Below, piece after piece: positions 1 through 64,000 of a stretch of DNA of 64,000 bases. Source of the stretch: a bacterium. GTDB lineage: Bacteria > Patescibacteriota > Minisyncoccia > Phycocordibacterales > UBA9973. How positions within the stretch are numbered: the first letter of the stretch is position 1; each line of letters opens with the position of its first letter. The stretch is from NCBI GenBank assembly GCA_021824345.1, contig JAKAKW010000004.1, forward strand, positions 11,019-75,018, given 5' to 3'. A model generated the notes under the pieces. The model searched no databases, had not been told where the DNA came from, and was given only the letters and a program-made list of their open reading frames with translations. Made by a program: the position numbers and the translations under genes.

Positions 1-1023
1 GACTATGTTTCCGAACTAGCATTCGGGGAGAATGGAGGAAACATGGACGAGATCCTGGACGAAGCGGAGCATAAGGTTTTCAGTATTGTTTCCTCCCCTA
101 TCAATCAGAAATTCATAACCATTAAGGATGCCTTGCCGGAAGCCTTTGAGCGCATAGAAAAATTGCACGAGCACAAGGGAGATATCCGCGGACTCTCCAC
201 CGGATTCCGCGATTTAGACAATACTCTTTCCGGCCTGCAGAATTCCGATTTGGTAATTTTGGCCGCCCGGCCTTCCATGGGAAAAACCACTTTGGCCTTG
301 GACATCGCCCGGCTGGCCGCCACCATACACAAGAAATCCGTCGGCATATTCTCTCTGGAAATGTCCGCCCAGCAATTGATTGATCGTATGCTTTCCGCCG
401 AATCTAGAGTGGATGCTTGGAAAATACGCACCGGGAAAAATCTGCATATTGAAAGCGACTTTGGACGCATCCGAGATGCCATGCATAGGCTTTCCCAATC
501 CAATATTTACATAGACGACCAGGCCGGAAACTCCATCATCCGAATGAAGGCGGCCGCCAGGCGCTGGAAGGCTGAAAAGGGCCTGGATCTCATCGTGGTG
601 GACTATCTCCAGCTCATGAGCACCTCCAAGAGCTATGACTCGATGGTGAACCAAGTTACGGATATTTCCCGCTCACTGAAAGCCCTGGCCAAGGAGCTGG
701 ACGTGCCGGTGCTCGCCCTTTCCCAGCTTTCTCGAGCGGTTGAGTCACGCGGAGGCAAGCCCAGGCTTTCAGACCTTCGCGATTCCGGATCAATTGAACA
801 GGATGCGGACGTGGTGATGTTCATTCATCGCCCGGACTTCGGCAAGGACGAATCGGAAAAGACGAACATCGCTGAAATCCTGATTGAAAAGCACCGCAAC
901 GGTCCGACCGGAAAAGTAGAGTTGTATTTTGACGAGAAGACCACCACTTTCCTGAATATTGAAAAAAGCAATTTGAACGAGTTCGCCGCTCCGAGCGCGG
1001 GCGCGGGGTTGGAAGAATTTTAA
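1..1023 (+). CDS. dnaB: Replicative DNA helicase DnaB, C-terminal RecA-like ATPase domain; 5' partial, frame open to window edge
   Basis: Translation has Walker A 'ARPSMGKTTLALDIA', 'LIVVDYLQLM', 'GSIEQDADVV' and the Arg-finger region typical of DnaB. There is no stop between position 1 and the listed ATG at 43; TAA stop at 1021-1023. Confidence 0.85.
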   Translation, partial: DYVSELAFGENGGNMDEILDEAEHKVFSIVSSPINQKFITIKDALPEAFERIEKLHEHKGDIRGLSTGFRDLDNTLSGLQNSDLVILAARPSMGKTTLALDIARLAATIHKKSVGIFSLEMSAQQLIDRMLSAESRVDAWKIRTGKNLHIESDFGRIRDAMHRLSQSNIYIDDQAGNSIIRMKAAARRWKAEKGLDLIVVDYLQLMSTSKSYDSMVNQVTDISRSLKALAKELDVPVLALSQLSRAVESRGGKPRLSDLRDSGSIEQDADVVMFIHRPDFGKDESEKTNIAEILIEKHRNGPTGKVELYFDEKTTTFLNIEKSNLNEFAAPSAGAGLEEF

Positions 1024-1038
1024 ATACGTCGCAAGGGA

Positions 1039-1076
1039 GGGCCTTGCTTCCGAAAGGAAGCAAGGCCCTATTTTTA
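1039..1076 (+). terminator. Rho-independent terminator hairpin after dnaB: 13-bp stem GGGCCTTGCTTCC/GGAAGCAAGGCCC, GAAA loop, T-run
   Basis: Perfect inverted repeat followed by ATTTTTAT directly after the dnaB stop. It overlaps the longer upstream-extended recR ORF, which argues that recR starts at the downstream ATG. Confidence 0.7.
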
Positions 1077-1097
1077 TGGTATGATATCCTTAATATC

Positions 1098-1775
1098 ATG
1101 GACACCGCGGACAAGCTGGCAGAAATATTCAAGGAGTTTCCGGGAATCGGAGAACGGCAGGCGCGCAGGTTCGTGTATTTCTTGATGGCCAGAAATCCCG
1201 CCTATGTGGAAGGCCTCGCCAAACTGCTTTCCGAACTAAAAAAGGAAACAAGGCGTTGCAAAGAATGCTTCCGCTTCTTTGCAGACAACCCGCGCCGTTC
1301 CCCCGCCGCAAAGAGCGTGGAAATCTGCGAATTGTGCTCCGATCCGAACGCGGACCCGGAGCTTCTAATGGTGGTTGAAAAAGATTCGGACCTTGAAAGC
1401 ATCCGAAAAAGCGGAACTTACGGAGGAAAATATTTCGTGCTGGGCGGGCTGGTGCCCATAGTGGAAAAGGATACTCCGAAATTCGTGCGGATAAAGGAGC
1501 TGAAGGAAAGAATGTCGAGAAAGTGGGAGGCCTTGCCTCCCACGGGTGGGAGGCAAGGCCTCCCACGGGGTAATTCCCTGAAAGAGGTAATCCTGGCCTT
1601 TTCCCTTTCCCCTCAGGGCGATCACACTGATTTTTACATAAGAAACGAGCTGAAGGAATCAGCGGAAAAATTCGGCATAAAAATTTCCTCGCTCGGCCGG
1701 GGGCTCTCCACAGGCACCGAGCTCGAATATTCTGACAATGATACAATAAAGAACGCGCTGAAGAACAGGCAGTAG
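1098..1775 (+). CDS. recR: Recombination protein RecR, carrying an in-frame palindromic-repeat insertion
   Basis: HhH motif 'EFPGIGERQARR', C4 zinc finger 'CKECFRF...CELC', Toprim 'LLMVVEKDSDLESI' and RecR C-terminus '...GTELEYSDNDTIKNAL'. Start chosen at ATG 1098 (MDTADKLAE), downstream of the terminator hairpin. Confidence 0.85.
   Translation: MDTADKLAEIFKEFPGIGERQARRFVYFLMARNPAYVEGLAKLLSELKKETRRCKECFRFFADNPRRSPAAKSVEICELCSDPNADPELLMVVEKDSDLESIRKSGTYGGKYFVLGGLVPIVEKDTPKFVRIKELKERMSRKWEALPPTGGRQGLPRGNSLKEVILAFSLSPQGDHTDFYIRNELKESAEKFGIKISSLGRGLSTGTELEYSDNDTIKNALKNRQ
1523..1566. repeat. Two abutting copies of palindromic hairpin repeat family 1 (GTGGGAGGCCTTGCCTCCCAC and GTGGGAGGCAAGGCCTCCCAC) inside the recR coding frame
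   Basis: Each copy has a 9-bp perfect stem GTGGGAGGC/GCCTCCCAC with a 3-nt loop. The two copies differ only in the loop (CTT versus AAG) and are separated by GG. They translate in frame as 'KWEALPPTGGRQGLPRGNS'. The same hairpin recurs intergenically at 47697-47717. Confidence 0.85.
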
Positions 1776-1783
1776 CGCTGAAA

Positions 1784-3052
1784 ATGCTGGAACATATTTT
1801 AAGGAAGTTCAAGACTGATGACGTATCGCGCGGAGCCAAGGTTTTAACGGCCGCCACGGCCATCCGCTGGATAGGCTGGGGCTTTGCGGAAAACCTTATC
1901 CCGGTTTTTATTTTTTCCTTTTCGGCAAATTACGCTCAAGCCGGACTGCTGAAGTCGTCTTATGACCTCACTCTTATTTTAATCATGCCAATTCTCGGAA
2001 TCCTTGCCGATCGTTTTCGGGCATCCACTTTGATCCTGATCGGATATGCAATATACATTATCACCGGTTTCAGTTATCTTTTTGCCGGCATTACCGGTTT
2101 GGCTCTTTTTATCATCCTGGCGCGGGTATCCAACGCCTTCGGCTACGGCCTGGACGGAGTGGGCCGAGACGCATATTACCGGCGCAGTAATCCTCCTTCA
2201 AAGCTCGCCACCGTTTTCGGATATTTTGACAGCATCTCCAATTTCTGGTGGATAGCCGCTTCTCTGGTTGGAATATTTTTGCTGAAATATTTTTCCATAC
2301 CTTGGCTTTTGTTTATGATAGTGCCGACGGTTATGATTTCATTCTGGGTTGTATGGAAATGGAGGAAGAAAGGAGAAGAAGTGAAGACCGTCCCGGTCAA
2401 GCGAAAGCTGAATTACCGGGAGGTGCTCAAGGAGTTCGGGACTTGGAATTACGAGCTTCGGATGATCATGGTGCTGAATTTTTTCCTGATGATGAGCTGG
2501 GCGGTAATCGGATTTTTCCTGCCAATACAAATGTTTACCGAAGGGGCGGGTTATACCGTGATAATTCTGTTCGGGGTATTCACCACTGTTCCTTTTCTTT
2601 TCGGCCTGCTTTGGGGAAAATTTTTCGACAAAAAGGGGCCGCGGGTTTTCATATACGGCCTGCTTTCATACAGCGTACTTTTGTTCTTGCTGAGCGTATA
2701 CAAATCATATTTCCTTGTTATCACTTTCGCGACGCTCATCAGCATTATTCAGGAATTTGTATCCGTCGGAAAGGAAGAATTGATCACGGTTTATGCCGAC
2801 CCGGAGCACTTCGGCCGAGTGGACGGATTGATGCGCAGCGTCATGAATATGGGCACAATGATTGGACCGCTTCTTGCGGGAGTGATAATTGACGCTACCG
2901 GCGGAGAGAAAACTGTGTTTCTGGGACTATCAGCATGTATGATGATACTGACCTTGGGTTTTGCATTGGAAGGCAGGCGCCTGCATATGCGCAAGCTGAA
3001 GGCGGCAGCCTCTATTCCCGTCTTTCCTGAAAGCCGGGCGGGAGGAGAATAA
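1784..3052 (+). CDS. Major facilitator superfamily (MFS) transporter
   Basis: 422-aa polytopic membrane protein with about 12 hydrophobic segments and an MFS-like loop motif 'GILADRFR'. Confidence 0.6.
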   Translation: MLEHILRKFKTDDVSRGAKVLTAATAIRWIGWGFAENLIPVFIFSFSANYAQAGLLKSSYDLTLILIMPILGILADRFRASTLILIGYAIYIITGFSYLFAGITGLALFIILARVSNAFGYGLDGVGRDAYYRRSNPPSKLATVFGYFDSISNFWWIAASLVGIFLLKYFSIPWLLFMIVPTVMISFWVVWKWRKKGEEVKTVPVKRKLNYREVLKEFGTWNYELRMIMVLNFFLMMSWAVIGFFLPIQMFTEGAGYTVIILFGVFTTVPFLFGLLWGKFFDKKGPRVFIYGLLSYSVLLFLLSVYKSYFLVITFATLISIIQEFVSVGKEELITVYADPEHFGRVDGLMRSVMNMGTMIGPLLAGVIIDATGGEKTVFLGLSACMMILTLGFALEGRRLHMRKLKAAASIPVFPESRAGGE

Positions 3053-3100
3053 AATATATTTATCAAGAAAGGCATTCCGCCTGATTTACCGCACTCATAC

Positions 3101-3128
3101 AAAAAAATCCGGCTGGCCGGATTTTTTT
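3101..3128. terminator. Bidirectional intrinsic terminator between the convergent MFS gene and rplU
   Basis: AAAAAAATCCGGC-TG-GCCGGATTTTTTT: a 7-bp stem flanked by an A7 run and a T7 run, so it can terminate either strand. Confidence 0.7.
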
Positions 3129-3134
3129 GTATGT

Positions 3135-3473
3135 TTATTTAATAGAAGTAATCTTCACCTTGAAGTACGGCTGGCGGTGCTGATTGCGTTTCAGATAGCG
3201 GGACTTTTGCTTGTATTTCATCACCAGCACTTTTCTGGTGCGGCCTATTTCCGCAATTTCCGCCTCCACCTTCGCGCCATCAATATAGGGAGTGCCGATA
3301 GTGGTATTCTTTCCGTCGTCCACCAAGAGGACCTTGTCAAACAGCACTTTGTCCCCTTTCTTGTATTCCTCGTTTTTCGGCGAAGCGGAAGCCTTTATTT
3401 TTTCAATAGAAAAAACGTCCCCTTCCGAGACTTTGTACTGTTTTCCGCCCGTTTGTATGACCGCGAATTCCAT
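3135..3473 (-). CDS. rplU: 50S ribosomal protein L21
   Basis: 'MEFAVIQTGGKQYKVSEGDV...' and the C-terminal 'RNQHRQPYFKVKI' match the L21 signature. Confidence 0.9.
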   Translation of the reverse strand: MEFAVIQTGGKQYKVSEGDVFSIEKIKASASPKNEEYKKGDKVLFDKVLLVDDGKNTTIGTPYIDGAKVEAEIAEIGRTRKVLVMKYKQKSRYLKRNQHRQPYFKVKITSIK

Positions 3474-3530
3474 ACTTCGGATATTACCCTATACTTTGCA
3501 AAAAAGCAAGATTATCTATATAATTTCCTT

Positions 3531-4550
3531 ATGCACGGGAAAAACACTGAACGGTATTTTTTCTTCGGCCTGCTTGTGGCAACCGTCATTTTTACCTTTT
3601 TCATCTTCCAGCCCTTCTGGATAGTAATTGTCCTGGGCGCGTGCTTTGCGGTGGTCCTGCGGCCGGTTTACGAGATGTTCCGAAAAGTAAAGTTTCCGTC
3701 CTGGCTCTCTTCGCTCCTGACTGTAATTCTTTTTACCATACTGATTTGCGGACCGCTTTTCGGCCTATCCGTAATCATTTTCAACCAGTCCCAAAGCCTG
3801 TACAGCAGCCTGGTGCACGGCGGAGGAGCTTCTTTCCTAGATTCATTGAATCGCTCTATTCAGGAAGTCTTGCCGCATGGAGTAAATCTTGATTTGAACC
3901 AGAAAGCGAACGATCTTGTGGGAGTATTGTCCAATAATCTGGGAGAAATATTCAGTACCACCCTTTCCACCATTTTCTCGTTTATCCTCACCCTGCTCGC
4001 CGTTTTTTACTTTTTGAAAGACGGGGCGGAATGGAAAAGGTCCATTGTAAACTTAAGCCCCCTTTCGGACTCGGACAACCTTAAAATAATAGACAAGCTT
4101 TCACATGCCATAAAGGGAGTGATTCTTGGGTATCTTTTCGTAGCCGCGGTGCAAGGCACCCTCATGGGAATCGGTTTGACTATTTTCGGAGTTCCCAGCC
4201 CCGCCTTGTGGGGAGTTGTGGCGGCAATCGGATCCCTTACCCCCACCCTGGGTACCGCCATAGTTTCCATTCCCGCCGTAATTTATCTTCTGGCCACAGG
4301 GCACCCGGCCATGGCCATAGGGCTGGCCATCTGGTCCACTATCATAGTCGGAACCATAGACAACCTGCTGAACCCGTACATCGTGGGAAATCGCATCAAT
4401 ATTCCGCCATTCCTTATATTATTCTCGGTTCTGGGCGGAGCGGCCCTCCTCGGGCCGGTAGGCATTCTGATCGGCCCGCTTTCCGTAAGCTTGCTCTACA
4501 TACTTGTTTCCATTTATCGAGACGAGTTTCAAAAACAAAATGCCGATTAA
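3531..4550 (+). CDS. AI-2E family transporter (PerM/UPF0118-like)
   Basis: The listed long ORF (3177-4550) overlaps rplU on the opposite strand, so it is trimmed to ATG 3531 (MHGKNTERYFF). About 8 TM segments and a C-terminal G/P-rich 'GVPSPALWGVVAAIGSLTPTLGTAIVSIPAVIY' region typical of AI-2E proteins. Confidence 0.6.
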   Translation: MHGKNTERYFFFGLLVATVIFTFFIFQPFWIVIVLGACFAVVLRPVYEMFRKVKFPSWLSSLLTVILFTILICGPLFGLSVIIFNQSQSLYSSLVHGGGASFLDSLNRSIQEVLPHGVNLDLNQKANDLVGVLSNNLGEIFSTTLSTIFSFILTLLAVFYFLKDGAEWKRSIVNLSPLSDSDNLKIIDKLSHAIKGVILGYLFVAAVQGTLMGIGLTIFGVPSPALWGVVAAIGSLTPTLGTAIVSIPAVIYLLATGHPAMAIGLAIWSTIIVGTIDNLLNPYIVGNRINIPPFLILFSVLGGAALLGPVGILIGPLSVSLLYILVSIYRDEFQKQNAD

Positions 4551-5898
4551 ATTTTTCAACACCCTGGGGAGAAAGAAAGAAGTTTTTGAACCCATCGATC
4601 CGAAAGAGGTCCGAATGTACACCTGCGGACCTACGGTGTACAACTATCCGCACATAGGAAACTACCGAGCGTATACTTTCGCGGACATAATTAAGAGAGT
4701 TTTGACGTACGAGGGATACAAAGTGAAGCAGATAATGAACTTGACCGACGTGGACGACAAGACCATCCGCGACTCGCAGAAAGAAGGAAAACCCCTCAAG
4801 GAATTTACCGAGTTTTACACCGAGGAGTTTTACAAGGATGAAAAAATGATGAACATTCTCCCCGCCTCAAAATTTACCAGGGCAACCGATTTCATAAGGG
4901 AAATGGTTGAGATAATCCAAAAGCTGTTGGACAAGGGGTTGGCATACAAAAGCGAGGACGGAAGCATATATTTCGACATCAGAAAATTCAAAAATTACGG
5001 AAAATTGTCGGGCGCGGTACTGGCAGAACAGAAGGAAAATGCCTCCGGGCGAATAAAATCCGACGAGTATGAAAAAGACAACATGCAGGATTTCGCCTTG
5101 TGGAAAGCGTGGGATGAAGGCGACGGGAACGTGTTTTGGGAGACAAAGCTCGGCAAAGGCAGGCCGGGATGGCATATAGAATGTTCGGCTATGTCCATGG
5201 CGAACTTGGGCGAGCAGATTGATATTCATACCGGCGGAGTGGACAACATGTTTCCTCACCATGAAAACGAGATCGCCCAATCTGAAGGCGCCACCGGAAA
5301 AAGCCCTTTTGTGAAATACTGGATGCACAACGAGTGGGTCCTGGTAGACAAGAAAAAAATGGCCAAATCCTTTAAGAATTTTTATACCTTGAGGGATCTA
5401 TCGGAGAAAGGTATAAATCCTCTGGCCTATCGCTTATGGCTTTTAATGGCTCACTACAGAAGCAAGGCTAATTTCACCTGGGATGCCCTGGAAGGCGCGG
5501 AAACGGCCCTCAGTCGGCTATATAGACAATATTTGGACCTAGGCGAGGATAATGGTTCCGTCAACGAGGCATACAAGCAAAAATTCAAAGAATACCTTGA
5601 GGATGATCTGGATACGCCCAGAGCGCTTACGGTGGTTTGGGATCTTTTGAAGGACGAGAAAGTTTCCCCCGCCAACAAGCGCTCCACTTTGCTCGATTTT
5701 GATAAGGTACTTGGGCTCGGTTTGGCGGAACTGAAGGAAGAAGAGGTGCCGGATGAAATTACAAAACTGGCCAAAGAACGCGAGATTGCCCGCAAGAACA
5801 AGGACTTTAAAAAGTCGGACGATTTACGAGAGAAAATAAAACAGTTGGGCTACGAGGTAAAAGACATAGAAGGGGGATATAAAATAAGCAAGCTATAA
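4540..5898 (+). CDS. cysS: Cysteinyl-tRNA synthetase
   Basis: 'CGPTVYNYPHIGN' (HIGH motif) and 'KMAKSFKN' (KMSKS motif); the zinc-binding Cys and Cys-recognition residues are present. Start at ATG 4540 (MPIKFFN), overlapping the upstream transporter by 11 nt. Confidence 0.9.
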   Translation: MPIKFFNTLGRKKEVFEPIDPKEVRMYTCGPTVYNYPHIGNYRAYTFADIIKRVLTYEGYKVKQIMNLTDVDDKTIRDSQKEGKPLKEFTEFYTEEFYKDEKMMNILPASKFTRATDFIREMVEIIQKLLDKGLAYKSEDGSIYFDIRKFKNYGKLSGAVLAEQKENASGRIKSDEYEKDNMQDFALWKAWDEGDGNVFWETKLGKGRPGWHIECSAMSMANLGEQIDIHTGGVDNMFPHHENEIAQSEGATGKSPFVKYWMHNEWVLVDKKKMAKSFKNFYTLRDLSEKGINPLAYRLWLLMAHYRSKANFTWDALEGAETALSRLYRQYLDLGEDNGSVNEAYKQKFKEYLEDDLDTPRALTVVWDLLKDEKVSPANKRSTLLDFDKVLGLGLAELKEEEVPDEITKLAKEREIARKNKDFKKSDDLREKIKQLGYEVKDIEGGYKISKL

Positions 5899-5903
5899 TA
5901 ATT

Positions 5904-6785
5904 ATGACCCAAGGAATAATAAACACAGAGAATATTGATGAGGCGGACGTTGTGCTCCTGGAAGCCCCGTATGAAAAAACGGCCTCCTCGCACAAAGGCA
6001 CCGCACAGGGACCTGAGAAGGTAACGGAGATGCTGGACACCCAGCTTGAATTTTTCAGCCGGAAATTCAAGACAAATGTCAATGAACATGTGAAGATTGC
6101 CAAAATGAACGCGGGCGACTTGGAAAAGCTTTCTCCCGAAGAAACTCTGGCCGTTGTCAAAAAGGCGTACTCGGAACTTTTAAAAAATGAAAAATTTGTT
6201 TTTCTTCTTGGAGGAGAGCATTCCGTTTCCATCGGCGCTTTTCAATCGCTCGCCGAGAAATACAAGCCTGAAGACGTGACCATACTGCAGATAGACGCGC
6301 ACTGCGATTTGCGCCAGGATGACAGCGATTACAGCGAGAACCCGTCTTCCCTCGCCCATTCCACCGTGATGAGGCATGCGAGCGGACTCGGATTTCCAAT
6401 CGTACAGGCCGGCATCCGCACCTATTCCAAAGAAGAATACGAGTATTTCAGCGATCCGAAAAACAAGGTCGCCGTTTTTGAATGGGAGCTTGAAAGAATT
6501 CCGGTGGAAAAGATATTGGACGCAATTAAAACTAAATATTTATACATTACGGTAGATGTGGACGGGTTTGATCCCGCTTATATGCCCGGCACCGGCACGC
6601 CGGTGCCGGGCGGCCTCGCCTGGTACTACGGCCTTGATTTGCTTGAGAAAGCAGCGGAAAAATGCGAGCTTATCGGCGCTGATATCGTGGAAGTTTCCCC
6701 ACAGCCTGATACCGTGCTCACCGAATACGGCGCAGCCGAACTCTGCTACCGCATCATCGCCGAAAAATTCAGAGACCGCTTTTAA
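5904..6785 (+). CDS. Arginase/agmatinase-family ureohydrolase
   Basis: Mn-binding motifs of the arginase fold: 'GGEHSVS', 'DAHCD', 'DVDGFDPAYMPGTGTPVPGGL'. Confidence 0.8.
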   Translation: MTQGIINTENIDEADVVLLEAPYEKTASSHKGTAQGPEKVTEMLDTQLEFFSRKFKTNVNEHVKIAKMNAGDLEKLSPEETLAVVKKAYSELLKNEKFVFLLGGEHSVSIGAFQSLAEKYKPEDVTILQIDAHCDLRQDDSDYSENPSSLAHSTVMRHASGLGFPIVQAGIRTYSKEEYEYFSDPKNKVAVFEWELERIPVEKILDAIKTKYLYITVDVDGFDPAYMPGTGTPVPGGLAWYYGLDLLEKAAEKCELIGADIVEVSPQPDTVLTEYGAAELCYRIIAEKFRDRF

Positions 6786-6790
6786 AAAAT

Positions 6791-7903
6791 CTAGATTCCT
6801 TCTTCTTTTAGTTTTTCCACCAGTTCTTTTTCTTTCCGAGAAAGCTTGTTCGGCATGTTTATATTAAGCTTAATAAGCAGGTCTCCCCGCTTCTTGCCCC
6901 CCATGGGGACTCCCTTGCCCTTTATCCGAAGAATTTCATTTATAGATACGCCCTCGGGAACTTTTACGCTGATCTTTCCGTCCAGGGCGTCAATCTCCCG
7001 TTCAGTGCCAAGCAGAGCGTCGGAAAGCTTCAGATCTAAATTCATTACAAGATTGTTTCCTTCACGCCTAAAAATCGGATGCGGAGCAACATTTATTTTT
7101 ACATACAGGTCTCCGGGTGTTCCTTTTGACACCGCTTCCCCCATGCCGGAAAGGCGCATCATTTCTCCGTCGCGGATTCCGGCCGGTATATTCAAGGATA
7201 TTTCCGTTTCATTGCGAACCACTCCGCTGCCTTTGCAGTCGGAGCATTTTTCCGCCGGGACTTTGCCGCTGCCGCCGCAATCTTCGCATACTTTTGTAGT
7301 GGAAAAAGCGCCCAGGAACGATCTTCTGGTTTCGTGAATTTTCCCCTGGCCGTTGCAATGCTTGCAAGTTTCCATCTTGGTCCCAGGCTTCCCGCCGGTT
7401 CCTTGGCAGGTTTTACAGACGGATGTCTTGGTCATCAAAAATTTCCTGGTAGTGCCGAAAACGGAATCGCTGAAAGTAATTTCCATCTCGGTGGAAATAT
7501 CCCTGCCTCTTTTGCTCCCGCCCCTCTGACGTCCCATTCCCCCGCCGAAAAATTCTCCGAAAATGTCATTCAAATTGCCAAAGTCGAATTCCACTCCTCC
7601 GTTGCCGAATCCGGCGTTCTGAAAACCGGAAAAATCAAAACCGCCGAAGCCTCCCGGCCCGTATTGGCCTCCGGCCTGCCCCTGGCGCATGTTTTCAAAA
7701 CCGGGCCCGAACTGATCGTAATTCTGCCGTTTCTGGTCATCGGAAAGCACCTGGTAGGCTTCGTTCACTTCTTTAAACTTGCTCTCATCTCCTCCCTTTT
7801 TGTCGGGATGGTATTTGTGCGCCAATTTGTAAAACGCTTTTTTGATATCGTCCTTGGAAGCGCTTTTTTCAACGCCTAAAATTTTGTAGTAATCTTTTCC
7901 CAT
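6791..7903 (-). CDS. dnaJ: Chaperone DnaJ (Hsp40)
   Basis: J-domain 'DYYKILGV...HPD', G/F-rich region and four CxxCxGxG repeats ([32 protein letters not shown]). Confidence 0.92.
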
Positions 7904-7941
7904 AGTGGAACTATTATACTTACGACCCGCTTGCGGTCAAG

Positions 7942-9393
7942 TTAGATCATAGGCTCGGCTTCCTGGACTGGTTTGACGGCCTCTCCGGGCTTTTTGCCTT
8001 CAATTATGGCCTTTTCCTCGGCGCTGCGTATAATGGTGGCCTCTTCCTCGGCAATAAGCTTGGCAGCATCTTCTTTGGATATGGTGTATTTCCGCCTGGA
8101 AGCTTCCACTATCTCATTCCTATACGACGGATGGGTGGGAGGCAGGACTTTCAGGGATTCCGCGGAGAAAGGGTCGTATGACTCGCCGTCTATGGTCATT
8201 TTTATGAAAAATTCGGTAATGGCCAGGTTGATCATGTCTTTGATGTCGAAGACGGGCGCAAACTCAGGCTTCATTTTTACCGCGTCCTCGCCGCCGATGC
8301 GGAAGGAAATAATGCTCCCGCAATTACCGAGTACGGCGTGATGCACCCGCTCAATGATCTGCCCCACGAATTGGTGGGCGATGGTAAGGCACAGGCCGTA
8401 TTTGCGCGCTTCCGACAGAATGTTTTCAAAAGTCTGGGTCACCACGTTCTGGAACTCGTCCACGTACAGATAGAAATCGGTGCGCTTGTCTTCCGGTATG
8501 CTCGCGCGTTCCATTCCAGCTTGCTTGATTTTGGTCAGGAAAATGGACCCAAGGAATGAAGAGTTTTCTTCGCCCAGCCGGCCTTTGGAAAGATTGATCA
8601 GAATTATTTTCTTTTCTTCCATCAGCTTATGAATATCAATTTTGTTCTGCTTCTGTCCGAAAATATTGCGCAGAAGCGGATCGGAAAGAAATTGTCCGAG
8701 CTTGTTCACCAGCGGGATGATGGCGTCGGTATCGAATTTTTCCGACCAGTCGGCGAATTCAATGGCAAAGAATCTTTTTACCATATCGTCGGTGATATAT
8801 TCCACCACTTTCTGGCGGTAGTTTCGGTCCGTGAGCATGGAAATCATTCCGCGCATGGTGGCATGCGGATAGTCCAGAAGCGCGAGGCAGGTAAAGCGGA
8901 AGACGTGCTCCAAGCGCGGGGTCCAACTGGCTCCGAACTGCTTTTGAAAGACTTCTATCAGTCCCTGGGTCAATTGGAACTTGAACATCGGATCCACGTT
9001 TTGCAGAGGATTAAAGGAAGCAGGGTGTTCAAGATCGGTCGGATCAATAATGCATACGTCTTCCATGCGCTCTTTGGGGATATAGTCCAGCATGGCTTCT
9101 ATGACGTCTCCGTGCGGGTCAATAAGGCACAGGCCGTGGCCATAAGTCACGTCCTGGCGCAAAAGGAGCTCCATGAGCTTGGTCTTCCCAACTCCGGATT
9201 TGCCGATGATATAAAGATGCCGCCTGCGGTCTACTCGCTTGATGCCGAAAATAAATTTCTTCTCTTCAAGCGCGGCCACGTAATTGGTACGCCCTATAAA
9301 GGAAACTTCAGCCGGATCAATCCTGCCAAATACCGGGAGCTCCGGCGGCGGGGGGGCGTATTTGATTATCTGTACTCGATTGCCTCTGGGCAT
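7942..9393 (-). CDS. FtsK/HerA-superfamily P-loop ATPase (DUF87/HerA-like or T4SS coupling-protein-like), copy 1
   Basis: Walker A 'IIGKSGVGKTKL' followed by 'LIDPHGD'; Walker B 'FYLYVDEFQN'; 'LTIAHQ' sensor-like motif. Paralogous over its whole length to 20010-22241. Confidence 0.6.
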   Translation of the reverse strand: MPRGNRVQIIKYAPPPPELPVFGRIDPAEVSFIGRTNYVAALEEKKFIFGIKRVDRRRHLYIIGKSGVGKTKLMELLLRQDVTYGHGLCLIDPHGDVIEAMLDYIPKERMEDVCIIDPTDLEHPASFNPLQNVDPMFKFQLTQGLIEVFQKQFGASWTPRLEHVFRFTCLALLDYPHATMRGMISMLTDRNYRQKVVEYITDDMVKRFFAIEFADWSEKFDTDAIIPLVNKLGQFLSDPLLRNIFGQKQNKIDIHKLMEEKKIILINLSKGRLGEENSSFLGSIFLTKIKQAGMERASIPEDKRTDFYLYVDEFQNVVTQTFENILSEARKYGLCLTIAHQFVGQIIERVHHAVLGNCGSIISFRIGGEDAVKMKPEFAPVFDIKDMINLAITEFFIKMTIDGESYDPFSAESLKVLPPTHPSYRNEIVEASRRKYTISKEDAAKLIAEEEATIIRSAEEKAIIEGKKPGEAVKPVQEAEPMI

Positions 9394-9401
9394 ATAATCT
9401 T

Positions 9402-9410
9402 ATTTTACCA
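9402..9410 (-). promoter_or_regulatory. Extended -10 element TGGTAAAAT, 8 nt upstream of the ATPase copy-1 ATG (candidate leaderless promoter)
   Basis: The minus strand reads ...TGGTAAAATaagattatATG. The same TGGTAAAGT box sits at the same spacing before two family-gene starts (14737-14745 and 33613-33621). Confidence 0.4.
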
Positions 9411-9430
9411 TTATTCCCATTATTTTTATA

Positions 9431-9453
9431 GGGCGGAGGGTTACCCTCAGCCC
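9431..9453. repeat. Palindromic hairpin repeat family 2 (GGGCGGAGGGTTACCCTCAGCCC) between array A and ATPase copy 1
   Basis: Inverted repeat GGGCGGAGGG/CCCTC(A)GCCC. Related copies lie at 14765, 33641, 44638 and 54594/54625. Confidence 0.7.
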
Positions 9454-9492
9454 TTACCTTTCTACCTCAAAGTCTGCTTAGTTTTGCCGAAA

Positions 9493-11214
9493 TTAATACA
9501 CTTCCTTGTTGTAGCACTCTTCGCAGTATACGGTTTCGGGGCGGTCGGGGGCGAATGCGGTATCAAATTCGTTCAAACATTTGCCAGCGTGGCTGTGGCC
9601 GGCTTTCTGGCACATGCAAGAACGGTGCCAGAGCCTGCGCGGATTGCGGAGCAAAAACCGCTCCTGCCGCCTGCAAGAAAAGCATTTGTCCGGTATCGGA
9701 ATGTTCAGAATCCTGTATAAGGAAAGTTCAAGCGGGGTAATCTTAAAGGCTGTGGTGCATAGAGGATAATTTTTTGCTTCTTCCGGCGAATTCTGTGAAG
9801 AACACCCTATTACTTCATTGATAATGCCATCATTTGCTTCTGTGATAGTTTTCGGCATATTCTCACCGGCAAGAGTGATTTTATAATCTCTCTCAGGCCT
9901 CTCATACCATGAATATCCGGCCTTCACGGCCTCTTCTTTTGTCAGCGGGAAATAGTCCTGAGCCATAGATTCATTATAGGCGAAAGGCGAAACCTCAGCC
10001 GGGAAATATTCTCCCCACTCCCCTGTTTTTCGCATATGCTCTATTATTTTCTCTTTCAGTTCCGCATATTCTTCTTTTGAGTACTGCTTGTTCAATATGC
10101 AGTACTTCCCCTTCTCTAATCCGAAACAGCCGAAGCAGTCGCTGGTGCTGAAACACATATCGCAATAGCAGGAATCCACGATAGTGTTGAAGCAGCTGCG
10201 GATAAACATAGATCTGTGAGGAGAATCTACTCCCTGTATCTCATAGCATCTCTCACCTACTATAATTTCCGTACAATCCATGCAATCTTGAGTATCAAGC
10301 CACGCATCTTGCATATAGGCAGTGTCTTTGTTTTCTTTGCAATTAAATACTTCTTTCGCTCGCTGGCAATTCTCAATATAATCCCCGGTGGAATCTTCCA
10401 CTTGCGATCCGTGGTAATATTTCACTGGAATTTTTAATCGCAGTTTGTTCCTTTTTTCCTTTGCTTCGCGCACAGAATTCCTATCAAATGAAAAATCGCT
10501 TAATTTTTTTTCATACTCTTCCTTATTAAGCTTTTCATTAAACCAGCAATATTGCTTCTTTCTCAAACCCACGCAGCCGAAACAGTCCAAACACCCCTTG
10601 CAATCGTCACAGAACCAGAGTGATACGGAATCTGCGCAATCTCGGCACCAAGCGCACTTGGAGCAATGGTCAAGATTAATGCATTCGTAACAGAATTCGC
10701 TCTTGAAAACCATATAGCAATCACCGCAGAAATGGCTGTTTTGATTCCAGCTTCCATACATGCATTTCTCACACATTCCGCTGGTCACCAGCATGTAACA
10801 CTCCTTGTTGTCCTGAGATTGATTAGTGTATTCGCTATTTACGCTTCTGGAATTTACCATCGCCAGATGGGGCGCTTCTCTGCGCAACTCTTCATATTGT
10901 TCAAAAAATGGCCGATTAAAATCAAAATTCCGCCAGTACTCTTTGGCCTCAAAAGCGTCCGATTTCCAATATTCCTGCTCGTATACCGGAAAGGGCGCAT
11001 CCTCCCGATAAATGGAAATTATGGATTTTCCGGTAGCATCGCATTTCCGCTTGTAAAAATTGTACTCGTTTCGGTCCAAAAGCCGGCGAAGATATCGGCA
11101 ATCCGGACACAGGGTCGGCGGAGGCACGCCGATCTTTCCATAAAACCCGAAATCGTCCGGCTTTATCGCGAAATCTTTTTGACAATTTTTGCACTGTCTT
11201 TTTTCTTCCTTCAT
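9493..11214 (-). CDS. Cysteine-rich multi-zinc-ribbon family protein, array A copy 1 (unknown function)
   Basis: 573 aa. N-terminal module 'CKNCQKDFAIKPDDFGFYGKIGVPPPTLCPDCR'; core 'CDDCKGCLDCFGCVGLRKKQYCWFNEKLNKEEY' and '...CFGCFGLEKGKYCILNKQYSKEEY'; C-terminal 'PIPDKCFSCR...WHRSCMCQKAGHSHAGKC...YCEECYNKEVY'. Confidence 0.85.
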   Translation of the reverse strand: MKEEKRQCKNCQKDFAIKPDDFGFYGKIGVPPPTLCPDCRYLRRLLDRNEYNFYKRKCDATGKSIISIYREDAPFPVYEQEYWKSDAFEAKEYWRNFDFNRPFFEQYEELRREAPHLAMVNSRSVNSEYTNQSQDNKECYMLVTSGMCEKCMYGSWNQNSHFCGDCYMVFKSEFCYECINLDHCSKCAWCRDCADSVSLWFCDDCKGCLDCFGCVGLRKKQYCWFNEKLNKEEYEKKLSDFSFDRNSVREAKEKRNKLRLKIPVKYYHGSQVEDSTGDYIENCQRAKEVFNCKENKDTAYMQDAWLDTQDCMDCTEIIVGERCYEIQGVDSPHRSMFIRSCFNTIVDSCYCDMCFSTSDCFGCFGLEKGKYCILNKQYSKEEYAELKEKIIEHMRKTGEWGEYFPAEVSPFAYNESMAQDYFPLTKEEAVKAGYSWYERPERDYKITLAGENMPKTITEANDGIINEVIGCSSQNSPEEAKNYPLCTTAFKITPLELSLYRILNIPIPDKCFSCRRQERFLLRNPRRLWHRSCMCQKAGHSHAGKCLNEFDTAFAPDRPETVYCEECYNKEVY

Positions 11215-11219
11215 TTATT

Positions 11220-12980
11220 TCAGTATACCTCTTTTCTATAGCACGGCTCGCAGTAAATTTTCAGGTTCTTGGACGGGTCATATGTGGTCAATATTTCCTT
11301 TCCGCATTTGGAACATATGCGCTTCCATATTTTATATGGACTCCGCTTATGAAAACGCTTCATCAGCCGCGCTCGGGGACTTTTCGCAGGTAAAGGAATG
11401 GAATTTCGGCGGTAAAAATCAAGTTCGCTTTTTATTATCCTGAAAGGCCGGCCGGACTCCTGGCAGATTATAGCCATATTAAGAATATCATCCGTTGCGT
11501 CTTTTATATCATCCGTAAGATCCTTGCCAGAAATAACCTTCATGCCTTTTACATCCATGCTCACTTCGTAATCCCGAAGACGAGCGCCCAGTTTCCCTGC
11601 TTTTTCTTTGGAAACCGGCATCATAGCATACCCGTAAGTGTCGTGGTAATAGAAGAAAGAATCCTCCAGCCGCAAGAACTCCCCGTAATTTCCATCTGAA
11701 AGCATCTTTACTTTTATCTTATCCACCAGCTTCCAATATTCTTCGGGAGAGTATTGCTTATTCAGCACGCAGAAATTCTTCTTCTTTAAGCCGGAACACC
11801 CGAAGCAGTATTTACAATCCGAACATTCAAAGCAATATTCCACCTGCCGGCAATTACTGACGAAATATGAGGCAATGGCAAGATTGGAAAAAAGCCCTTC
11901 GGCAACATTGTAGCAAAGCTCGCCGGGGCCGAATATGGTCACGTCCATGCAATCGTGCGTGCCAATTATGTCGGAACTGTGCCGCACATTCTCATTCCGA
12001 TAGAAAGTTATCAAATATTTCATGCCGGAGGCATTGTATACATCCACGCAGTTTTTACTGTCTGATATGTGACTGCCGAGCGATCCGGGAGAGTTGCGTA
12101 TAATAAGATCCCGATGGATAGAGTCTTTTTCTATCATTTCCGAAAATTTACGCTTGTATTCTTCTGCCACCGATCTCCTGCCAAGATCTATTTCAGAAAT
12201 TTTTTGCATATACTCTTCTTTGGAAAACTGTTTATTGAGAAAACAATATTGTTTGCTCCGCAAGTTTGCGCACATAAAGCAGTCGTGACAATCATGGCAG
12301 TCAAACAAAAATTTTGAATTTATACAGCTTTTGCAATTTTGAATATATTGAGACTCATAGATGCGGTCGGAATCTAATATATCGTAGCAATGCTCTAAAT
12401 GGTCCACTCGCAGGACGTCTACGCAATCCTTAGCATATGCCGCCCATAGTCCATAGGACACGTCTTCGGAAACGCCTATCACGGAAGAAACATAGCAGTT
12501 TTTGACGTCCATGCTCTCCACGCTGTAATCACTGTTTATGATGTTCTTGTTGTATCTGGATATAGCCATATGGGGTACGTCGTGGAGCAATTTGTTCAGC
12601 TGTTCATAGAAAGATTCATTTGCATCATATACGCGACCGAATCCTGTTGCGTCCCAAGCATTCACATCCCACCAGTATTTGTTGTCATAAATTTTATATT
12701 GGCTTTTCGCGTCCAACTGGGAAATCAGGCTTTCCCCAGAATGAGCGGAGCATTCTTTTTTATAGAACTGGAAAATATTGGCAAGCATGGCCATGCGCCT
12801 GCGCGCCCGGCATTCCGGACATTCATTGAGAGGAGGAACTCTCAATTTTTTTAAATACGATATGTCCTCAGCGCTGATATCAAAAGAATTCCCGCAAGTT
12901 TCACAAGTGCGTTTTTGCGGAGAAAGATTTTCATATATCTTTTCCAGGGCTTCATCAAATTTCGGAGTTTTTGTCTGCAT
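11220..12980 (-). CDS. Cysteine-rich multi-zinc-ribbon family protein, array A copy 2
   Basis: The listed ORF extends to 13055, but the family-conserved start is MQTKTPKF at 12980, 1 nt after the stop of copy 3. Motifs 'CETCGNSFDISAEDISYLKKLRVPPLNECPECR', 'CHDCHDCFMCANLRSKQYCFLNKQFSKEEY' and C-terminal 'CSKCGKE...YCEPCYRKEVY'. TGA stop. Confidence 0.8.
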   Translation of the reverse strand: MQTKTPKFDEALEKIYENLSPQKRTCETCGNSFDISAEDISYLKKLRVPPLNECPECRARRRMAMLANIFQFYKKECSAHSGESLISQLDAKSQYKIYDNKYWWDVNAWDATGFGRVYDANESFYEQLNKLLHDVPHMAISRYNKNIINSDYSVESMDVKNCYVSSVIGVSEDVSYGLWAAYAKDCVDVLRVDHLEHCYDILDSDRIYESQYIQNCKSCINSKFLFDCHDCHDCFMCANLRSKQYCFLNKQFSKEEYMQKISEIDLGRRSVAEEYKRKFSEMIEKDSIHRDLIIRNSPGSLGSHISDSKNCVDVYNASGMKYLITFYRNENVRHSSDIIGTHDCMDVTIFGPGELCYNVAEGLFSNLAIASYFVSNCRQVEYCFECSDCKYCFGCSGLKKKNFCVLNKQYSPEEYWKLVDKIKVKMLSDGNYGEFLRLEDSFFYYHDTYGYAMMPVSKEKAGKLGARLRDYEVSMDVKGMKVISGKDLTDDIKDATDDILNMAIICQESGRPFRIIKSELDFYRRNSIPLPAKSPRARLMKRFHKRSPYKIWKRICSKCGKEILTTYDPSKNLKIYCEPCYRKEVY

Positions 12981-12981
12981 A

Positions 12982-14730
12982 TTAATACACCTCCTTGTTG
13001 TAACAATCCTCGCAGTATACGGTTTCGGGGCGGTCGGGGGCGAATGCGGTATCAAATTCGTTCAAACATTTGCCAGCGTGGCTGTGGACGGCTTTCTGGC
13101 ACATGCAAGAACGGTGCCAGAGCTTCATGGGATTGCGTTTGGCAAGGCGCGCTTCGTGCCGGCAGAAGAAGCATAGATGCGGGAGCGGAACACCGAGTTT
13201 TTTATACAGCTTCAGTTCCCCGTCGGTTATCTTGAATGCCCCGCGGCAACGCCCGCCGGAATTATTCCGATTCGCGCATCCTATTACTTCGGAAAGAATC
13301 GAATCCCGCACATCGCCCAATCTGTCCGGCAGATCTTTCGCCTCAATGGTGAGGGAATACTCGTTCTGCTTTTTGTCCCGCCACCTGTACCCCCTCGAGA
13401 GAGCCTCCTCCTTGGTCAAAGGAAAATAATCCTGGGCCTGGGTTTCGTTATAACAGAATGGAGAAAGTTCCGCCGGGAAGAATTCGCCGTACTTGTATGT
13501 CAAACCATTCCTGTCCACATAAGGCATATTCATCATATGCTCTTTGATTTTTGGAACCAACGCTTCATACTCCTCCTTTGAATATTCCTTGTTTAAAATG
13601 CAATGCTTCTTATTCCTTATTCCAATACAGCCGAATAAATCGGAACAGCCGTGGCAATTGAACGAATATTCCACGTTATTTGAGCTGTACACCACGCTGG
13701 TGAATAAGTTGCGGTAATTTCCAATGCCGGTATCAAATGCTTCATACGCCAGCTCTGCGTCCCCCAGACCCGGTCCAATATCGTAGCCGTCTTTTACCAC
13801 ATGGGCCACCCAATGCGCGAACTTGCAGTCTTCTATGTTGCCATTTCCGTCAAAAATAATATGGCAATTTTTTACCCCGTCCAAATTATCTCCGGTGGAA
13901 TTTATACTCCTAATCTGGTTTGCAAATCTATTGACGGCTCCGAGTACAAGCTTGTCAAATTTTTCTTTTAATTTTGAAATTTCGGCATAGCTTGTGAGAT
14001 CGATTTCAGACAAGCGCTTAGTGTATTCTTCCTTGCTTAATGGTTCATTCCACATGCAATATGATTTGTTGCGCTGGTTTGTACAGCCCAAACAATTGGT
14101 ACAGCCATGGCAATCGTAAAGAAAATATGAATCCACGCAGGCCTTGCATTTCATGGAATACATAAGGCGATAGCAGTCTTCGCAAAACATATCCTCGTAA
14201 CAGAGTTCTGATTTGTGAGTCACATAAGTGTCTGAGCAGTCTTTGGTCTCGGAGATGCGATTGGAATAGAAAGTACGCTCAATTTTCCATGACCCGGAAG
14301 ACATGTAGCTTTCTCTTGAATCCTCCGCCACATTGCAGTAATCGCTGTTTACGGCATGGATGTTAGAAAGAGCCTGTTGGGGAAAATCCCTATATAACTC
14401 GCTCCATTGCTGAAAAAATGGTTTTGAAAAATCATAGTCCCGCCCGTAAGAAAGTTGGTCCCAATTGTCGCTCCACCAATAACTTGAATCATATGTTTTC
14501 AGCTTTTCATCCGGCGGATACATGCTGATTATGTCCTCGTCGTGCCCCGGCGCGTCACATTTGCGCCTGAAAAGAGACATTTCGTTGCGCCAGCTTATGC
14601 GTCGAACAGTACGGCAATCGGGGCAAAAAGTCGGCGGGGGCACGCCGATTTTCTTGTAGAAATTAAAATCCTCCGGCTCAATAGCGAAGCTCTGCTTGCA
14701 ATTCTGGCATTGCCGGGTTTCGGATTGCAT
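12982..14730 (-). CDS. Cysteine-rich multi-zinc-ribbon family protein, array A copy 3
   Basis: 582 aa with 'MQSETRQCQNCKQSFAIEPEDFNFYKKIGVPPPTFCPDCR'. Its C-terminus is nucleotide-identical over about 115 bp to copy 1. Confidence 0.85.
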   Translation of the reverse strand: MQSETRQCQNCKQSFAIEPEDFNFYKKIGVPPPTFCPDCRTVRRISWRNEMSLFRRKCDAPGHDEDIISMYPPDEKLKTYDSSYWWSDNWDQLSYGRDYDFSKPFFQQWSELYRDFPQQALSNIHAVNSDYCNVAEDSRESYMSSGSWKIERTFYSNRISETKDCSDTYVTHKSELCYEDMFCEDCYRLMYSMKCKACVDSYFLYDCHGCTNCLGCTNQRNKSYCMWNEPLSKEEYTKRLSEIDLTSYAEISKLKEKFDKLVLGAVNRFANQIRSINSTGDNLDGVKNCHIIFDGNGNIEDCKFAHWVAHVVKDGYDIGPGLGDAELAYEAFDTGIGNYRNLFTSVVYSSNNVEYSFNCHGCSDLFGCIGIRNKKHCILNKEYSKEEYEALVPKIKEHMMNMPYVDRNGLTYKYGEFFPAELSPFCYNETQAQDYFPLTKEEALSRGYRWRDKKQNEYSLTIEAKDLPDRLGDVRDSILSEVIGCANRNNSGGRCRGAFKITDGELKLYKKLGVPLPHLCFFCRHEARLAKRNPMKLWHRSCMCQKAVHSHAGKCLNEFDTAFAPDRPETVYCEDCYNKEVY

Positions 14731-14736
14731 ATATAA

Positions 14737-14745
14737 ACTTTACCA
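14737..14745 (-). promoter_or_regulatory. Extended -10 box TGGTAAAGT, 6 nt upstream of the copy-3 ATG (internal, leaderless-type promoter)
   Basis: The minus strand reads GGGCGGAGGGATACCCTCCGCCC-TAGAATTTTTACGCAAACG-TGGTAAAGT-TTATAT-ATG. The same cassette repeats upstream of array B at 33613-33663. Confidence 0.45.
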
Positions 14746-14764
14746 CGTTTGCGTAAAAATTCTA

Positions 14765-14787
14765 GGGCGGAGGGTATCCCTCCGCCC
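14765..14787. repeat. Palindromic hairpin repeat family 2 (GGGCGGAGGGTATCCCTCCGCCC) in the only sizeable intergenic gap of array A; on the minus strand it is followed by a T5 run (terminator-like)
   Basis: Perfect 10-bp stem. On the transcribed (minus) strand it is followed by TAGAATTTTTACG. Confidence 0.7.
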
Positions 14788-14834
14788 TCCCTCGGCCCTT
14801 CTCCGCCTTGGCTTCCAAATTAAAACCATTGCCG

Positions 14835-16577
14835 CTAATATACTTCTTTCTGATAGCAAGATTCGCAATACACTGTCTCCGGTTTATCGGGCGCATAGCT
14901 GGTTTCAAATTCATTTGGGCATTTGTCTCGGTGTCCGTGATTGGATTTTTCGCACATGCAAGAACGGCTCCAAAGCTTCATGGGATTGCGCTTGGCAAGC
15001 CTGCCGTAATGCCGGCAATTTGAACACAGGCGCGGAAGAGGCAAGCCGAGTCTGCGGTAAAATCCCAGCTCGTCCGGAATAATGCGAAACGCTTCGGTGC
15101 ACTGTTCGTTACATTTTCCTTTGTGCGCGCACTCAACAGACTTGTTTAATATATCGTCTTTTACATCGCTTATATCGTCCGGCAATTCCTCATTTTTTAT
15201 TTCAATTTCGTAGTTTTTCGATTCTTTTTCTTTCCATCCGTATCCCCTTTCCCGCGCCTCCTCTTGAGTCAAAGGGAAGTATTCTTGGGCAATGGTTTCG
15301 TTATATGCCCAGGGAGAAATTTCCATCGGGAAAAAATCGCCGTAGACATAAGCCCTGCCTTTCGCGTCAATATACGGCTTTTCCGCCATTTGCTTCACGA
15401 TTTCATCCTTTAGTTTGTTGTACTCCTCTTTTGTATATTGCTTGTTTAATATGCAGTATTCTTTTCCGCGCAATCCTATGCAACCGAACAAGTTCGAAGA
15501 TGCCTGACAAGAAAAACAATACGCGCAATTGTTGGAACTATAGGTGGTAATGATGGCAAGATCGTTCATTCCCACGTCGGTATCCACTCCTTCGTAGCAC
15601 AGCTCGGTTTTGTAATTGCCGTAAACGTCATAATTTTCCTTGATAAAAAGCGAATGAGCGGAAAATCGGCAATTTTCCGCCTCGTCTGATATATCAAAGC
15701 AATTATGGGAATTTTTGGATTTGGTAATGTTATGTCCCGTGCAATTCTCGCATTTTACGATGTTGGCATAGCGGCGAATGGCTTTTCCGCGTATTTCACT
15801 TTCATATTTTTCTCTTATTTTTTCTCTGTTTGCATAGCTGGATAGTTTCAAAGATTTTAGTTTGTTTTCATAATCATCTTTAGTCAGCTGTTCATTGAAA
15901 TAACAATATGACTTGCTGACCAGATTAGAACAGGCAAAGCAGTTATTGCAATTTCGGCATCCGTATAGATACGAAGAATTCACGCAAGAGGTGCAGCTTT
16001 CGCTCCCCATCACGCTGAAACATTCTTGGCAATCCAGAATATCGTAGCAGAGTTCATTGTGAGGAGAAGTAAGCATATCTTGAGAATCTTTTGAAAAATT
16101 GCTTCGGTTCGAATACCGTACGTTTTCGTCATATCCGCACCCGAACACGAGATAGCAATTCTTGTTACCGTCCACATAATTCGTGTATTGAGAGTTCACG
16201 GAATTGATGGTTTGGAGGGCCGGCAAGGGCGTTTTCTTCCACAACTTGTCATATTGCTCAAAGAAAGGTCTGGACGGGTCATATTCAATGCCGTAATCAG
16301 TCGGATCCCATTTGTCGCTCCACCAGTACTCCTTATCATACACAGTGTAGGGAGAATCCGGCGCGTACATGCTTAGCATCTCCTCGCTTCTGCCGGGCGC
16401 ATTGTTTTTTCTTTTATACAGCGACCGTTCATTCCGGAAAGCCATCCTCCTGACAATTCTGCATTCCGGACACCACGTCGGCGCCGGCACCTTTATGCGC
16501 TCGTAAAACCCGAAATCATCCGGCTCTATGACGAAGTCCTTTTTGCAATTTTGACATTGCCAGGTTTCGGATTGCAT
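14835..16577 (-). CDS. Cysteine-rich multi-zinc-ribbon family protein, array A copy 4
   Basis: 580 aa: 'MQSETWQCQNCKKDFVIEPDDFGFYERIKVPAPTWCPECR', 'CRNCNNCFACSNLVSKSYCYFNEQLTKDDY', 'CAYCFSCQASSNLFGCIGLRGKEYCILNKQYTKEEY', C-terminal '...YCESCYQKEVY'. Confidence 0.85.
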   Translation of the reverse strand: MQSETWQCQNCKKDFVIEPDDFGFYERIKVPAPTWCPECRIVRRMAFRNERSLYKRKNNAPGRSEEMLSMYAPDSPYTVYDKEYWWSDKWDPTDYGIEYDPSRPFFEQYDKLWKKTPLPALQTINSVNSQYTNYVDGNKNCYLVFGCGYDENVRYSNRSNFSKDSQDMLTSPHNELCYDILDCQECFSVMGSESCTSCVNSSYLYGCRNCNNCFACSNLVSKSYCYFNEQLTKDDYENKLKSLKLSSYANREKIREKYESEIRGKAIRRYANIVKCENCTGHNITKSKNSHNCFDISDEAENCRFSAHSLFIKENYDVYGNYKTELCYEGVDTDVGMNDLAIITTYSSNNCAYCFSCQASSNLFGCIGLRGKEYCILNKQYTKEEYNKLKDEIVKQMAEKPYIDAKGRAYVYGDFFPMEISPWAYNETIAQEYFPLTQEEARERGYGWKEKESKNYEIEIKNEELPDDISDVKDDILNKSVECAHKGKCNEQCTEAFRIIPDELGFYRRLGLPLPRLCSNCRHYGRLAKRNPMKLWSRSCMCEKSNHGHRDKCPNEFETSYAPDKPETVYCESCYQKEVY

Positions 16578-16589
16578 AAGATTATCTTG

Positions 16590-18296
16590 CTATAATACTT
16601 CTTTTATATAGCACTTGCTACAAAATATTCTTGGAGCGTCTTCCTTCCGGTAATGAGTTCTGAATATTACTCCGCAATTATCACACGATCTTTCCCCTAG
16701 CGTCATTTGCCACGCCCATCTTTTTATCTTTTCATCAATCCTGCAAAACGGACAACGCCGAGGCAATGGCAAATTGTGTTTCTTTAAAAATTGAATCTCC
16801 TGGTGGATTATCTTAAATCCCCGACTGCATGTAGCACATTGTATGGATTCTTCAGTTATATTTTCAGGCGCATCCTTAGAATTATCCGGCAAATCGCCTG
16901 ATTTCATAGTAATGGAATATTCCCTTGAATCAGGTTCCAGCCATGATAGATGCTTTTTAACTGTCTCCTCCTTTGATTTTGGAAAGAAAAGCGAAGCAAG
17001 GGTATCGTTATATGCGTGAGGAGACATGGTTATGGGAAAAAATTCCCCGTATCCATACTCTAAGCCATTCTCGCTTTTGTACGGCATTTCGGCCATCTGC
17101 TTAATTATTTTTTCCCTTATCTTAAAATATTCTTCTTTTGGATACTGCTTGTTTAATATGCAATATTTGCCGTTCCTTAAGCCCACGCACCCGAATAAAT
17201 CAGAGCCGCCAAAGCACAAGATTGTATAGTCCGAGGAATGCAATCCATGGCCTCCGTCCTGGCTGAATTTCACATTTTCTGTTTCAGAGCCGACAGTTAC
17301 GCATTCGTACATATTTTCTGCGGCTGTCCATCCATCCATATAGTCATATGAATTTTTCACTATTCCGTTTTTTATCAGCATTAGAAATTTAGAGTCCTCC
17401 GACAGTGTGACGTCGTAACATTCCCGGCAGTTTTTTGACTGGAAAACATAGTTGCCCGTGACGTTTTTGGAGAAATCGTCATAAATCGGGCGCGGCAGAT
17501 TTGATTTCCAGAAATCGCGCACTTTTTCTCGCATGGATTCGTAAGTGGAATATGAACCCAAATCTATTTCGCTTAATTTTTTCTCATACTCTTCTTTTGC
17601 AAGCTGTTCATTAAAAAAACAGTAGGACTTATTGCGCAAATTCACGCATCCAAAACAATTGTTGCAGTTGCGACAGTCTTTTATGAAATAGCAGTCCATA
17701 CAGCTGATAGTATTGCCCTCCGCGGTGAAAATGTTATAGCTTTTAAAACCATTCGTAACGTCAAACGTGTTTTCGCATTCCCAAGTCATGGAAGAATCAT
17801 ATATTCTTTTGCTTCTCTTTAAGAAGAAGCCGTAAGCCGTATCTTCGCACCCTTCGGTGAAAAATACGAGGTAGCAATTTTTGCACCATCCGGCAAAGTT
17901 GGTATATGGAGAAAGCTTGCGCGTAATCTGATCAATAGGCTGGGCTCTAAGAGGAACCTGTTCAAACAGTTTTGTAAATTGCTCAAAAAATGGCCTAGAG
18001 AAGTCGTATTCTATCGCATATTTTTTTGGATCCCATTTATCGCCCCACCAGCAATCATGGCAATAAATACGATATTTATTCTCCGGCGAGTACATGGAAA
18101 TGCCTTCCTCTCCGCATAAATCGCATTTGCGTTTGAAAAGTTTGGTGGATTTCATCCACACTAGGCGCCTTTGAAGACGACATCTCGGACAGAACGTCGG
18201 CGGAGGCACTTTGATTTTTTCGTAAAACCCGAAATCATCCGGCTCTATGACGAAGTCTTTCTTGCAGTTTTGGCATTGTTTGGTAGCGGATTCCAT
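16590..18296 (-). CDS. Cysteine-rich multi-zinc-ribbon family protein, array A copy 5
   Basis: The listed ORF extends to 18395; the conserved start MESATKQCQNC at 18296 lies 2 nt after the stop of copy 6. N-module with a second ribbon 'CDLCGEEGISMYSPENKYRIYCHDCWWGDKWD'; C-terminal 'CDNCGVIFRTHYRKEDAPRIFCSKCYIKEVL'. Confidence 0.8.
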   Translation of the reverse strand: MESATKQCQNCKKDFVIEPDDFGFYEKIKVPPPTFCPRCRLQRRLVWMKSTKLFKRKCDLCGEEGISMYSPENKYRIYCHDCWWGDKWDPKKYAIEYDFSRPFFEQFTKLFEQVPLRAQPIDQITRKLSPYTNFAGWCKNCYLVFFTEGCEDTAYGFFLKRSKRIYDSSMTWECENTFDVTNGFKSYNIFTAEGNTISCMDCYFIKDCRNCNNCFGCVNLRNKSYCFFNEQLAKEEYEKKLSEIDLGSYSTYESMREKVRDFWKSNLPRPIYDDFSKNVTGNYVFQSKNCRECYDVTLSEDSKFLMLIKNGIVKNSYDYMDGWTAAENMYECVTVGSETENVKFSQDGGHGLHSSDYTILCFGGSDLFGCVGLRNGKYCILNKQYPKEEYFKIREKIIKQMAEMPYKSENGLEYGYGEFFPITMSPHAYNDTLASLFFPKSKEETVKKHLSWLEPDSREYSITMKSGDLPDNSKDAPENITEESIQCATCSRGFKIIHQEIQFLKKHNLPLPRRCPFCRIDEKIKRWAWQMTLGERSCDNCGVIFRTHYRKEDAPRIFCSKCYIKEVL

Positions 18297-18298
18297 GA

Positions 18299-20005
18299 CT
18301 ATATTATTTCTTTCTGGTAACACTCTACGCAATATACTATTTCCGGCCTTTCGGGAGAATACGGAGTTTCCATTTCCTTTCCGCAATTGTCGCACTTGCG
18401 CTTGAAAAATTTTCTTGGAAGAGTTCTACCGATGCGAGTATTGTGTCTGGCAAGAGGAGCACTACGAGGTATCGGTAGGCCGACTTTTCTGTAAAAGGAA
18501 AGCTCCATTGGGATTATTTTATACGCCTTGCCTGTTTCTTCGCATTTTAAAACCTTGTCAAGAATATCGTCGCCTACATCTTTTATATCGTCCGGTATCA
18601 AATAATCAGAAAATTCATATGTGGTATCGGATTTGTAATCGCTCCAGACAAAGCCCCTTTCAATGGCCTCTTCTTTTGAAAGAGGAAAATATTCGCAGGC
18701 CGCAGTTTCATTGTATCCGTGAGGGGCGAAACCAGCCGGAAAAAATTCTCCGTATCCATATACCTTTCCAGATTCGTCAATAAAAGGCATATCGTTCATG
18801 TGTTTCTTTATTTTCGCCAACAGTTTATCATATTCCTCTTTAGAATATTTTTTATTTAGAATCACATATTCCCCTCCCCTTATCCCGGAACATCCGAAGC
18901 AATAGCTGGAACTGGTAGTCATATAAGAGTATTCCACATTGGCAATTGTCATTTTCTTCAACGGGTCGCTGGAAGTGCATCCGAGAAGGGCTTTAGAATT
19001 ATATGCTCCGCCGCTGTGGGCGGACTCGTACACCAGTTCGGCGGCGCCGAAGCAGGAGCAATCCCAGCAGTCTCGTATCCAGCCTCCAATATAGATATTC
19101 TTTGAATCCTCAATTTTTGTTACTTGCCAGCAATTCTTCGCATTTTTGCATTCTGAAAGCTCATTGCCGGTTGAATTTACCGTTTTAATTATAAAATTTT
19201 CCCTGTGAGGTTGCTTTTCCCAGACAAGACTGCTTTGTTTCTTCCACCATTCAAGGCCGTTATGGGAAGAATACGGATACTCCGCGATAAATTTTTCATA
19301 GGCTTCCTTTGAATATTGCTCGTTCATTATGCAATATTGCTTGTTCCGTAGGCCCGCACAAGCAATGCAGTTGCTGCAATTATGGCAGTCGTAACAAAGA
19401 ATTGAATTGAGGCAGTTCTCGCATTCTTCGGAGAAATGGGTAAAGTAACATCTTTCGCAATGTATATCAAAAGAGCAATATTCCGGATTTATCGCCCAGC
19501 AGTTGTCAAAACTATTTTTGCCGTAAAGCTCGTATGTATTGTATGCCGAATCTTCATTATAATGTCCTCCTACATTTAAATAGCAATTTTTGTCGTCCGC
19601 CTCCTGATTTACCCAATCGCTATTGACGCAATTCAAGTTATATATAGAGATATGAGGGACTTTGAAAAACAATTCTCTCCATTGCTCAAAAAATGGCCTT
19701 GAAAAATCGTATTCCTGTCCGTAAGAATAGGGATCCCATTTGTCGCCCCACCAGCAATTGGTGCAGTACATGGGATATTTTTTATCCGGAGAAACCCTTG
19801 ATACCACTTCCTTTCCGCACAAATCGCACTTGCGCTTGTACAAGTGCCTTTCATTGCGAAATGCCAGCCGGCGCTGTTCCCTGCAATCTACACAGAACGT
19901 CGGCGGAGGCACTTTGATTTTTTCGTAAAAAGATAAATCTTCCGGCTCAATAGCGAAGCTCTGCTTGCAGTTCTGGCATATTCGCTTCTCATTCTTATCA
20001 TCCAT
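18299..20005 (-). CDS. Cysteine-rich multi-zinc-ribbon family protein, array A copy 6
   Basis: 568 aa: 'CQNCKQSFAIEPEDLSFYEKIKVPPPTFCVDCR', second ribbon 'CDLCGKEVVSRVSPDKKYPMYCTNCWWGDKWD', core 'CYDCHNCSNCIACAGLRNKQYCIMNEQYSKEAY', C-terminal 'CDNCGKEMETPYSPERPEIVYCVECYQKEII'. Confidence 0.85.
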   Translation of the reverse strand: MDDKNEKRICQNCKQSFAIEPEDLSFYEKIKVPPPTFCVDCREQRRLAFRNERHLYKRKCDLCGKEVVSRVSPDKKYPMYCTNCWWGDKWDPYSYGQEYDFSRPFFEQWRELFFKVPHISIYNLNCVNSDWVNQEADDKNCYLNVGGHYNEDSAYNTYELYGKNSFDNCWAINPEYCSFDIHCERCYFTHFSEECENCLNSILCYDCHNCSNCIACAGLRNKQYCIMNEQYSKEAYEKFIAEYPYSSHNGLEWWKKQSSLVWEKQPHRENFIIKTVNSTGNELSECKNAKNCWQVTKIEDSKNIYIGGWIRDCWDCSCFGAAELVYESAHSGGAYNSKALLGCTSSDPLKKMTIANVEYSYMTTSSSYCFGCSGIRGGEYVILNKKYSKEEYDKLLAKIKKHMNDMPFIDESGKVYGYGEFFPAGFAPHGYNETAACEYFPLSKEEAIERGFVWSDYKSDTTYEFSDYLIPDDIKDVGDDILDKVLKCEETGKAYKIIPMELSFYRKVGLPIPRSAPLARHNTRIGRTLPRKFFKRKCDNCGKEMETPYSPERPEIVYCVECYQKEII

Positions 20006-20009
20006 TAAT

Positions 20010-22241
20010 TCAAGAATCGAGCATTTTCCTTAATATGTCTTCCGGCACCTCTTTCACCTTTTTGGAATACGGCGGAACGGGAATCTCATTTTTTCCCGAA
20101 GTAGAGATTGTTTCGATATCGTTTTCCGGAGTTGATTCCGATCCGGGATCACTCTGTATCGGTTCATCTTTCTGTTCCGGTTGCGGTTCCTGTTCCGGCT
20201 CTGATTCTGGTTCTGGTTCTGGTTCCGACATATCAGGTTCCGCCGGAGAAACCGGTTCCAAAACATCCTTGGCGGGTTCCTCCTCTTTTTTCTCCGGCAT
20301 TGCTTCAAAAATCAAATCTTTAAGCTTATTCATATCTTCTGCGCTGGCTGCCCGATCTTCTTTTTTAGGCTTTTCAGCTTCAGCGGAATGCTTTTCCTCT
20401 TTAAGAGATTCAAGTGAAATTGGTTCCGGCCCAGGATCCTTTGGGCGCTCTTCGCTTTGAATTTTTTCTTCTTTTGGAACAGGTGGAATATTGTCATTCA
20501 AGGTCTTGTTCAGTATTTCTCTCAAAGCAGAGGTATCTCTTTCTTTTTTTGCCGGCGGTTCCTCCTTCTTTTGCTGAAACTTTTTTCCGTTCTGGTTTTT
20601 CTTAAAAACCGCCTTAAGCGAAGAAAAGCCGTTTGTTTTTTTGCCATTGTTCGGCACAGAGCTCGGCTCTTCCTTGAATTCTATTCCCAAATCCGCCAGA
20701 GGCTTGAAAAACCTTCCTTCATCTCGGCCGGAGCCGGTATTGGAGGAGCCGGACAAGGGCTTCAATTCCCCCGCTTTTATTTTGGCAATGCAATCCCGGC
20801 AATATATGGGCCTGCCGGGCTCGGGTCTGAAAGGCACCTTGGTCGGCTGTCCGCATATCGAGCACACCGCGTCAAACTTCTCCACTCCGGTAGTGGAACC
20901 GGAAGAGCTTGCGTCATCTTCTCCAAGAGACATTCCGCTCCAGTCATTTATCTCCTTTTCAACCGTATCGCGAGGACGGCAGTACAGTTCCCTGGACTTT
21001 CTTATGACCTCCGCTTCCGCTTCCGGATTTTCGCCTATTTTCACCATGGGCGGAAGCGTCCGGGCAGAAAACGGGCGGGAGGTGACTCCGTCTATCATCA
21101 GCTTGATGTATATCTTGTAGTTCGGGAGATTCACTATGTCCTCGGGGGTGAATTCCGGTTCAAATTCTTTTTCCAGAAATTCAGCGTCGTCCGCTCCCAC
21201 TCGAAACACGATCATGGTGCCGATGTTGCCGAAAATGGCGTCCCGAACCGAAGAGCTTTCCTTGGTGACAAGCTGGGCGGTGTATTGGTGCGCCACGGTA
21301 AGGTTTAAGCGATATTTTCGCGCTTCGGAAAGAATGCCGGCGAAGGCATCGGTAACGAAGTTTTGAAATTCGTCTACGTACAAATAAAAGTCCTTGCGTT
21401 CTTCCTCGGGTATGCGCACCCGTTCCATGGCGGCCAGCTGGATTTTGGTAATGATCATTCCGCCGAGAAGCGCGGAGTTGTCTTCGCCTATGCGACCCTT
21501 GGAAACGTTCACCAGGAAAATTTTCCCTTGGTTCATTAAGTCAAAAATATTGATGGTGCTCTTGGACTGCCCCACGATATTGCGGATGATAGAGGTGGAA
21601 AGAAATTGGCCGACTTTGTTTTGAATGGGAGCAATGGCTTCATTGCGGAACTTATCCTGCCACTCTTCGTACTCGTGCACCCAGAAAGCCTTAATGACCG
21701 GATCTTTCAGGTTGCTGATGATTTTTTGCCGATAGTCTTTGTCCACCAGCATCCTGGGAATGCCGAGCATGGTTGTGCCGGGAGTATCAAGAAGCGCGAG
21801 AATTGCATTGTTCAAAATGTATTCCATTCGGGCGCTCCAGGCGTTGGCCCAAATTTTTGTGAAAATGCCCATGAGGCCGGATGCCACCAGGTGCTTGTAT
21901 TTCGGATCAGGCAATTCCAAAACATTGAATCCGATGTGATACTCGGTGTCCGCCGGGTTGAAATACACCACATCTTTCAAGCGATGCTGGGGAATGGCGG
22001 AAAGCACCGCTTCCACGTTTTCCCCGTGCGGGTCCACCAAGCAGACGCCGTCGCCGTTCTTGATGTTCTGAATGATCATGTTGAACATGAGCACCGATTT
22101 ACCGGTGCCGGACTTTCCGAGAATATACACGTGCTGGCGCCTATCCTTCCGCTTTATGCCGAAGAGCTTGTTTTGGTCGCGAAAAGTGGTTTGGCCCAGG
22201 TATGTTAAATCCTTGTTATATGGGAGTTCCGTAGCGTCCAT
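20010..22241 (-). CDS. FtsK/HerA-superfamily P-loop ATPase, copy 2, with a C-terminal zinc-ribbon and acidic low-complexity extension
   Basis: Walker A 'ILGKSGTGKSVL' then 'LVDPHGEN'; Walker B 'FYLYVDEFQNF'. The roughly 330-aa C-terminal tail carries 'CSICGQPTKVPFRPEPGRPIYCRDCIAKI' and a 'PEPEPESEPEQEPQPEQ' stretch. Its stop lies 4 nt from the start of array copy 6. Confidence 0.6.
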   Translation of the reverse strand: MDATELPYNKDLTYLGQTTFRDQNKLFGIKRKDRRQHVYILGKSGTGKSVLMFNMIIQNIKNGDGVCLVDPHGENVEAVLSAIPQHRLKDVVYFNPADTEYHIGFNVLELPDPKYKHLVASGLMGIFTKIWANAWSARMEYILNNAILALLDTPGTTMLGIPRMLVDKDYRQKIISNLKDPVIKAFWVHEYEEWQDKFRNEAIAPIQNKVGQFLSTSIIRNIVGQSKSTINIFDLMNQGKIFLVNVSKGRIGEDNSALLGGMIITKIQLAAMERVRIPEEERKDFYLYVDEFQNFVTDAFAGILSEARKYRLNLTVAHQYTAQLVTKESSSVRDAIFGNIGTMIVFRVGADDAEFLEKEFEPEFTPEDIVNLPNYKIYIKLMIDGVTSRPFSARTLPPMVKIGENPEAEAEVIRKSRELYCRPRDTVEKEINDWSGMSLGEDDASSSGSTTGVEKFDAVCSICGQPTKVPFRPEPGRPIYCRDCIAKIKAGELKPLSGSSNTGSGRDEGRFFKPLADLGIEFKEEPSSVPNNGKKTNGFSSLKAVFKKNQNGKKFQQKKEEPPAKKERDTSALREILNKTLNDNIPPVPKEEKIQSEERPKDPGPEPISLESLKEEKHSAEAEKPKKEDRAASAEDMNKLKDLIFEAMPEKKEEEPAKDVLEPVSPAEPDMSEPEPEPESEPEQEPQPEQKDEPIQSDPGSESTPENDIETISTSGKNEIPVPPYSKKVKEVPEDILRKMLDS

Positions 22242-22249
22242 ATGGGAAA

Positions 22250-22278
22250 ATTATACCCTTTCAAAGAGGTTTTATCAA
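22250..22278 (-). promoter_or_regulatory. Sigma-70-type promoter for ATPase copy 2 and the downstream array: -35 TTGATA, 17-bp spacer, -10 TATAAT, 8 nt before the ATG
   Basis: The minus strand reads TTGATAaaacctctttgaaagggTATAATtttcccATG; the short distance to the ATG implies a leaderless or near-leaderless transcript. Confidence 0.55.
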
Positions 22279-22280
22279 AC

Positions 22281-22307
22281 AAAAAACCGGCTCAAGACCG
22301 GTTTTTT
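22281..22307. terminator. Bidirectional intrinsic terminator downstream of dnaK
   Basis: AAAAAACCGG-CTCAAGA-CCGGTTTTTT: a 5-6-bp stem with flanking A and T runs. Confidence 0.6.
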
Positions 22308-22325
22308 GTCCACTTACGTGAATTT

Positions 22326-24263
22326 TTACTGTTTGGGCTGTTCCCCTTCGGGCTTATCCCCTTCCTTGAATTCCGCGTCGCGGACTTCGGGGCCTTGCTC
22401 TTCCGGAGTTTTAGCCTCTCCAGCGCCAGGGTTTGCTCCCGGCTGTCCGGCACCCGGCTGGCCTTGCTGATTCATGGCCTGGCCGATTTTGGACATCTCG
22501 CTGGAAAGCTCTTCTGTGGCCTTCTTGATTGCTTCGGCATCAGTGCCGTCTTTCACGCCTCGCAGGGCCGTAATCTTATCGTTTACGCTCTTCTTTACGT
22601 CTTCGGGAATCTTGGCCTCGTTGTCTTTCACAGCCTTCTCTGCGGTGTAAATCATCATTTCGGCGGTATTTTTTACATCCACGATTTCTTTCTTTTTCTT
22701 GTCTTCATCTGCGTGAGCTTCCGCATCAGCTTGCATTTTCTTAATGTCTTCATCCTTTAAGCCGGAACTTGCCTCTATGCGGATGGACTGCTCCTTGCCG
22801 GAAGCCTTGTCTTTGGCTTTTACGTTCAGAATACCATTGGCATCCACATCAAAAGTGACCTCCACCTGCGGAATTCCGCGAGGCGCCGGAGGAATGCCGT
22901 CCAATATGAACCGGCCGAGAGATTTGTTGTCGGCTGCCATAGGACGTTCCCCTTGCACGATGTGAATTTCAACGGAAGTTTGATTGTCTGCCGCAGTGGA
23001 AAATACCTGCGATTTGGAAGCCGGGATAGTGGTATTTTTATCAATCAGTTTTGTAGCTACGCCTCCCAGAGTCTCAATGCCCAAGGAAAGCGGAATAACA
23101 TCAAGAAGCAGAACATCGCGGACATCTCCCTGCAAAACTCCGGCCTGCACGGCGGCTCCGAGAGCCACCACCTCGTCGGGATTTATGGACATATTCGGCT
23201 GTCTGCCAAAAAGATTTTTTACCGCCTCAATAATGGCCGGCATGCGAGTTTGTCCGCCCACCATGATAATCTCGTTTATTTCGTTCATCTTAAACGGCGA
23301 CGCTTCAAGAGCGCGCTTGGTAATTTCAATGGAACGGTCGATAAGATCTTTGGCCAGAGTCTCCAAAGTGGCCCTGCTCATCTTCAGGAGCAGGTGTTTT
23401 GGACCGCTTGAATCGGAAGTGACGAATGGAATATTAATTTCCGCCTCAAGGGTGGTGGAAAGCTCATGTTTGGCCTTCTCGGCCGCTTCGCGCAAGCGCT
23501 GGTTGGCCAAAGGATCCTTGGTAACATCTATTCCGGATTCTTTCTTAAACTCATCCGCTATCCATTGCACCATTCTGCGGTCAATGTCGCCTCCTCCCAT
23601 GTGGCTGTCTCCGTCGGTAGATTTCACTTCAATCACATCTTCTCCGATTTCCAACACGGAAACGTCAAAAGTTCCGCCTCCGAAGTCGTATACCACTATC
23701 TTTTCATTTTTCTTTTTATCAAAACCGTATGCGAGAGCGGCGGCGGTGGGTTCATTTATGATGCGCTTCACATCCAAGCCCGCGATAGCTCCGGCGTCCT
23801 TAGTCGCTTTTCTCTGGGAATCGTTGAAGTAAGCCGGAACGGTAATCACCGCTTCAGTAATCTTTTCTCCAAGCTTAGCTTCCACATCGGACTTAATCTT
23901 CTGAAGAATCATGGCGGAAATTTCTTCCGGACGATAGAATTTGTCACCCATCTTTACCTGCACTCCGCCATCTTGTCCCGCTTGAATCTTGAATGAAGCG
24001 GACTTTAAGTCATTCTGCACTCCGGGATCGTCAAAGCGATGTCCCATGTAGCGCTTGATTTCAGAAATGGTATTTTCCGGGTTAGTTACCGCCTGGCGCT
24101 TGGCAAGAAGCCCCACGAGCCTATCGCCGTTTTTGGTCTGCGCAACCACCGAAGGAGTAGTGCGATTGCCCTCCACATTTTCAACAATCTTCGGCGCTCC
24201 GCCCTCAATTATTGCAACCGCAGAGTTTGTAGTTCCTAAGTCAATTCCTATAATTTTACTCAT
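22326..24263 (-). CDS. dnaK: Chaperone DnaK (Hsp70)
   Basis: '[14 protein letters not shown]', '[10 protein letters not shown]' and the substrate-binding domain with a charged lid; 645 aa. Confidence 0.95.
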
Positions 24264-24290
24264 GATATTAATTTAATTATTTGTAATGCT

Positions 24291-24465
24291 AAGTTCCTGA
24301 AAAAATATTCTTTGAGAAATGCCTTGCGCAGGAGCTTAGAAAATTAGGGAAGAAACATGACGGGTGTCATGTTTCCGACCATAATTTTCTTCGAGTGATG
24401 AGCAGAGCGGACGGCCAGCAGGCCGGAACGCGTGCATTTCGAGAAGAATGATTTTTCAGGAACTC
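24291..24465. repeat. Inverted repeat AAGTTCCTGAAAAA / TTTTTCAGGAACT bracketing about 150 bp of the dnaK-regulator divergent intergenic region
   Basis: Left arm 24291-24304 and right arm 24452-24465 are exact reverse complements over 13 nt. Confidence 0.6.
24352..24375. promoter_or_regulatory. Perfect 10-bp palindrome GAAACATGAC-N4-GTCATGTTTC upstream of dnaK (candidate operator; not a CIRCE or HAIR site)
   Basis: Exact dyad read from the sequence between the divergent dnaK and wHTH-regulator genes. Confidence 0.5.
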
Positions 24466-24527
24466 ACTATTCCGACATTATATACTAATGCTATAATTTT
24501 GACAAGTTTTTCGTGGTCGCAAAAAGC

Positions 24528-24555
24528 TTGTCAAAAGGTATAATAATGCTATAAT
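24528..24555 (+). promoter_or_regulatory. Sigma-70 promoter for the PaaX-like gene: -35 TTGTCA, extended -10 TGcTATAAT ending 6 nt before the ATG (leaderless)
   Basis: A second TGcTATAAT copy lies at 24489-24497, followed directly by TTGACA (24499-24504). Confidence 0.55.
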
Positions 24556-24561
24556 TCTTAT

Positions 24562-25080
24562 ATGTCAAGAAAACCGAGCTATTCCCAAAAAATCCTTAAA
24601 ATATTGGCTCAAAAACCGGCTATTTCTGTTAAATCTATAAAGGAAGATAAGAGCTCAAAGGAAAACTACGCATTGGCAAGATCGGTCAAGAGCCTCATAG
24701 ATTCCGGTTGTATTGAGGTGGTTTCCTCAGACAATCAAAAGTACTTAAAAATCACAAAAAAGGGTCGGAACAAGCTGAATTGTCTGAAGCTGGAAGGCCA
24801 GGAGGCGCTTGTGTCCTTTGCATGGGATGGATTGTGGAGATTTATAATTTTGGACTTGCCGGAAGAGCGGAAAAGCGAACGAGAAGCCTTGCGCTATCTC
24901 TTGAAAAAGGCGAATTTCGTATGCGTTAAAAACGCTGTGTGGGCCTCCCCCCACCCTTACGAGCACCTGTTCGGAAGCATTAAAAAGGACTTAGGGCTTG
25001 GCGCCGAGATGATGATAATGGTAACAGACTCGGTGGACGAAGACACCAAGAAACTTTTGTTTGAGTCCTTCGGAAAGTAA
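24562..25080 (+). CDS. PaaX-family-like transcriptional regulator (N-terminal winged helix plus PaaX_C-like domain)
   Basis: N-terminal wHTH-like 'ILKILAQKPAISVKSI...LIDSGCIE'. C-terminal 'WDGLWRFIILDLPEERKSEREALRYLLKKANFVCVKNAVWASPHP' resembles the PaaX C-terminal signature (W.G.W..V.F..PE..R..R..LR..L...GF..L...VW..P). Confidence 0.5.
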   Translation: MSRKPSYSQKILKILAQKPAISVKSIKEDKSSKENYALARSVKSLIDSGCIEVVSSDNQKYLKITKKGRNKLNCLKLEGQEALVSFAWDGLWRFIILDLPEERKSEREALRYLLKKANFVCVKNAVWASPHPYEHLFGSIKKDLGLGAEMMIMVTDSVDEDTKKLLFESFGK

Positions 25081-26793
25081 TCAATATACCTCCTTTTGGT
25101 AGCATGATTCGCAGTATACTATCTCCGGCCTCTCCGGCGCGTAGCTTGTCTCAAATTCGTTCGAACACTTTCCTTCGTGGCCGTGGTTTCCCTTGTCACA
25201 CATGCAGGAGCGGTGCCAGAGCCTTAGCGGCGTTTTCATTTTTATCCGTTCCATATGCCGGCAGAGCGGGCAAAGGCGTGGCAATGGAATTTTATTTTTC
25301 TTATAAAACTTAATTTCGGAATCTATCAGTCGGAATGCCGTCGCACACTGATCGTTGCACTTGCCTCTATGCGCACATTCAATAACTTCTTCGGTAAATG
25401 AATCCGGAACGTCTGATATATTGTCCGGGATTTCTTCCGTTCGGATCGAAATTTCATACTTTTTCTCTTCCGATTCGCGCCATTCGTAGCCTTTTTCCAG
25501 AATTTCCTCTTTTGATTTCGGAAAATAGTCCTGAGCCAAGGTTTCGTTATAGCAGAAAGGATAATCGCTTGTCGGGAAAAATTCCCCGTACTCCCCTACC
25601 TTTTTCATTGATTCAATAATTTTTTCGGTCAGTTTTGCGTATTCCTCCTTCGTATATTGCCTATTTAAAATGCAATATGATTTGTTCCGCAGGCCGATGC
25701 ACCCGAAAATATTGTTGCAATCGTAGCAATTATAGGAATATAGGACGTCAAAGCCTCCCCAAATGAAGGCAGAAAAGAATATCCTCTGCCCGGAAATGCT
25801 TACCGCTTCATAAAACACTTCAGCTTTATCCCAGGCAATAAAGGCGTCTTGGCCGTCTTTGGAATTATCATGAACCCGAAAAGAATACTTGCAGTCTTCA
25901 ACGTTGCCTCTTAAGTTAAAGCATTGCTTGCAATTTTTTGCTTCCATTATGTCGTCCCCGGTCACATTTACCGATTTATTGATTATCGCGTATTTCCTGG
26001 GAGTTTTAAGCTTTAGTTTCTCAAACTTTTCTTTTGCTTCCAAAAGCTTGGAATAACTGCCATTTCTATATTCCTCGATCTTTTCCGCATATTCCTCCTT
26101 ACTATATTGCGTATTGAAAATGCAATTATTTTTTCCCCGCAAGCCCACGCATCCGAAGCAATTTGTGCAATTCCGGCAATCATACATGAGCATAGAGTCT
26201 ACACACGCCTCACAGCTTTGTCCGAAAAAAAAGTGGTTTGATTTTTGGGAATCGACAAGTTCATAGCAAAATTCGCATTCGGGAGACTGATGCAAATCAA
26301 GGCAATTCTTTATTCTGAGAAGCCCGCCGAAAATGTAGGCATTGTCCTCGCCCGTGACGCAGCCGGCGCAAAAATAGCAGTTCTTCAGATTTACCGTGTA
26401 ATTTGAATATTTGCTGTTCACATTGTTCTTCTGCACAAGATTCGGGTGCGGAACGTCTGAAAACAGCTTTTTAAATTGCACAAAGAATTTTTTAGAAAAA
26501 TCATATTCTCTGCCGTGCTCCAAGGGATCCCAAGCGTCGCTCTTCCAATATTCGTTGTCGTACACTTTTAAGGGAGAATCGGCGGGATACATGGAAAGTA
26601 TTGATTGGCCTGTAGCATCGCATTTCCTGTGGTACCAATTGCGTTCGTTTCTCCATAAAAGCCTGCGAATGGTCCGGCATTCCGGGCACCATGTCGGCGG
26701 AGGAACTTTGATTTTCTCATAAAAAGAGAAATCTTCCGGCTCAATGGTAAAGTCCTTTTGGCAATTCTGACATTGTTTGGTTTCGGGTTGCAT
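25081..26793 (-). CDS. Cysteine-rich multi-zinc-ribbon family protein, array B copy 1
   Basis: 570 aa: 'MQPETKQCQNCQKDFTIEPEDFSFYEKIKVPPPTWCPECR', 'CRNCTNCFGCVGLRGKNNCIFNTQYSKEEY', 'CYDCNNIFGCIGLRNKSYCILNRQYTKEEY', C-terminal 'WHRSCMCDKGNHGHEGKCSNEFETSYAPERPEIVYCESCYQKEVY'. Its stop abuts the stop of the convergent PaaX-like gene. Confidence 0.85.
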   Translation of the reverse strand: MQPETKQCQNCQKDFTIEPEDFSFYEKIKVPPPTWCPECRTIRRLLWRNERNWYHRKCDATGQSILSMYPADSPLKVYDNEYWKSDAWDPLEHGREYDFSKKFFVQFKKLFSDVPHPNLVQKNNVNSKYSNYTVNLKNCYFCAGCVTGEDNAYIFGGLLRIKNCLDLHQSPECEFCYELVDSQKSNHFFFGQSCEACVDSMLMYDCRNCTNCFGCVGLRGKNNCIFNTQYSKEEYAEKIEEYRNGSYSKLLEAKEKFEKLKLKTPRKYAIINKSVNVTGDDIMEAKNCKQCFNLRGNVEDCKYSFRVHDNSKDGQDAFIAWDKAEVFYEAVSISGQRIFFSAFIWGGFDVLYSYNCYDCNNIFGCIGLRNKSYCILNRQYTKEEYAKLTEKIIESMKKVGEYGEFFPTSDYPFCYNETLAQDYFPKSKEEILEKGYEWRESEEKKYEISIRTEEIPDNISDVPDSFTEEVIECAHRGKCNDQCATAFRLIDSEIKFYKKNKIPLPRLCPLCRHMERIKMKTPLRLWHRSCMCDKGNHGHEGKCSNEFETSYAPERPEIVYCESCYQKEVY

Positions 26794-26797
26794 AACT

Positions 26798-28510
26798 CTA
26801 ATATACTTCTTTATTGTAATGTTCTGTGCAAACTACTTTTTCAGGGCCACCTTCGGAGACGGGAGGAAAAGTGGTATCCACTTCCTTGTCCCCAAAAAAG
26901 CACATGCGCTTATGCAACTTCATCGGATTGCGGATCCTGAGCCTGGCATTATGCCTCTCGTCTGGGTGGACAGATGGTAAAGGAAGATTCATCCTTTTAT
27001 AAAAAGAAAACTCTTGCTCTGTTATTCTGTATGGCCTGCCGGTAATTTCGCAAGCTATAGTTTTTTCCAGAATTGAATTGTCCGCTTCTAAAATGGTGTC
27101 AGGTAAATCCGATCCATTAATATCCGTTGTATATATTCCGGATTCATATTCCCGCCACAAGTATCCTTTTTCCTCCGCAGTCTCCTTTTTTAATGGAAAA
27201 TAGTCCTGTGCAACCGTTTCATTATAGGCATACGGCGATATTTCCGGCGGAAAATACTCTCCAAATCTATAAATTTTTCCCTTTTTATCTTCAAATGGCA
27301 CGTCCATCATATGCTGAATGACCTTCGGCAAAAGATTTTCATATTCTTCTTTTGTATATTGCTTGTTCAGTATGCAATATTGTTTTCCGTTTAGTTCCGC
27401 ACAGCCGAAGCAGTCCTTGCAATTATTCATCATGTAGCTGTAATGCACATTATTGGAATACCAAATTATGGAACCGAGCAGGCAATAATTGTTATGCACC
27501 CCTATACTTATCCCTTCATAAGTCAATTCCGATCCCCCTCCGGAACCCGGCCCGACGTCGTATGAATCTCGCAATCCTTTCGTGCCTCAATTTGCATATT
27601 TTACATTCTCAAAATCCCCTTCGGCGTCAAACACTTTGTAACAATTTTTTGAATTAAATACGTGGTCCCCCACTACATTCACGTCGTTTAATAATTTTAG
27701 GTCGCGGTGTATAGCATTTTCCCATACTTCCTTGAATTCTGCTTTTGCTGACGCCAGTCCTTTTATTGAATCCAGCCTTAACTTCTTCTTTTTTTCTTCG
27801 TATTCTTCTTTTGAATACTGTATATTTTTTATGCAGTAGTTTTTGTTCCTCAAATTGGAACATAAAATGCAATTGGAGCAATTTCTGCAATCATATAGAA
27901 AGTATGAATCAAGACAATTTTCGCTTTCCAGGGAAAAGAAAAGCCTACTTGAGTCCCGGCAATAAACATTTTCATATCCAAACTCCGTGTTGTAGCAAAC
28001 GTGCGAATCAACGGTGTATTTGCACCCTGATACCCTATTACAATACATGGAGTCTTCGCATGTCCAAGCCGCCGTCACCAAATAGCAGTTTTTCATTTCC
28101 ACTGTAATATTGCAAAACCTTGCATTGGATGATTTGGAATCGAAAAGAGTAATGTGTGGAACTCGTTCCATAAGCTCCTTGAACTGCAGAAAAAATGGTT
28201 TGGAAAAATCATATTCTCTTCCATACTCAAGCGGATTCCATTTATCGCTCCACCACATGTCCTTGTCGTAGACAGTCATCTTTGCGTCGGGGTGATATAT
28301 AGAAATCAAAGTTTCTTCCTCCTTTCCCGGAGCGCCGTTCGGGCAGCGAAAAAGAGAGTGCTCATTGCGCCACATTAATCTTCTAAGAAGCCGGCACTCC
28401 GGGCAAAACGTCGGCGCGGGAACCTTGATTTTCTCATAAAAAGAGAAATCATCCGGCTCGACGATGAAGCTCTTCTGGCAATTCTGGCATTTTCGGGTTT
28501 CGGGTTGCAT
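26798..28510 (-). pseudogene. Cysteine-rich family member, array B copy 2, interrupted by an in-frame TGA (the complement of 27587-27589)
   Basis: The two listed ORFs (27587-28546 and 26798-27574) are collinear with the family. The minus strand reads ...ENVKYAN-TGA-GTKGLRDSYDVGPG in one frame with no frameshift. The stop aligns with W in copy A3 ('KFAHWVAHVV'). TGA is a genuine stop in this genome (used by copy A2 at 11220). The C-terminal module has lost its conserved Cys pair ('PLPSVHPDERH'). Confidence 0.6.
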
Positions 28511-28512
28511 AA

Positions 28513-30207
28513 TCAATACACCTCTTTTTGATAGCAACTTTCGCAATATATTATCTCCGGCCTCTCCGGCGCGTAGCTTGTTTCAAATTCGTTCGAACAC
28601 TTTCCTTCGTGGCCGTGGTTTCCCTTGTCACACATGCACTGGCGAAACCACGACTGTCTTGGAAGACGAAGAGAAAATCTTCTTCGATATCTGCAATCAG
28701 GACATTTCCTGGGCAAAGGAATGTTTTCTCTCTTGTAGAAGGCAAGTTCGTCAGGGATAATGTTGTAGTTTTTAGAACATGAGACGCATTTCAAAGCGGC
28801 AGAAAATATATCTTCATTAACATCTTTAATATTGTCCGCCAAGTCCTCCGGCTGTATCGTTTCTTTCCCGAATATTCCGGGTATTTCATCCTCCCAAAGC
28901 CATCCCCTATCCAGCACTTCTTCTTTGGATAAGGGCATATAGTAATTTCCCTGGGTTTCGTTGTAACACACGGGGGCGATCGGGGGCGGAAAGAATTCTC
29001 CGTACTCCCCCGTTTTTTTCATATGTTCAATAATTTGATTTCGCAGTTTAATATACTCCTCCTTGCTGTATTTTCTGTTGAATATCATGTATTCTCCTTT
29101 TTTAATTGATATGCATCCGAATAGATTCTGGCTGTTCTGGCACGAATCGCAATATTGGATATGAGAATTGTCGTAACAAAGATGGGAAAAGAAAGCATCA
29201 TATACTCTTGTGCATCCGTGATCTTCATATGCCAGTTCAGTATTAAAGCCCACGTGATAGCAATCCATCACGCTTTTCATATCAACTGCTGAAAATATAT
29301 TCTTGGCGTCATACATTTTATTTACATCAAAGCAGTGTATCGTATTTTTGCTGTTAAATATGAAATTACCGGAAGAATTTACGCTTCTTTCGCTTACCAT
29401 ATATTTATGTATGGAGTTTTCCTGATATAATTTTGAAAATTCTTCCATAAACTTTTCCCTGGCCGCATGCGATCCGAGATTGCATTCCTCTATTTTCTTT
29501 GCGTACTCCTCCTTGCTGTATTGTTTATTTTTAAAACAGAAACTCTTATTCCTTAGGTTGGAACATAGGAAGCAATCATTGCAATTTCGACAATCGTATG
29601 AATAAAAACAGTTTACGCAATTCTCTAAAAGTACGGAAAATTGGCATCCGAAACCATTATTGGAATCTATGCATTCATAAAGCCTTTCTCCGTGTTTAAT
29701 TATATAAGAACAATCCATAGAACCTCTTGATTCCATCACATAAGTGGAATATGACACGTCTTCAGTGTCAAAACAGCAAAAAGACATATATGTATTCTTG
29801 TTGTCTCCGGAGTGATTGGTGTATTCCGATTTTACGCTGTTCTTGCTGAGCACTGCCATGCGGGGAACTTCCAGCATAAGTTCCTTGAATTGTTCAAAAA
29901 ACGGCCTGTTAAAATCAAAATCTCGCCCGTATTTTGCCGGGTCCCATCCGTCTCCCCACCAGCAAGACAGGCAATATACCTTGTATGGCTTATTCGGTGA
30001 ATATATTGTAACCGTGCTCTTTCCGCACAAGTCGCAGTTTCTTCTGTATAAAGTTCTTTCATTCCTCCATGCGTATCGTCTCTGCTGTCGGCATTCCACG
30101 CACAACGTCGGCGGAGGAACCTTGATTTTCTCATAAAAAGAGAAATCATCCGGCTCGACGATGAAGCTCTTCTGGCAATTCTGGCATTTTCGGGTTTCGG
30201 GTTGCAT
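28513..30207 (-). CDS. Cysteine-rich multi-zinc-ribbon family protein, array B copy 3
   Basis: 564 aa. Its 5' end (about 90 bp) is identical to copy B2 and its 3' end (about 88 bp) to copy B1. Second ribbon 'CDLCGKSTVTIYSPNKPYKVYCLSCWWGDGWD'. Confidence 0.85.
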   Translation of the reverse strand: MQPETRKCQNCQKSFIVEPDDFSFYEKIKVPPPTLCVECRQQRRYAWRNERTLYRRNCDLCGKSTVTIYSPNKPYKVYCLSCWWGDGWDPAKYGRDFDFNRPFFEQFKELMLEVPRMAVLSKNSVKSEYTNHSGDNKNTYMSFCCFDTEDVSYSTYVMESRGSMDCSYIIKHGERLYECIDSNNGFGCQFSVLLENCVNCFYSYDCRNCNDCFLCSNLRNKSFCFKNKQYSKEEYAKKIEECNLGSHAAREKFMEEFSKLYQENSIHKYMVSERSVNSSGNFIFNSKNTIHCFDVNKMYDAKNIFSAVDMKSVMDCYHVGFNTELAYEDHGCTRVYDAFFSHLCYDNSHIQYCDSCQNSQNLFGCISIKKGEYMIFNRKYSKEEYIKLRNQIIEHMKKTGEYGEFFPPPIAPVCYNETQGNYYMPLSKEEVLDRGWLWEDEIPGIFGKETIQPEDLADNIKDVNEDIFSAALKCVSCSKNYNIIPDELAFYKRENIPLPRKCPDCRYRRRFSLRLPRQSWFRQCMCDKGNHGHEGKCSNEFETSYAPERPEIIYCESCYQKEVY

Positions 30208-30211
30208 AACT

Positions 30212-31948
30212 CTAATATACCTCTTTATTATAGCAGTCTTCGCAATATACTATATCCGGCAAATTGGGACTGTAACTGGTTTCAAATTCGTTTGGGCATT
30301 TTCCTTTGTGATTATGGCCTTTCTCTTTGCACATGCAGGAACGGTGGTAGAACTTGCTGGAATGCCTGTGGGCAATTCTTCTCTCGTGCCGGCAATCCAC
30401 ACACAGGCGCGGCAGTGGCACATTCGTCTGCTTAAGAAAAGACAGTTCCGGCGCTATTATCCTGTAGGCCCTGCCGCAACCAGCGCAGGAAATGACCTCC
30501 CTCAATATGCTCCCCGTGACATCGCTGACAGAATCAGGAAGATCTGACGCGGAAATTGTTATATCATATTTGTTCGGATCAGAATCGTCAAAACGCATGC
30601 CGAGCTGTTCAGCCTCTTCCTTGCCTTTTGGAAAATGTTCCGAAGCGATTGTGTGGTTATAGGCAAAAGGAGAAAACTCCGGCGGAAAAAATTCTCCGTA
30701 TTTATAGACTCTTCCTTTCTTGTCAGTATACGGCATATCGTTCATATGCCTCTTTATTTTCTCCTTCAGGGCAAAATATTCCTCTTTTGAGTACTGTTTG
30801 TTCAAAATGCAATATTTCTGCTTCATTATTCCGATACAGCCGAAAAGATCGGACGCCATGTGTCCGCAAAACATGCAATATTCAAATCCGCTGCCCCCGT
30901 CCCAGCACTCCATGCAGAACCTCATATCGGAGCTTCGCCACCCGCAGACCGAGCATTCATACAAAAGTTCCGTCTTGTTTCCTATGATCGTCGCGTCCAT
31001 GCAATCCTTACTGGAAGGAACTTGGGAATATTGCACATATTTTAAATTTTCACACTCGCGAATGAGGTAGCTCTCTTTTACGTTTTTTGAATTGGATATA
31101 TACTCCCCCGTTACATTCTGGTTGTGAGTGCCTTCCATGAATTTATTCGGAAATTTAAGCCAGAACTCTTCGGCTTTTTTCCGCGCCAAAGAAAAATTGC
31201 TCCATTTTTTAAGTTCCATTTCTTCCAGTTTTTCCTCATATTCTTCCTTTGTATATTGCTCGTTCCAAATGCAATAGCTTTTAGAACGCAAGTTGGCACA
31301 GCCAAAGCAGTGTTGGCAATCCCGACAATTTTTCAAAAACCACGACGAAAGGCAATTTTCACACTGCGCGGAAAAATGGGTTTCATAGCAGTTGGTAAGC
31401 CAAAAGGAATCATAACACCGCTCGGATTTTTGAATGTGAGAAACATCAAAGCAGTTCCGGCAATAATCCACTCCATTGCCATACGAACAATCCTCCGTGA
31501 AGTTTGAATTAAACAACAAGTAACAATTCCGCAAGTCTTCGGCATTGGCTGAGTAATCGCTGTTTACCATTTTTGAAGCGGTTACGGCCCGGCTGTATTT
31601 TGGAACCTTTTTTGACAATTCAAATATTTGCTCAAAAAAAGTCCTGGCGGGATCAAAATCCATTCCATATGATAATGGATCCCATTTCTCTTGATTCCAC
31701 CAGTCGCTGTCATTGTAAATCGTATATCCTGATTCCGGAGAATAAAGGGAAAAAATAGTTTTGCCGGTAAGGCCTTCTTTTTGCCTAAAAAGCTTTCTTT
31801 CATTCCTGAAAACCATCCGCCTTTCCTTCCGGCATTCTGGGCACCATGTGGGAGCCGGCACTTTGAATCTTTCATATTGGGAGAAGTCTTCCGGCTCTAT
31901 CGTAAAGTCATTCTGGCAATTCTGACATTTTCGGGTTTCGGATTGCAT
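30212..31948 (-). CDS. Cysteine-rich multi-zinc-ribbon family protein, array B copy 4
   Basis: The listed ORF extends to 32050; the conserved start MQSETRKCQNC lies at 31948. Motifs 'CRDCQHCFGCANLRSKSYCIWNEQYTKEEY', 'CILNKQYSKEEY' and C-terminal 'CVDCRHERRIAHRHSSKFYHRSCMCKEKGHNHKGKCPNEFETSYSPNLPDIVYCEDCYNKEVY'. Confidence 0.8.
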   Translation of the reverse strand: MQSETRKCQNCQNDFTIEPEDFSQYERFKVPAPTWCPECRKERRMVFRNERKLFRQKEGLTGKTIFSLYSPESGYTIYNDSDWWNQEKWDPLSYGMDFDPARTFFEQIFELSKKVPKYSRAVTASKMVNSDYSANAEDLRNCYLLFNSNFTEDCSYGNGVDYCRNCFDVSHIQKSERCYDSFWLTNCYETHFSAQCENCLSSWFLKNCRDCQHCFGCANLRSKSYCIWNEQYTKEEYEEKLEEMELKKWSNFSLARKKAEEFWLKFPNKFMEGTHNQNVTGEYISNSKNVKESYLIRECENLKYVQYSQVPSSKDCMDATIIGNKTELLYECSVCGWRSSDMRFCMECWDGGSGFEYCMFCGHMASDLFGCIGIMKQKYCILNKQYSKEEYFALKEKIKRHMNDMPYTDKKGRVYKYGEFFPPEFSPFAYNHTIASEHFPKGKEEAEQLGMRFDDSDPNKYDITISASDLPDSVSDVTGSILREVISCAGCGRAYRIIAPELSFLKQTNVPLPRLCVDCRHERRIAHRHSSKFYHRSCMCKEKGHNHKGKCPNEFETSYSPNLPDIVYCEDCYNKEVY

Positions 31949-31950
31949 AA

Positions 31951-33606
31951 CTAATTTATATTCTGCTTGTAACACTCCTCGCAGGCAATGTTTTTGTATC
32001 CCCATTCGGGCGGGTAATATGCCATGATATCTTTCCGGCAGTAATGGCATTTATACGGAAAAGGGTGCAGAACGGTCAGGTATTTGAGCGCATTCCTGGT
32101 CCGCAGATCAAAATGCAGGCGCGGCAGAGGGATATTATTCTCTCTATGAAAAGAAAGTTCATTTTGGGCGATATTGAAACGCCAGCCGGTCTCCGGGCAG
32201 ACGAGCGGTTGGGTAATGATTGAATCTGGCGCGTCCTTGATATTGTCCGGCAATTCGCCGGCGGGCATGCCTTCCGCTTTTTCTGTGTTCGGATCTTCCC
32301 AATACCCGCCCAAAGCCAAGACATCTTCTTTTTTTGCTTCCGGAAAATACAATATGCTTGTGGAAAGGTTGAAAGGACCGGCGCTCATTGAATAGGGCAA
32401 GAATTGCCCGTATTCTCCCCGCTTTTTCATGTCAGACACTATTTCCATCCGGAGTTTTTCATATTCTTCTTTCTCATACTGTTTGTTCAGAATGCAATAT
32501 TTTTTCTTCTTCAGTCCTACGCAACCAAAACAATATTCGCATTCTATGCACAAGTCCAGATACTCGGAATACCTGGAGGATGACCAGTTGCTGTATTTCT
32601 GCGCATAAGCGTTAACGCAGCTGGCGCAATTGCCCAAGAGCTCGGAATACCAGCAACCATTCGCGTCAATGTCGGACTTGTGCCGAAGCCCGCGATTGCA
32701 GTTCCAAGAATCCTCAGAGTCGCTTATCGTGTTGCAATTATGGCAATTCTTCGTATCCATCAAGTAGTTTCCGTCGGAATCATATACCCTATAATTGAAA
32801 TTGGGCCGGTGCACCGCTTTGTCCTTGGCAATATTTTCAAATTTTTCCTTCAGCTTCTGTGCGGCGGAATACGAACCGAGATCGTATGATTCGAGTTTGG
32901 CCTCGTACTCTTCCTTGGAATATTGCACATTCTCTATGCAGTGCGTTTTTCCCCGAAGGTTCCAGCACATGAAGCAACTTTGGCAATTACGGCAATCGTA
33001 CAAAAAAGACGAATCAATGCAGTCTCGGCAGTGCCGAGAATAGAAAAGGCGGAAAGAATTGTAGCAGTCGCTCGAATCGTAGCATTTCTCCGAATCAAAC
33101 AGCACATGCACGTCTATGGAATTCCTGACCCGCAGGTTTCGATATGAATAATAAAGTTCTTCGCAATTTTCCATGGAGCGGGCCAGGTAACAGTTCTTTG
33201 AATTCCACACGTCGTCGCACCAGTCGCAATTCGTATTCTTGATCCCGTTCTGGTGCGGATGCGGCACTTTTTCCTGAAGTTCCTTAAGCTGATCAAAAAA
33301 AGGGCGGACGGGATCGTAATCCTGCCCGAATTCCATCGGATCCCATTTATCGCTGTACCATTCGGAAGTCTTGTAGATCGGGTACCGGCTATTTTCCGGC
33401 ATGACCGTGATCAGGCTTTCGCCGGACAAATCCGATTTCCCTTTTCGAAACCGGCCGAAGAGCCAGAACGAGAAATGTTGCTTCAGCCTGCAGTCGGAGC
33501 AAATGACCGGAATCTCAGTGCCGGTTTTTTCGTATAAAGCAAGTTCTCCAGGCTCTATGCTGAACTTTGACTTACAGTGCTCGCACGTGCGAGCTTCACT
33601 TTGCAT
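31951..33606 (-). CDS. Cysteine-rich multi-zinc-ribbon family protein, array B copy 5 (first gene of array B, divergent member)
   Basis: 551 aa: 'MQSEARTCEHCKSKFSIEPGELALYEKTGTEIPVICSDCR', 'CRNCQSCFMCWNLRGKTHCIENVQYSKEEY', 'CFGCVGLKKKKYCILNKQYEKEEY', C-terminal 'YKCHYCRKDIMAYYPPEWGYKNIACEECYKQNIN'. Confidence 0.8.
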   Translation of the reverse strand: MQSEARTCEHCKSKFSIEPGELALYEKTGTEIPVICSDCRLKQHFSFWLFGRFRKGKSDLSGESLITVMPENSRYPIYKTSEWYSDKWDPMEFGQDYDPVRPFFDQLKELQEKVPHPHQNGIKNTNCDWCDDVWNSKNCYLARSMENCEELYYSYRNLRVRNSIDVHVLFDSEKCYDSSDCYNSFRLFYSRHCRDCIDSSFLYDCRNCQSCFMCWNLRGKTHCIENVQYSKEEYEAKLESYDLGSYSAAQKLKEKFENIAKDKAVHRPNFNYRVYDSDGNYLMDTKNCHNCNTISDSEDSWNCNRGLRHKSDIDANGCWYSELLGNCASCVNAYAQKYSNWSSSRYSEYLDLCIECEYCFGCVGLKKKKYCILNKQYEKEEYEKLRMEIVSDMKKRGEYGQFLPYSMSAGPFNLSTSILYFPEAKKEDVLALGGYWEDPNTEKAEGMPAGELPDNIKDAPDSIITQPLVCPETGWRFNIAQNELSFHRENNIPLPRLHFDLRTRNALKYLTVLHPFPYKCHYCRKDIMAYYPPEWGYKNIACEECYKQNIN

Positions 33607-33612
33607 ACAATA

Positions 33613-33621
33613 ACTTTACCA
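33613..33621 (-). promoter_or_regulatory. Extended -10 box TGGTAAAGT, 6 nt upstream of the first array-B gene (leaderless-type promoter)
   Basis: The minus strand reads ...GGGCGGAGGGTACCCCTCCGCCC-TATATTTTTTACGCAAGTG-TGGTAAAGT-TATTGT-ATG, nearly identical to the cassette at 14737-14787. Confidence 0.45.
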
Positions 33622-33640
33622 CACTTGCGTAAAAAATATA

Positions 33641-33663
33641 GGGCGGAGGGGTACCCTCCGCCC
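33641..33663. repeat. Palindromic hairpin repeat family 2 (GGGCGGAGGGGTACCCTCCGCCC) between grpE and array B, followed by a partial extra half-copy
   Basis: 10-bp stem; on the minus strand it is followed by a T6 run, making it a plausible grpE terminator. Confidence 0.7.
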
Positions 33664-33683
33664 TACCTTCCGCCCTACAGGTT

Positions 33684-34289
33684 TTATTCTCCGCCCCCCG
33701 CTTCGTATTCAAACACGTTTACCCGGGCCGGGCGAAGAACTCGCTCGCCCAGTTTATAACCTTTTTGAATTACCTGCGCGATTTTATGGTCAAGATCCTT
33801 CTTGTCTGTCTTCATTGAATCCACGCTATGGTGTAAATTAGGATCAAAAGCGTCGCCGTCTTCTCCGAATTCCTTTACCCCGTATTCCTCAAAAACCGAA
33901 TTCATTTGCGAATGGATGTATTCCACTCCCTTGCGCCAATTTTCGTCCACCTTGTTCCAGGCATCTTTGTTGGCAAAAGCCATCTGAAAGCTGTCCATCA
34001 CTGACAAAAACCTGGTAAGAATCCTTTCCCGCACCGATTCGGAAAAACTGGCTCTGCGCATCTCCTCTTCTTTTTTGTAATTGGCGAAATCAGCCCGCTC
34101 TTTTTGCCAGCCTGTAAGGTATTCTTCTTTTTCCTTTTTGCAAATTTTGAGTTCCTCCCGAAGCTTTTTAACGGTCTTTTTCAGATCCTCTTCCCCGTCG
34201 GCATTATATTCAAATTCCAAGACCTCCGAATCGTCATTTTTCGGAAGCTCCGGCTCTTTATTTTCGTCTTTTTGCTCTTCGTCTTTCAT
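33684..34289 (-). CDS. grpE: Nucleotide exchange factor GrpE
   Basis: Coiled-coil N-terminus and C-terminal 'HHSVDSMKTDKKDLDHKIAQVIQKGYKLGERVLRPARVNVFE' (GrpE beta-sheet domain signature). Confidence 0.85.
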   Translation of the reverse strand: MKDEEQKDENKEPELPKNDDSEVLEFEYNADGEEDLKKTVKKLREELKICKKEKEEYLTGWQKERADFANYKKEEEMRRASFSESVRERILTRFLSVMDSFQMAFANKDAWNKVDENWRKGVEYIHSQMNSVFEEYGVKEFGEDGDAFDPNLHHSVDSMKTDKKDLDHKIAQVIQKGYKLGERVLRPARVNVFEYEAGGGE

Positions 34290-34506
34290 GCCAACATATT
34301 AGCATAGATTATTGATAATTTTAATGCCGGAGCCCGCTCACACTTCCGAGGACAGCCGAGGACTTGTCTGAGCACCCGGAAATTTCTGGATATTTTGCCG
34401 GCGTTATTGAGTTAGACCCGGCGACGGTGAAATATCCGTGAAATTCTCCGGGTGTGAGTTCCGCAGGCGTCCGAGGAAGTGGTGAGCGGGCGGAGGTTTT
34501 AGATGT

Positions 34507-34953
34507 TTATCGCTTGGACCACTGAGGAGCTTTGCGGGCCTTTTTCAATCCAAACTTCCGGCGCTCCTTGGAGCGGGGATCCCGTTTCAAAAATCCAAGT
34601 TCTTTCATGTTGTGGCGCAATTGTTCGTTGGAAGCCACAAGCGCTCTGGCCAGCCCGTGCCGGACCGCTTCCGCCTGGGAATGCATGCCTCCGCCGGACA
34701 CTTTTGCCTCCACTTTCCACTTTTCCGTCGTCTTCCCTTCCTCCGCATCAAGGCCCTTGGCCAGCGGATCGTGCGAAAGGAGACGCTCGTCTTCGGTCTG
34801 GAAGTACTCTTTTGCATCTTTGCCGTTTACGGTAAAGCTTGCTTTTCCTGCCGGAAAGATGCGCACTCGCGCTGTGGAAGTTTTTCTCCGCCCTACGGCC
34901 TCCACGTATTTTTCCTTCGATTTTTCCTTGGTATTTTTTATATCTTTCGGCAT
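34507..34953 (-). CDS. rpsI: 30S ribosomal protein S9
   Basis: 'VEAVGRRKTSTARVRI', 'SGGGMHSQAEAVRHGLARAL' and the C-terminal 'RKFGLKKARKAPQWSKR'. Confidence 0.92.
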   Translation of the reverse strand: MPKDIKNTKEKSKEKYVEAVGRRKTSTARVRIFPAGKASFTVNGKDAKEYFQTEDERLLSHDPLAKGLDAEEGKTTEKWKVEAKVSGGGMHSQAEAVRHGLARALVASNEQLRHNMKELGFLKRDPRSKERRKFGLKKARKAPQWSKR

Positions 34954-34958
34954 CTTGT

Positions 34959-35336
34959 TTATTCCTCTATTGTTAAATTTTTCATCATTTCTCTTCTGAG
35001 TTTATTGCCAGGAAGCATTTGATGAACGGCGTGCTTTACAAGCTCTTTATATCCCTTTTTTTCCGCCACCTCCGTTCCAGATAGTTCCTTAAGGCCTCCG
35101 GGATATCCGGAATACTTTTTATGCGTTATGCTTTCCAGTTTTTCTTCGGTTATGCGAATTTTTTTCACATTCACTATTTTTAAGGGGGAACCGGAATATA
35201 TATGCCTTTCGTACGAAGGATTGTCTTTCCCGGAGAGAATCACGGCAGCCATGCTCGCCAGGCGCCCCAATGTCTTCCCGCTCGCATCCAGCACTTTCTC
35301 TTCTTTCTTTTCTTTTGTATTTTTGGCTTTTTTCAT
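34959..35336 (-). CDS. rplM: 50S ribosomal protein L13
   Basis: 'VLDASGKTLGRLAS', 'KYSGYPGGLK' and 'AVHQMLPGNKL'. Confidence 0.85.
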   Translation of the reverse strand: MKKAKNTKEKKEEKVLDASGKTLGRLASMAAVILSGKDNPSYERHIYSGSPLKIVNVKKIRITEEKLESITHKKYSGYPGGLKELSGTEVAEKKGYKELVKHAVHQMLPGNKLRREMMKNLTIEE

Positions 35337-35356
35337 AAAAAATTTCTTCCTTTCGC

Positions 35357-35716
35357 TTATTTCTCCAGAAACTCAATCCTCGCCATTTCCGCGCCGTCTG
35401 AAACTCGCGGACCGAGCTTAAATATTCTGGTGTATCCGCCGTTCCTTTCTTCGTATCGCGGGGCAATTACCTCGAAAAGCTTCTTTGTGCACTTCTTGTC
35501 GTTGAAAAGGCGCGCGGAAATTATTTTTCTTGAGGATAGGTTGTCTTTTTTCGCCCTGGTAACCAATTTTTCCACGTAGGGGCGCAACTCCTTCGCCTTG
35601 GGCAAAGTGGTCTTTATCTTCTCCCGGACAATCAGATTCATCGCCAAAGACTTCAAGAGAGCATTTCTCTGATTCTTTGACCTTCCGAATTTTCTGTTCG
35701 CGTTATGGTGTCTCAT
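35357..35716 (-). CDS. rplQ: 50S ribosomal protein L17
   Basis: 'MRHHNANRKFGRSKNQRNALLKSLAMNLI', 'GGYTRIFKLGPR'. Confidence 0.9.
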   Translation of the reverse strand: MRHHNANRKFGRSKNQRNALLKSLAMNLIVREKIKTTLPKAKELRPYVEKLVTRAKKDNLSSRKIISARLFNDKKCTKKLFEVIAPRYEERNGGYTRIFKLGPRVSDGAEMARIEFLEK

Positions 35717-35722
35717 CTCAAG

Positions 35723-36703
35723 TTATTCCTTCAGATTAAGCCCGAAAGAAGCAAGCACTTTCTTTATTTCGGAAATTCCTTTCTCGCCAATGCCTTCCAC
35801 CTCCAAAAGGTCTTCCATCTTCTTCCGAGCCAATCCTCCGAGAGTCCGGATATTGGCCGCAGAAAGGGCATTTTGAGTCCTGGTGGAAAGATTCAGCATG
35901 TCAGTGCGAGTCTTCAAGGCTTCCGTGAGGTCTTCCGTTTTTTTGCCTTCTTCTTTCTTCCCTTTTACTTCAATCTCCTCTTCTGTCTTTTCCTCTTCCT
36001 CTTCCGGTTCTTTGAAATCAATGATGCCGGAAAGTTGGTTTATCATTATCTCTATGGATTGAAGAAACGCCTGGCGCGGCGTAAGCGTGCCGTCCGTTTC
36101 AATGGTCATGCGCAGGCGATTGTAGTTTATTTTGTCGCCTACTCGCATGTTCTCAACTTCGTACGCCACCCGGCGAATGGGAGTAAAGATCGCATCCACC
36201 GCAATGGTTCCGATATCCACTTTTTCTTTCTGTACGATTTCCTTCGGCACGAATCCAAGGCCTTTTTCAAGGCGCATTTCAATGTTTAAATTGGTCTTTC
36301 CGGTAATTGAAGCGATATGCACTTCCGGAGTAAGTATTTCAACCTGTCCGCCGGCCTTTATGTCAGCGGCGGTCACATCCTTGGGTCCTTTTACGGAAAG
36401 AGTGACGGTTTGCGGGTCGTCGGAAAGCATTTTGAAGCGGATCTTTTTTAGATTCAGGATGATCATGATCACATCCTCCTTGATACCTTCCACTGTCTCG
36501 AATTCATGGGAAACCCCTTCTATTTTCACATGGGTAATGCTTGCTCCCGGCAAGGAAGAAAGAATTATTCTGCGCAGGCTGTTGCCGAGAGTATGCCCAT
36601 AGCCTGGATACAGGCCGTCTATTTCAAACACGCCCTTGTCGCCATCCTCGGAAACGATACGGGGCTTGGAAGGCGTTATTATTTTATATTTGTTTTCGGG
36701 CAT
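35723..36703 (-). CDS. rpoA: DNA-directed RNA polymerase alpha subunit
   Basis: N-terminal domain 'GHTLGNSLRRILLSSLPGASIT' and a C-terminal domain with an HhH; 326 aa; it sits in the alpha-operon context. Confidence 0.92.
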   Translation of the reverse strand: MPENKYKIITPSKPRIVSEDGDKGVFEIDGLYPGYGHTLGNSLRRIILSSLPGASITHVKIEGVSHEFETVEGIKEDVIMIILNLKKIRFKMLSDDPQTVTLSVKGPKDVTAADIKAGGQVEILTPEVHIASITGKTNLNIEMRLEKGLGFVPKEIVQKEKVDIGTIAVDAIFTPIRRVAYEVENMRVGDKINYNRLRMTIETDGTLTPRQAFLQSIEIMINQLSGIIDFKEPEEEEEKTEEEIEVKGKKEEGKKTEDLTEALKTRTDMLNLSTRTQNALSAANIRTLGGLARKKMEDLLEVEGIGEKGISEIKKVLASFGLNLKE

Positions 36704-36757
36704 ATCTTTAAAAAATTAATTATTAAAATTTATAAAAAAAATTAAAGCGCATTTAAA

Positions 36758-37363
36758 TCAGCGGCTGTAGAACTCAAGCACCGCATTCAAATCAAAAAAG
36801 GTGTCAGTTTTTTTCGGTTTGGCAAGAATCTTGCCCCGCATGGCGGACGGATCAAAGTTGACCCAACCCGGGAACACATAATCCTTCATCTTATCGGGAA
36901 GCCCGTTCCATATTTTTTTGCCCTTTGATCCCTCGCGGATTTCGATTGCATCGCCGGGCTTCACGGTAAAGGATGGCACGGTTACCTTTCGGCCGTTCAC
37001 CATGAAATGTCCGTGAGAGACCATCTGCCTGGCAGCTCTCCTGGAGGGCGCAAGCCCCATGCGGTAAACGGAATTGTCAAGGCGAAGCTCAAGTTCCTCG
37101 TAGAATTTTTCCGCCGCGCCGGATCCTTTGACCAATTCTGCCTTGCGCACGTAATTGGACAGCTGGCGCTCCGTAATGCCGTAGGAAAAACGGACTTTCT
37201 GTTTTTCTATCAGCTGGGTGCCGTATTCAGAGAGCCCTCTCGGGCGCCGCCCTCTCGCGGCGCCGAATTTACCGGAAGCGGCCGAAAACTTCGGGGTCTG
37301 GCACTTGTCGTACACTCCCGCTCCCAGTCTTCTGCCTATTTTAAATTTTGGTTTGGAAATCAT
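36758..37363 (-). CDS. rpsD: 30S ribosomal protein S4
   Basis: 'RLDNSVYRMGLAPSRRAARQMVSHGHFMVNGRKVTVPSFTVKPGD' (S4 domain). Confidence 0.9.
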   Translation of the reverse strand: MISKPKFKIGRRLGAGVYDKCQTPKFSAASGKFGAARGRRPRGLSEYGTQLIEKQKVRFSYGITERQLSNYVRKAELVKGSGAAEKFYEELELRLDNSVYRMGLAPSRRAARQMVSHGHFMVNGRKVTVPSFTVKPGDAIEIREGSKGKKIWNGLPDKMKDYVFPGWVNFDPSAMRGKILAKPKKTDTFFDLNAVLEFYSR

Positions 37364-37389
37364 AATTTAAATCAATTTAATCAAACGAC

Positions 37390-37857
37390 TTATACTCTGC
37401 GCGGCTTCTTGGGTTTGGGCCCGTTATGCGGGACCGGCGTCCTGTCTTTGACGGAGGTTATCTCCATGCCGTGCGCCATTATTGCTCGAATGGTGGGTTC
37501 TCTGCCGGACCCGATTCCTTTAACTATTACATCAATGTCTTTCACTCCCATCGCTTCCATTTTAGTTCCGATTATGTCCCCCACTTTCGAAGCGGCAAAG
37601 GGCGTGCCCTTCTTCGCTCCCTTGAATCCCAGAGCTCCGGAGCTTCCTGAAAAAAGCGCGTTGCCCAGCTTGTCTGTGAAAAGAACTTTGGTATTGTTAA
37701 AAGTCGCTTCAATGTGCACAATGCCGGAAGTGATCTTTTTCTTGGACGACCTGCCGGCCGTTTTCTTTTCCTTGCTTTCTTCCTCATGCAAAGCTTCCTC
37801 GGTTTTTGTTCCGTTCTCGGCTTCGTCCTCTTTGATTGTAATTTTTGTCTTTCCCAT
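37390..37857 (-). CDS. rpsK: 30S ribosomal protein S11 with a charged N-terminal extension
   Basis: 'GIVHIEATFNNTKVLFTDKLGNALFSGSSGALGFKGAKKGTPFAA', 'GSGREPTIRAI'. Confidence 0.9.
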   Translation of the reverse strand: MGKTKITIKEDEAENGTKTEEALHEEESKEKKTAGRSSKKKITSGIVHIEATFNNTKVLFTDKLGNALFSGSSGALGFKGAKKGTPFAASKVGDIIGTKMEAMGVKDIDVIVKGIGSGREPTIRAIMAHGMEITSVKDRTPVPHNGPKPKKPRRV

Positions 37858-37860
37858 ATT

Positions 37861-38241
37861 TTATGTCTTGCTTTCTTTCCTTCTGCCGGAGGACATCGTT
37901 TTGCGAACGTTGCCTCTGATGGTTCTTGAATTTGTCTTGGTCCGCTGTCCGCGCACAGGCAGGCGCTTCATGTGCCTGGTTCCGCGATAAGATTTGATGT
38001 CTTTCAGGCGCTTGATGTTTCCGGCGATCTCCCGCTTCAAGTTTCCTTCAATTTTCATGCTCTCGATGATGCCTCTGATTTTGTTTTCTTCCTCCTCGCT
38101 CAGGTCTGGGGCTTTCTTGCCGCGCGGAACATTCACCTGGTCCAGAATCTTTCGGGCAGTGGAAATGCCTATGCCGTAGAGGCAAGTAAGGGCGATTTCC
38201 AGTCTTTTTTCGTTTGGTACGGTGATTCCTAAAACTCTCAT
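37861..38241 (-). CDS. rpsM: 30S ribosomal protein S13
   Basis: 'MRVLGITVPNEKRLEIALTCLYGIGISTARKIL', 'YRGTRHMKRLPVRGQRTKTNSRT'. Confidence 0.9.
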   Translation of the reverse strand: MRVLGITVPNEKRLEIALTCLYGIGISTARKILDQVNVPRGKKAPDLSEEEENKIRGIIESMKIEGNLKREIAGNIKRLKDIKSYRGTRHMKRLPVRGQRTKTNSRTIRGNVRKTMSSGRRKESKT

Positions 38242-38243
38242 AA

Positions 38244-38354
38244 TTATTGTTTCTGCTTATGCTTAGGGTTTTCGCAAATCACCCGCAGATGTTTTCCGCG
38301 CTTCACTATTTTGCATTTTGCGCAAATCTTTTTTACGGATGCTTTTATCTTCAT
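38244..38354 (-). CDS. rpmJ: 50S ribosomal protein L36
   Basis: Not in the ORF track because it is under 60 aa. The reverse complement translates to [36 protein letters not shown] (the CxxC...C...H zinc-ribbon signature of L36). It sits between rpsM and infA as in canonical operons. Confidence 0.8.
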
Positions 38355-38486
38355 ATCTTTGATAATTTTATAAAAAAATGCCGGCCCGTTCCGCAACAAG
38401 ACAAAAACAAGGGGAAAACCCTTATTTTTCTCTCGTTATCTGGTTATGGCAAACAGTACTGTGTATTATACACGACCCAAAAAAAA

Positions 38487-38720
38487 TTACAACCTCCGGG
38501 TAATTCTCCCCTTTCCTCCATAAGGATCAAGAAGGACTTCCACTTTGTCGCCCACGAGCACCTTTATGCGGTGCATTCTCATTTTGCCCGACAAGTAGGC
38601 CAGGATTTCTTTTTCCTCCGGTCCCTCTCCGACGTGAATTCGCACACGAAAGAGCGTGGAAGGTAGAGCCTCGCTGACCATTCCGCGAACCGTAGGGTTT
38701 TCGTTTTCCTGACCGCTCAT
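38487..38720 (-). CDS. infA: Translation initiation factor IF-1
   Basis: S1-like 'VRGMVSEALPSTLFRVRIHVGEGPEEKEILAYLSGKMRMHRIKVLVGDKVEV'. Confidence 0.9.
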   Translation of the reverse strand: MSGQENENPTVRGMVSEALPSTLFRVRIHVGEGPEEKEILAYLSGKMRMHRIKVLVGDKVEVLLDPYGGKGRITRRL

Positions 38721-38758
38721 CTTAAATCAGAGTAACTATATCAAATGAAACGCTAAAG

Positions 38759-40114
38759 TCAATTGGAAGCGGGGTAATTTACCTTTACCGTTATCTCTGA
38801 CGCTCTTTCCGGGAAACTTTGCCGCCAGACCGGCTGGATAGACAAATCCGCGGAAGCCACGTGCGGATACTTGGACATTATTTGTTTAAAGTCGCTCTTG
38901 TTCCTTCCAAGAACGTCCGATATCAGTTTGTTTGAATCAAATTTGTACACCGCCGAAGGCGACCCGGAAAGAGAAAATGAAATGGTGCCGGCTGTGGCAA
39001 AGTCCACGCTTCCGGCATTGGCAAGAGAAAATGACAGATCCTTCAGATTTGAAATATTCACATCGCTCCCGTCGTAATCAGACATGGTTTTTTGCACGAT
39101 TTCTTTGGTGATTTCCGCTTCCGGAAACAGGAATCCGTACAATGTTCCGTGAAGGGTGTATGTTGCGGATCCCTGGCTGTCCGCAGGCTTCAGGTCTTCG
39201 CCCGTTTCCTCCAAGAAAACCGCGTCTTTCCATAATATGAATCCAGCCGGGATTTGCCCGCTCGCCTTCTTCAATAGGCTCGCCTTGAGCGAATCTTTCA
39301 TCTCCGCCAAGGCGGCGGATTTTTGTCCGTCGGAAATCGCAACGGAGGTTCCTTGGAAACCGCCGGATATTTGGCCTTTGGATCGGCCGTAAAATTTGTC
39401 ATATTTCGGACTTCCTTTGAATCCCACTATTTTGAAATCAAGCGGGGAACTGTTGTAATCGGCGCCCGGCATAGAAGCATGAATGCCCACTTCCACGCTG
39501 CCGGGAGCGCCTGCAGACAAGCCCGGAACTGTGATTTTTTTGTCCGTTTTATATATCTTGCCATTGGACCCTTCAAGGCGCGTGTTTACATCAAGAGTTT
39601 GAGGAGACGCGCTGTAATCGTTATAAATTAGCACGGTTCCCGCAGCCGGAACGGAAACCTGCTTTTCTTCACCTCCTTGGAGAACCTTGCTCTCGTCACC
39701 GGACAAGCTGACCAGGTCAAAGGAAAGTCCGGCGGCAGACTTATCTTTGGAAGCTGAGAAATTCCCGTTCAAGGAAAGAGTTTCCGTTTCAGGCTTTATG
39801 GTAATTTCAGCCTTGGAAAAAAGAAGCGAAACCGCGAAAAAAAGGAAAATCAGCGCAATTCCGGCCAGCAGCCAAAGCCCGTAGCGTGAACGCGCTTTTT
39901 TTCGGGAAGAAAAGCCGCGCTTCTTGAATTTCTTTTCGGTTTTTTCTATCTCGGGAATCCATTCCGGGGATATTTCCATCTCTTCCGGCTCTTCTTCCTC
40001 CGGAGGGCGGCGAAGCGGGGCGGCGGGGCGCTCCGGGCTAACGGAAACCCTGCCCGGCGTCATGCGCTGACTGCGTTTCCCTTTCGCCATATCTTCAAAA
40101 AATTTCTTTGGCAT
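38759..40114 (-). CDS. Hypothetical single-pass membrane protein with a basic/Pro-rich cytoplasmic N-terminus and a large extracytoplasmic domain
   Basis: 451 aa with one TM ('LWLLAGIALIFLFFAVSLLF') about 90 aa from the N-terminus. It lies immediately downstream of the PilM/FtsA-like gene; PilN/PilO-like topology, but no recognisable motifs. Confidence 0.5.
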   Translation of the reverse strand: MPKKFFEDMAKGKRSQRMTPGRVSVSPERPAAPLRRPPEEEEPEEMEISPEWIPEIEKTEKKFKKRGFSSRKKARSRYGLWLLAGIALIFLFFAVSLLFSKAEITIKPETETLSLNGNFSASKDKSAAGLSFDLVSLSGDESKVLQGGEEKQVSVPAAGTVLIYNDYSASPQTLDVNTRLEGSNGKIYKTDKKITVPGLSAGAPGSVEVGIHASMPGADYNSSPLDFKIVGFKGSPKYDKFYGRSKGQISGGFQGTSVAISDGQKSAALAEMKDSLKASLLKKASGQIPAGFILWKDAVFLEETGEDLKPADSQGSATYTLHGTLYGFLFPEAEITKEIVQKTMSDYDGSDVNISNLKDLSFSLANAGSVDFATAGTISFSLSGSPSAVYKFDSNKLISDVLGRNKSDFKQIMSKYPHVASADLSIQPVWRQSFPERASEITVKVNYPASN

Positions 40115-40128
40115 AGTACTTTATTTTA

Positions 40129-41277
40129 TCAAACAAAACGGCGCAGATAAAGCGAGTGCAGCGCTTCCTTGCTGAAAAAAACGGTTTTGAACTTTGATTC
40201 AGACCAGTCATATTGATGCGATTGTTCCCTGCCTATAGCGCGCTGGAAAAATCCGCTGTATCTTGGATCGGTAACAACCACCACCGAGGATGGGGCGGCC
40301 ACGTCGTCGGAAATGTCGGACAACGCCCGCTCGAATTCGGAAAGCCAGGCATCACCGGCTCCCTTTAAGGCCGGCGCCATGCGCCTGCCGAGCAATCTTT
40401 CGGCGTGTCCTCGAACATGCAATGACACCAAGGAAGCCGCTTCTATGCGGGAAGAGCCGAAATTTCTGGCCAAATGTCGGGAAAGGAATCCGGAACCGAT
40501 GGGAAAAGACAGAAAACCGGAAAGTTCTCCTTTCTTTACCATGGATAAATCGGTTGTTTCTCCGCCGATTTCCACAAGAAGATAGTCGTTTTCAGAAAAC
40601 AAATCCCGGGTTGCCGAAAATGAGGCGAAACACGAGGACATGAATTTTAAGCTCGGATTGTGAAAATATCCATTTACCGCGCTTCTCATTTTTTCAAGGA
40701 TATCACTCGGAGCAGCGGAAATGTAAACTGAGACCTCGAGCTCTTTGGCTTTTTTGCCGAGAGGCGAAGCGGCCGCATAACCGTTCAACAAAGTTCTCAT
40801 GGTTTTGAGTTCGATCGGTTCCATTCCTTCTCCGGATCGGTTTCCGTATTCCGCCATATATCGGCTTTCCAAGAGCTCCGCTTCCTTGCGCAGAAGTTCA
40901 TCCGCCAATTTGGCGGTAAAGACGAAAGGAACATTCTTTGCCATTTTAATTTTTCGGATTTCAGAAACATACCATGGAGAAGAGAGAAGGCAAAAAATTT
41001 TGTCCGGGGCGGGCATGTGCAGGGCAAATACCTCGCCGAGGGCCGCCTTTAGGGAGCGAAGGGTGGCGGCAAGGAAGCGTTCAGGGTCTCCTTCTTCCAT
41101 GTCTATCGGCTCTCGAACGGAAAAAACATCTCTAGTGCCCGCTTCGCTTGATTCAAGAACCGAAGCTCCTATGAAAGAAGAATCTATATCCAATATCAGT
41201 ACCCTCTCCGTATCCTTTTTTTCCCGAGAAAAAATTCCCATGGAAGTATTATACAACAGATGCACAGAGGCGGGCAA
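40129..41277 (-). CDS. Actin-fold (ASKHA) protein, PilM/FtsA-like
   Basis: Phosphate-1-like 'VLILDIDSSFIGASVLE' and phosphate-2-like 'LLVEIGGETTDLSMV' motifs. Confidence 0.5.
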   Translation of the reverse strand: MPASVHLLYNTSMGIFSREKKDTERVLILDIDSSFIGASVLESSEAGTRDVFSVREPIDMEEGDPERFLAATLRSLKAALGEVFALHMPAPDKIFCLLSSPWYVSEIRKIKMAKNVPFVFTAKLADELLRKEAELLESRYMAEYGNRSGEGMEPIELKTMRTLLNGYAAASPLGKKAKELEVSVYISAAPSDILEKMRSAVNGYFHNPSLKFMSSCFASFSATRDLFSENDYLLVEIGGETTDLSMVKKGELSGFLSFPIGSGFLSRHLARNFGSSRIEAASLVSLHVRGHAERLLGRRMAPALKGAGDAWLSEFERALSDISDDVAAPSSVVVVTDPRYSGFFQRAIGREQSHQYDWSESKFKTVFFSKEALHSLYLRRFV

Positions 41278-41382
41278 TGAACACTGGTCGAAGGGGGTTT
41301 CGAGCGCGACGGCGAGAGAACTTCAGGGATTTTTTCAGCAGAAAAAATCCCGTACCCGGAGACCCGTGTTTATTGCCCGCCT

Positions 41383-43044
41383 TTAGGATTGTTGCGAAAG
41401 AGAAGCTTTTATGCGGCGCACTCCGGCAGAAACAGCTTCTTCTTTCAGTATCTTAAACACGCCCAGTTCTCCGGTGTTATCCGCATGGGGCCCGCCGCAG
41501 AATTCTTTTGAAATAATATTCCCTTCATTATCTTGAATGAAATACACGGAAACTACTTCAGGATATTTGGCGCCGAATTCCATTTCCGCTCCGAGCTTTT
41601 CGGCTTCGGCAAGGGGCATTTTCTTTCGTATCACCGACAATTTATTGCCAATTTGCTCATTCACCCATTCTTCCGTTTTTTTCTTTTCCTCATCCGTAAG
41701 CTTGTGATCGCATACGAAGTCCATGCGCAGGCGCTCATGGTTTATATTGCTGCCCCGTTGTTTTACGGACGGCCCCACCACGCGCTGGAGAGCGGCCAAA
41801 AGCAAGTGGTGCGCGGTGTGCAATTTTACGGTTTCCGGTTCATGGTCGGCCAACCCCCCTTTGAACATTCCGGCGGCGGCCGTCTGGGAAAGCTTTTGAT
41901 GTTCAGCCATTTTTCTATCGAATTCCTCCCGGTTGATTTTTTGCCCTTTCTCCGCAGCCAATTCCTCCGTAAGTTCTATCGGGAATCCGTAAGTGGTAAA
42001 GAGAATGAAAGGATCGGTCCCCTTTTCAAATTCTTTCATCCCCCTGGAGAGGGTTTCTCTGAATTTTTCTTCTTCTCTTTTTATTTCTCCCTTGTCATCA
42101 AGTTCATATACGCCTTCGTATACTTTCTTTATTTTCCGGATCAGATCCTCAAGCGGTTCATTGGAAAAGCGCACTGCCCGGCGGATCAGCCTGCGCACTA
42201 TATATCCCCTGCCGGTGTTGTCGGGCTTGGCGCCGTCCGAAATCATAAAAAGGGCCGCTTTCACGTGATCAGCGACAATTCTTTTCTCCTTGGTGTTTTC
42301 TTCAAAAAATACGTCCGTATCAAAAATGCTTTTTTTATTCTGTACCGTCGCCAGCAGGCGCTCAAAGCCCATGCCGGTATCTATCCCGAGAGTCTCAAGC
42401 TTTCGAAGGTTCGCCTCTCCCCGGTCAAGTTTTTCTCTTGATCCGTCGCAAAAGAATTCGTTAAAAACGATGTTCCATATTTCCACATCCTCACCGGAAG
42501 CGTTCTTGCAATAAACCTCCGTGGTCGGCCCGCACGGACCGTTATCTCCGGTTGGGCCCCAAAATACCGCATCCATGCCTTCTTCCCTTATGTCTCCAAC
42601 TCCGAGATCCTTCCAGTATTTTTTTGATTCTTCATCCTTCGGCACGGCATCAGACCCTTCAAAAACCGTTACGTAAGAAATGGCCAGGCCCAGCTCCTTT
42701 GTAATAAATTCATAAGCGTATTTTATGGCCTCCTTCTTGCCGTATCCTCCGAAGGAAAAATTTCCGAGCATTTCAAAAAAAGTAAGGTGCGTGTTGTCCC
42801 CCACCTCTTCTATGTCCGGCGTGCGAATGCACTTCTGCACCGTAACGGTATTTTTGCCTCCAAAATCACGAACGGCGTTATTCGGAGCGGTATAGTACGG
42901 CTTGAACTGCTGCATGCCGGCGGTAGTAAAAAGAACCGTCGGATCATTCTCCGGCACCAAGGAAGAAGAAGCCACCTTTTTGTGGCCGTTCTTTTCAAAA
43001 TATTCCAGAAATTTTTTCCTAAGTTCTCTTGAATCCATATCCAT
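41383..43044 (-). CDS. alaS: Alanyl-tRNA synthetase, short form (553 aa, lacking the C-terminal C-Ala domain)
   Basis: Class II catalytic core 'FTTAGMQQFKPYY', 'GNFSFGGYGKKEAI', 'TGMGFERL'; editing-domain 'HTAHHLLLAALQRV' and 'CGGPHADNTGELG'. It ends shortly after the editing domain. Confidence 0.85.
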   Translation of the reverse strand: MDMDSRELRKKFLEYFEKNGHKKVASSSLVPENDPTVLFTTAGMQQFKPYYTAPNNAVRDFGGKNTVTVQKCIRTPDIEEVGDNTHLTFFEMLGNFSFGGYGKKEAIKYAYEFITKELGLAISYVTVFEGSDAVPKDEESKKYWKDLGVGDIREEGMDAVFWGPTGDNGPCGPTTEVYCKNASGEDVEIWNIVFNEFFCDGSREKLDRGEANLRKLETLGIDTGMGFERLLATVQNKKSIFDTDVFFEENTKEKRIVADHVKAALFMISDGAKPDNTGRGYIVRRLIRRAVRFSNEPLEDLIRKIKKVYEGVYELDDKGEIKREEEKFRETLSRGMKEFEKGTDPFILFTTYGFPIELTEELAAEKGQKINREEFDRKMAEHQKLSQTAAAGMFKGGLADHEPETVKLHTAHHLLLAALQRVVGPSVKQRGSNINHERLRMDFVCDHKLTDEEKKKTEEWVNEQIGNKLSVIRKKMPLAEAEKLGAEMEFGAKYPEVVSVYFIQDNEGNIISKEFCGGPHADNTGELGVFKILKEEAVSAGVRRIKASLSQQS

Positions 43045-43536
43045 TCAACTGTCTCCGCCGTCCCTGATAACTCGGCTGGAATCTCTGTTGTCTATCCTTC
43101 TGCGAAGCGGTTTCTCAAGCATGTTTATTATAATAATTACCAAGAGCACCAGCACGGTGGAAATAGAGGCAAGAATTAAAAGTCCGAAGCCGGCCGCTGT
43201 GCCAATGCCGGCCGTGACCCAAAGCCCGCCGGCGGTCGTCAGACCGGACAGTTTACCGCCGTGCACAATGATCGTTCCGGCTCCAAGAAAGCCTATACCC
43301 ACCACTATCTGCGACGCTATCTTGGACGGATCAAGACTTGAGACCCCCGCATATTTTTGAGTAAGAATTTCGGAAACGATCACGAAAAGAGCGGAACCCA
43401 TTGCCACCATGGCGTGCGTACCCATGCCGGCTTCTTTATGGGCAAAAACCCGTTCCGCGCCGATAAGCATTCCAAGGAGAAGAGCCACTACCAATCTCCA
43501 TATTATCCCGCCGTTTTGTATAAGAAAATCTTGCAT
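43045..43536 (-). CDS. MgtC/SapB-family membrane protein
   Basis: 'RLVVALLLGMLIGAER', 'GMGTHAMVAMGSALF', 'AGGLWVTAGIGTAAGFG'. Confidence 0.8.
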   Translation of the reverse strand: MQDFLIQNGGIIWRLVVALLLGMLIGAERVFAHKEAGMGTHAMVAMGSALFVIVSEILTQKYAGVSSLDPSKIASQIVVGIGFLGAGTIIVHGGKLSGLTTAGGLWVTAGIGTAAGFGLLILASISTVLVLLVIIIINMLEKPLRRRIDNRDSSRVIRDGGDS

Positions 43537-43543
43537 TTAATGA

Positions 43544-44590
43544 TTATACGATAACGCCTCCGCCCATGCAAACATCTCCGTCATATATAACGCAGGATTG
43601 TCCCGATGCGAATGCCGCTTCCTTATCAAGCAAAATACAGGCGGTTCCGCGCTTATGGACGGCCGCTTTGCACGGCAGAAATTCCCCATGATACCTGATC
43701 TGGGCTGAATATTTTTTTTCTTTCTTGGGGGTTTGGAAAATCCAATTTACATCGCGCAAATAAATATTTTTCCCCGACGGTTTTTTTTGAGAAGATACCG
43801 TCAGGGTATTTTTTTTAGCGTTCTTTCCTATAACATAATATCTTCCGTCATCCGGGCTTTTCTCGGTAATGACAAACCCGTGACGTTCCCCCAGCGTATA
43901 TAAATTGGCTCCTTTATGCCAGCCGATTGTTTTCCCCTCTTCATTCAGCACCTTGCCTTTTTGGGGCTTAATGTAATGTTCCAAAAATTTTTTCAAATCC
44001 ACTTCGCCCAAGAAGCAAATGCCTTGGCTGTCCTTCTTATCCGCCACCGGCAAATTAAATTTTTTCGCCAAAGCGCGCACCTCCGATTTTTTCATTTCTC
44101 CCACCGGAAACAAAATTTTTGAAAGCTGTTTTTTCGTCAGCGTCCAAAGAAAATAACTTTGGTCCTTTGCCGGGTCTGCGCCTTTTTTCAGATTCCCATT
44201 TTCATTTATGGCATAATGCCCGGTTGCCACGCGGTCCGCTCCCATGGAAACGGCCTTGTTTAGAAATGCGCCGAATTTCACTTCTTTATTGCACATTACG
44301 TCCGGGTTCGGGGTCCGGCCGGCCCGGTATTCCCGAATCATATAGTCTGCTACCGCCTTTTTGTATTCACTCTCAAAATCAAAGGTAAGGAAAGGAATGC
44401 CCAGGCGCGCCGCGACGCGCATGGCATCGCGGCGCTCTTCCTCTTCCGTGCAGGGAAGAAAATCAGGATGCCAGGTGCGCATAAATACTCCCGCCACCTC
44501 ATATCCCTGTCTTTTGAGCAAAGCGGCGCTAAGCGCCGAGTCCACTCCGCCTGAAAGGCCGACAAATACGGTTTTGCCGTTCTTTTTCAT
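43544..44590 (-). CDS. mnmA: tRNA-specific 2-thiouridylase MnmA
   Basis: PP-loop 'VFVGLSGGVDSALSA', 'MCNKEVKFGAFL', 'ATGHYA', catalytic Cys 'SQGICFLG'. Confidence 0.88.
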   Translation of the reverse strand: MKKNGKTVFVGLSGGVDSALSAALLKRQGYEVAGVFMRTWHPDFLPCTEEEERRDAMRVAARLGIPFLTFDFESEYKKAVADYMIREYRAGRTPNPDVMCNKEVKFGAFLNKAVSMGADRVATGHYAINENGNLKKGADPAKDQSYFLWTLTKKQLSKILFPVGEMKKSEVRALAKKFNLPVADKKDSQGICFLGEVDLKKFLEHYIKPQKGKVLNEEGKTIGWHKGANLYTLGERHGFVITEKSPDDGRYYVIGKNAKKNTLTVSSQKKPSGKNIYLRDVNWIFQTPKKEKKYSAQIRYHGEFLPCKAAVHKRGTACILLDKEAAFASGQSCVIYDGDVCMGGGVIV

Positions 44591-44637
44591 AAAGAAATAC
44601 TATATCATTTTTATCTAATCGGAAAAGCCTAAGGAAG

Positions 44638-44661
44638 GCGGAGGGGCACCCTCCGCTTTTT
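44638..44661. terminator. Family-2-type hairpin GCGGAGGG-GCA-CCCTCCGC with a T5 run, between mnmA and the exonuclease gene
   Basis: 8-bp perfect stem followed by TTTTT, with an A/G-rich stretch on the other side. Confidence 0.55.
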
Positions 44662-45226
44662 ATAACTCCATTAGCTTCTTATAAAGTTCAAAGGTGGCCC
44701 TGGCGTCGGAAAGAGCAGTGTGAGCGTTCTTATTTTCAATGCCGAATTCTTCGCAAAGGCTGCGAAGGGAAAAATGATTAATGTCCTCCCGTCCGTGCAG
44801 CTTGGCAAAAGCGATGGAAATGGTGTCCAGCTTATGGTAATGCATTTTGTTTTCCACTCCGGCGGAGCGAAAGGCCTTTTCCAAAAACATGTAATCGAAA
44901 GCGATATTGTGGGAAACCATGATGGCATCCTTTGTCTTATTGGAAAGAATTTTCATGGCCTCCGGCAAGCTGTATGCGAATACCCAGTCGGCAGGGTCAT
45001 ACTTGTTTACCCGCAAAGACACCGGATCGGCGTCTTTAATCCGTTCCGGCTTTATCTTCAGTTCAAATTCTTCGGTTGTTTCAAAAACAGGATGTTCTTT
45101 TGTCCAATCCTGGCTTACTAGAACCACTCCGACAGAAATCAGTTCATGCCTGTCGGGATCCAGGCCGGTTGACTCGGTATCAATAAAAGCCAAGACATGC
45201 TTCTTCATATTATTGCATTGTACCAC
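44660..45226 (-). CDS. DEDDh 3'-5' exonuclease (DNA polymerase III epsilon-like)
   Basis: 'FIDTESTGLDP' (Exo I), 'MVSHNIAFDYMFL' (Exo II), 'HTALSDARAT' (Exo III). The true start may be MKKHVLAF at 45208. Confidence 0.8.
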   Translation of the reverse strand: MVQCNNMKKHVLAFIDTESTGLDPDRHELISVGVVLVSQDWTKEHPVFETTEEFELKIKPERIKDADPVSLRVNKYDPADWVFAYSLPEAMKILSNKTKDAIMVSHNIAFDYMFLEKAFRSAGVENKMHYHKLDTISIAFAKLHGREDINHFSLRSLCEEFGIENKNAHTALSDARATFELYKKLMEL

Positions 45227-45268
45227 AACAGGCAGAGAGGCGTGATCTGTTCCGGAACCGGCGCGCTT

Positions 45269-46189
45269 TTATTTGAGATATTTTCTTATATTCGCCTCGT
45301 GTTCGGAAAAAGTGGCGGCAAAATGCGCTATCCCTTCTTTGTCGTGCAAATAGTAAAGATACGGGGAGCTCTCCGGATAAATGGCATCCTTTATGGATCC
45401 CAATCCCGGATTCCCTATCGGTTCGGAAGGCAAGCCTTTCCTCTTGTACGTACCCGGCGCCACATCCGCCTGCAAAGGCATGCCCATTGAAAGGCGTTTC
45501 CAAAGAATGCCGGAAATTATCGGCCTGTCTTCTTTTCCTTTGGCTTCTTTCTCCAAAAGCGATGCCATTATGATTATATCTCCCTCCGAATGCCCGGAAG
45601 ATTTAATGGCGGGAAGCAGCGAACTTATCCGTTTTGAAAAATTTTCCTCCATCGCCCTCAGTACGTCTTCTTCGGTATCCGGACTGAAAAAAAAGTATGT
45701 GTCCGGAAAAAGATATCCTTCTTTATCGGAGGCTTCTGCCAAAAATTTTGTCTTGTCAAAATTTGGAAGCTTGGCGGAAAAAATTTCCGCAATCTGTTTA
45801 AGATTCGTGCCTTCAGGAATCGTGATTTTTTCCGGAACAAGATGCCTGTCCCCCATGGCCAGCCGCAGGCTGATGTTATAAACCGGAGTCTTTCTGTCAA
45901 ACAGATAATACCCATCCTTGATGCGTCGATCCCCTCCGGATAGAGTAACAAAAAATTCAAAGGCGGAGCGCGAACGGATCAGATGAAGATCATAAAGATC
46001 GGCGGATATTTTTTCCAGAGAGCTCCCTTCTGCCACCTTGTAAAGAGTGTTGGGCGGAAAATTATCAGGCGCGGGAAAAACAAAAAAGAAAAGCCATGCA
46101 AAAACAGCCGCCGCCGCGGGCAAAACCCAAAAAACCGGCCGGCGGACGGTTTTTAGGAATTTTCCAAAAAAAGAAGCGGAACTTTCCAT
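45269..46189 (-). CDS. mltG: Endolytic murein transglycosylase MltG (YceG-like)
   Basis: N-terminal TM; 'LLEKEAKGKEDRPIISGILWKRLSMGMPLQADV' with the catalytic Glu context; 'YLYYLHDKEGIAHFAATFSEHEANIRKY'. Confidence 0.8.
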   Translation of the reverse strand: MESSASFFGKFLKTVRRPVFWVLPAAAAVFAWLFFFVFPAPDNFPPNTLYKVAEGSSLEKISADLYDLHLIRSRSAFEFFVTLSGGDRRIKDGYYLFDRKTPVYNISLRLAMGDRHLVPEKITIPEGTNLKQIAEIFSAKLPNFDKTKFLAEASDKEGYLFPDTYFFFSPDTEEDVLRAMEENFSKRISSLLPAIKSSGHSEGDIIIMASLLEKEAKGKEDRPIISGILWKRLSMGMPLQADVAPGTYKRKGLPSEPIGNPGLGSIKDAIYPESSPYLYYLHDKEGIAHFAATFSEHEANIRKYLK

Positions 46190-46195
46190 AAGTTA

Positions 46196-47623
46196 TTAAA
46201 TAGGCAGATTCGGAGGAGGCGAAGCTTCTTTCGATTCGATGCGTTCGAGAGTGGGCACCCGAAGAATTCGGCCCGGGAAATGCCACAGAGTGGCCAGCTC
46301 TTCGGTATTCATTACCATGGTGTGATGGTGAAAGAAGTTAGGGAATACCAAAGGAGAAATCGGCCAGGGAAGCTTTATCCTATGGCGCATCGGGGGGTGA
46401 AAAAATTCCCTCTCGCGGTATTCCTGGAGCATGCGGTCAGCCAAGCGCAATATTTTCTTTTGAGAAAGAGGAAAGAAGCTGGCAATTTTATTCACCCCGA
46501 AGGCATCCGCTTGAGTCGAATTAAAGCGCCAAAGCTGATTGGACATAGGAGCCGCGTACTGCCGCCAAATGAGGCGAAGATTTCGGCGATGCCCCATATC
46601 GAAGTTTTCTTTCTTTGCGACATAAATCACTCTTATGCCCGTATCAAAACCGACTTTCATCATTTTTTTTGAAGCGCTTTTGGTGGATTCGCCCAAGAAA
46701 TCCGGGGGGCGTATTTCTTTTCCAAAACCTCCGGCCGGATCACCCGGGGCCCTGGCTCTCGAACCCGTAAATTCCTTTAGAAGCTCTCTGATCGTCAACT
46801 CGCTTTCTTTGACCCAATCATGCCACTTAAACCATTTTTCTCCGGTTCTGAATTTCTTTTTGGACGGCGTAATAACTATTTGTGACCACATTTGTTCTCC
46901 CTTGCCTAAAGAGCCGAAAAGTTCTATGACCGGAGCAATAGGATCCACCTTCTCTTCTTCTTTCGGATTCTTGTCCAGTCCGAAATCCACATACGTCTTA
47001 ATCGGAAACGCGTCCGGTTCCTTGTATTTAAATTCGCATCCCCACAAGTTCCACTTGCTGTCCGGAGTAATCTTGTCCACCGCAAGGGTATAATCTTCCA
47101 CTTCCCTGATCTGAGCTTGGGGATATTGGGAATACATCTCCACTTCTATCAGTTCTTTTACTCGAGACGGCGCGTGAATGTAAAAATGCACTTGCCCTTC
47201 TATGGAAGCGATTTCAAGGGAAAACCAAAACCATACCGCTCCCTGCCAATATGTCTCCAATCCGGATTTCTCGCTCCAGTGATATAGGGCATTCGTCAGA
47301 AAAAGTTCCATTGCTTGAGGAGATCGGAGAACTTCCCGCGGGGGTATTATTTCAAGCGTCACCCAAGTAATGCCGGAAATGAAGCGAGCCTGCACATAGT
47401 GCAGCCAGAACATGTGGGCGGTGTAGACCAAAACAATGGCGGCCGCCACCGGCAAAAGAGTGAGCAGCCCCTTGTACAAATAATAGAATACGAAGCTTAT
47501 TACATTGGCGTCGCTGGATAACACCACCGCCAGTGATGGAAAAATAGAGGACAAAAACAAGTAAGCCAGAAGCGCGACAATTAAAACCTCAAACCATTTG
47601 AACGGCTTTTGCTCGTGTTCCAT
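46196..47623 (-). CDS. Hypothetical membrane protein (475 aa, 2-3 N-terminal TM helices plus a large soluble domain)
   Basis: Long ORF with no recognisable motifs and hydrophobic N-terminal segments. Confidence 0.5.
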   Translation of the reverse strand: MEHEQKPFKWFEVLIVALLAYLFLSSIFPSLAVVLSSDANVISFVFYYLYKGLLTLLPVAAAIVLVYTAHMFWLHYVQARFISGITWVTLEIIPPREVLRSPQAMELFLTNALYHWSEKSGLETYWQGAVWFWFSLEIASIEGQVHFYIHAPSRVKELIEVEMYSQYPQAQIREVEDYTLAVDKITPDSKWNLWGCEFKYKEPDAFPIKTYVDFGLDKNPKEEEKVDPIAPVIELFGSLGKGEQMWSQIVITPSKKKFRTGEKWFKWHDWVKESELTIRELLKEFTGSRARAPGDPAGGFGKEIRPPDFLGESTKSASKKMMKVGFDTGIRVIYVAKKENFDMGHRRNLRLIWRQYAAPMSNQLWRFNSTQADAFGVNKIASFFPLSQKKILRLADRMLQEYREREFFHPPMRHRIKLPWPISPLVFPNFFHHHTMVMNTEELATLWHFPGRILRVPTLERIESKEASPPPNLPI

Positions 47624-47691
47624 GCTTGTATTTTAATATATATGGCCGATAAAGAAAAGCGCAAACGGAAAAAGCTCTAAAATATGGGAGT

Positions 47692-47722
47692 AAAAAGTGG
47701 GAGGCAAGGCCTCCCACTTTTT
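47692..47722. repeat. Palindromic hairpin repeat family 1 (GTGGGAGGCAAGGCCTCCCAC) flanked by an A5 run and a T5 run: bidirectional terminator between the convergent 3' ends of the preceding and following features (the 46196-47623 membrane protein and the 47767-48807 HTH gene)
   Basis: The same 21-mer appears in inverted form twice within recR (1523-1566). Confidence 0.7.
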
Positions 47723-47766
47723 ACTCTCGCTTGCCTCCCGCTTTTGAACCAAGCGCTTTTGAGTAT

Positions 47767-48807
47767 TTACGCCAAAGAATAAAGCCCCGCCTTCGTCCGC
47801 TTGAAATATTTTGAATTCACCAGATTTACCAAAATAGTGTTCCGTTTGAAATAGCGCTCTTTCATTACCCGTTCTATTATGTCTTCCTTGGAAAGAGGGC
47901 CTTCTTTCTTTAAGATGTCGCGTATAACTTCCCGGGCAATGCCGGCCTTGTATCCCCATTCAGCCAGAGCATACAGCCCTCTGCCCACCAATACGAATCG
48001 GGGGTCCTTGATCAATTCATTGTGGCAAGTGGCATAATGAGTCTTCTTTCCGAACTGCTTGGTAATGGCATCCGCCACTTCACGAAAATGCATAGGCGAA
48101 CCGTGCTTGCGCATAATGAGGTACGCGTAATCCTTCACTCCGCGGGTGCGGATATTGTGCGAAGTATATTTTCCCCATTCGCCCAGCGGATTCTTGGCTA
48201 TGGTCTTGGATATCGCGAGCCATCTCTTGGCGATTTCCTCATCGCGGTAACTGTCGGAAATATCCTTCATGCGTTCCAGGAATTTTTTTACCATCTCGCT
48301 TTCGGGAATAATATCTTCGTCATTCAAACTGGCATAAAGATTCTTCAGAGCCTCGTGCACCTTGTCCGCCATTTTGTCGTCCACGCTCCAGCGCGACTTG
48401 AAATGGTGATCTTCGGAATGTTTTTTAAAGTAGTCTCCAAGCTCCAAGAAAAACTGGACGTGGTTCTGCACCGACTTGTCCTTGGAAATATGATGCAGAA
48501 GATCGTGCTCCGAAACAATGGCTCCCAGGGAATGGATAAGCTCTTTCAGTTCATCAAAAACCTCCACTTCCTCTTTGAAAGCGTCGGATTTCTTTATCAT
48601 ATTCAAAGCCACATTCTCTATTTGGCGCACCCGCTCCCGGGTAATCCCGTATTTTTTCCCTATCTCTTCAAGAGTTTTCTTTTTGGCATCTGAAGTCAGG
48701 CCGTAACGATTCAAGATTACGTCCTTAACGCGATCTCCCAGATGTGAAGTTATTTTCTTTGTAACTTGCTTGGGTTTGAAAGATATATTTGACATAAAAT
48801 TGCTCAA
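47767..48807 (-). CDS. DNA-binding protein with an N-terminal sigma-70 region-4-type HTH and a C-terminal HARE-HTH-like winged helix
   Basis: 'LNRYGLTSDAKKKTLEEIGKKYGITRERVRQIENVALNMI' has the classic region 4.2 pattern. C-terminal 'PRFVLVGRGLYALAEWGY' resembles the HARE-HTH motif (G.YgL.eW). Confidence 0.5.
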   Translation of the reverse strand: MSNFMSNISFKPKQVTKKITSHLGDRVKDVILNRYGLTSDAKKKTLEEIGKKYGITRERVRQIENVALNMIKKSDAFKEEVEVFDELKELIHSLGAIVSEHDLLHHISKDKSVQNHVQFFLELGDYFKKHSEDHHFKSRWSVDDKMADKVHEALKNLYASLNDEDIIPESEMVKKFLERMKDISDSYRDEEIAKRWLAISKTIAKNPLGEWGKYTSHNIRTRGVKDYAYLIMRKHGSPMHFREVADAITKQFGKKTHYATCHNELIKDPRFVLVGRGLYALAEWGYKAGIAREVIRDILKKEGPLSKEDIIERVMKERYFKRNTILVNLVNSKYFKRTKAGLYSLA

Positions 48808-48864
48808 AAAAGATATGCGTGTTTGTATATTTTATACGTTTCCCGGGCGCTTGTCAAACAAGGT

Positions 48865-50670
48865 TCATTTCTCCCTGTTTGCCCGCACTCGGTCAAGCTC
48901 AGTCAGGTATTTTTTGCGCAAACGCACCGAATGAGGGGTAATTTCCAGATATTCATCCTCGTTCATTACCTCCAAACCCCTTTCTATATTCAACACAAAA
49001 ACGGGATTCAGATATATGGCCTCGTCGCTCCCGGAGGCGCGCATGTTTGAAAGCTGCTTGCCTTTGGTGGGGTTTACTGCCATTTCATCCCCCTTTAAAA
49101 CATTGCCGACGACCATTCCTTCGTAAACTTCCGTACCGTGACCTATGTATAATATACCACGTTCTTGTAAATTTGCAAGAGCAAAAGCCACCGCCTTGCC
49201 GCTGGTCATTGAAGCCATGGATCCATACTCCTTTCTCTTTACCTCCCCGGCGTATTCTCTGAACCCTATAAAGCGGGAGGAAAGGATCCCTTCGCCTTTG
49301 GTATCAACGATAAATTCGTTTCTGTAGCCCAAAAGGCCGCGGGTCGGAATCTCAAAAACGATCCGCGCGGTATTTTCTTTCTGGGACATATCTTTCATAA
49401 TTCCTCGGCGTTTCCCCAGCTTTTCTATCACCGTTCCTGAATACTCGTTGGGCACATCAATGATTGTTTCCTCATAAGGCTCCTTTTTAACGCCTGCCTC
49501 TTCTTTGATTATCACCTCCGGCTGAGATACTTGCATTTCGAATCCTTCCCGGCGCATGTTTTCCAAAAGCACCGCCAGGTGCAGTTCGCCCCGGCCGTAT
49601 ATTTTGAAAAAGGACGGGCCGGAATGCGTTCCTTGTTCCGGAGAAAAATCCACTTTCAGCCCGACGTTCACCTCCAGCTCCTTTTCCAACCGCTCTTTCA
49701 GCTGGCGGGAAGTGACAAACTTTCCTTCCCTGCCGGCGAAGGGTGAATCGTTCACCAACAGATTCAGCGACATGGTCGGCTCGTCTATGGCGATGGCCGG
49801 CATGGCGAGGACTGATTCGTCTTCACATACCGTTTCTCCGATAAAAATATCCGGAATGCCGGCTATCATGACTATGTCCCCGGATTCGGCGGAGGGAACC
49901 TCCTTTCGGCTCACTCCCTCAAAACTGAACAATTTTGTAATCTTTCCCTTTCTGGATCCTTTTTCATTTTTTATATAAACTTGAGAACCGGACAGAATTT
50001 TCCCGGAATATATCCGGACTATCGCCATGCGTCCGAGAAAGTTATCATATGCCAAATTAAAAACCTGGGCGGACATTTTTTCATCCTCCCTCCCGGAAGC
50101 AGGCGGAACTTTTTTCAGTATTGAATCCAAGAGAGGAGAAAGATCCGTTGAGGCATCTTCCAGCTTCCGCTTGGCAATGCCGTCCCTCCCGACGGCATAA
50201 ACCGTTTCAAAATCAGCCTGCTCGTCAGTGGCGCCAAGCTCCAAAAACAGTTCGAAAATCTCTTCGTGCACTCTGGCCGGGTCCGCCGCGGGCTTGTCTA
50301 TTTTATTTATTACGACTATCGGCTTAATGCCCAGCTCCAGAGATTTCTTAAGCACGAAACGGGTTTGAGGCATGGGGCCCTCCGCCGCATCCACCAAAAG
50401 GAGAACAGAGTCTATTGCTCGCAGCACTCGTTCCACCTCCGAGCCGAAATCCGCGTGCCCCGGGGTATCTACTATGTTTATCTTGGTGCCTTTGTAATAT
50501 ATTGAAGTGTTTTTGGAATAAATGGTGATGCCGCGTTCCTTTTCCAAAGCATTTGTGTCCATGGTAAAACCCTCTTCTTCGGTTGCGCCGTTTTGGCGCA
50601 TTAAAGCGTCGGTCAAGGTTGTCTTGCCGTGATCCACGTGCGCAATTATTGCGATGTTTCTGATTTCCAT
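48865..50670 (-). CDS. typA: Translational GTPase TypA/BipA
   Basis: '[22 protein letters not shown]', 'DTPGHADF', 'NKIDKP', EF-G-like domains. The listed ORF extends to 50718; start chosen at MEIRNIAII. Confidence 0.9.
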
Positions 50671-50741
50671 GCTTGCTAAATAGAAAAAGCCTTCCGGCTT
50701 TTTCTCATAATAACACAATTGAAGAAAAAATAATAGCTTTG

Positions 50742-50813
50742 TGACTCCGGCAGGAATCGGACCTGCATCATAAGTTCCGGAAACTTACGTTCTATCCATT
50801 GAACTACGGAGCC
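50742..50813 (-). tRNA. tRNA-Arg (anticodon CCG), 72 nt, no encoded CCA, unusual T-loop TCCGATT
   Basis: Hand-folded from the reverse complement: acceptor GGCTCCG/CGGAGTC, D-arm GTTC-AATGGATA-GAAC, anticodon arm TAAGT-TTCCGGA-ACTTA, T-arm GCAGG-TCCGATT-CCTGC. Confidence 0.6.
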
Positions 50814-50823
50814 GGGATGCTTG

Positions 50824-50907
50824 TGCGCCGGGTAGGATTCGAACCTACGTAGCCCGAAGGGCGATTGATTTACAGTCAATTGCAATTGACCACTCTGCCA
50901 CCGACGC
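50824..50907 (-). tRNA. tRNA-Tyr (anticodon GTA), class II with a long variable arm
   Basis: Acceptor GCGTCGG/CCGGCGC, anticodon arm ATTGA-CTGTAAA-TCAAT, variable arm CGCCCTTCGGGCTAC, T-arm GTAGG-TTCGAAT-CCTAC. Confidence 0.75.
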
Positions 50908-50968
50908 ATTATCCGCCGTTTTAAAGGACGGATATAAAATACCACAAAAAATGTTTTCTAACAATCCA

Positions 50969-53668
50969 CTAAGGAATTGATTTTATCGGAATGGCGCTTT
51001 TGGTGCGCCCGTGTTTCGCTTCAATTGAGAGCTCCCCTCCGCGTACGTGCACGAATATAGTATCACCGCTTGCTACTCCGTTTGAAATGATATAGGAAGC
51101 CACCGGGTTCAGAATCTTGTTCTGAATCAGGCGGTTCAACGGCCTGGCCCCGTAATGAGGATCGTATCCTTCCTTGGCCAGAAGCGACAGCGCTTCTTCT
51201 GAAATCTTCAGACCGATGCCTTTCTGCCCCAGCCGGTCTCCCACCACCTTGATGCGCAAGCCGACGATTTCCTTGATTGATTTTTCCGACAAGAGGTCAA
51301 AGACAATGGTCTCGTCTATGCGGTTCAAAAACTCCGGGCGGAAATGGTCTTTAAGCGTTTCTAAAATTTTGTCTTTCATCTGATTGTAGTCCTGCTCCGC
51401 TTTGTTGTTGGAAAAACCGATGGACTCCATCCTTTCCACGAAGTGAGAACCTATATTGGAGGTCAGAATGATAATGGCATTCTTGAAGTTCACCATCCTC
51501 CCTTTGCCGTCCGTCAAACGGCCTTCGTCTATCACCTGAAGGAGCATATTAAAAACTTCCGGATGGGCTTTTTCAATTTCGTCAAAAAGCACCACGGCAT
51601 ACGGGCGATGGCGGATTGCTTCGGTCAGCTGGCCGGATTCTTCGTAACCCACGTATCCGGGAGGAGAACCGATTAGTTTGGAAACGGAATGGCGTTCCAT
51701 GTACTCGGACATGTCCACCCGAATCAGGGCGCTTTCGTCGTTAAACATGAATTGAGCCAGCGCTTTGGTAAGCTCTGTCTTGCCAACTCCCGTCGGACCC
51801 AAGAAGATGAAGGAGCCGATGGGCCTGTTCGGATCCGAAATGCCGGCCCTGGAACGCCGGATTACATCCGAGATCCGCTTAATGGCGTTGTCCTGTCCGA
51901 CAACTCTCTTTCCGAGCTCATCTTCCATGTGCTCGAGCTTGGCTCTGTCTTCTTCAAGCATCTTGGTTAGAGGAATTCCGGTCCAGCGCGAAACCACTTC
52001 CGCCACATCTTCGGAATTCACTTCTTCCTTCAGCACTCGGTGGGATTTCTGAAGTTTCTTTAATCGAGAAAGCTTGATGTCGAGCTCCTTCTTCAAGGAA
52101 GGTATCTTTCCATAGCGTATTTCCGCCGCTTTGGACAGATCTGAACGCATCTCCGCGTTTTCCGCCTCAAGGCGCATGGATTCCAGCTCTTTCTTTATGG
52201 AACGTATTTCCATCACTATTCCCTTTTCGTTTTGCCACTTCAGCTCAAGCTCTTTCGTCTTTTCCCGCAGATCGGCAATTTCTTTGTCGATATTTTTCAC
52301 TCTTTCCTTAATTACCTTTTGTTTGTGCTTTTCCTCCGCGGTCAAGATTCCGCTAAAAGCGGAAATTTCATTTTTTAACGCTTCCTTTTCCACTTCAAGC
52401 CGCATGATCTTCCGGTGGGTTTCTTCCAAAACCGGCGGCTTGTTTTCAAGAGCAATTTTCAGAGAAGAAGAAGCTTCGTCAATAAGGTCCACCGCTTTAT
52501 CCGGCAAAAACCTGTTGGTAATATAGCGGGTGGAAAGATTCACCGCCGCCACAATAGCATCGTCCGTAATGCGTACGCCATGGAAAAGCTCGTACTTTTC
52601 CTTTAATCCGCGCAAAATGGTAATCGTATCTTCAATGTTCGGCTCATCTATGTAAACGGGCTGAAAACGCCTGGCCAAAGCGGGGTCCTTTTCAATGTAT
52701 TTCTGATATTCGCGCAAAGTGGTGGCGCCAATGGCCCGCAGTTCCCCCCGGGAAAGAGCAGGCTTTAACATATTGGAAGCATCCATGGTGCCTTCGGTCC
52801 CTCCGGCTCCCACTATCGTATGTATTTCGTCGATAAAAAGAATGACTTTCCCTTCGGCGCGCTCTATTTCCTTCATGATACCTTTCAGTCTCTCTTCAAA
52901 TTCTCCGCGGTATTTTGTGCCGGCGATAAGAAGCCCGAGGTCAAGGGATACTATCTCCTTGTCTTTCAAAGATTCGCTTACATTGCTTTTGACGATGCGC
53001 TCTGCCAGGCCTTCCACTACCGCCGTCTTGCCGGTACCCGCTTCTCCTATCAGAATCGGATTATTTTTTGTGCGCCGGGAAAGAATCTGCATTATGCGGG
53101 TAATTTCATTGTCCCGCCCGATTACCGGGTCAAGCTTGTCCTCCTTGGCAAGCTTGGTCAAGTTGCGAGTATATTTTTGGAGGAGGCGGAATTTTTTCGG
53201 TTCGCTCACATCGGTAATATTTTGATTGCGCAGCTCTTCCAGCACTTTCATCACCGCATCCTTTTGGATTCGATACCTTGAAAGAACTTCCCTCGCTTCG
53301 CTTGGAACTTCCAACATGGCTATGAACAAATGTTCGGTAGACACAAAGTCATCCTTCATGAATTCGGCCAGTTTTACCGAGTGCTCAATGACCTGGGCCA
53401 AATCGGGATTCAGATATATCTGGTAAGAGGGAGTGAGAGTGCTGTGGGCCTCCGGCAACTCTATGGCCTCCAATATGGAGTCTGACAGCAACACCGTGTC
53501 CACTTCCAACTTGTCCAGGATGGAATTCACCATGCTTTCTTCCTGCAAAAGCAGAGCGGCAAGAAGATGCGCCGAAGAAACGTGGTTTTGTCCGCGCTCT
53601 ATGGCCAGCTCGTGAGCTTTTTTGATGGCCTCCCTTGATTTGGCTGTAAATTTGTGAAGTGGTGGCAT
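50969..53668 (-). CDS. clpB: Chaperone ClpB (Hsp100 disaggregase)
   Basis: Two AAA+ modules ('[15 protein letters not shown]', '[15 protein letters not shown]'), a middle coiled-coil domain and a Clp N-domain; 899 aa. Confidence 0.92.
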
Positions 53669-53689
53669 AAATTTGTATAAATTAAATTG

Positions 53690-54466
53690 TTATATGTTTT
53701 GTATCGAATTAAGGACGCTATTCACCGCCGAAAGAGGAACAAATCCGGCCCCGGGAAAAGCAAAACCGATAACTTCCCCGTTTAAATCCAAGACTATCGA
53801 ATCCCCGAAGCTTCCCGCTTGTCCGAAACCGTCGGCGCCCATATCCAGGCTGGGGCTTCCGTTATATATGAAAGAAGAAATATTATCCCCCAAAAGCACT
53901 ATTTTTTGTCCGGCTTTCAAGCTGCTCAAATCAGCTTGTTTCATCTTTGGAAAAGAAAGCTTGTCCGTTCCATTTACCGGCGCCCCTATTTTCAAAAGAG
54001 AAAATTTGTTCTGGCCGCTGGGAATGAAACTTGCCGTAAATTTTCCGCTCTGGTTTTCCACGAAATATGTTCCGTCACTGGGCACCTCTGAAGCGTTTGC
54101 CGCTATTATTCCCTTGTCCGACACTGCGAATCCGTCTCCGAGTCTCGTTTCAATAATTTTTCCGTCAGCGCCGGACGTTCCCATGCTGATGGAAAACATT
54201 TCCGGCTTGTTGTCCGCCACGGCGCTTACCACCAAGTCTTCCTCCTTTACCACTACGGTATTGACCACCGGCTTCCCGTCCTGCGGCACTATTTTGTCCA
54301 CCGTCTCTCTCACTACCCGGTTTATGGGAACCGTAACCGACTGCGGGGCCTGCTGCATCAGAGTGACGGTGGTAATACCCGTGGCCAGCGAGGTCACAAA
54401 CGACAGAAGAAGCGCCAGGAGTATCAGCTGGGATCTGCTTAAATCTTTTATGTCCATTGGGGTCAA
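53690..54466 (-). CDS. Membrane-anchored trypsin-like (HtrA/S1C-like) domain protein, possibly catalytically degenerate
   Basis: N-terminal TM. 'GFAVSDKGIIAANASEV' and 'GSFGDSIVLDLNGEVIGFAF' resemble HtrA 'GSGF...TNAHV' and 'GNSGGPL.N..GEVIGIN', but the GNSGG serine box reads GSFGDS. The opposite-strand ORF 53673-54512 was rejected. Confidence 0.45.
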   Translation of the reverse strand: MTPMDIKDLSRSQLILLALLLSFVTSLATGITTVTLMQQAPQSVTVPINRVVRETVDKIVPQDGKPVVNTVVVKEEDLVVSAVADNKPEMFSISMGTSGADGKIIETRLGDGFAVSDKGIIAANASEVPSDGTYFVENQSGKFTASFIPSGQNKFSLLKIGAPVNGTDKLSFPKMKQADLSSLKAGQKIVLLGDNISSFIYNGSPSLDMGADGFGQAGSFGDSIVLDLNGEVIGFAFPGAGFVPLSAVNSVLNSIQNI

Positions 54467-55665
54467 TTATACCACTTTTTCAGTTTTTTCAAAACTTCTG
54501 AAACCGCTTTAAAGGCATAATCAACTTCTCCTTTTTTTACTCCGGGTCCGAAGGAAAAACGCAGGGATCCCATATTGGCCGCACCGGCAGTATGAGCGGA
54601 GGGTAACCCTCCGCCTCTTTTAACGAGCGGAGGGTTACCCTCCGCTTTGCGTATCGCCCGGATCACGTGCGACGCTTTTTTATCGCCCGATTTGCAAGCG
54701 CTCTTCTCCGAAACCATTACTCCGCGTTCGGATAGCTCTATCACCATAAGATCGCTCGGCATATTCGGAAAAGTGACATTTAAATTGTTCGGCAATCTGT
54801 TTTCAATGCTTCCGTTCACTATTACGTCCTTTCCGAGAATATCTTTCGCGGATTTGGCGATTCCGCGCAGAAAATAATCGCGAAGGCCTGCGATCCGCTT
54901 CGCCTCTTTTTTCGATCTGCCTCGCGCGGACTCAAGAGCCTTCGCAAACTTTGATATTTCAAAAAGGTTCTCCGTTCCCGGACGCAAGCCGTGCTCTTGC
55001 CCGCCCCCGCCAAAAACCGGAGAAAGAGGCGTTGATTTTCTCTTAAAAAGAACTCCAATTCGCCCGGCTCCGGAAATCTTTGCTCCGGAAACGGTCATCA
55101 TGTCCACGCCGAGGCGTTCCACATTCAAATCCAAATAGTTTGCAGCCTGCACTGCATCCGTATGAAAATACGGAAGAAGGCTTTTTTCACGCTTGCGCCA
55201 ATGCCTTATTTCCTTGGCGATTTCCCGGATAGGCTCCACTGTGCCTATTTCATTGTTTGCATACATGACTGAGACGAGAACGGTGTTTTTTTTGATCGCT
55301 TTCTTCACTTTTTTCGGATCTATCCTTCCATCCGCCTCCGCCGGAACGACTGAAACCTCCGCTAACTTTCTTTTCTTCAACATATCGGCGGTCTCAAGCA
55401 CGGAAGGATGCTCAATATTCGTGGTAACGATATGCGGCATCTTTTTGGAAAAAGCCAATACTGCCCCCTGTACCGCCAGATTATTGCTTTCGGTTCCTCC
55501 GCTCGTGAATATTATTTCTTCCTCCCTCGCCCCCAAAATACCCGCCGTAATTTTCCTGGCTTTCTTCAGTTTCTTCTTCGCTTCACTGCCGGCCTCATGA
55601 ATGGAACTCGGATTCGGTTCGGCGGAGGAAGCGTAATCCATATATATTTTCCTTGATTTGGGCAT
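54463..55665 (-). CDS. Cysteine desulfurase (IscS/NifS-like class V aminotransferase) carrying an in-frame double palindromic-repeat insertion
   Basis: 'IYMDYASSAEPNP', 'FTSGGTESNNLAV', 'SGAKISGAGRIG' (PLP-Lys region) and C-terminal '...LRFSFG'. Start chosen at MPKSRKIY (the listed ORF extends to 55707). Confidence 0.85.
   Translation of the reverse strand: MPKSRKIYMDYASSAEPNPSSIHEAGSEAKKKLKKARKITAGILGAREEEIIFTSGGTESNNLAVQGAVLAFSKKMPHIVTTNIEHPSVLETADMLKKRKLAEVSVVPAEADGRIDPKKVKKAIKKNTVLVSVMYANNEIGTVEPIREIAKEIRHWRKREKSLLPYFHTDAVQAANYLDLNVERLGVDMMTVSGAKISGAGRIGVLFKRKSTPLSPVFGGGGQEHGLRPGTENLFEISKFAKALESARGRSKKEAKRIAGLRDYFLRGIAKSAKDILGKDVIVNGSIENRLPNNLNVTFPNMPSDLMVIELSERGVMVSEKSACKSGDKKASHVIRAIRKAEGNPPLVKRGGGLPSAHTAGAANMGSLRFSFGPGVKKGEVDYAFKAVSEVLKKLKKWYN
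54594..54645. repeat. Two direct copies (31-bp period) of hairpin repeat family 2 (GAGCGGAGGGTAACCCTCCGC and GAGCGGAGGGTTACCCTCCGC) inside the cysteine desulfurase reading frame
   Basis: On the coding strand they translate in frame as 'AEGNPPLVKRGGGLPSAH', lying between the conserved 'SHVIRA' and 'SLRFSFG' segments, where canonical IscS/NifS has only a short loop. Confidence 0.85.
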
Positions 55666-55689
55666 GGAAATAGTATATATTGAACCAGC

Positions 55690-56145
55690 ATGAATACAAA
55701 ACTCCAAATCGTTCTTTTCGCCGTTCTTGCCCTGATAATTCTTCTGGAGACCGGCTGGATGATAAAGACGGAAAAGCGCCTGAAGCGGATTTTCCTTGGA
55801 AAGAAAGGAAAAGATTTAGAAGAATCGATTGAAGACATGCAAAGAAAGATTTCCGTTCTTGAAGAAGCGAAGAAAAATCTAGAAAAAGAAACCGGGACGA
55901 TCAACGCGAAGTTGAAGAAAAGCATCCGAGGGCTAGAGACCGTGCGCTTCACTCCTTTTCGGGGCGAAGGCGGCAATCAAAGTTTTGCCATCGGCATGTT
56001 GGACGAAGAAGGAGACGGAGTGGTTATTTCCAGCCTGTATTCCCGCGAACGTATGAGCGTGTTCGCCAAGCCCGTAAAAAAGGGGCGCGCGGAATATGAA
56101 TTGACAGCGGAAGAAAAAGAAGCGCTGGAAAAAGCGAAAGTGTAG
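55690..56145 (+). CDS. DUF4446-like protein (N-terminal TM, coiled coil, conserved C-terminal domain)
   Basis: 'VRFTPFRGEGGNQSFAIGMLDEEGDGVVISSLYSRERMSVFAKPV' resembles the DUF4446 core from memory. Confidence 0.35.
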   Translation: MNTKLQIVLFAVLALIILLETGWMIKTEKRLKRIFLGKKGKDLEESIEDMQRKISVLEEAKKNLEKETGTINAKLKKSIRGLETVRFTPFRGEGGNQSFAIGMLDEEGDGVVISSLYSRERMSVFAKPVKKGRAEYELTAEEKEALEKAKV

Positions 56146-56205
56146 CGAACCCCGGGGGCTCCGTACCCGGAAAAGATTATACCAAAGGGAGCGTCCCGTA
56201 TTTTT

Positions 56206-57768
56206 TTGTTAAGAGCTTCAAAGAAAGCCATGGAAAAGAAAAGCGACAATTTAATAGAGCGTCCGCCGGTTGTGGCCGTGATGGGACACATTGACCACGG
56301 CAAAAGCACCCTGCTTGACTATATAAGGAAAACGAATGTGGTGGAAAAAGAAGCGGGCGGCATAACTCAGGCTATTTCCGCATACGAGGTAATGCACAAG
56401 GATGAAGAAGGCAAGGACAGGAAAATAACTTTTCTGGATACTCCCGGCCATGCGTCCTTTTCAAAGATGCGCGAACGCGGCGCCCAGGTGGCGGATATAG
56501 CCATTCTTATTGTCTCGGCCGAGGACGGAGTGAAGCCCCAGACCATAGAGGCAAAGAATACCATTGAGGAAAGCGGAACCCCCTACCTTGTGGTCATCAA
56601 TAAAATAGACAAGCCGGGCGCCAACATAGAAAAAACCAAACAAGAGCTTGCGGAAAACGAAGTATATCTTGAAAACTATGGCGGAAAGATTCCTTGCGCC
56701 GAAATCTCCGCAAAAACGGGCGAAGGAGTGGACAATCTTCTTTCCCTTATCAACATTATGGCTTTGATGGAAAATTTTACCGGCGATCCCGGGAAGGAAG
56801 CTGCCGGATTCGTGATAGAAGCGAATTTGGATCCGAGACGAGGAATAGAAGCCACCCTGATCATTAAGGACGGCACTTTAAGGAAAGGAATGTGCGCTGC
56901 TTGCGGAGAAAGCGTGGGATCTACCAATATCATGGAAAATTTCCTGGGGAAATCTGTAAGCGAAGCGAGCTTCTCTTCCCCTGTCCGCCTTGTGGGTTGG
57001 AGCAAACTGCCGGCGGTTGGATCCCAATTCAAATCCTTCTCCAGCAAGCGGGAAGCGGAAAAATGCGCCACGGAGGAAAAAAGCAAGATGGACGAGGCGA
57101 GAAAAAAAGAAAACGGCCTGGCCGCTTCTTCTGAAACGGAAGAAGGCGCGGACGCGTCGAATAAAAAAATCATTCCAATCGTCTTAAAAGCCGATACGCT
57201 CGGAAGCATAGAAGCGATAGAGAAAGAAATCGCCGGCATCAAGCGGGACGGCGCAGAGTTTAGAATAGTGCAAAAAGGAGTGGGGCCGATATCCGAATTC
57301 GATATCAAAACGGTATCATTTCCGGAAAATACTTTAGTGGTCGGATTCAATGTAAAAACGGACAAAAGCGCCATGGAGATATCCCAGCAAAAAGGAATAA
57401 AAATTTCCCTTTTTGACATAATTTACAAGCTTACCGAATGGCTGGAAACGGAAATTAGCGAGAGAGAACCCAAAAAAGACGCGGAAGAAATACTCGGCAG
57501 GGCTAAGGTGCTGAAAATTTTCAGCCGGACCAAAGAAAAGCAAGTGCTGGGCGGCAAGGTATTGGAAGGAAAAATTTCCGCGAACGGCGCGATTCGGATC
57601 ATGCGCCGAGATTTTGAAATCGGACGGGGAAGAGTGGCCAACCTGGAGAAAAACAGGGCAAAAACGGGCGAGGTGGAGGAAGGAGCGGAATTCGGAATGA
57701 TGCTCGATTCAAAAACGGAAATCGCTTCGGGAGATATTTTGGAATTTTTCTCCGTTAACGCCAGATAA
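56206..57768 (+). CDS. infB: Translation initiation factor IF-2, short form lacking the N-terminal domains
   Basis: G-domain '[17 protein letters not shown]', 'DTPGHASF', 'NKIDK', beta-barrel domains. 520 aa; the start may be MEKKSDN at 56230. Confidence 0.88.
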
Positions 57769-57775
57769 AAAATAC

Positions 57776-58099
57776 ATGCCAGGAAAAAGAAATGAAAAAA
57801 TGGCCAGTTTTGTAAAAAGCGCCGGCGCGGAGCTTTTGGAAACAGAAAGCAACGGCGAGGCTCTGATCACGGTAACCTCCTGCAACGTATCCCCCGACCT
57901 CAAAAACGCTACTCTGTACATAAGCGTACTGCCGGAGGAGAAGGAAAACGCCGCTCTCGGGTTTTGCAAGCGCCGGCGGGCGAAGCTGCGCCAGGCGCTG
58001 AAAAAGAATCTCCATACTAAAGTCGTCCCTTTCGTGGACATTGAGCTCGATATGGGAGAAAAAAACCGCAGGAGAATTGACGAACTCTTGCGGGATTAG
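57776..58099 (+). CDS. rbfA: Ribosome-binding factor A
   Basis: KH-like 'ITVTSCNVSPDLKNATLYISVL' with a C-terminal basic region; its position after infB is canonical. Confidence 0.8.
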   Translation: MPGKRNEKMASFVKSAGAELLETESNGEALITVTSCNVSPDLKNATLYISVLPEEKENAALGFCKRRRAKLRQALKKNLHTKVVPFVDIELDMGEKNRRRIDELLRD

Positions 58100-58152
58100 T
58101 TATTTTTACTTTTTTCTTGCAAGATAGGATTTTACCACTTATAATTTAATAT

Positions 58153-58893
58153 GTGGGAGTTAAATATAATGTAAATGAAAAGTTTTTTGAAAAATGGTCT
58201 TCAAGCATGGCTTATGTATTAGGGTATATATACGCTGACGGAACTTTGATAAATGCTCCTTATATGAGAGGAAAATATATAAGCCTAACAAGCAAAGATA
58301 AGGATTCTTTACTAAGAGTTAGGGGATGGCTGGACTCCGAGCATAGAATTGTAAAAAAAAGGACTTCCGGTTTCATAAAAATGAACGTTATATATTTACT
58401 GAGAATAGGAAGCCACAAAATATATGACGATTTGGTAAAACGAGGTCTATTTCAAAATAAATCCTTAACAGTAGGTTTTCCCAAGGTTCCCCAAAAATAT
58501 TTAGGGCATTTCGTAAGAGGATATTTTGACGGAGATGGGTGCATTAATTTTCAGAAAGGGATTGGCAGTAAGAATCAAGTAATTATAAAAAGGATTCGAA
58601 CTATATTTACATGCGGAAGTAAAAAATTTTTAACAGGATTAATGGAAAATCTTGAAGAAAATGGAGTTAAGAATGGAAAAATTTATTTCAGTCAGAGAGC
58701 TTATCAATTAAAGTACCCAAATGGCGATTCTATAAACCTTTTTAAGGTAATGTATGGAAATGCTGGCACAAATTCATTTTTTATGCGAAAATTCAGCATA
58801 TTCAAAGAATACTTTGAATTAAGACCGCAAAGGGTTGATTTAAAAATAAAAAAAATATTAAGTTATCATTCAAATGGCCACGTGGTGAAGTAG
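58153..58893 (+). CDS. Free-standing double-motif LAGLIDADG homing endonuclease
   Basis: Two LAGLIDADG motifs, 'YVLGYIYADGTL' and 'FVRGYFDGDGCI'. The gene and its flanks are markedly AT-rich relative to the rest of the window. Its last 18 nt overlap the downstream tRNA-like gene. Confidence 0.8.
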   Translation: MGVKYNVNEKFFEKWSSSMAYVLGYIYADGTLINAPYMRGKYISLTSKDKDSLLRVRGWLDSEHRIVKKRTSGFIKMNVIYLLRIGSHKIYDDLVKRGLFQNKSLTVGFPKVPQKYLGHFVRGYFDGDGCINFQKGIGSKNQVIIKRIRTIFTCGSKKFLTGLMENLEENGVKNGKIYFSQRAYQLKYPNGDSINLFKVMYGNAGTNSFFMRKFSIFKEYFELRPQRVDLKIKKILSYHSNGHVVK

Positions 58894-58948
58894 CTAACAC
58901 AGCGGTCTGCAAAACCGTCATTCGCGGGTGCAAATCCCGCCGTGGCCT
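58876..58948 (+). tRNA. tRNA-Cys-like (anticodon GCA) with atypical D-loop and T-loop (TGCAAAT); possibly degenerate
   Basis: Acceptor GGCCACG/CGTGGCC, anticodon arm GCGGT-CTGCAAA-ACCGT, T-arm GCGGG-TGCAAAT-CCCGC; the D-loop lacks the canonical GG. It overlaps the 3' end of the endonuclease ORF. Confidence 0.45.
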
Positions 58949-58973
58949 CATGTGCCCGGTAATTTGAAAATCC

Positions 58974-59057
58974 GCTCGAGTGCCGGAACTGGTATACGGA
59001 ATCGACTTAAAATCGATCGGGCGAAAGCCCTTGTGGGTTCGACTCCCACCTCGAGCA
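58974..59057 (+). tRNA. tRNA-Leu (anticodon TAA), class II
   Basis: Acceptor GCTCGAG/CTCGAGC, anticodon arm ATCGA-CTTAAAA-TCGAT, long variable arm CGGGCGAAAGCCCTT, T-arm GTGGG-TTCGACT-CCCAC. Confidence 0.75.
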
Positions 59058-59112
59058 CAGAAAGATTGTTGAAGCAATCTTTTAAAAATGATATAAATTG
59101 TCAGTGACATAT

Positions 59113-59185
59113 CCGCCCATAGCTCAGCTGGTAGAGCACTCGCCTCTTAAGCGATTGGTCCCAGGTTCGAACCCTGGTGGGCGGA
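59113..59185 (+). tRNA. tRNA-Lys (anticodon CTT)
   Basis: Acceptor CCGCCCA/TGGGCGG, D-arm GCTC-AGCTGGTA-GAGC, anticodon loop CTCTTAA, T-arm CCAGG-TTCGAAC-CCTGG. Confidence 0.75.
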
Positions 59186-59215
59186 CAAGGAAAAGGTTAG
59201 ACAGGAAATATTCTT

Positions 59216-59297
59216 GCTGGGGTGGTGAAATTGGTAGACACGTCAGTTTTAGGAACTGATGCCGAAAGGCTTGGGAGTTCAAGTCTCCCCCCCAGCA
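59216..59297 (+). tRNA. tRNA-Leu (anticodon TAG), class II
   Basis: Acceptor GCTGGGG/CCCCAGC, anticodon arm TCAGT-TTTAGGA-ACTGA, variable arm TGCCGAAAGGCTT, T-arm GGGAG-TTCAAGT-CTCCC. Confidence 0.75.
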
Positions 59298-59366
59298 CAA
59301 AATCGCCAAATATGAAAAAGTTCATCATGACTTGACAATTTTGTTCAAAAGTGCTATACTGGCGCA

Positions 59367-60263
59367 ATGAATAAAATTATGAAAAACCAAATAAATAAAG
59401 GATGGAATGCGGTTCTGGGAATCATTGGAATTTTGGCCTTATCGGCCGTTATTCTGGCGGGCATCCCTAACACTGCAAGCGCCTATATGACTTTTTACTC
59501 TCCGGCGCCTTTTTCCAACACTGTTGATTACACCAACAGCTACGGCACTTATAACAACGGCTATAGTTATAACAATAACTACAACAACGGCAATCAGGGA
59601 AACAATTACAACAGCAATTACAATAATTATAATAACAATTACAATAATCCCTCCCCTTACATCAACAGCATAACCCCTAGCACCACCACCGCTGGCGCGG
59701 GAGGCGCGGTAATTACCATTAAAGGAAACGGCTTTGTCTCCACTTCCATCGCTCAGTTTGACGGAACAAACTATCCGACTACTTACGTAAGCTCCAGCGA
59801 GCTTCGGATGGATGTTTCTTCCGCTGCCATCAGCAATTCCGGGCGCTATTATGTTTCCGTCAGCAACCCCGCTCCGGGCGGAGGATTCTCCAATCCTGTT
59901 CCTTTTACGGTAAATAAGCCGGTCGCGGTAAATTCTTCCGCTTCATCTTATACCGGATCTTCCACCGCCGGGTATGCCAATACTTCGTCTTATAATTCTT
60001 CCAATAATTCATATTACGGAGCCAGCGCCGGAACCGCTTATCGCAATAACTATGGATATGCCGGAACGAACTTCGCGGATACCTCCGGAGAAAGCGCGGC
60101 GGCTCTGACCTCCAACGCCATCTTCGGATCCGACAGTTTCTTGCCTACCGGAATTCTACAGTGGATACTTTTCATCATCCTGGTACTGGCCATCATCTTC
60201 ATTTGGCGCCGATTTTTCGGAAGCACGGCCAAATACCACGCCACTCCCTTGAAGCACGCGTAA
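59367..60263 (+). CDS. Cell-surface protein: signal peptide, Asn/Tyr-rich low-complexity region, IPT/TIG-like Ig domain, Ser/Thr/Asn-rich stalk, C-terminal TM anchor
   Basis: Signal-peptide-like 'AVLGIIGILALSAVILAGIPNTASA'; 'NNGYSYNNNYNNGNQGNNYNSNYNNYNNNYNN'; IPT-like 'ITPSTTTAGAGGAVITIKGNGFVS...YVSVSNPAPGGGFSNPVPFTV'; C-terminal 'ILQWILFIILVLAIIFIWRRF'. Confidence 0.6.
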   Translation: MNKIMKNQINKGWNAVLGIIGILALSAVILAGIPNTASAYMTFYSPAPFSNTVDYTNSYGTYNNGYSYNNNYNNGNQGNNYNSNYNNYNNNYNNPSPYINSITPSTTTAGAGGAVITIKGNGFVSTSIAQFDGTNYPTTYVSSSELRMDVSSAAISNSGRYYVSVSNPAPGGGFSNPVPFTVNKPVAVNSSASSYTGSSTAGYANTSSYNSSNNSYYGASAGTAYRNNYGYAGTNFADTSGESAAALTSNAIFGSDSFLPTGILQWILFIILVLAIIFIWRRFFGSTAKYHATPLKHA

Positions 60264-60338
60264 GAAAAACGTAGAATGTAAAAAGAAAAACCATCTTATG
60301 AAAGATGGTTTTTCTTTCATAAGATGGTTTTATTGATT

Positions 60339-60923
60339 TTATTTTTCCGCCTTTTTCCTTAAGAGATATTCTTTATTATAGCTCTTTAAAGGCTCTACCT
60401 GGCTGAAATGGGGCAATCTACTTTCTAATTCTGGCAATACCTGCAACGCAAATTTTCTATATTCTGACCAGGTTAGTTTGCAATCATGAGCAGCTTCATC
60501 CCAATCATCAGGAAAATACCCTGAAGGCGAAAAATAATAATGGTATTTATGAGTATCAAGACTTGAAACTTTTACATTTCTATTTTTTTTGTCCTGATTT
60601 ACACAAGCCTCTGCCGTAAAATACGCTAACAAGTTTACTATCCGCACAATTTCATCTTGGGAATGACTTTCATGTATTGAATCTAAGCTTACTCCAAATT
60701 TTTTTTTGCAAAAGTAATCTAATTTTTTTGTCGTTTTTTGCTCCATTTGTTGCTCAAAAGAATTTTCACTTTTTTTCATTATCTTCTCCCATTCTAATCT
60801 TTTCCTGGAAGAAAATGGACGCAAAAGATATACTCTTTCCCTTGGACCACCAAGTAGAAAAGACAAGGCGTACATTAATGCAAAAAAAAGTATTAATGGA
60901 ATAATAATTGCTATTATTTCCAT
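60339..60923 (-). CDS. Hypothetical protein with an N-terminal TM helix (AT-rich gene)
   Basis: 194-aa ORF with no recognisable motifs; low GC like its neighbours. Confidence 0.4.
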   Translation of the reverse strand: MEIIAIIIPLILFFALMYALSFLLGGPRERVYLLRPFSSRKRLEWEKIMKKSENSFEQQMEQKTTKKLDYFCKKKFGVSLDSIHESHSQDEIVRIVNLLAYFTAEACVNQDKKNRNVKVSSLDTHKYHYYFSPSGYFPDDWDEAAHDCKLTWSEYRKFALQVLPELESRLPHFSQVEPLKSYNKEYLLRKKAEK

Positions 60924-61362
60924 AACATTTTTCCTTTCCGATGTTCAACATCGAATTTCTGTATCTGAATTGGTACAGGCCTGGAAATGTTCTTCATTGC
61001 CAGGCATAAAGCACAGATGCCTTATGTCTGGCAATGAATTATATTGTCAAGTTGCTTATTGTTAATACAATACAATTTTTAATGATTAGTCAATAGCTTG
61101 ACTTATTTATATTTTATGTTATACTACCTATTAAATTAAGCTCACTGACAAAAGTTATTTTTCAGTTTGTTTATTTGCGACATAAGGCGAGAGAAATATA
61201 TAAGCTTGCTTATATATTTCCTAGCCGAGGAACGAATATAGTTTCCGCAGCAATGCGCAAATCTAAAATTTTGTTGTCTGTGATTTGCTGCGGGAACTAT
61301 ATTATAGCGCCCGAAAAGTTTAAATAAAAAACTAAAATAATAACAAATAAAAGGAACGCAAA

Positions 61363-62406
61363 ATGGTAACTGCATTGATAATACTAGGAATTGTCCTGGC
61401 AGTAATGTTCTGGGCGGCTGGTACTATTCTCGAAATCAAAAAACTAGCCAAAAAAGACACGCACCTTACCACAATCATGCCCGAAACGGGCAAATTGGTA
61501 AAATTAGGGGAAGACATAGTAAAAGTCCTAACCAATATGAGAGACGGACACTATAACGATAAGGGAGACTGGCGTCCGGTACCTAAATCACTCGGTCATC
61601 TTTTTAAAGAACTTGGAGTAGTATTTTTTGGAATATCACCTATATACGAGATATATAAATTTGATTTCCGGTTTTCTGAATACGTCGAAAAAGAATCTCA
61701 GGAAGTGACGGGAATGACGTATAAAATCGTACACAGGAAGGAGACGGTTGATTCTTTCAAAAGATACTATACTCACGCAGTGGAAAATAAAAAGATTGAA
61801 CTCAATGACGGATCAAAAATAGATATGGTTGTATTGGTAACTTTTGAAATCTTAAATATCATAAAAGTTATATTTAAGATAAAACCTGATGGTATTATTC
61901 TTGCCCAAGCTGAGGCAGGCATTCAGTCGGCGATAAATGATGAGATGAGAAAAGAAAGCTATCAGACTTTTCGAAATACTCTTGATAAAAGCAATCCTGA
62001 TTCAGGGTTCGTGAAAGAGGTTATTAGCAGGGCTAATAATATCATTGAGAGAGAGTTCCATCTCCGTGTTCTTTTAATTGAAGTTAAGTATTACGATTTA
62101 TCTGAGGGAGAACCTGGGGATAAAGAATTCATCCAGGCTCAAAAATCAGTGGAACTTGCAAGATTAACAGGGGAAGCAAAAGTTGAAGCAGCAAAACAAA
62201 GACTGCAAGCTAGAACTATTGATGCAGCGGCCGACGCACATTACTTTGATTCAATTAAAAAAATAGTTGGAGAAAAAAACATAGGAGAATATGCAAACTT
62301 GGAACAGGTAAAAAATACAAAGCTCCTTGTTTATAATTCTCCAGAAACTGCCCTGGTATTAGACCCAAGTAAAGCAAGCGGAGGTCAAGATGATAAAATT
62401 TCTTAA
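61363..62406 (+). CDS. SPFH/band-7-like membrane protein (tentative)
   Basis: N-terminal TM; central beta-rich region; C-terminal Ala/Glu-rich coiled coil 'VELARLTGEAKVEAAKQRLQARTIDAAADA', as in stomatin/flotillin-type proteins. Confidence 0.4.
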   Translation: MVTALIILGIVLAVMFWAAGTILEIKKLAKKDTHLTTIMPETGKLVKLGEDIVKVLTNMRDGHYNDKGDWRPVPKSLGHLFKELGVVFFGISPIYEIYKFDFRFSEYVEKESQEVTGMTYKIVHRKETVDSFKRYYTHAVENKKIELNDGSKIDMVVLVTFEILNIIKVIFKIKPDGIILAQAEAGIQSAINDEMRKESYQTFRNTLDKSNPDSGFVKEVISRANNIIEREFHLRVLLIEVKYYDLSEGEPGDKEFIQAQKSVELARLTGEAKVEAAKQRLQARTIDAAADAHYFDSIKKIVGEKNIGEYANLEQVKNTKLLVYNSPETALVLDPSKASGGQDDKIS

Positions 62407-62968
62407 ATTCTTGGCATATATTCCAAATGTGATTATTGGAATATTTTCCAACGGTTCTTCAACAAAAGGAGAAGAAACTGGAGAGCAGGAAAAGAAGGAT
62501 ATTACCCACTCTTCTGGCAAGCACACAAAAAAATCCAAGCTCGGAACTACTGTAACAATATTCGGCATCATCGCCGGCATTCTATTCATTATATGGTTGG
62601 GAACCGGCGTAGTAAGTTTTGTTAAATACATACTGACTCCTTCTCCAAAATACTGTTTTGAGGAGCAGTATGTTCCAGTAGATTCAGGGTTTGTAAAACC
62701 TGGCACTAGCTGGATTACTTCCGAAATAAACTACAAATTCAGGTTCGGAAGCACGGGGAATGCTCACAACTTTTTCGTCCAGTTCACCTCCCAAAAAGGC
62801 GGCTGGACAGATTCATTATTGCTAAGGGCGCATGAATTCAATCCAAACATGCTAGCGCCCTACATGACTCAAGGTCCCGCCAGAGTGACCGCGGGACCGG
62901 AAGAAAAAGAAGGTTTTATGGTCACATTGTACAAACAGACCGTGGTCCGAGTGGCCGCGGTAAAATAG
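62390..62968 (+). CDS. Hypothetical membrane protein (N-terminal hydrophobic segment, internal TM, Cys-containing ectodomain)
   Basis: 192-aa ORF overlapping the upstream gene by 17 nt; no known motifs. Confidence 0.4.
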   Translation: MIKFLKFLAYIPNVIIGIFSNGSSTKGEETGEQEKKDITHSSGKHTKKSKLGTTVTIFGIIAGILFIIWLGTGVVSFVKYILTPSPKYCFEEQYVPVDSGFVKPGTSWITSEINYKFRFGSTGNAHNFFVQFTSQKGGWTDSLLLRAHEFNPNMLAPYMTQGPARVTAGPEEKEGFMVTLYKQTVVRVAAVK

Positions 62969-63051
62969 AAAGGAAAAATTAAACGCAAGAGGGAAATTTT
63001 GCTAAAGCAAAATTTCCCTCTTTTTTATTTCCGTACTTTTTCCCGAACCTT

Positions 63052-63405
63052 CTAAGGCGTCCCGACCGGCGGAATCTGGGGATTATAGCTGTTCAGATGA
63101 ACTGTCCCCTGCTCCGGGGTAATTCCCTGGATACTGAAAGTATTCAGAATTATGTTCATAATTGCCCACACGCCGATCATAATAGTCATTCCAATTATTC
63201 CCCAAAGCACATGGTTCTTTCCTTCGGTCCTTTTTTCTTCATTGTCCGCATTCGCCACGAACTGAAATACCCCATAGAGGAAGAAAACCGTAGCCAGCGC
63301 GAAAAGAAGCACTATCAGCGGATTTATGATCAAGGTATCCACCTTGGTCATGAAATCGCCCAGCTTGTCGGCATAAGCCACGTTCGGGGAAAAAAGGTCA
63401 AACAT
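63052..63405 (-). CDS. Small two-TM membrane protein, paralog 1 (pilin/TrbC-like topology)
   Basis: 117 aa: 'LIVLLFALATVFFLYGVFQFV...EEKRTEGKNHVLWGIIGMTIMIGVWAIMNIILNTF'. Same pattern as the adjacent gene. Confidence 0.5.
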   Translation of the reverse strand: MFDLFSPNVAYADKLGDFMTKVDTLIINPLIVLLFALATVFFLYGVFQFVANADNEEKRTEGKNHVLWGIIGMTIMIGVWAIMNIILNTFSIQGITPEQGTVHLNSYNPQIPPVGTP

Positions 63406-63417
63406 GTATAAAGTCTT

Positions 63418-63798
63418 TTAGTAAGGCAGGGCCGGAGGAGCTACTGTTGCGGAAGTGTTCAATCCGAAAGTATTGGTAACGATTCTAACGATTCCCCACA
63501 AGGCGATAATAACCGCCAAGCCGATGATGCCGTAGATCATTTTGTCCCTTCCGCGAGTCTTTGCCTCTTCATCTTGAGAAATCACGAACTGCACCACGCC
63601 CCAGACGAACAGAATCACGCCTAATGCGATCAATACAGGAAGAAGAACTCCCAGGATATTGCTCACAACGCAGATGATTGACTGAATGGTGCTAGGCTGA
63701 ATGCTCGGATCAGAACAAGATATCTGCGCCGAAGCGGCGAATGGAATCACGCTCAAACCGACCAAAGAAGCTGATAATACTGCTAATTTGCTTTTCAT
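63418..63798 (-). CDS. Small secreted two-TM membrane protein, paralog 2 (pilin/TrbC-like topology)
   Basis: Signal peptide 'AVLSASLVGLSVIPFAASA', then 'VLLPVLIALGVILFVWGVVQFV...EEAKTRGRDKMIYGIIGLAVIIALWGIVRIVTNTF'. Confidence 0.5.
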   Translation of the reverse strand: MKSKLAVLSASLVGLSVIPFAASAQISCSDPSIQPSTIQSIICVVSNILGVLLPVLIALGVILFVWGVVQFVISQDEEAKTRGRDKMIYGIIGLAVIIALWGIVRIVTNTFGLNTSATVAPPALPY

Positions 63799-64000
63799 AA
63801 TTATTCCCTAATTAAGGGATTAATGATAATGTCCGCCGGCATTTGCCGTAGCGGAAAGCGACCTTATAACTTCACTTATTAATTTCAAAGCCCTGTTTAA
63901 GCTTTTTACAATTATATCATAAAAATAAGGACGGAAGCGAATGCTGTGGATTACTCTCAGATGCTTTTACTGGTTTTTTACTTGCGGTAAGGCATATTCA

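Follow-up and report, generated by a model that had tools for sequence, protein, structure and literature searches.

The recR gene of the Patescibacterium analysed here carries a 44-nt segment that is an in-frame insertion of two inverted, perfect, GC-rich 21-nt hairpins into a loop of the RecR protein. On the overall evidence, the segment is quite probably a translated and tolerated REP/REPIN-like terminator-hairpin repeat residing in a disordered loop. The features identified in the window, that is, the whole 64-kb stretch of DNA that was analysed, are listed in Table 1. The hairpins in recR belong to a family (family 1) with the consensus GTGGGAGGC-NNN-GCCTCCCAC, the 21-nt unit of which consists of a 9-bp stem and a 3-nt loop. 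The presence of two inverted copies in the Toprim domain, as proposed in the initial annotation, was confirmed; the copies are exact reverse complements of each other and are separated by GG. A third copy (47697-47717) is intergenic and identical to copy 2. The pattern was thus found three times, versus 0.02 expected from 100 shuffles of the window. No further copy was found in 9 kb more of the same genome, giving a density of three copies per ~73 kb for all the sequence of this genome surveyed.

Table 1. Hairpin elements, their host genes and associated features in the window
Feature	Position	Strand	Remarks
recR CDS	1098..1775	+	225 aa from ATG 1098; alternative 243 aa from upstream TTG 1044; assigned by Pfam, homologs and AF2
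Inserted coding segment (approximate, 48 nt)	1524..1571	+	RecR residues W143-G158; bounds inferred from ortholog loop lengths
Family-1 hairpin, copy 1	1523..1543	+	GTGGGAGGC-CTT-GCCTCCCAC, full GTGGGAGGCCTTGCCTCCCAC; codes W E A L P P T
Family-1 hairpin, copy 2	1546..1566	+	GTGGGAGGC-AAG-GCCTCCCAC, full GTGGGAGGCAAGGCCTCCCAC; other codon phase, G G R Q G L P
Composite 44-nt palindrome (REPIN-like doublet)	1523..1566	+	20-bp stem, 4-nt loop CGGG; strongest local fold of the window
Intergenic family-1 copy	47688..47726 (core 47697-47717)	-	A5/T5 lengthen stem to 18 bp; terminator-like
Terminator-like hairpin	1038..1069	+	AGGGCCTTGCTTCC-GAAA-GGAAGCAAGGCCCT; between dnaB and recR
Cysteine desulfurase (class V aminotransferase) CDS	54463..55665	-	Hosts family-2 doublet; PDB matches IscS/NifS
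Family-2 hairpin	54596..54614	-	GCGGAGGG-TAA-CCCTCCGC; within cysteine desulfurase CDS
Family-2 hairpin	54626..54646	-	AGCGGAGGG-TTA-CCCTCCGCT; within cysteine desulfurase CDS; inverted relative to the 54596-54614 copy, 12-nt spacer
Family-2 intergenic copy	14764..14788	-	AGGGCGGAGGG-TAT-CCCTCCGCCCT; T-run next on minus strand; after gene 14835-16577(-)
Family-2 intergenic copy	33639..33665	-	TAGGGCGGAGGG-GTA-CCCTCCGCCCTA; directly past grpE (33684-34289, minus strand)
Family-2 intergenic copy	44638..44656		GCGGAGGG-GCA-CCCTCCGC; RNase T-like gene on one side, mnmA-like gene on the other
Family-2 intergenic copy, one mismatch	9433..9451		GCGGAGGGTTACCCTCAGC; between genes

The host ORF contains the Pfam domains RecR_HhH, Toprim_4 and RecR_C, its product has 6386 homologs that are named RecR or toprim proteins in Patescibacteria, and its predicted fold resembles the solved RecR structures 3vdp and 1vdd (E about 1e-17). 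In the alignment with 3vdp, a gap of 17 residues falls exactly at SRKWEALPPTGGRQGLP, ahead of 'RDGSVKEVILA', and an ortholog with 70% identity (L195) lacks the segment, reading ...KERAKDPGLGEIILAF. The in-frame insertion relative to canonical RecR claimed in the initial annotation is therefore well founded. The loop comprises 38 aa in the window RecR versus 21-24 aa in 56 basal orthologs; across 144 diverse RecRs, the span L135-E163 is mostly 12-16 aa long, compared with 29 aa here. All conserved RecR residues are intact despite the insert. An AF2 model based on a diverse alignment (mean pLDDT 89, pTM 0.84), which was used in preference to one based on 120 close homologs (mean pLDDT 57), places residues 141-160 in a coil (pLDDT 55-64) between a helix (132-144) and a strand (163-167). 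The insert is thus predicted to form approximately 16 Pro/Gly-rich residues of a disordered surface loop in the Toprim domain.

The same RecR protein is encoded on 12 contigs, and the two that were compared as DNA (L201 and L202) match the window at 100% identity. The identity of the DNA in independent assemblies indicates that the hairpin pair is not an assembly artefact. No presence/absence polymorphism was found in this comparison, which was limited to contigs encoding exactly this RecR. The 90%-identity cluster of RecR contains no insert-free variant, its sole other member being this protein begun at the TTG further upstream. L192, the closest ortholog whose insert differs, has only an eroded inverted repeat (7/9), which is unconvincing alone.

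The RNA of positions 1495-1595 is predicted to fold with -54.3 kcal/mol (z = -6.1), the centroid fold of the recR palindrome has -46.3 kcal/mol, and this palindrome is the most stable among the 50-nt local folds of the whole window. The intergenic copy, which had been described as a terminator-like member of a dispersed repeat, proved to be the top-ranked terminator-like site within 40-58 kb. It lies 41 nt past the stop codon of a minus-strand gene (47767-48807) encoding Sigma70_r4 and HARE-HTH domains, and it is the only family-1 copy with the features of an intrinsic terminator (GC-rich hairpin, U-run and location 3' of a gene). On the sense strand, no T-run follows the recR copies, which therefore are not sense-strand terminators. 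The sequences flanking the three copies are AGAAA/GG, GG/GGGG and AAAAA/TTTTT. No stop codon is present in any of the six frames of the element, and 21 nt correspond to 7 codons; therefore, the element is readable in any phase. The same 9-bp stem is repeated at least 15 times in another Paceibacterota MAG (JBAYJV01), as part of a larger conserved palindrome and, for essentially all copies, outside genes. The hairpin between dnaB and recR contains GCAAGGCC, as do family 1 and the 'SEARP' hairpins in recR of relatives. Scanning of the window with Rfam and for tRNAs yielded six tRNAs only, with no match at the hairpins, and the 21-mer was found in viral contigs as five unrelated singletons, which are uninformative. 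A DNA uptake sequence, suggested by inverted terminator pairs and enrichment in repair genes as in Neisseria, was rejected, because the 9-mer occurs only seven times in 64 kb and nearly always inside hairpins.

The phenomenon is much wider than was initially described: the window contains another hairpin family and another host gene, and a recR hot spot is present across Paceibacteria. Family 2 (GCGGAGGG-NNN-CCCTCCGC) has six copies in the window versus 0.02 expected, with the flanking motifs CTAG, ATAG, GAAG, ATGA or ACGA. Four of these six copies, and one of the three family-1 copies, are extragenic and 3' of genes. The remaining two form a doublet (54596-54646) that is in frame in a cysteine desulfurase gene and equivalent to the recR pair; it is the second most stable local fold of the window (-43.1 kcal/mol). 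The inserted sequence is RKAEGNPPLVKRGGGLPSAHTAGA, preceded by SHVIRAI and followed by GSLRFSFG, and the PDB alignment of the protein ends at the insert. Most cysteine desulfurase orthologs lack the segment and others have similar doublets there, including perfect doublet palindromes of 22 bp (L200) and 21 bp (L198) in the same loop.

Comparison of 80 Paceibacteria RecR orthologs revealed strong and usually perfect hairpins (folds of -10 kcal/mol or better) in 21 of the 24 with an enlarged loop (at least 26 aa), versus none of the 56 with a basal loop. The recR loop of the window has a fold of -51.2, and the mean MFE per nt is -0.32 for the 25 enlarged loops (24 orthologs and the window) versus -0.037 for the 56 basal loops. 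The reading frame is open through the inserts in all 80 orthologs. A survey of 857 kb located 25 perfect GC-rich hairpins within ORFs, 13 of them in recR. The hairpins in the recR loop represent several sequence families, which are also found in intergenic regions, and many unique sequences. Related intergenic hairpins are present on the same contigs (L126 at 8430 and 9950; L130 at 11231), and one hairpin arm is common to recR of L123 and L127 and an intergenic site of L126. The recR loop is a hot spot that has taken unrelated hairpin sequences in different lineages; the NJ tree of RecR (202 columns) has a resolution too poor for counting independent insertions. The two-inverted-hairpin architecture recurs in orthologs of recR and cysteine desulfurase in other Paceibacteria, and aminopeptidases of the M17 and M1 types and a PBP linker of Saccharibacteria provided more in-frame cases. 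An A-run as the universal insertion target fits recR and the cysteine desulfurase gene of the window and fails for L198, L200 and L130.

Intragenic REP dimers and the Rickettsia palindromic elements (RPEs) are the closest known kinds of element. The REPs and REP dimers carrying GTAG or CGTC tags form hairpins 20-40 nt long whose stems measure 5-13 bp, and most are found close past the 3' ends of genes (Di Nocera et al. 2013, PMC3733652). They are often paired in opposite orientation and fold into a larger structure; a minority lie wholly within ORFs, more than half of these being dimers that encode 20-30 aa, and many are in DNA replication or repair genes (PMC3733652). The statement in the initial annotation that such insertions are otherwise rare was thus too strong. 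Families 1 and 2 share with REPs the short (20-40 nt) repeated palindromic stem-loop, and the recR hot spot is paralleled by two Xanthomonas species that have different REPs at about the same recB site (PMC3733652). The elements described here differ from REPs in the lack of an unpaired GTAG/CGTC tag, the perfect stems, the low copy density and the lack of any REP-associated tyrosine transposase (RAYT) in the DNA sampled. Furthermore, the host, a Patescibacterium with a reduced genome, belongs to a phylum outside those for which REPs are reported, and many distinct hairpin sequences share one loop of one gene across a class.

RPEs are palindromic repeats found in frame in unrelated housekeeping genes of a reduced genome, and their extra peptides are thought to be fold-compatible (PMC10969869). 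The earlier designation of the recR insert as RPE-like holds for its behaviour, as it is in frame in a housekeeping ORF at a fold-compatible position. It does not hold for its kind: RPEs are ~100-150 bp in length and encode family-specific conserved peptides, whereas the unit found here is 21 nt (44 nt as a doublet) rather than ~150 bp, encodes a phase-dependent peptide, has no sequence relation to RPEs and comes closer to single and paired REPs. RPE-4 and RPE-6, the smallest of the RPEs, are the only ones to have been equated with REPs (PMC3733652).

A further likeness is to REPINs in that an inverted doublet of short palindromes, here the recR pair, the family-2 doublet and those of L200 and L198, forms one long hairpin and in that the families are genome-specific. 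REPINs are reportedly REP doublets that form hairpins and are mobilised by RAYTs, the genes of which usually have REPs on their flanks; they are extragenic and number hundreds per genome, and REPs occur in tens to thousands of copies per genome. The present elements differ in that no RAYT was detected, by a weak test with approximate queries. They also differ from MITEs, which have terminal inverted repeats and target-site duplications and are 70-300 bp in length, since the recR element is at most 44 nt and has no flanking direct repeats. The mobile GC clusters and 'byp' elements of yeast mitochondria are likewise short GC-rich palindromes found between and inside protein-coding genes of an AT-richer compact genome. 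They are, however, organellar, and byp elements are skipped by the ribosome, whereas the recR insert keeps the frame and read-through is expected. Hairpins generated by template switching (Mönttinen & Löytynoja 2022, PMC8794818; Saccharomyces CDS, PMC8604942) acquire perfect stems in one step, undergo paired arm changes and have inverted spacers, and a related genome shows one unambiguous case of such an event (L144, below), but this literature concerns local events in rRNA, miRNA and yeast genes and not dispersed families common to terminators and protein loops.

With regard to origin, we tentatively prefer replication template switching, a choice to which we assign somewhat less than an even chance. 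The element would be a REP/REPIN-like by-product of the terminator-hairpin repertoire of the genome, tolerated but not required at the protein level. A hairpin may have been seeded beside A-rich Lys codons by ectopic or fold-back copying, and template switching could also duplicate it in inverted orientation, flip its loops and keep its arms perfectly complementary. Documented outcomes of template switching include the origin and upkeep of perfect hairpins and the inversion of spacers (PMC8794818, PMC8604942), and the exact reverse complementarity of copies 1 and 2 is what fold-back copying predicts. In the 'SEARP' hairpins, all 119 of 119 stem positions are paired, and four pairs have changed on both sides. 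In the agmatinase gene of L144, a different gene in a different genome from the window recR, the place of the conserved 'SPQxD' codons is taken by a sequence exactly reverse-complementary to the 13 nt immediately before it, and the length is unchanged. Ectopic template switching across 46 kb with a common flank of only ~3 nt (AAA) is speculative. As a putative effect, the 20-bp RNA stem probably slows or destabilises the recR message.

The initial annotation regarded the repeat as mobile, which was not borne out, as no terminal tag or target-site duplication was found, nor any transposase in the DNA sampled; a transposase-free origin by template switching is at least as likely as mobility. An unlikely source, but the foremost of the rivals, is a non-autonomous transposon resembling REPINs, which a transposase acting in trans (RAYT/IS200-IS605-type or another) would move in the form of single-stranded hairpin DNA and of which the recR copy would be tolerated. 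The size, palindromy, inverted doublets, sites 3' of genes and occasional intragenic copies fit REPs and REP dimers (PMC3733652), and the exact family-1 copies 46 kb apart, the extragenic copies of the same core in JBAYJV01 and the sharing of a hairpin arm between L123/L127 recR and intergenic L126 also favour such a transposon. However, the stems lack a flanking GTAG or CGTC tag, many recR hairpins have sequences of their own and do not belong to a single conserved family, and the copy density is low. Direct repeats flanking the inserts were not found at the boundaries set by insert-free ortholog sequences. The best tblastn match to a Y1/RAYT-like transposase in 1.07 Mb of Paceibacteria DNA had an E-value of 0.49, which is weak evidence against a transposon, given that this DNA is a small fraction of each genome and that the IS200 TnpA and E. 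coli RAYT queries are approximate.

The recurrence of hairpins at one loop, with stems that stay perfect through divergence, could instead reflect selection for hairpin function. The hairpin would then be kept for a DNA or RNA role, which we consider quite unlikely; it might serve in RNase III-type cleavage or in RNA stability, pause translation between the RecR domains or terminate antisense transcription, a U-rich tract being next to it on the antisense strand. Such a role would account for the different hairpins at the same recR loop in many lineages, for the changes on both sides of stems and for the match of intragenic copies to the intergenic family of each genome. The stems, at 17-22 bp, are of a size seen in double-stranded RNA substrates, and antisense T-runs directly follow many inserts, which abut Lys codons. 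This adjacency is, however, automatic, given the Lys-rich helix just upstream, and arm homogenisation by template switching gives perfect stems without selection (PMC8794818). Moreover, 56 of the 80 orthologs have no hairpin, close relatives differ in its presence, and both its sequence and its position within the loop are variable.

Two other explanations carry little weight. A GC-rich hairpin within a coding sequence resembles bypass elements in size, and the segment might be left untranslated through translational hopping, as in T4 gene 60 or mitochondrial 'byp', or through RNA processing. This is very improbable: the recR insert is a multiple of 3 without a stop codon or frameshift, no stop codon follows a take-off site, and a single frame is open through the inserts in 80 of 80 orthologs, so that bypass was rejected. 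A palindrome due to chance or to the encoded amino acids, of which the window holds one real example, is negligibly probable and is refuted by the copy count relative to shuffles, by the 3vdp gap in an insert that orthologs lack and whose peptide is not conserved, by two copies identical as DNA in different codon phases and by the identical non-coding copy. That example, the hairpin at 6584-6611, had been considered as a third insertion and encodes the conserved agmatinase motif PGTGTPVPGG.

In summary, the outcomes named in the initial annotation as refuting were not observed: the extra segment is missing from relatives free of the repeat, and further copies of the repeat are present outside recR. 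These results extend a known but uncommon mode of protein-loop growth to Patescibacteria, for which no prior report of such intragenic hairpin insertions was found in the literature. The genomes of Patescibacteria are tiny and are generally regarded as containing few repeats and little mobile DNA; short hairpin repeats are shown here to change the length of core proteins in frame on recurrent occasions, RecR being a reproducible hot spot. They account for many of the lineage-specific Pro/Gly/Ala/Ser-rich inserts in CPR protein alignments, and we caution that such inserts reflect DNA structure and not protein function. The system also offers a testable case of palindrome entry into coding sequences without a visible transposase, of the upkeep of perfect stems and of loop growth in reduced genomes. 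It is possible, if doubtful, that Paceibacteria (Patescibacteria/CPR) have a lineage-wide, still active and transposase-independent process that copies perfect GC-rich hairpins, drawn from the terminators of each genome, into a few permissive protein loops and keeps the arms perfectly paired as lineages diverge. If true, this would represent template-switch-driven growth of protein loops in minimal genomes, or selected intragenic hairpins with a role at the RNA or DNA level. The permissive loops observed so far are the Toprim loop and the zinc-finger loop of RecR, the C-terminal loop of cysteine desulfurase and the linkers of aminopeptidases.

The RecR-encoding ORF contains the Pfam domains RecR_HhH, Toprim_4 and RecR_C, and thousands of homologs named RecR or toprim are found in Patescibacteria, Paceibacterota and Nomurabacteria. 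The initial annotation had reported two abutting, inverted copies of a 21-nt hairpin (family 1) in this gene and a third, intergenic copy flanked by A and T runs, and all of these were confirmed. Each 21-mer consists of a perfect 9-bp stem and a 3-nt loop. The two recR copies are exact reverse complements of each other, so that together they also form a 20-bp stem closed by a 4-nt loop. The third copy is identical to the second recR copy, and its pairing runs on through A5/T5 to 18 bp (47688-47726). The pattern was observed three times in the window versus 0.02 expected. RNA folding of 1495-1595 yielded -54.3 kcal/mol (z = -6.1), and in a 50-nt sliding fold no other structure of the whole window is as stable as the recR palindrome (-46.3 kcal/mol). 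Its region is identical in both independent assemblies retrieved as DNA. As read off the sequence, the 21-mer contains no stop codon in any frame of either orientation. In addition, an extra half site resembling the 3' arm (CTTGCCTCCCGC) is present at 47729-47741, 12 nt after the intergenic hairpin, and a Kaiserbacteria copy has a third GCCTCCCAC 5 nt past the hairpin (L052:3960-3968); these could be alternative pairing or relics of slippage.

The proposal that the recR pair is an in-frame insertion relative to canonical RecR was also borne out, and we regard the finding as real and the original interpretation as essentially right. The HMMER alignment to the solved RecR 3vdp contains a 17-residue gap precisely at SRKWEALPPTGGRQGLP, ahead of the canonical 'RDGSVKEVILA', and an ortholog with 70% identity (L195) has KERAKDPGLGEIILAF at this position, without the insert. 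Compared with the basal loop of 21-24 residues in 56 orthologs, the insert comprises approximately 16 residues (W143-G158, ~1524-1571). The span L135-E163 contains 29 residues, the third longest among 144 diverse RecR representatives, most of which have 12-16 in the equivalent span. An AlphaFold model built on the alignment of these representatives (pLDDT 89, pTM 0.84 overall) matches RecR crystal structures and places residues 141-160 in a coil (pLDDT 55-64) between helix 132-144 and strand 163-167. The codon phase differs between the two DNA copies, which are read as WEALPPT and GGRQGLP. The frame and fold of the host protein are kept despite the inserts.

Locations of hairpins and associated features in the window and in the contigs or orthologous loci used for comparison (L-numbers)
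Feature	Location	Sequence or remark
RecR ORF	1098-1775	
Family-1 pair in recR	1523-1566 (1523-1543, 1546-1566)	GTGGGAGGCCTTGCCTCCCAC-GG-GTGGGAGGCAAGGCCTCCCAC
Third family-1 copy	47697-47717	
recR loop hairpin	seven loci	AGCGAGGCAAGACCTAA-NNNN-TTAGGTCTTGCCTCGCT; peptide SEARPxxLGLAS
recR loop hairpin		ACTCCCCGAAGA-ccg-TCTTCGGGGAGT
recR loop hairpin		CCCCAAAGC-aag-GCTTTGGGG
recR loop hairpin		TTGCCCAAAG-caaga-CTTTGGGCAA
recR loop hairpin		TTTCCGCC...GGCGGGAAA; AKGGxASGGK
recR loop element, imperfect		CCCGCCTCG...CGAGGCGGG; KPASTRGDSSTRGG
RecR zinc-finger loop cases	window 1284-1328; L141:672-694; L114:6928-6947; L177; L156	
Family-2 intergenic copies (n=4)	9433, 14767, 33643, 44638	
Cysteine desulfurase gene	54463-55665 (-)	hosts two family-2 copies
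Cysteine desulfurase doublet	L200	CTGCGGAGGCAATGCCTCCGCT-agta-AGCGGAGGCATTGCCTCCGCAG
Cysteine desulfurase doublet	L198	21-bp palindrome
~40-nt element in cysteine desulfurase orthologs	L196:10508-10582, L197:3226-3303, L198:10481-10558, L200:356-427	
Family-1-stem copies in JBAYJV01	L005, L011, L026, L033, L043, L063, L074, L079, L087, L099	
VirD4/TraG-like coupling-protein genes	7942-9393; 20010-22241	TrwB_AAD_bind, TraG-D_C
Long AT-rich perfect hairpins, unlike families 1 and 2	60282-60317, 60991-61040, 62987-63022	

DNA of 80 recR orthologs from metagenomes revealed that this loop is a hot spot across Paceibacteria, holding several unrelated hairpin sequences. The 56 basal-loop orthologs have no GC-rich hairpin at the loop (mean MFE per nt, -0.037), while 21 of the 24 with loops of at least 26 residues reach a folding energy of -10 kcal/mol or lower; for the window loop, the value is -51.2 kcal/mol. 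Over these 24 and the window, MFE per nt averages -0.32, and most stems are perfect. A survey of 857 kb counted 55 perfect hairpins (stem ≥9 bp): 30 are located in intergenic DNA, which represents 7% of the total, and 25 in ORFs, of which recR holds 13. The SEARP arm also occurs outside genes, at 8430 in L126, where it matches the recR arms of L123 and L127 exactly; a related hairpin is located directly upstream of recR in L126, at 9950. Hairpin carriers are scattered among non-carriers on the weakly resolved RecR tree, which implies that hairpins were repeatedly gained, repeatedly and precisely lost, or both. At the hairpin edges, L131 and L134 contain a 15-nt sequence (GAAAGTGAGGCAAGA) twice in tandem and L142 a 9-nt one (GCCTCGCTG), suggesting slippage around the hairpins. 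The RecR zinc-finger loop, between the two CxxC pairs, also varies (8-9 aa basal, up to 24 aa), and several long versions encode hairpins, such as CCTCCCCCTT-aat-AAGGGGGAGG; it is a second, weaker hot spot, and the 15-aa loop of the window contains only a weak inverted repeat.

A census of the window identified 24 perfect GC-rich hairpins (stem ≥8 bp) versus 2.05 in shuffles. Six belong to a second family, GCGGAGGG-NNN-CCCTCCGC (0.02 expected). The longer intergenic copies are followed by T-runs and located after minus-strand genes. The two copies in the cysteine desulfurase gene have inverted loops (TAA/TTA), are 12 nt apart and constitute the second most stable local fold of the window, encoding RKAEGNPPLVKRGGGLPSAHTAGA between SHVIRAI and GSLRFSFG. 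Most orthologs have only ~8 residues at this position, and some others bear doublets of their own in the same loop; thus, each genome's intragenic doublet resembles the hairpin family of that genome. These hairpins form dispersed families with members at terminator positions and members as in-frame doublets. The perfect 12-bp hairpin at 6584-6611, in an agmatinase-family gene, served as a negative control: it results from the conserved PGTGTPVPGG motif that it encodes and was rejected as an insertion. The two family-2 terminator hairpins of greatest length lie in segments (14644-14792 and 33520-33668) that are 70% similar over 149 nt, including ~110 nt of extra flank (TTGCATA..ACTTTACCAC..TTGCGTAAAAA), and may thus have spread as part of a larger unit of terminator and flank, or together with the paralog array described below. 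A distinct ~40-nt element, GGTCTGGC(G/T)GGGGTAGGGG(A/G)CCC..GAACCGAGGACC, is inserted in frame and in either orientation in cysteine desulfurase orthologs, at three separate loops, encoding GLAGVGxPxNRGP or RSSVPxxPxPARP; it behaves like an RPE (Rickettsia palindromic element), falls short of a perfect hairpin and does not occur in the window.

Further in-frame hairpins were found in the M17 aminopeptidase of two genomes and in an interdomain linker of an M1 aminopeptidase; another, located in a PBP linker of Saccharibacteria, has the core of family 1. With one genome per species, the family-1 pattern occurs mostly as singletons in unrelated bacteria among the matches listed. The AT-rich Paceibacterota MAG JBAYJV01 contains at least 15 copies of the family-1 stem, essentially all extragenic and all within (g)aCATAT-GTGGGAGGC-TSA-GCCTCCCAC-ATATgtc; four share one ~45-nt sequence directly after. 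In this genome, the stem acts as a classical REP (repetitive extragenic palindrome).

The doublets are exact inverted duplications with loops inverted between copies, and both features have been reported to result when the template is switched between inverted repeats (PMC8794818, PMC8604942). In an agmatinase-family gene (L144:15211-15240), the conserved SP(Q/M/L)xD codons have been replaced by a perfect reverse complement of the 13 nt directly before them (CGGATATCGTGGA agtc TCCACGATATCCG), giving STISG at unchanged length, a textbook template-switch mutation. In the seven SEARP hairpins, 119 of 119 stem positions are paired, and four pairs are altered on both sides. On these grounds we tentatively favour a route in which a terminator hairpin would be ectopically copied into an A-rich, Lys-coding stretch, fold-back copying would produce the inverted doublet, and later switching would keep the arms perfect. 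Only events in permissive loops would survive selection, which would generate the hot spots. Spreading by a trans-acting transposase is less likely: the dispersed copies have no GTAG or CGTC tag at their flanks (families 1 and 2 in the window), no target-site duplication is present at the ortholog-defined junctions, where the insert replaces 3-4 ancestral codons, and tblastn with IS200 TnpA and RAYT queries, a weak test, detected nothing resembling Y1 or RAYT in the 1.07 Mb of Paceibacteria DNA sampled, covering part of each genome. Selection for a function of the hairpin at the RNA or DNA level is slightly less probable still.

The closest described phenomenon is that of intragenic REPs. Di Nocera et al. 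reported REP singlets and dimers inside ORFs, encoding 20-30 residues, many of them in replication and repair genes, and two Xanthomonas species have different REPs near the same recB site (PMC3733652). The present elements lack the GTAG/CGTC tag that defines REP families. The initial designation 'RPE-like' holds for behaviour, which RPEs share, but not for length, RPEs being ~150 bp. Therefore, the elements work like REP dimers without being members of those families. The recR case alone is a variant of the already known intragenic palindromes. Full-text searches on Patescibacteria, CPR or Parcubacteria found no published account of comparable elements, and the wider pattern, with several hairpin families, a recR hot spot throughout one class of CPR bacteria and doublets matching the terminators of their own genome, appears to be undescribed. 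This multi-family, multi-genome pattern is of greater interest than the single recR case.

The window also contains a tandem array of ~11 diverged paralogs (9400-33500, minus strand; each ~1.7 kb, 564-611 aa) without a Pfam match; dnaK and a VirD4/TraG-like gene break up the array. One of the two VirD4/TraG-like genes encodes a treble-clef zinc finger. In the last 4 kb (60000-64000), the GC content falls to 39%.

Follow-up and report, generated by a model that had tools for sequence, protein, structure and literature searches.

The genes grpE, dnaK and dnaJ are commonly, though not universally, adjacent; in E. coli, grpE is unlinked from dnaKJ. The closest described counterpart of the locus reported here is the hrcA-grpE-dnaK-dnaJ operon with the regulator HrcA and its operator CIRCE. 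For the ATPases encoded in the locus, the nearest described relatives are the type IV coupling proteins (VirD4/TraD/TrwB/DotL) and the HerA ATPases of anti-phage systems (Sir2-HerA, DUF4297-HerA). Genomes of the CPR contain about two VirD4-like homologs each, only 148 out of 5,713 of which lie near virB4, and a possible exaptation has been noted (10.1101/2025.01.22.634366). A CxxC-x17-CxxC domain, which is also present in one of the ATPases, binds zinc in small proteins of Methanosarcina mazei (PMC12704099).

The window analysed here, a stretch of 64,000 nucleotides, originates from the chromosome of a Nomurabacteria-type Paceibacterota (CPR). It harbors grpE, dnaK and dnaJ, all confirmed by Pfam, in the same orientation and in canonical order. 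As stated in a preliminary description of this DNA, the three genes reside on the minus strand and are dispersed over 27 kb (27.5 kb; 27,499 bp from the dnaJ stop to the grpE start). Between them lie 14 genes, a divergent PaaX-like regulator, two paralogous VirD4/TrwB-like ATPases and eleven members of a Cys-rich family, which occupies approximately 19 kb (69%) of the interval. The gene order given in that description was borne out, and so was the position of ClpB 17 kb away (16.7 kb from grpE). The genes are:

6791-7903, minus strand: dnaJ, 370 aa (Pfam DnaJ, DnaJ_CXXCXGXG, DnaJ_C)
7942-9393, minus strand: ATPase 1, 483 aa, soluble VirD4/TrwB-like P-loop ATPase (Pfam TrwB_AAD_bind, DUF87, TraG-D_C)
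9493-20005, minus strand: array A, six family genes from ORFs and translations (9493-11214, 11220-12980, 12982-14730, 14835-16577, 16590-18296, 18299-20005)
20010-22241, minus strand: ATPase 2, 743 aa, paralog of ATPase 1 (43% identical)
22326-24263, minus strand: dnaK, 645 aa (Pfam HSP70, 817 bits)
24562-25080, plus strand: PaaX-like winged-helix regulator, 172 aa, divergent from dnaK (Pfam PaaX_M)
25081-33606, minus strand: array B, five family genes (25081-26793, 26798-28510, 28513-30207, 30212-31948, 31951-33606)
33684-34289, minus strand: grpE, 201 aa (Pfam GrpE, 129.7 bits)
46196-47623, minus strand: c5, 475 aa, N-terminal TM, found by tblastn 12 kb from the locus
50969-53668, minus strand: ClpB

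To compare gene orders, 80 related dnaK loci were fetched, and family genes were counted within 10-kb flanks. Among the 41 Nomurabacteria-type genomes that showed both dnaK and dnaJ, 39 carried the two ATPases between these genes, and the PaaX-like gene separated grpE from dnaK in 50 of 51 related loci. The number of family genes varied from none to at least nine in the relatives (eleven here), with 0-4 in the grpE-dnaK slot and 0-3 in the dnaK-dnaJ slot; they accumulate in each of the three slots of this locus and sometimes also lie just 3' of dnaJ. Thus, the dispersed layout is old and common to the clade, not peculiar to this genome. Relatives devoid of family genes (L005, L016, L064, L076) retained both ATPases in a locus of 6-8 kb. 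The two most divergent relatives (L080 and L082; DnaK 79%, GrpE 44-45% identity) possessed a contiguous grpE-PaaX-dnaK-dnaJ unit free of ATPases and family genes, and the surroundings on the rpoA side were the same. The insertion into the chaperone operon proposed in the preliminary description is therefore supported and withstood the comparison of synteny suggested there. It has to be corrected in two respects, as the event was ancient and clade-wide, and the ATPases and the family constitute one pre-existing cassette that is located elsewhere in other Paceibacterota.

This cassette was studied at 58 loci anchored on ATPase homologs of other lineages. Family genes were found at 49 of them (up to twelve per locus), and all 172 were oriented in the same direction as the ATPase. 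The usual order is secD-secF-sigma-like-c5-c7-ATPase-(CutA1)-family. A chaperone gene was present at just six of the 58 loci. Hence, the link between ATPase and family is general, while that to the chaperones is not. At one distant locus (L125), dnaK-x-dnaJ is situated directly upstream of secDF-c11-c5-c7-ATPase-family, so that some neighborhood link may predate the clade studied here.

We favor the reading that a cassette became nested in a compact chaperone unit, that transcription of the locus was split, and that the ATPases, the family and c5 form a motor; to this reading as a whole we assign a probability of roughly 60%. From the comparison we conclude that the ancestral locus was a compact unit of grpE, the divergent PaaX-like regulator, dnaK and dnaJ, in which the autonomous and far more widespread cassette of ATPases and family came to sit in the ancestor of the clade. 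Afterwards, the nested cassette was passed on vertically, with arrays expanding and contracting in place.

The family proteins of array A comprise approximately 570-586 aa with 30-43 Cys each, the gene starts having been read from a conserved N-terminal MxxExxxCxNC motif. Gaps between the genes of this array measure 1-12 nt, with the exception of one gap of 104 nt that contains a hairpin (14761-14788). In array B, the gene at 26798-28510 has an in-frame TGA at 27587-27589. Paralogs share 29-49% of their amino acids, and identities at the DNA level reached at most ~87% over short stretches. Between genomes, most paralogs are less than 55% identical and several are stable positional orthologs; the gene adjacent to grpE has positional orthologs in 26 related loci (55-73% identity). 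The whole family amounts to 5,345 clusters at 50% identity. It gave no match to Pfam, NCBIfam, PADLOC or PHROG and no fold match in the PDB, and no relative was detected in 2.9 million viral contigs. A DnaJ-type zinc finger (CXXCXGXG) was not found in the members tested (no match to PF00684), and the family profile aligned to this finger with an hhalign probability of 0.07%. At the C-terminus, a CxxC-x17-CxxC ribbon scored 22.8 bits in one paralog, which is below the Pfam cut-off of 27, and the family profile gave a weak alignment with the ribbon of ATPase 2 (hhalign E 0.09 over 26 columns). The remaining 500+ residues are without known relative. The family, with ~570 aa and 30-40 Cys per protein, is specific to the CPR and bears a putative zinc ribbon.

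Both ATPases contain intact Walker A and B motifs (GKSGVGKT and YLYVDE in ATPase 1). ATPase 2 additionally possesses a CxxC-x17-CxxC zinc ribbon (aa 454-488), which exceeded the curated cut-offs of TIGR04272 (52.4 vs 36 bits) and PF23477 (50.1 vs 27), and a low-complexity tail of ~250 aa. The ATPases scored 35-39 bits with PF10412 (cut-off 20.5) and surpassed the gathering scores of TrwB_AAD_bind and TraG-D_C, whereas they stayed far below the curated NCBIfam thresholds for coupling proteins (54.6 vs 250 bits for CD1115, 52.8 vs 366 for SXT_TraD, 37 vs 648). The best PDB matches of the AF2 model of ATPase 1 (pLDDT 66, moderate) were TrwB, DotL and Cag-beta (Foldseek; E ~6e-11, TM 0.54-0.62), followed by HerA-type ATPases as secondary matches. 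PADLOC disclosed weak and partial matches to the mad8 and HerA models. Neither ATPase has a TM segment (maximal 19-residue hydropathy 1.0-1.1), and the N-terminal anchor typical of coupling proteins is absent. Neither a relaxase nor VirB4 nor any further T4SS gene was found among the annotated genes of the window or the recurrent neighbors in 160 related loci. With a median identity among relatives of 84-86%, compared to 84% for DnaK and 75% for RpoA, the ATPases match DnaK in conservation.

The membrane protein c5, which has no Pfam or NCBIfam match, is encoded directly ahead of the ATPases in other Paceibacterota. A single profile, phrog_5156, spans both c5 and ATPase 1, and c5 aligned to the N-terminal part of gp156 of Bacillus phage G (hhalign probability 94%, E 1.2e-7), a protein in which c5 and the ATPase are fused and whose gene adjoins a VirB4-like gene. 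ATPase homologs also exist in large Bacillus phages. It is likely that c5 is the membrane partner of the ATPases, and it may supply the anchor they lack. The fusion in phage G suggests a split coupling-protein-like motor. In our reading, the ATPases, the family and c5 would be functional partners in a membrane-docked hexameric motor, the zinc proteins serving as its cargo or adaptors.

For transcription of the locus, the following elements are relevant:

24503-24530, no strand assigned: candidate operator, 28-bp palindrome CAAGCTTTTTGCGACCACGAAAAACTTG in the divergent promoter region of dnaK and the PaaX-like gene
22307-22281 (approximate), minus strand: intrinsic terminator of dnaK, AAAAAACCGGTCTTGAGCCGGTTTTTT
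22278-22250, minus strand: promoter-like site TTGATA-17-TATAAT ahead of ATPase 2, right after the dnaK terminator (promoter scan)
7940-7913, minus strand: promoter-like site TTGACC-16-TATAAT of dnaJ (promoter scan, sequence read)
33637-33666, minus strand: strong hairpin and T-run directly 3' of grpE (13-bp stem, 9 GC pairs, then ATTTTTT)
9427-9454, no strand assigned: palindromic, GC-rich hairpin separating array A from ATPase 1; there are six copies in the window, and the one here lacks a T-run

The palindrome is unique within the window, where none is expected by chance. It could be aligned and is conserved in ~65 related loci including the outgroup with the compact operon; it occurs once per locus, always by dnaK, and is absent before all other genes of the locus. 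CIRCE (TTAGCACTC-N9-GAGTGCTAA) gave no match in the window at up to three mismatches. The PaaX-like protein reached 61.6 bits with PaaX_M (cut-off 24), and this protein of 172 aa scored 25.4 bits with the full-length PaaX equivalog TIGR02277 (cut-off 264.55). Regulator and palindrome probably constitute a new regulator/operator pair of dnaK that replaces HrcA/CIRCE.

The dnaK terminator pointed out in the preliminary description is real. Among 72 related loci, 39 show a terminator-like hairpin behind dnaK, which is the sole gene of the cluster that is regularly trailed by one. The corresponding numbers in relatives were 0/36 between ATPase 2 and the family, 1/86 between family genes, 0/22 between the family and ATPase 1, 0/34 between ATPase 1 and dnaJ, and 2/38 between grpE and the first family gene. 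These data suggest that grpE and dnaJ are transcriptionally tied to cassette genes in the relatives, a co-transcription predicted because of short gaps and missing terminators there. The locus would no longer be one operon: dnaK would stand alone, delimited by the operator of the PaaX-like regulator across the divergent promoters on one side and by its intrinsic terminator on the other; grpE would head the family array downstream of grpE; and ATPase 2, the second array, ATPase 1 and dnaJ would form a tightly packed co-directional run. The adjacency to Hsp70 would be mainly positional, with at most some co-expression of grpE and dnaJ with the cassette.

The nesting across ~70 species-level genomes is also expected under selection for linkage to Hsp70, and the gene order fits both selection and vertical inertia. 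The Cys-rich zinc proteins would then be clients reserved for Hsp70/Hsp40, or else holdases that depend on zinc. The ATPases would cooperate with DnaK, e.g., by unfolding the zinc proteins or handing them over, and selection would keep all genes in a single heat-shock locus. Consistent with this are the retained nesting (39/41), the piling up of family genes in all three slots, and the short gaps and nearly hairpin-free junctions that join grpE and dnaJ to cassette genes in relatives; moreover, it is plausible that 30-40 Cys and multiple zinc sites per protein make help in folding necessary. However, the cassette is seldom near chaperone genes in other Paceibacterota, the conserved operator is confined to dnaK, which a terminator insulates, profile comparison revealed no likeness of the family to the DnaJ zinc finger, and ClpB at 17 kb lies at an ordinary chromosomal distance. 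ATPases of the FtsK/HerA/T4CP type are not known to act as proteostasis machines. The functional tie considered in the preliminary description, with the family as DnaK/DnaJ clients or DnaJ-like holdases, thus found no support in these tests; the link of the cassette to proteostasis is weak, and we regard this explanation as rather unlikely. It is unlikely, too, that the ATPases, the membrane proteins c5 and c7, and the family as a diversified set of cargo or adaptors represent an undescribed translocation or remodelling machine specific to Paceibacterota, which in the Nomurabacteria-type clade is wired into the Hsp70 locus and has GrpE and DnaJ, both co-transcribed with it, as well as DnaK as dedicated chaperones. 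If true, a secretion-type motor and the proteostasis system would have been merged in one particular lineage.

HerA/VirD4-like ATPases together with fast-diversifying sensors or effectors of variable copy number may also be components of a defence or conflict island that settled at dnaK by chance. The weak PADLOC matches, the homologs in Bacillus phages, the species-dependent copy number and the divergence of most paralogs are in line with such an island, but few proteins of the clade are conserved as well as the ATPases, which equal DnaK in this respect and are unlike defence genes. Their position among housekeeping genes is fixed and vertically inherited, several family paralogs keep their positions, and the family is without counterparts in the PADLOC, PHROG and viral data. 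No integrase or transposase occurs among the annotated genes of the window or those recurrent in related loci, a nuclease is not present, and no effector of HerA systems (Sir2, DUF4297, NurA) was seen beside the ATPases in the window or in related loci. We consider this origin unlikely. The probability that the layout arose through faulty assembly, or through a rearrangement or duplication that occurred recently in this genome alone, is virtually negligible. Nothing but the repetitive look of the arrays points to it; the same gene order exists in dozens of independent assemblies, and the identities among the paralogs rule out both collapsed and recent repeats.

The splitting of the chaperone operon is best understood as a product of history; it is no evidence of new Hsp70 clients, and what it adds to chaperone biology itself is modest. 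The nesting can be dated to the base of one clade, and although CPR/Patescibacteria genomes are tiny, ~23 kb are devoted to the cassette here, about 2-3% of the genome if a typical CPR genome size is assumed.

Compared with the HrcA/CIRCE operon, the locus shares the same three genes, their order and orientation, a locus-encoded DNA-binding regulator and a long palindromic operator overlapping the promoter. It differs in that the genes are not contiguous and dnaK has its own terminator; the hairpin with T-run behind grpE and the predicted promoters before ATPase 2 and dnaJ likewise argue against a single transcription unit. In place of HrcA there is a small PaaX_M winged-helix regulator whose divergent gene lies between grpE and dnaK, and in place of CIRCE the operator CAAG(Y)WTTTNGYGRYCRCGAAAWRCTTG. 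The zinc ribbon TIGR04272/PF23477 exists as a bona fide copy in ATPase 2, and the C-terminus of the family shares its CxxC...YCxxCY layout, although one member alone attains a (sub-threshold) Pfam score. With the HerA anti-phage ATPases the proteins have in common the FtsK/HerA superfamily, the secondary fold matches and the PADLOC matches, but no partner effector or island features accompany them, and they show vertical inheritance and very strong conservation. They resemble type IV coupling proteins in the ATPase fold (RecA-like NBD and all-alpha domain), the Pfam matches, the Walker motifs and the membrane partner c5, which is fused to the ATPase in the phage homolog beside a VirB4-like gene. 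Differences are the missing N-terminal TM anchor, the low NCBIfam scores, the presence of two paralogs per genome, the lack of annotated T4SS genes in the window and the housekeeping-level conservation. The VirD4-like homologs of the CPR have been described as mostly orphan and possibly exapted (10.1101/2025.01.22.634366); with the family, c5, c7 and CutA1, these orphan ATPases gain consistent genomic partners.

The spread of the Hsp70 genes over some 27 kb, read from the sequence in a preliminary description, was borne out by Pfam: grpE, dnaK and dnaJ lie on the minus strand in canonical order and span 27,499 bp in all. Between them are two VirD4/TrwB-like ATPases and two arrays of Cys-rich protein genes (the family), which together form the cassette, and a PaaX-like gene:

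6791-7903, minus strand, dnaJ (Pfam DnaJ)
7942-9393, ATPase 1, between dnaJ and array A
9493-20005, array A, six family genes
20010-22241, ATPase 2
22326-24263, minus strand, dnaK (Pfam Hsp70)
24562-25080, plus strand, divergent, PaaX_M-domain protein of 172 aa
25081-33606, array B, five further family genes
33684-34289, minus strand, grpE (Pfam GrpE)

ClpB, said to be 17 kb away, was located 16.7 kb past grpE. The remainder of the window contains housekeeping genes (DnaB, RecR, CysS, arginase, RpoA, ribosomal proteins, AlaRS, MnmA, TypA, IF-2, tRNAs), and homologue names put it in Candidatus Nomurabacteria/Paceibacterota of the CPR. The alanyl-tRNA synthetase gene (41383-43044, minus strand) encodes just 553 aa comprising the catalytic and the tRNA_SAD domain; typical bacterial AlaRS is much longer. 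Within 57000-64000, where GC falls to 0.36-0.42, reside an ORF with a LAGLIDADG-like domain (58153-58893), a tRNA cluster (Cys, Leu, Lys, Leu; 58876-59298) and several ORFs without Pfam match (59367-62968). This part may be a variable region or island.

One genome per GTDB species was scanned with DnaK, and the 80 loci obtained (DnaK 79-90% identical) were annotated by tblastn, the family HMM and phmmer. Read from the rpoA side, the recurrent order is rpoA ... grpE, family genes (0-4), the PaaX-like gene on the opposite strand, dnaK, family genes (0-2), ATPase 2, family genes (0-4), ATPase 1, dnaJ and then arginase and cysS. Of 51 related loci, 50 have the PaaX-like gene in the grpE-dnaK interval, and both ATPases reside in the dnaK-dnaJ interval in 39 of 41. 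The split arrangement is not particular to the genome of the window, and the proposed insertion into the chaperone operon holds as an ancient, clade-wide nesting of a pre-existing cassette, but not as a genome-specific event. Comparison with relatives lacking the family, which the preliminary description had suggested, did not refute the insertion. Thirty-one loci showed both ends within the 10-kb flanks, which loci as big as that of the window cannot do, and seven of them contained no family gene. In L080 and L082, grpE, the PaaX-like gene, dnaK and dnaJ are contiguous without ATPases or family, but the other five (L005, L016, L023, L064, L076) keep both ATPases. Divergence within the set is greatest for L080 and L082 (DnaK 79%, GrpE 44-45%, RpoA 64-65%), whose rpoA-side context is the same. 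By parsimony over the related loci, the compact operon is ancestral and the nested cassette a derived trait common to the clade.

At the other extreme, L021, L032, L028 and L074 harbor 7-9 or more family copies despite the 10-kb flanks. The chaperone locus tolerates insertions besides the cassette, as an ABC transporter, an RsmE-like gene, CutA1 or small ORFs have slipped in in some species. Some 16 related genomes have an additional gene of about 593 aa, with the family array on one side and the PaaX-like gene on the other (L008, L010, L011, L013, L017, L018, L020-L022, L025, L028, L029, L035, L039); judging by its sequence it looks like an ABC exporter with a membrane and an ATPase part. Also recurrent are the RsmE-like gene, encoded on the other strand, and two small ORFs of about 116 and 97 aa ahead of ATPase 1.

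Among the ATPase matches listed, the best 120 were all at least 82% identical. Distant homologues came from a metagenome scan anchored on the ATPase 1 homologue of a different lineage (L084, 71% identical), which yielded 80 further loci; counts were taken over the 58 loci having 2.5 kb or more next to the ATPase. Forty-nine of the 58 contained at least one family gene (maximum 12), all 172 family genes being co-oriented with the ATPase, and only six contained a chaperone gene, five of them in the arrangement of the window. Thus, the general association is that of ATPase and family, with c5, c7 and CutA1, and the Hsp70 association belongs to one lineage only. Elsewhere, the typical order is secD-secF, c11 (a Sigma70_r4/HARE-HTH protein), c5 (a membrane protein of ~460 aa without Pfam match), c7 (a 174-aa membrane protein), ATPase 1, sometimes CutA1, and family arrays. 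The alternative is c5, ATPase 2, family, CutA1, ATPase 1, family, pgk and recJ. Family arrays also occur in ATPase-free neighbourhoods (L001, L002, L083). In the window, c11 (47767-48807) and c5 are still together, 12 kb off grpE. Because the distant locus L125 has dnaK-x-dnaJ immediately upstream of secDF-c11-c5-c7-ATPase-family, a looser proximity of Hsp70 and cassette within the region may predate the clade.

The divalent-ion-tolerance gene CutA1 adjoins ATPase 1 or family arrays across numerous lineages, in 35 ATPase-anchored and seven dnaK-anchored loci (e.g., L084 6658-6963, L005 7449-7760, L002 20636-21049, and L087, L089, L090, L097, L106, L122, L135, L148); the window has no copy. This recurrence may hint at a metal-handling connection of the zinc-rich family.

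The intergenic region of dnaK and the PaaX-like gene (298 bp) contains divergent near-consensus promoters around a 28-bp palindrome (24503-24530), which overlaps both -35 boxes. Conservation of the palindrome extends over about 65 aligned loci, the outgroup with the compact operon among them; each locus has a single copy, always in this region, and the window contains no second one. Thus, the PaaX-like protein is likely a dedicated dnaK repressor, as far as can be judged from sequence. A regulatory motif common to the whole locus was rejected, the 12-mer ATTATAGCATTA and the 28-bp palindrome being confined to this intergenic region.

A classic terminator was confirmed at the dnaK 3' end, where one had been proposed (22281-22307), and 39 of 72 relatives possess a similar hairpin after dnaK. 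At the other junctions of the relatives, terminator-like hairpins numbered 0/36 (ATPase 2 to family), 1/86 (family to family), 0/22 (family to ATPase 1), 0/34 (ATPase 1 to dnaJ) and 2/38 (grpE to family). From these counts and the dnaK terminator, dnaK looks insulated, and cassette transcripts may carry grpE and dnaJ in the clade at large. ATPase 2 and dnaJ each have a promoter-like site in front. In addition, a GC-rich palindromic hairpin, (T)AGGGCGGAGGG-N3/4-CCCTCCGCCCT(A), has six intergenic copies in the window (9436-9448, 14770-14782, 33646-33658, 44641-44653, 54599-54611, 54630-54642; 0.15 expected by chance). Three of them partition the chaperone/cassette region: one after grpE with a T-run, one between the array A genes A4 and A3, and one between A1 and ATPase 1. 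The hairpin could be a REP-like element, or else serve as a shared terminator.

The family proteins (551-586 aa, 27-43 Cys, no TM segment) are 29-49% identical among themselves and share invariant Cys pairs that make zinc-ribbon-like motifs at the N- and C-termini. The family comprises >7,395 clusters at 90% identity, every one labelled 'hypothetical'; at 50% identity there are 5,345 clusters at E<=1e-3 and 2,331 at E<=1e-30, almost all full-length. No match was obtained in Pfam, NCBIfam, PADLOC, PHROGs or PDB sequences, nor by Foldseek of a confident model (pLDDT 86.8, pTM 0.86) against the PDB. A phage or viral origin was discarded, as 2.9 million viral contigs held no relative, and composition gave no clear foreign signal (GC3 0.45-0.59, overlapping the neighbours' 0.51-0.63). 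Stable positional orthologs are the grpE-adjacent gene (26 loci), a second in the same slot (14) and one between the ATPases (15); the remaining paralogs are <55% identical across species. The otherwise intact family gene 26798-28510 exhibits an in-frame TGA (27587-27589) where paralogs conserve Trp, which could mean that the gene recently became a pseudogene, that the stop is a sequencing error or that it is read through.

ATPase 1 and ATPase 2 are paralogs (43% identity); in both, the Walker A and B motifs are intact and TM segments are lacking. Both match TrwB_AAD_bind, DUF87 and TraG-D_C in Pfam and score far below the NCBIfam T4CP thresholds; an AF2 model (pLDDT 66) best matched TrwB, DotL and Cag-beta, ahead of HerA and VirB4. 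ATPase 2 additionally carries a CxxC-x17-CxxC zinc ribbon (TIGR04272/PF23477), a domain that binds zinc in small Methanosarcina proteins (PMC12704099), and a long low-complexity tail. This tail (20010-20760, C-terminal ~250 aa, rich in Lys, Glu and Pro) is probably disordered, and a gap of similar length follows the ATPase domain in related loci. Over the 80 loci, the ATPases are conserved as strongly as DnaK (median identities: ATPases 84-86%, DnaK 84%, RpoA 75%, GrpE 71%, DnaJ 67%). A preprint reported 5,713 VirD4-like homologues in 2,918 CPR genomes, noted that just 148 of these homologues have virB4 nearby and brought up exaptation as a possibility (10.1101/2025.01.22.634366); its average of two per genome fits the paralog pair of the window.

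The uncharacterised c5 (46196-47623, minus strand) lies directly ahead of the ATPases in other Paceibacterota. PHROG family 5156 (an 824-position profile) matched ATPase 1 at 395-818 (E 5e-52) and c5 at 63-189 (E 4e-8). In Bacillus phage G, gp156 (L166 1361-3838, 825 aa) adjoins the VirB-like gp155. ATPase 1 shares 28% identity with the C-terminal half of gp156, and the c5 profile matched the N-terminal part of gp156 (hhalign probability 94%). Direct tblastn of c5 against phages gave no match, the link to gp156 coming through profile methods only. Because of this fusion, we suggest that c5 and the ATPase act together, c5 giving the membrane anchor. PHROG 5156 and gp156 provide a domain-fusion hint of a split coupling-protein-like motor.

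A functional tie of family and ATPases to proteostasis, the other explanation offered initially, was not supported by any test run. The conserved linkage to the Hsp70 genes and the possible co-transcription of the co-chaperones with the cassette speak for it, but dnaK and cassette have no operator in common, dnaK appears insulated, and elsewhere the cassette is independent of dnaK. The related idea of DnaJ-like zinc-finger proteins was abandoned, since Pfam and hhalign comparison found no DnaJ-type zinc finger in the family. The Hsp70 connection is probably historical. A defence island is unlikely: the ATPases are conserved at housekeeping level, their position is fixed, and no effector partner was seen in the window or the related loci. 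Our best guess, based on the neighbouring genes, the fold and a single domain fusion, is that the ATPases would dock on c5/c7 to form a coupling-protein-like hexameric motor, with the zinc proteins as its diversified cargo or adaptors.

The split operon is a familiar locus in a form particular to its lineage, and the cassette is an uncharacterised, widespread CPR module that the literature has noticed only in its ATPase part, as 'orphan T4CP homologs'. Literature searches on Nomurabacteria dnaK, CPR VirD4 with DnaK, PaaX as dnaK repressor and Patescibacteria zinc-ribbon paralogs returned nothing relevant. The synteny result is solid and of use to CPR biology. CIRCE is absent from the window; in place of HrcA/CIRCE, the PaaX-like protein and the palindrome look like an undescribed dnaK repressor/operator pair of this CPR clade. 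Classical coupling proteins carry the membrane anchor in the same polypeptide, whereas here the separate c5 is proposed to supply it.

Follow-up and report, generated by a model that had tools for sequence, protein, structure and literature searches.

Cysteine-rich, predicted β-solenoid proteins encoded with T4CP-like ATPases in a chaperone locus of Paceibacteria

The locus raises the question of what a series of tandem genes for cysteine-rich proteins of an unnamed family does beside two motor ATPases, and whether the two gene types are linked at all. The window, i.e., the whole 64-kb stretch of DNA that was analysed, was inspected together with related loci. Hereafter, F denotes the cysteine-rich family, A1 and A2 denote ATPase1 and ATPase2, and arrays A and B comprise genes a1–a6 and b1–b5, respectively.

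Locus layout and F sequences

ORF listing and translation yielded eleven minus-strand F homologues in two arrays of six and five genes, in agreement with the original prediction. The gene order is grpE, five F genes, a regulator gene, dnaK, A2, six F genes, A1 and dnaJ (Table 1). As grpE closes the locus, both arrays lie within grpE–dnaK–dnaJ, which makes the Hsp70 context firmer than had been claimed. In nine further loci, grpE likewise precedes F genes or the regulator plus dnaK. F genes are separated by 1–5 nt, which suggests co-translation, except for a2/a3 (12 nt) and a3/a4 (104 nt, with a hairpin inside), and the end of A2 lies 4 nt from a1, as previously noted.

Table 1. Features of the locus, with positions in the window.
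Feature	Position	Strand	Description	Basis
dnaJ	6791..7903	-	Downstream border of the locus	DnaJ, DnaJ_C, DnaJ_CXXCXGXG on called gene
A1	7942..9393	-	483 aa, T4CP-like	Pfam and AF2 model match
Hairpin repeat	9430..9454	-	a6/A1 gap	
a6	9493..11214	-	573 aa, long tail, 43 Cys	
a5	11220..12980	-	586 aa, short tail, N-terminal extension	
a4	12982..14730	-	582 aa, long tail	
Hairpin repeat	14764..14788	-	a3/a4 spacer	
a3	14835..16577	-	580 aa, long tail; copy used for AF2 model	
a2	16590..18296	-	568 aa, short tail	
a1	18299..20005	-	568 aa, short tail above Pfam zf_Tbcl_2 cut-off; intact second N-terminal ribbon	
A2	20010..22241	-	T4CP-like, zinc finger, long tail	Pfam and NCBIfam
dnaK	22326..24263	-	Hsp70	Pfam HSP70 on called gene
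Regulator gene	24562..25080	+	PaaX_M (Cas2-like) domain protein, divergent from dnaK	Pfam PaaX_M E=8e-17
b5	25081..26793	-	570 aa, long tail	
b4	26798..28510	-	In-frame TGA	
b3	28513..30207	-	564 aa, long tail; cysteines of second N-terminal ribbon retained	
b2	30212..31948	-	578 aa, long tail	
b1	31951..33606	-	551 aa, short CxxC-x17-CxxC tail; most divergent F copy	
Hairpin and T-run	33640..33664	-	Palindromic, GC-rich; grpE/b1 gap	Terminator-like scan
grpE	33684..34289	-	Upstream border of the chaperone locus holding both arrays	Pfam GrpE E=1e-37

With proper start codons, the copies span 551–586 aa, a narrower range than the 550–610 aa first given, and contain 30–43 Cys, with about 25 conserved Cys columns. 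Their pairwise identities of 32–49% identify them as old duplicates, neither collapsed nor expanded repeats, and the array is assembled alike on 12 independent contigs, which counts against an assembly artefact. The "rapid paralog turnover" formerly suggested needs qualifying for these ancient copies, some of which have orthologues of 60–72% identity elsewhere. The number of F genes per slot, however, ranges between 0 and 7 depending on the genome, whereas A1 remains ~85% identical. Orthologues were found for a4 in at least 10 loci (62–69% identity), for a6 immediately upstream of A1 (64–68%; L048, L091 and L092) and for b1 immediately behind grpE (55–72%; L055, L058 and L127).

Both termini required correction of the original prediction: the N-terminal ribbon is CxxC-x24-CxxC rather than CxxC-x20–22-CxxC, and the supposedly near-invariant WHRSCMC tail occurs in just six of the eleven copies. 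Compared with the short CxxC-x17-CxxC tail of four copies, this long tail has a 9-residue insertion contributing Cys and two His. The C-terminal cysteines are lost in b4, which also carries an in-frame TGA at 27587–27589 at a position where its paralogues have Trp, and this copy is probably a pseudogene. Pairwise identity is 0.61–0.64 at the ends of F versus 0.36–0.49 in the solenoids and linker.

The hairpin motif occurs at four sites in the window versus none expected (motif search), and the ~40 nt downstream of the copy at 33640 resemble those behind the copy at 14764. The dnaK/regulator intergenic region (24264..24561) contains promoter-like sites with 11 of 12 positions matched on both strands, as well as a 12-nt repeat in two exact copies, ATTATAGCATTA. 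The PaaX_M gene, whose position and orientation are unchanged in 32 further loci, encodes a candidate regulator of the locus.

Architecture of the ATPases and F proteins

A1 and A2 share the Walker A, DPHG and YLYVDEFQN motifs and are 43% identical. They are paralogous FtsK/HerA-superfamily ATPases around array A, as had been proposed, and their class could be refined to the T4CP (TrwB/VirD4) branch within this superfamily. A1 scored above the Pfam cut-offs for TrwB_AAD_bind, DUF87, T4SS-DNA_transf and TraG-D_C. Its AF2 model best matched TrwBdeltaN70 (E 1e-12, ~420 columns, TM 0.56–0.66), followed by DotL (Legionella coupling complex, 6sz9) and Cagbeta. No TM segment or N-terminal membrane anchor was found in A1 or A2, and A1 is predicted to be a soluble T4CP-like ATPase, equivalent to TrwB minus its membrane anchor. 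In A2, a soluble T4CP-like ATPase (aa 1–~440) is followed by a CxxC-x17-CxxC finger of zf_Tbcl_2 type (aa 455–487) and by a long low-complexity tail, in which the short motifs PLADLGIEF and EVPEDILRKML are conserved within a variable spacer. The finger (PF23477/TIGR04272) clears its cut-off of 27 bits with a score of 50, and all 120 of A2's best homologues carry it.

The same CxxC-x17-CxxC finger is found in F tails, where it reaches up to 34 bits and exceeds the curated cut-offs in short-tail copies. Sub-threshold matches to zf_Tbcl (PF13451) were obtained in 18 of 68 members for the N-terminal ribbon and for its repeat at the C-terminus. Apart from such small terminal zinc-finger domains, searches of F against Pfam, NCBIfam and PADLOC returned nothing, in keeping with the original view of a family without a name. 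F is an internal duplication (hhalign probabilities 98.9% and 99.9%), and the AF2 model of a3 (pLDDT 87.3, pTM 0.88) forms a single rigid body of two Cys-rich β-solenoid repeats, with treble-clef zinc fingers at both ends and end caps in the order zf_Tbcl, zf_Tbcl_2. Foldseek with this model gave no significant match, and no solved structure matched the whole fold. No TM helix or signal-like segment was found (maximum KD19 1.23), as anticipated, and the proteins are modelled as compact and cytoplasmic. F would bind zinc; the CxxC-x17-CxxC domain does so in small proteins of M. mazei (PMC12704099).

Linkage across genomes

Two surveys were performed, one seeded with A1 (80 metagenome loci, close relatives of the query) and one seeded with F (79 species genomes). 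In the latter, an ATPase was found at most 10 kb away in 35 loci. In the former, the immediate upstream neighbour of A1 was F in 47 of 61 informative loci and the downstream neighbour was dnaJ in 71 of 80. About 60 loci have A1 and A2 flanked by dnaK and dnaJ, and F genes occupy three slots, namely the grpE–dnaK gap, the A2–A1 gap and behind dnaJ. Between A2 and A1, 0, 1, 2, 3 and 4 F genes were counted in 12, 15, 12, 5 and 1 loci, respectively, and some 20-kb loci were F-free (L110, L120 and L140). A second cassette, gdh-A1-F(2–7)-A2 (L017 and L027), belongs to another lineage and is not accompanied by Hsp70 genes within 10 kb. F adjacency to the ATPases in two gene orders means that the link survives rearrangement; it is real, and conserved while copy number varies. 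Median identity across loci is 85% for A1 versus 83.8% for DnaK, and 68% for A2 versus 66.5% for DnaJ.

Clustered at 90% identity, the F family comprises over 7,000 clusters, and at 50% it comprises 5,285; all its named sources are Patescibacteria/Paceibacteria. The A1, A2 and F module is proposed to be Paceibacteria-wide and chromosomally fixed, with the sampled loci being close relatives of the query (A1 83–90% identical). It represents a recurrent arrangement in the lineage that was not described before.

Function of the module and comparison with known systems

As the best explanation, we tentatively propose, with more doubt than confidence, that F proteins are adaptor partners of an A1/A2 motor. 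A1, which is extremely conserved, would be a soluble hexameric motor of TrwB/VirD4 type, and its paralogue A2 adds the finger and a long, disordered tail with conserved short motifs. The 0–7 F proteins per slot would physically partner this motor by docking via their conserved terminal zinc modules, whose finger type is also found on A2, and their variable solenoid surfaces may act as interchangeable specificity or adaptor subunits for whatever target the motor has. As the fingers belong to one rigid body in the model, they may instead be structural caps. A possible parallel is Legionella Dot/Icm, in which the C-terminal extension of DotL scaffolds small adaptors, one of them zinc-binding. With the module nested in grpE–dnaK–dnaJ in most lineages, it would be made along with Hsp70.

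Alternatively, F could be a repertoire of effectors recognised by A1/A2 as coupling proteins, kept secretion-competent by Hsp70 and exported via a T4SS encoded elsewhere, which we consider rather unlikely. Paralogue arrays beside secretion-type ATPases of genuine T4CP fold fit this reading, as do F termini that are conserved around a variable core, the nesting within a chaperone operon and a third, membrane-anchored T4CP paralogue in related genomes (L047). Patescibacterial T4SSs are widespread, relaxase-free and without known substrates; only 148 of 5,713 VirD4-like T4CPs in 2,918 genomes lie near virB4, and exaptation "cannot be ruled out" according to the authors (PMC12102498). However, the N-terminal membrane anchor by which T4CPs dock to the channel is missing from A1 and A2, and no T4SS gene was found in the window or surveyed flanks. 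Moreover, F is rigid with many predicted zinc sites and would resist unfolding. It ends in a folded finger rather than a disordered signal, and this "signal" domain is also carried by A2. Finally, F orthologues evolve about as slowly as DnaJ and A2, unlike typical effectors.

Two further readings are both improbable. In the first, F proteins would be zinc- or redox-sensing holdases, co-chaperones or dedicated Hsp70 clients, with the ATPases as auxiliary remodelling motors. All three F slots lie inside or beside grpE–dnaK–dnaJ, A1 and A2 are mostly flanked by dnaK and dnaJ, DnaJ also uses zinc centres, and the long tail has Hsp33-like spacing. This reading is weakened by the gdh cassette without nearby Hsp70 genes and by the occurrence of F in unrelated housekeeping contexts (ftsW-F-murG, scpB-FFF and argS-F-ileS). 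Furthermore, Pfam HSP33 and DnaJ_CXXCXGXG did not match F, the CxxCxGxG motif is absent from the window copies, and a search for a CIRCE element found none. The genome has its own ClpB (50969–53668), so there is no disaggregase gap to fill, and FtsK/HerA-class motors are not known chaperones.

In the second, A1/A2 would have evolved from a conjugative coupling protein into a translocase of DNA or RNA in the cytoplasm, acting for example on imported DNA or in chromosome processing, with F proteins as its zinc-ribbon nucleic-acid-binding accessories. The DNA pumps TrwB, HerA and FtsK are relatives and best structural matches, the ATPase matches bear the Pfam label "coupling protein DNA-binding domain", and conservation is at housekeeping level. 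Each F protein has four treble-clef/ribbon modules with conserved Arg-rich segments (CR..RR), and one source labels a member "Zn ribbon nucleic-acid-binding protein", but this annotation is automatic. No nucleic-acid-binding domain reached the score threshold, the locus lacks a linked nuclease, relaxase or recombinase, and up to 11 paralogues would be left unexplained.

There is little probability that F and the ATPases are functionally unconnected, with a lineage-specific F family expanding in tandem at a permissive, highly expressed chaperone site. F does occur in many other contexts, 12 of 45 A2–A1 pairs have no intervening F, and nearly every neighbour is housekeeping in streamlined genomes. 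The linkage is nevertheless kept in two arrangements and genomic contexts, A2 and F have a domain in common, and the spacing is tight. The original option of a defence or conflict system, in which a HerA-like ATPase acts with diversifying sensor or effector paralogues, is highly improbable: variable F copy number speaks for it, as do weak PADLOC matches between the ATPases and models for mad8 and HerA (E 1e-17 to 1e-8), but F has no PADLOC match, and NCBIfam HerA_antiphage, whose cut-off is 800 bits, scored 20.6. The ATPases belong to the core gene set, with DnaK/DnaJ-level conservation in a fixed housekeeping locus that is not a variable island. No nuclease, Sir2 or similar partner was found, and collections of phages and plasmids contain no F except for one partial match in 2.9 M viral contigs.

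Regarding known systems, six of the eleven F copies end in CxC-x28-CxxC, which resembles Hsp33 (CxCx27-32CxxC), and the genes lie in an Hsp70 locus. However, the Foldseek match to the Hsp33 redox switch was non-significant (E=9 over 25 columns) and the invariant F cysteines (C540, C553, C571 and C574) exclude the CxC pair; this resemblance is a lead only. Similarity to other Cys-rich and to left-handed β-solenoids (spruce budworm antifreeze protein 1m8n, hexapeptide-repeat acyltransferases and γ-carbonic anhydrase) is of generic architecture only, with low scores, and F has neither a Hexapep Pfam match nor catalytic residues. The zf_Tbcl and zf_Tbcl_2 domains are known from small stand-alone proteins or appendages, whereas four such modules cap a ~570-aa β-solenoid protein in F.

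Likeness to the Dot/Icm complex (DotL, DotM, DotN, IcmS/W and LvgA) lies in the rank of DotL among the top A1 matches and in the long A2 tail with conserved short motifs. In contrast, F has no sequence or fold similarity to DotN, IcmSW or LvgA and is far bigger than these adaptors, and an A1/A2/F complex would be soluble; the analogy is functional only. A further likeness is to the T4CPs TrwB, VirD4 and TraD: A2, like A1, exceeds the Pfam cut-offs for the TrwB_AAD_bind, T4SS-DNA_transf and TraG-D_C families, the A1 model superposes on TrwBdeltaN70, and Walker A and B are present. Unlike these proteins, A1 and A2 are anchorless, have no T4SS or relaxase genes nearby and are fixed between dnaK and dnaJ with DnaK-like conservation. 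They also form a paralogous pair, in which A2 is extended by a zinc finger plus a disordered tail.

Gene arrays and the Hsp70 locus

The six-frame ORF listing and translation of the window yielded 11 homologous genes of F, the unnamed cysteine-rich protein family, all on the minus strand and in arrays of six (A, a1 to a6) and five (B, b1 to b5), in agreement with the original prediction. With starts taken from public gene calls, the proteins measure 551-586 aa, and the genes span ~19 kb. Intergenic spacers are 1-5 nt, except for a2/a3 (12 nt) and a3/a4 (104 nt). The stop codon of ATPase2 (A2), one of two paralogous ATPases flanking array A, lies 4 nt from a1, a distance likewise predicted and recovered from the coordinates, while a gap of 99 nt separates a6 from the other, ATPase1 (A1). 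A hydrophobicity scan found no segment compatible with a transmembrane (TM) helix or signal peptide in the F proteins, as anticipated, or in either ATPase. An assembly artefact, against which a check had been advised, was excluded because 12 independent contigs carry the identical array, including GCA_027428315.1 and one ENA assembly, and the 11 copies are only 32-49% identical to each other. Coordinates are listed in the table.

Coordinates of features in the window and, where stated, in related loci
Feature	Position	Strand	Remark
ATPase1 (A1)	7942-9393	minus	coupling protein-like
Array A, a1 to a6	20005 down to 9493	minus	F genes
ATPase2 (A2)	20010-22241	minus	coupling protein-like
ATPase2 C-terminal third	20010-20950	minus	tail
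PaaX_M-like gene with intergenic region	24264-25080	plus (gene)	divergent from dnaK
Array B, b1 to b5	33606 down to 25081	minus	F genes
b4	26798-28510	minus	member of array B
In-frame TGA of b4	27587-27589	minus	
grpE	33684-34289		Hsp70-locus boundary
Hairpin with T-run	9430-9454		intergenic
Hairpin with T-run	14764-14788		intergenic
Hairpin with T-run	33640-33664		intergenic
Hairpin with T-run	44635-44659		intergenic
ORF without Pfam match	38759-40114	minus	451 aa
ORF without Pfam match	40129-41277	minus	382 aa
ORF without Pfam match	46196-47623	minus	475 aa
clpB	50969-53668	minus	complete
Low-GC stretch	58000-63000		GC 0.36-0.42
LAGLIDADG-domain ORF	58153-58893		in low-GC stretch
Four tRNA genes	58876-59297		in low-GC stretch
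Four ORFs without Pfam match	59367-62968		in low-GC stretch
gdh-A1-F-A2 cassette, locus L017	6828-14586		related locus
gdh-A1-F-A2 cassette, locus L027	621-13924		related locus
Third ATPase paralogue, locus L047	1388-3760		related locus
Third ATPase paralogue, locus L064	9532-12276		related locus

Since grpE bounds it, the whole set of F and ATPase genes sits inside the Hsp70 locus, in the order grpE, b1-b5, a PaaX_M-like gene, dnaK, A2, a1-a6, A1 and dnaJ. Housekeeping genes make up the remainder of the window (dnaB, recR, cysS, rpoA, rpsD, rpsK, alaS, mnmA, typA, clpB, infB and tRNAs). Its clpB lies at a distance of 17 kb and encodes Clp_N, two AAA domains and D2-small; the genome therefore has a conventional Hsp70-partner disaggregase, and the ATPases were discarded as a ClpB substitute.

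In the ATPase1-side survey of 80 metagenome loci, dnaJ was the next gene after A1 in 71, and the gene before A1 was F in 47 and A2 in 12 of the 61 informative loci. Between A2 and A1 lay no F gene in 12 loci, one in 15, two in 12, three in 5 and four in 1; the six of the window exceed any surveyed locus, followed by five in one F-seeded genome locus. F was also found in two further slots, between grpE and dnaK and after dnaJ, and alone among unrelated housekeeping genes (ftsW-F-murG, scpB-FFF, argS-F-ileS). In the F-side survey of 79 species genomes, an ATPase lay within 10 kb at 35 loci. The search for co-occurrence in related genomes that had been suggested thus returned linkage, and did so in two gene orders: an alternative cassette places two to seven F genes between the ATPases in inverted order, beside the glutamate dehydrogenase gene (gdh-A1-F(2-7)-A2), with neither dnaK nor dnaJ within 10 kb of its L017 and L027 examples. 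Linkage of F with the ATPases therefore survives rearrangement and is sturdier than that with Hsp70. These data establish A1, A2 and F as a conserved three-part module, usually nested in a chaperone operon.

The PaaX_M (Cas2-like) gene keeps its position in 32 other loci and may encode a regulator of the Hsp70 locus other than HrcA. In the 300 nt that separate it from dnaK, each strand has strong promoter-like sites, and ATTATAGCATTA occurs twice as an exact repeat. No sign of control by HrcA/CIRCE was seen: the window has no CIRCE element, even with up to three mismatches allowed. A palindromic hairpin, AGGGCGGAGGG-N3-CCCTCCGCCCT followed by a T-run, occurs at four sites against none expected by chance, and similar ~40-nt leaders (…TTTTTACGCAA.GTGGTAAAGTT…ATG) follow two copies. 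It resembles a terminator or attenuator cassette, peculiar to this genome, that subdivides the arrays; both the hairpin and the operator-like dnaK repeat were absent from other species' loci and recovered only on this genome's own contigs. Elsewhere in the window, the low-GC stretch may be a foreign or intron-related insertion, and the ORFs of 451, 382 and 475 aa lie between the ribosomal and alaS genes and near yceG.

The paired ATPases

Both ATPases possess the Walker A (GKSGVGKT / GKSGTGKS) and Walker B (YLYVDEFQN) motifs and exceed the Pfam cut-offs for TrwB_AAD_bind, DUF87, T4SS-DNA_transf and TraG-D_C. Of the original assignment to the FtsK/HerA superfamily, the P-loop domain and Walker motifs were retained, but the proteins belong with type IV coupling proteins (T4CPs; TrwB/VirD4) rather than FtsK_SpoIIIE. 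An FtsK/SpoIIIE identity was dismissed for the absence of PF01580 at E<=0.1 and of a TM segment, and a HerA identity because HerA_antiphage (NCBIfam) reached 20.6 bits against a cut-off of 800 and PADLOC HerA matches were partial. The locus contains no nuclease, Sir2 or DUF4297 partner.

A Foldseek search with the AF2 model of ATPase1 (pLDDT 72.9) matched TrwBdeltaN70 (1e9s) with E 1.4e-12 over 422 columns (TMq 0.56, TMt 0.63), followed by DotL from the Legionella coupling complex (6sz9) and Cagbeta (8dol), with HerA ranking lower. As modelled, its soluble-domain fold, including the all-alpha domain, is like that of TrwBdeltaN70. Neither protein has an N-terminal TM anchor: the maximal 19-residue Kyte-Doolittle means are 1.04 (A1) and 1.13 (A2), and the N-termini are polar. 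On the basis of the Pfam and Foldseek matches and the lack of an anchor, the ATPases are soluble equivalents of T4CPs.

No T4SS or relaxase domain was found among the large Pfam-matching ORFs of the 64-kb window, which are all housekeeping; in 159 related loci, the screen of flanking DNA covered only grpE, the regulator, dnaK, A2, A1, dnaJ and F. According to a 2025 survey, patescibacterial genomes encode ~2 VirD4-like coupling proteins each, hardly ever beside a secretion system (148 of 5,713 near virB4); its authors stated that exaptation 'cannot be ruled out' and did not mention DnaK (PMC12102498).

ATPase2 carries a zf_Tbcl_2 finger, scoring 50.1 bits against a cut-off of 27 and 52.4 bits against one of 36, and each of its 120 best homologues has this finger too. 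Its C-terminal third is a low-complexity K/E/P-rich tail, in which PLADLGIEF, DRAASAEDMNKLK and the terminal EVPEDILRKML stand out as islands of conservation across 30 orthologues and resemble short linear motifs for docking.

Median identity to the window protein was 83.8% for DnaK, 85.1% for ATPase1, 68.4% for ATPase2 and 66.5% for DnaJ, and of 25 paired loci (from the set L005-L163), 20 had ATPase1 more conserved than DnaK. Coupling-protein homologues do not usually match DnaK in conservation; that ATPase1 does so implies a core function. For F, orthologues at 55-72% identity were found elsewhere for a4, a6, b1, b3, b4 and b5, and most other copies are 38-55% identical to any window copy, so that fixed, position-specific orthologues across genomes exist in part. 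From these identities, the ATPases form a strongly constrained core, around which the F complement turns over.

A third T4CP-like paralogue of 790-914 aa, with an N-terminal extension of 370-500 aa, was found at a distance of 2-4 kb from F arrays, and the intervening genes are unrelated. The L047 copy begins with a clear TM helix, and the paralogue may be a membrane-docked partner.

The F protein family

As the original prediction held, F matches no named family: scans of Pfam, NCBIfam and PADLOC with full-length proteins, an alignment of 68 members and the termini on their own returned only the small 'probable treble clef' fingers zf_Tbcl and zf_Tbcl_2, and a PDB sequence search nothing but a weak LIM-like match (E=0.1). 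The C-terminal finger is matched by zf_Tbcl_2 (PF23477, equal to TIGR04272; CxxC-x17-CxxC), for which the short tail of a1 scores 31-34 bits, above the curated cut-off, while in long-tail copies a 9-residue insertion brings the score below it. The N-terminal ribbon, with spacing CxxC-x24-CxxC rather than the predicted x20-22, scores 16.8-18.2 bits for zf_Tbcl (PF13451; gathering cut-off 24 bits), which was found at E<=1 in 18 of the 68 members (best 9e-4). The WHRSCMC... tail proposed to be near-invariant is present in six of the 11 copies; four have the short CxxC-x17-CxxC finger instead, and b4 has lost its C-terminal finger cysteines. In b4, the in-frame TGA replaces a Trp codon (TGG) of its paralogues. 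The gene is probably a decaying pseudogene, judging by these lesions, the alternative being that the TGA is a sequencing error or is read through.

Profile-profile self-comparison with hhalign aligned the N-terminal ribbon (aa 3-58) with aa 478-540 (probability 98.9%) and, within the core, aa 139-245 with aa 291-395 (99.9%); by this comparison, the two terminal ribbons are homologous to each other. Copies a1, a2 and b3 retain an intact second CxxC-x17-CxxC after the N-terminal ribbon. The duplication and this second finger yield a predicted five-part architecture. From N- to C-terminus it consists of zf_Tbcl with a zf_Tbcl_2-like finger behind it; a helical segment; solenoids 1 and 2 with a helix between them; an alpha/beta segment that bears the conserved YGEFFP...YNET...FPL motif; and another zf_Tbcl, with zf_Tbcl_2 behind it. 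The AF2 model, computed from a 68-sequence alignment, is confident and rigid (pLDDT 87.3, pTM 0.88) and had no significant Foldseek match in the PDB. Pairwise identity is 0.61-0.64 at the ends versus 0.36-0.49 in the solenoids and linker. Each copy has 30-43 Cys. The ~25 Cys columns conserved family-wide, arranged in CxxC pairs, point to zinc binding, as does the CxxC-x17-CxxC domain, which binds zinc in small proteins of Methanosarcina (M. mazei) according to ICP-MS (PMC12704099); alternatively, the CxxCxxCxxC run may bind Fe-S.

One F query recovered at least 7,264 clusters at 90% identity among 8,000 candidates scored, and HMMER, run against all 1.84 billion representatives, returned 5,285 clusters at 50% identity, 2,308 of them at E<=1e-30. 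The best 150 HMMER matches are all single-architecture proteins of ~550-600 aa. All source names are 'hypothetical' or plainly automatic labels, and all organisms named are Patescibacteria (Paceibacterota, Nomura-, Lipton-, Giovannoni-, Staskawicz- and Wolfebacteria among others). F is thus a large, lineage-wide, multi-copy family, yet wholly unannotated. A phage or mobile-element origin was rejected: the 50,697 phage and 72,556 plasmid records contained no match, and IMG/VR a single partial one.

Function of the module and known systems

We tentatively propose that F proteins associate physically with the A1/A2 motor, which is soluble and T4CP-derived. Their terminal fingers, a domain type shared by A2, would be the docking points, and F proteins might serve the motor as adaptors or specificity subunits that can be exchanged for one another. 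Legionella DotL, with its adaptor-laden tail, offers an analogy.

That F is cargo exported as a T4CP substrate, the effector reading, appears unlikely. It is attractive because the patescibacterial T4SS lacks known substrates, of which F would be the first candidates, but the motor has no membrane anchor, and F is rigid, rich in predicted zinc sites, folded at its C-terminus and slow-evolving. A holdase or co-chaperone role, suggested by the Hsp70 nesting and an Hsp33-like CxC-x28-CxxC spacing, is rather improbable in view of the Hsp70-free cassette and the presence of ClpB, and a nucleic-acid role is just as improbable. It is slightly more doubtful that F and the ATPases are functionally unlinked. 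A defence system, another reading of the original prediction, is highly improbable, as F matched no PADLOC-DB 2.0 family (three copies, E<=0.01), the locus is a fixed core one and F is absent from mobile elements.

Literature searches turned up neither the F family nor the dnaK-T4CP-F linkage. The module could, again tentatively, be a genuinely new cytoplasmic machine of Paceibacteria, perhaps of Patescibacteria more widely, whose soluble hetero-oligomeric motor would have been exapted from the coupling proteins of conjugation. It would be genetically integrated in the Hsp70 operon, with expandable zinc-stapled beta-solenoid subunits of novel fold, and would constitute a chaperone-coupled system for translocation or remodelling unlike any in the bacteria studied so far. 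Such a chaperone-linked motor with exchangeable subunits would represent new core cell biology in a major uncultured radiation and account for the 'orphan' T4CPs noted in 2025, to which the locus offers a conserved context (dnaK-dnaJ), a partner family and a common zinc-finger domain.

Among chaperones, F differs from DnaJ, whose CxxCxGxG motif occurs in none of the 11 window copies and one of 287 related F ORFs, with no DnaJ_CXXCXGXG Pfam match. Nor does F match HSP33 in Pfam, and Foldseek lists the switch domain non-significantly (E=9); however, the spacing within the C-terminal 48 residues of the long-tail copies a3, a4, a6, b2, b3 and b5 agrees with that of the Hsp33 redox switch (CxCx27-32CxxC), no more than a lead. 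The ATPases are of the known T4CP type, in a new form: soluble, paired, chaperone-embedded and associated with a new partner family.
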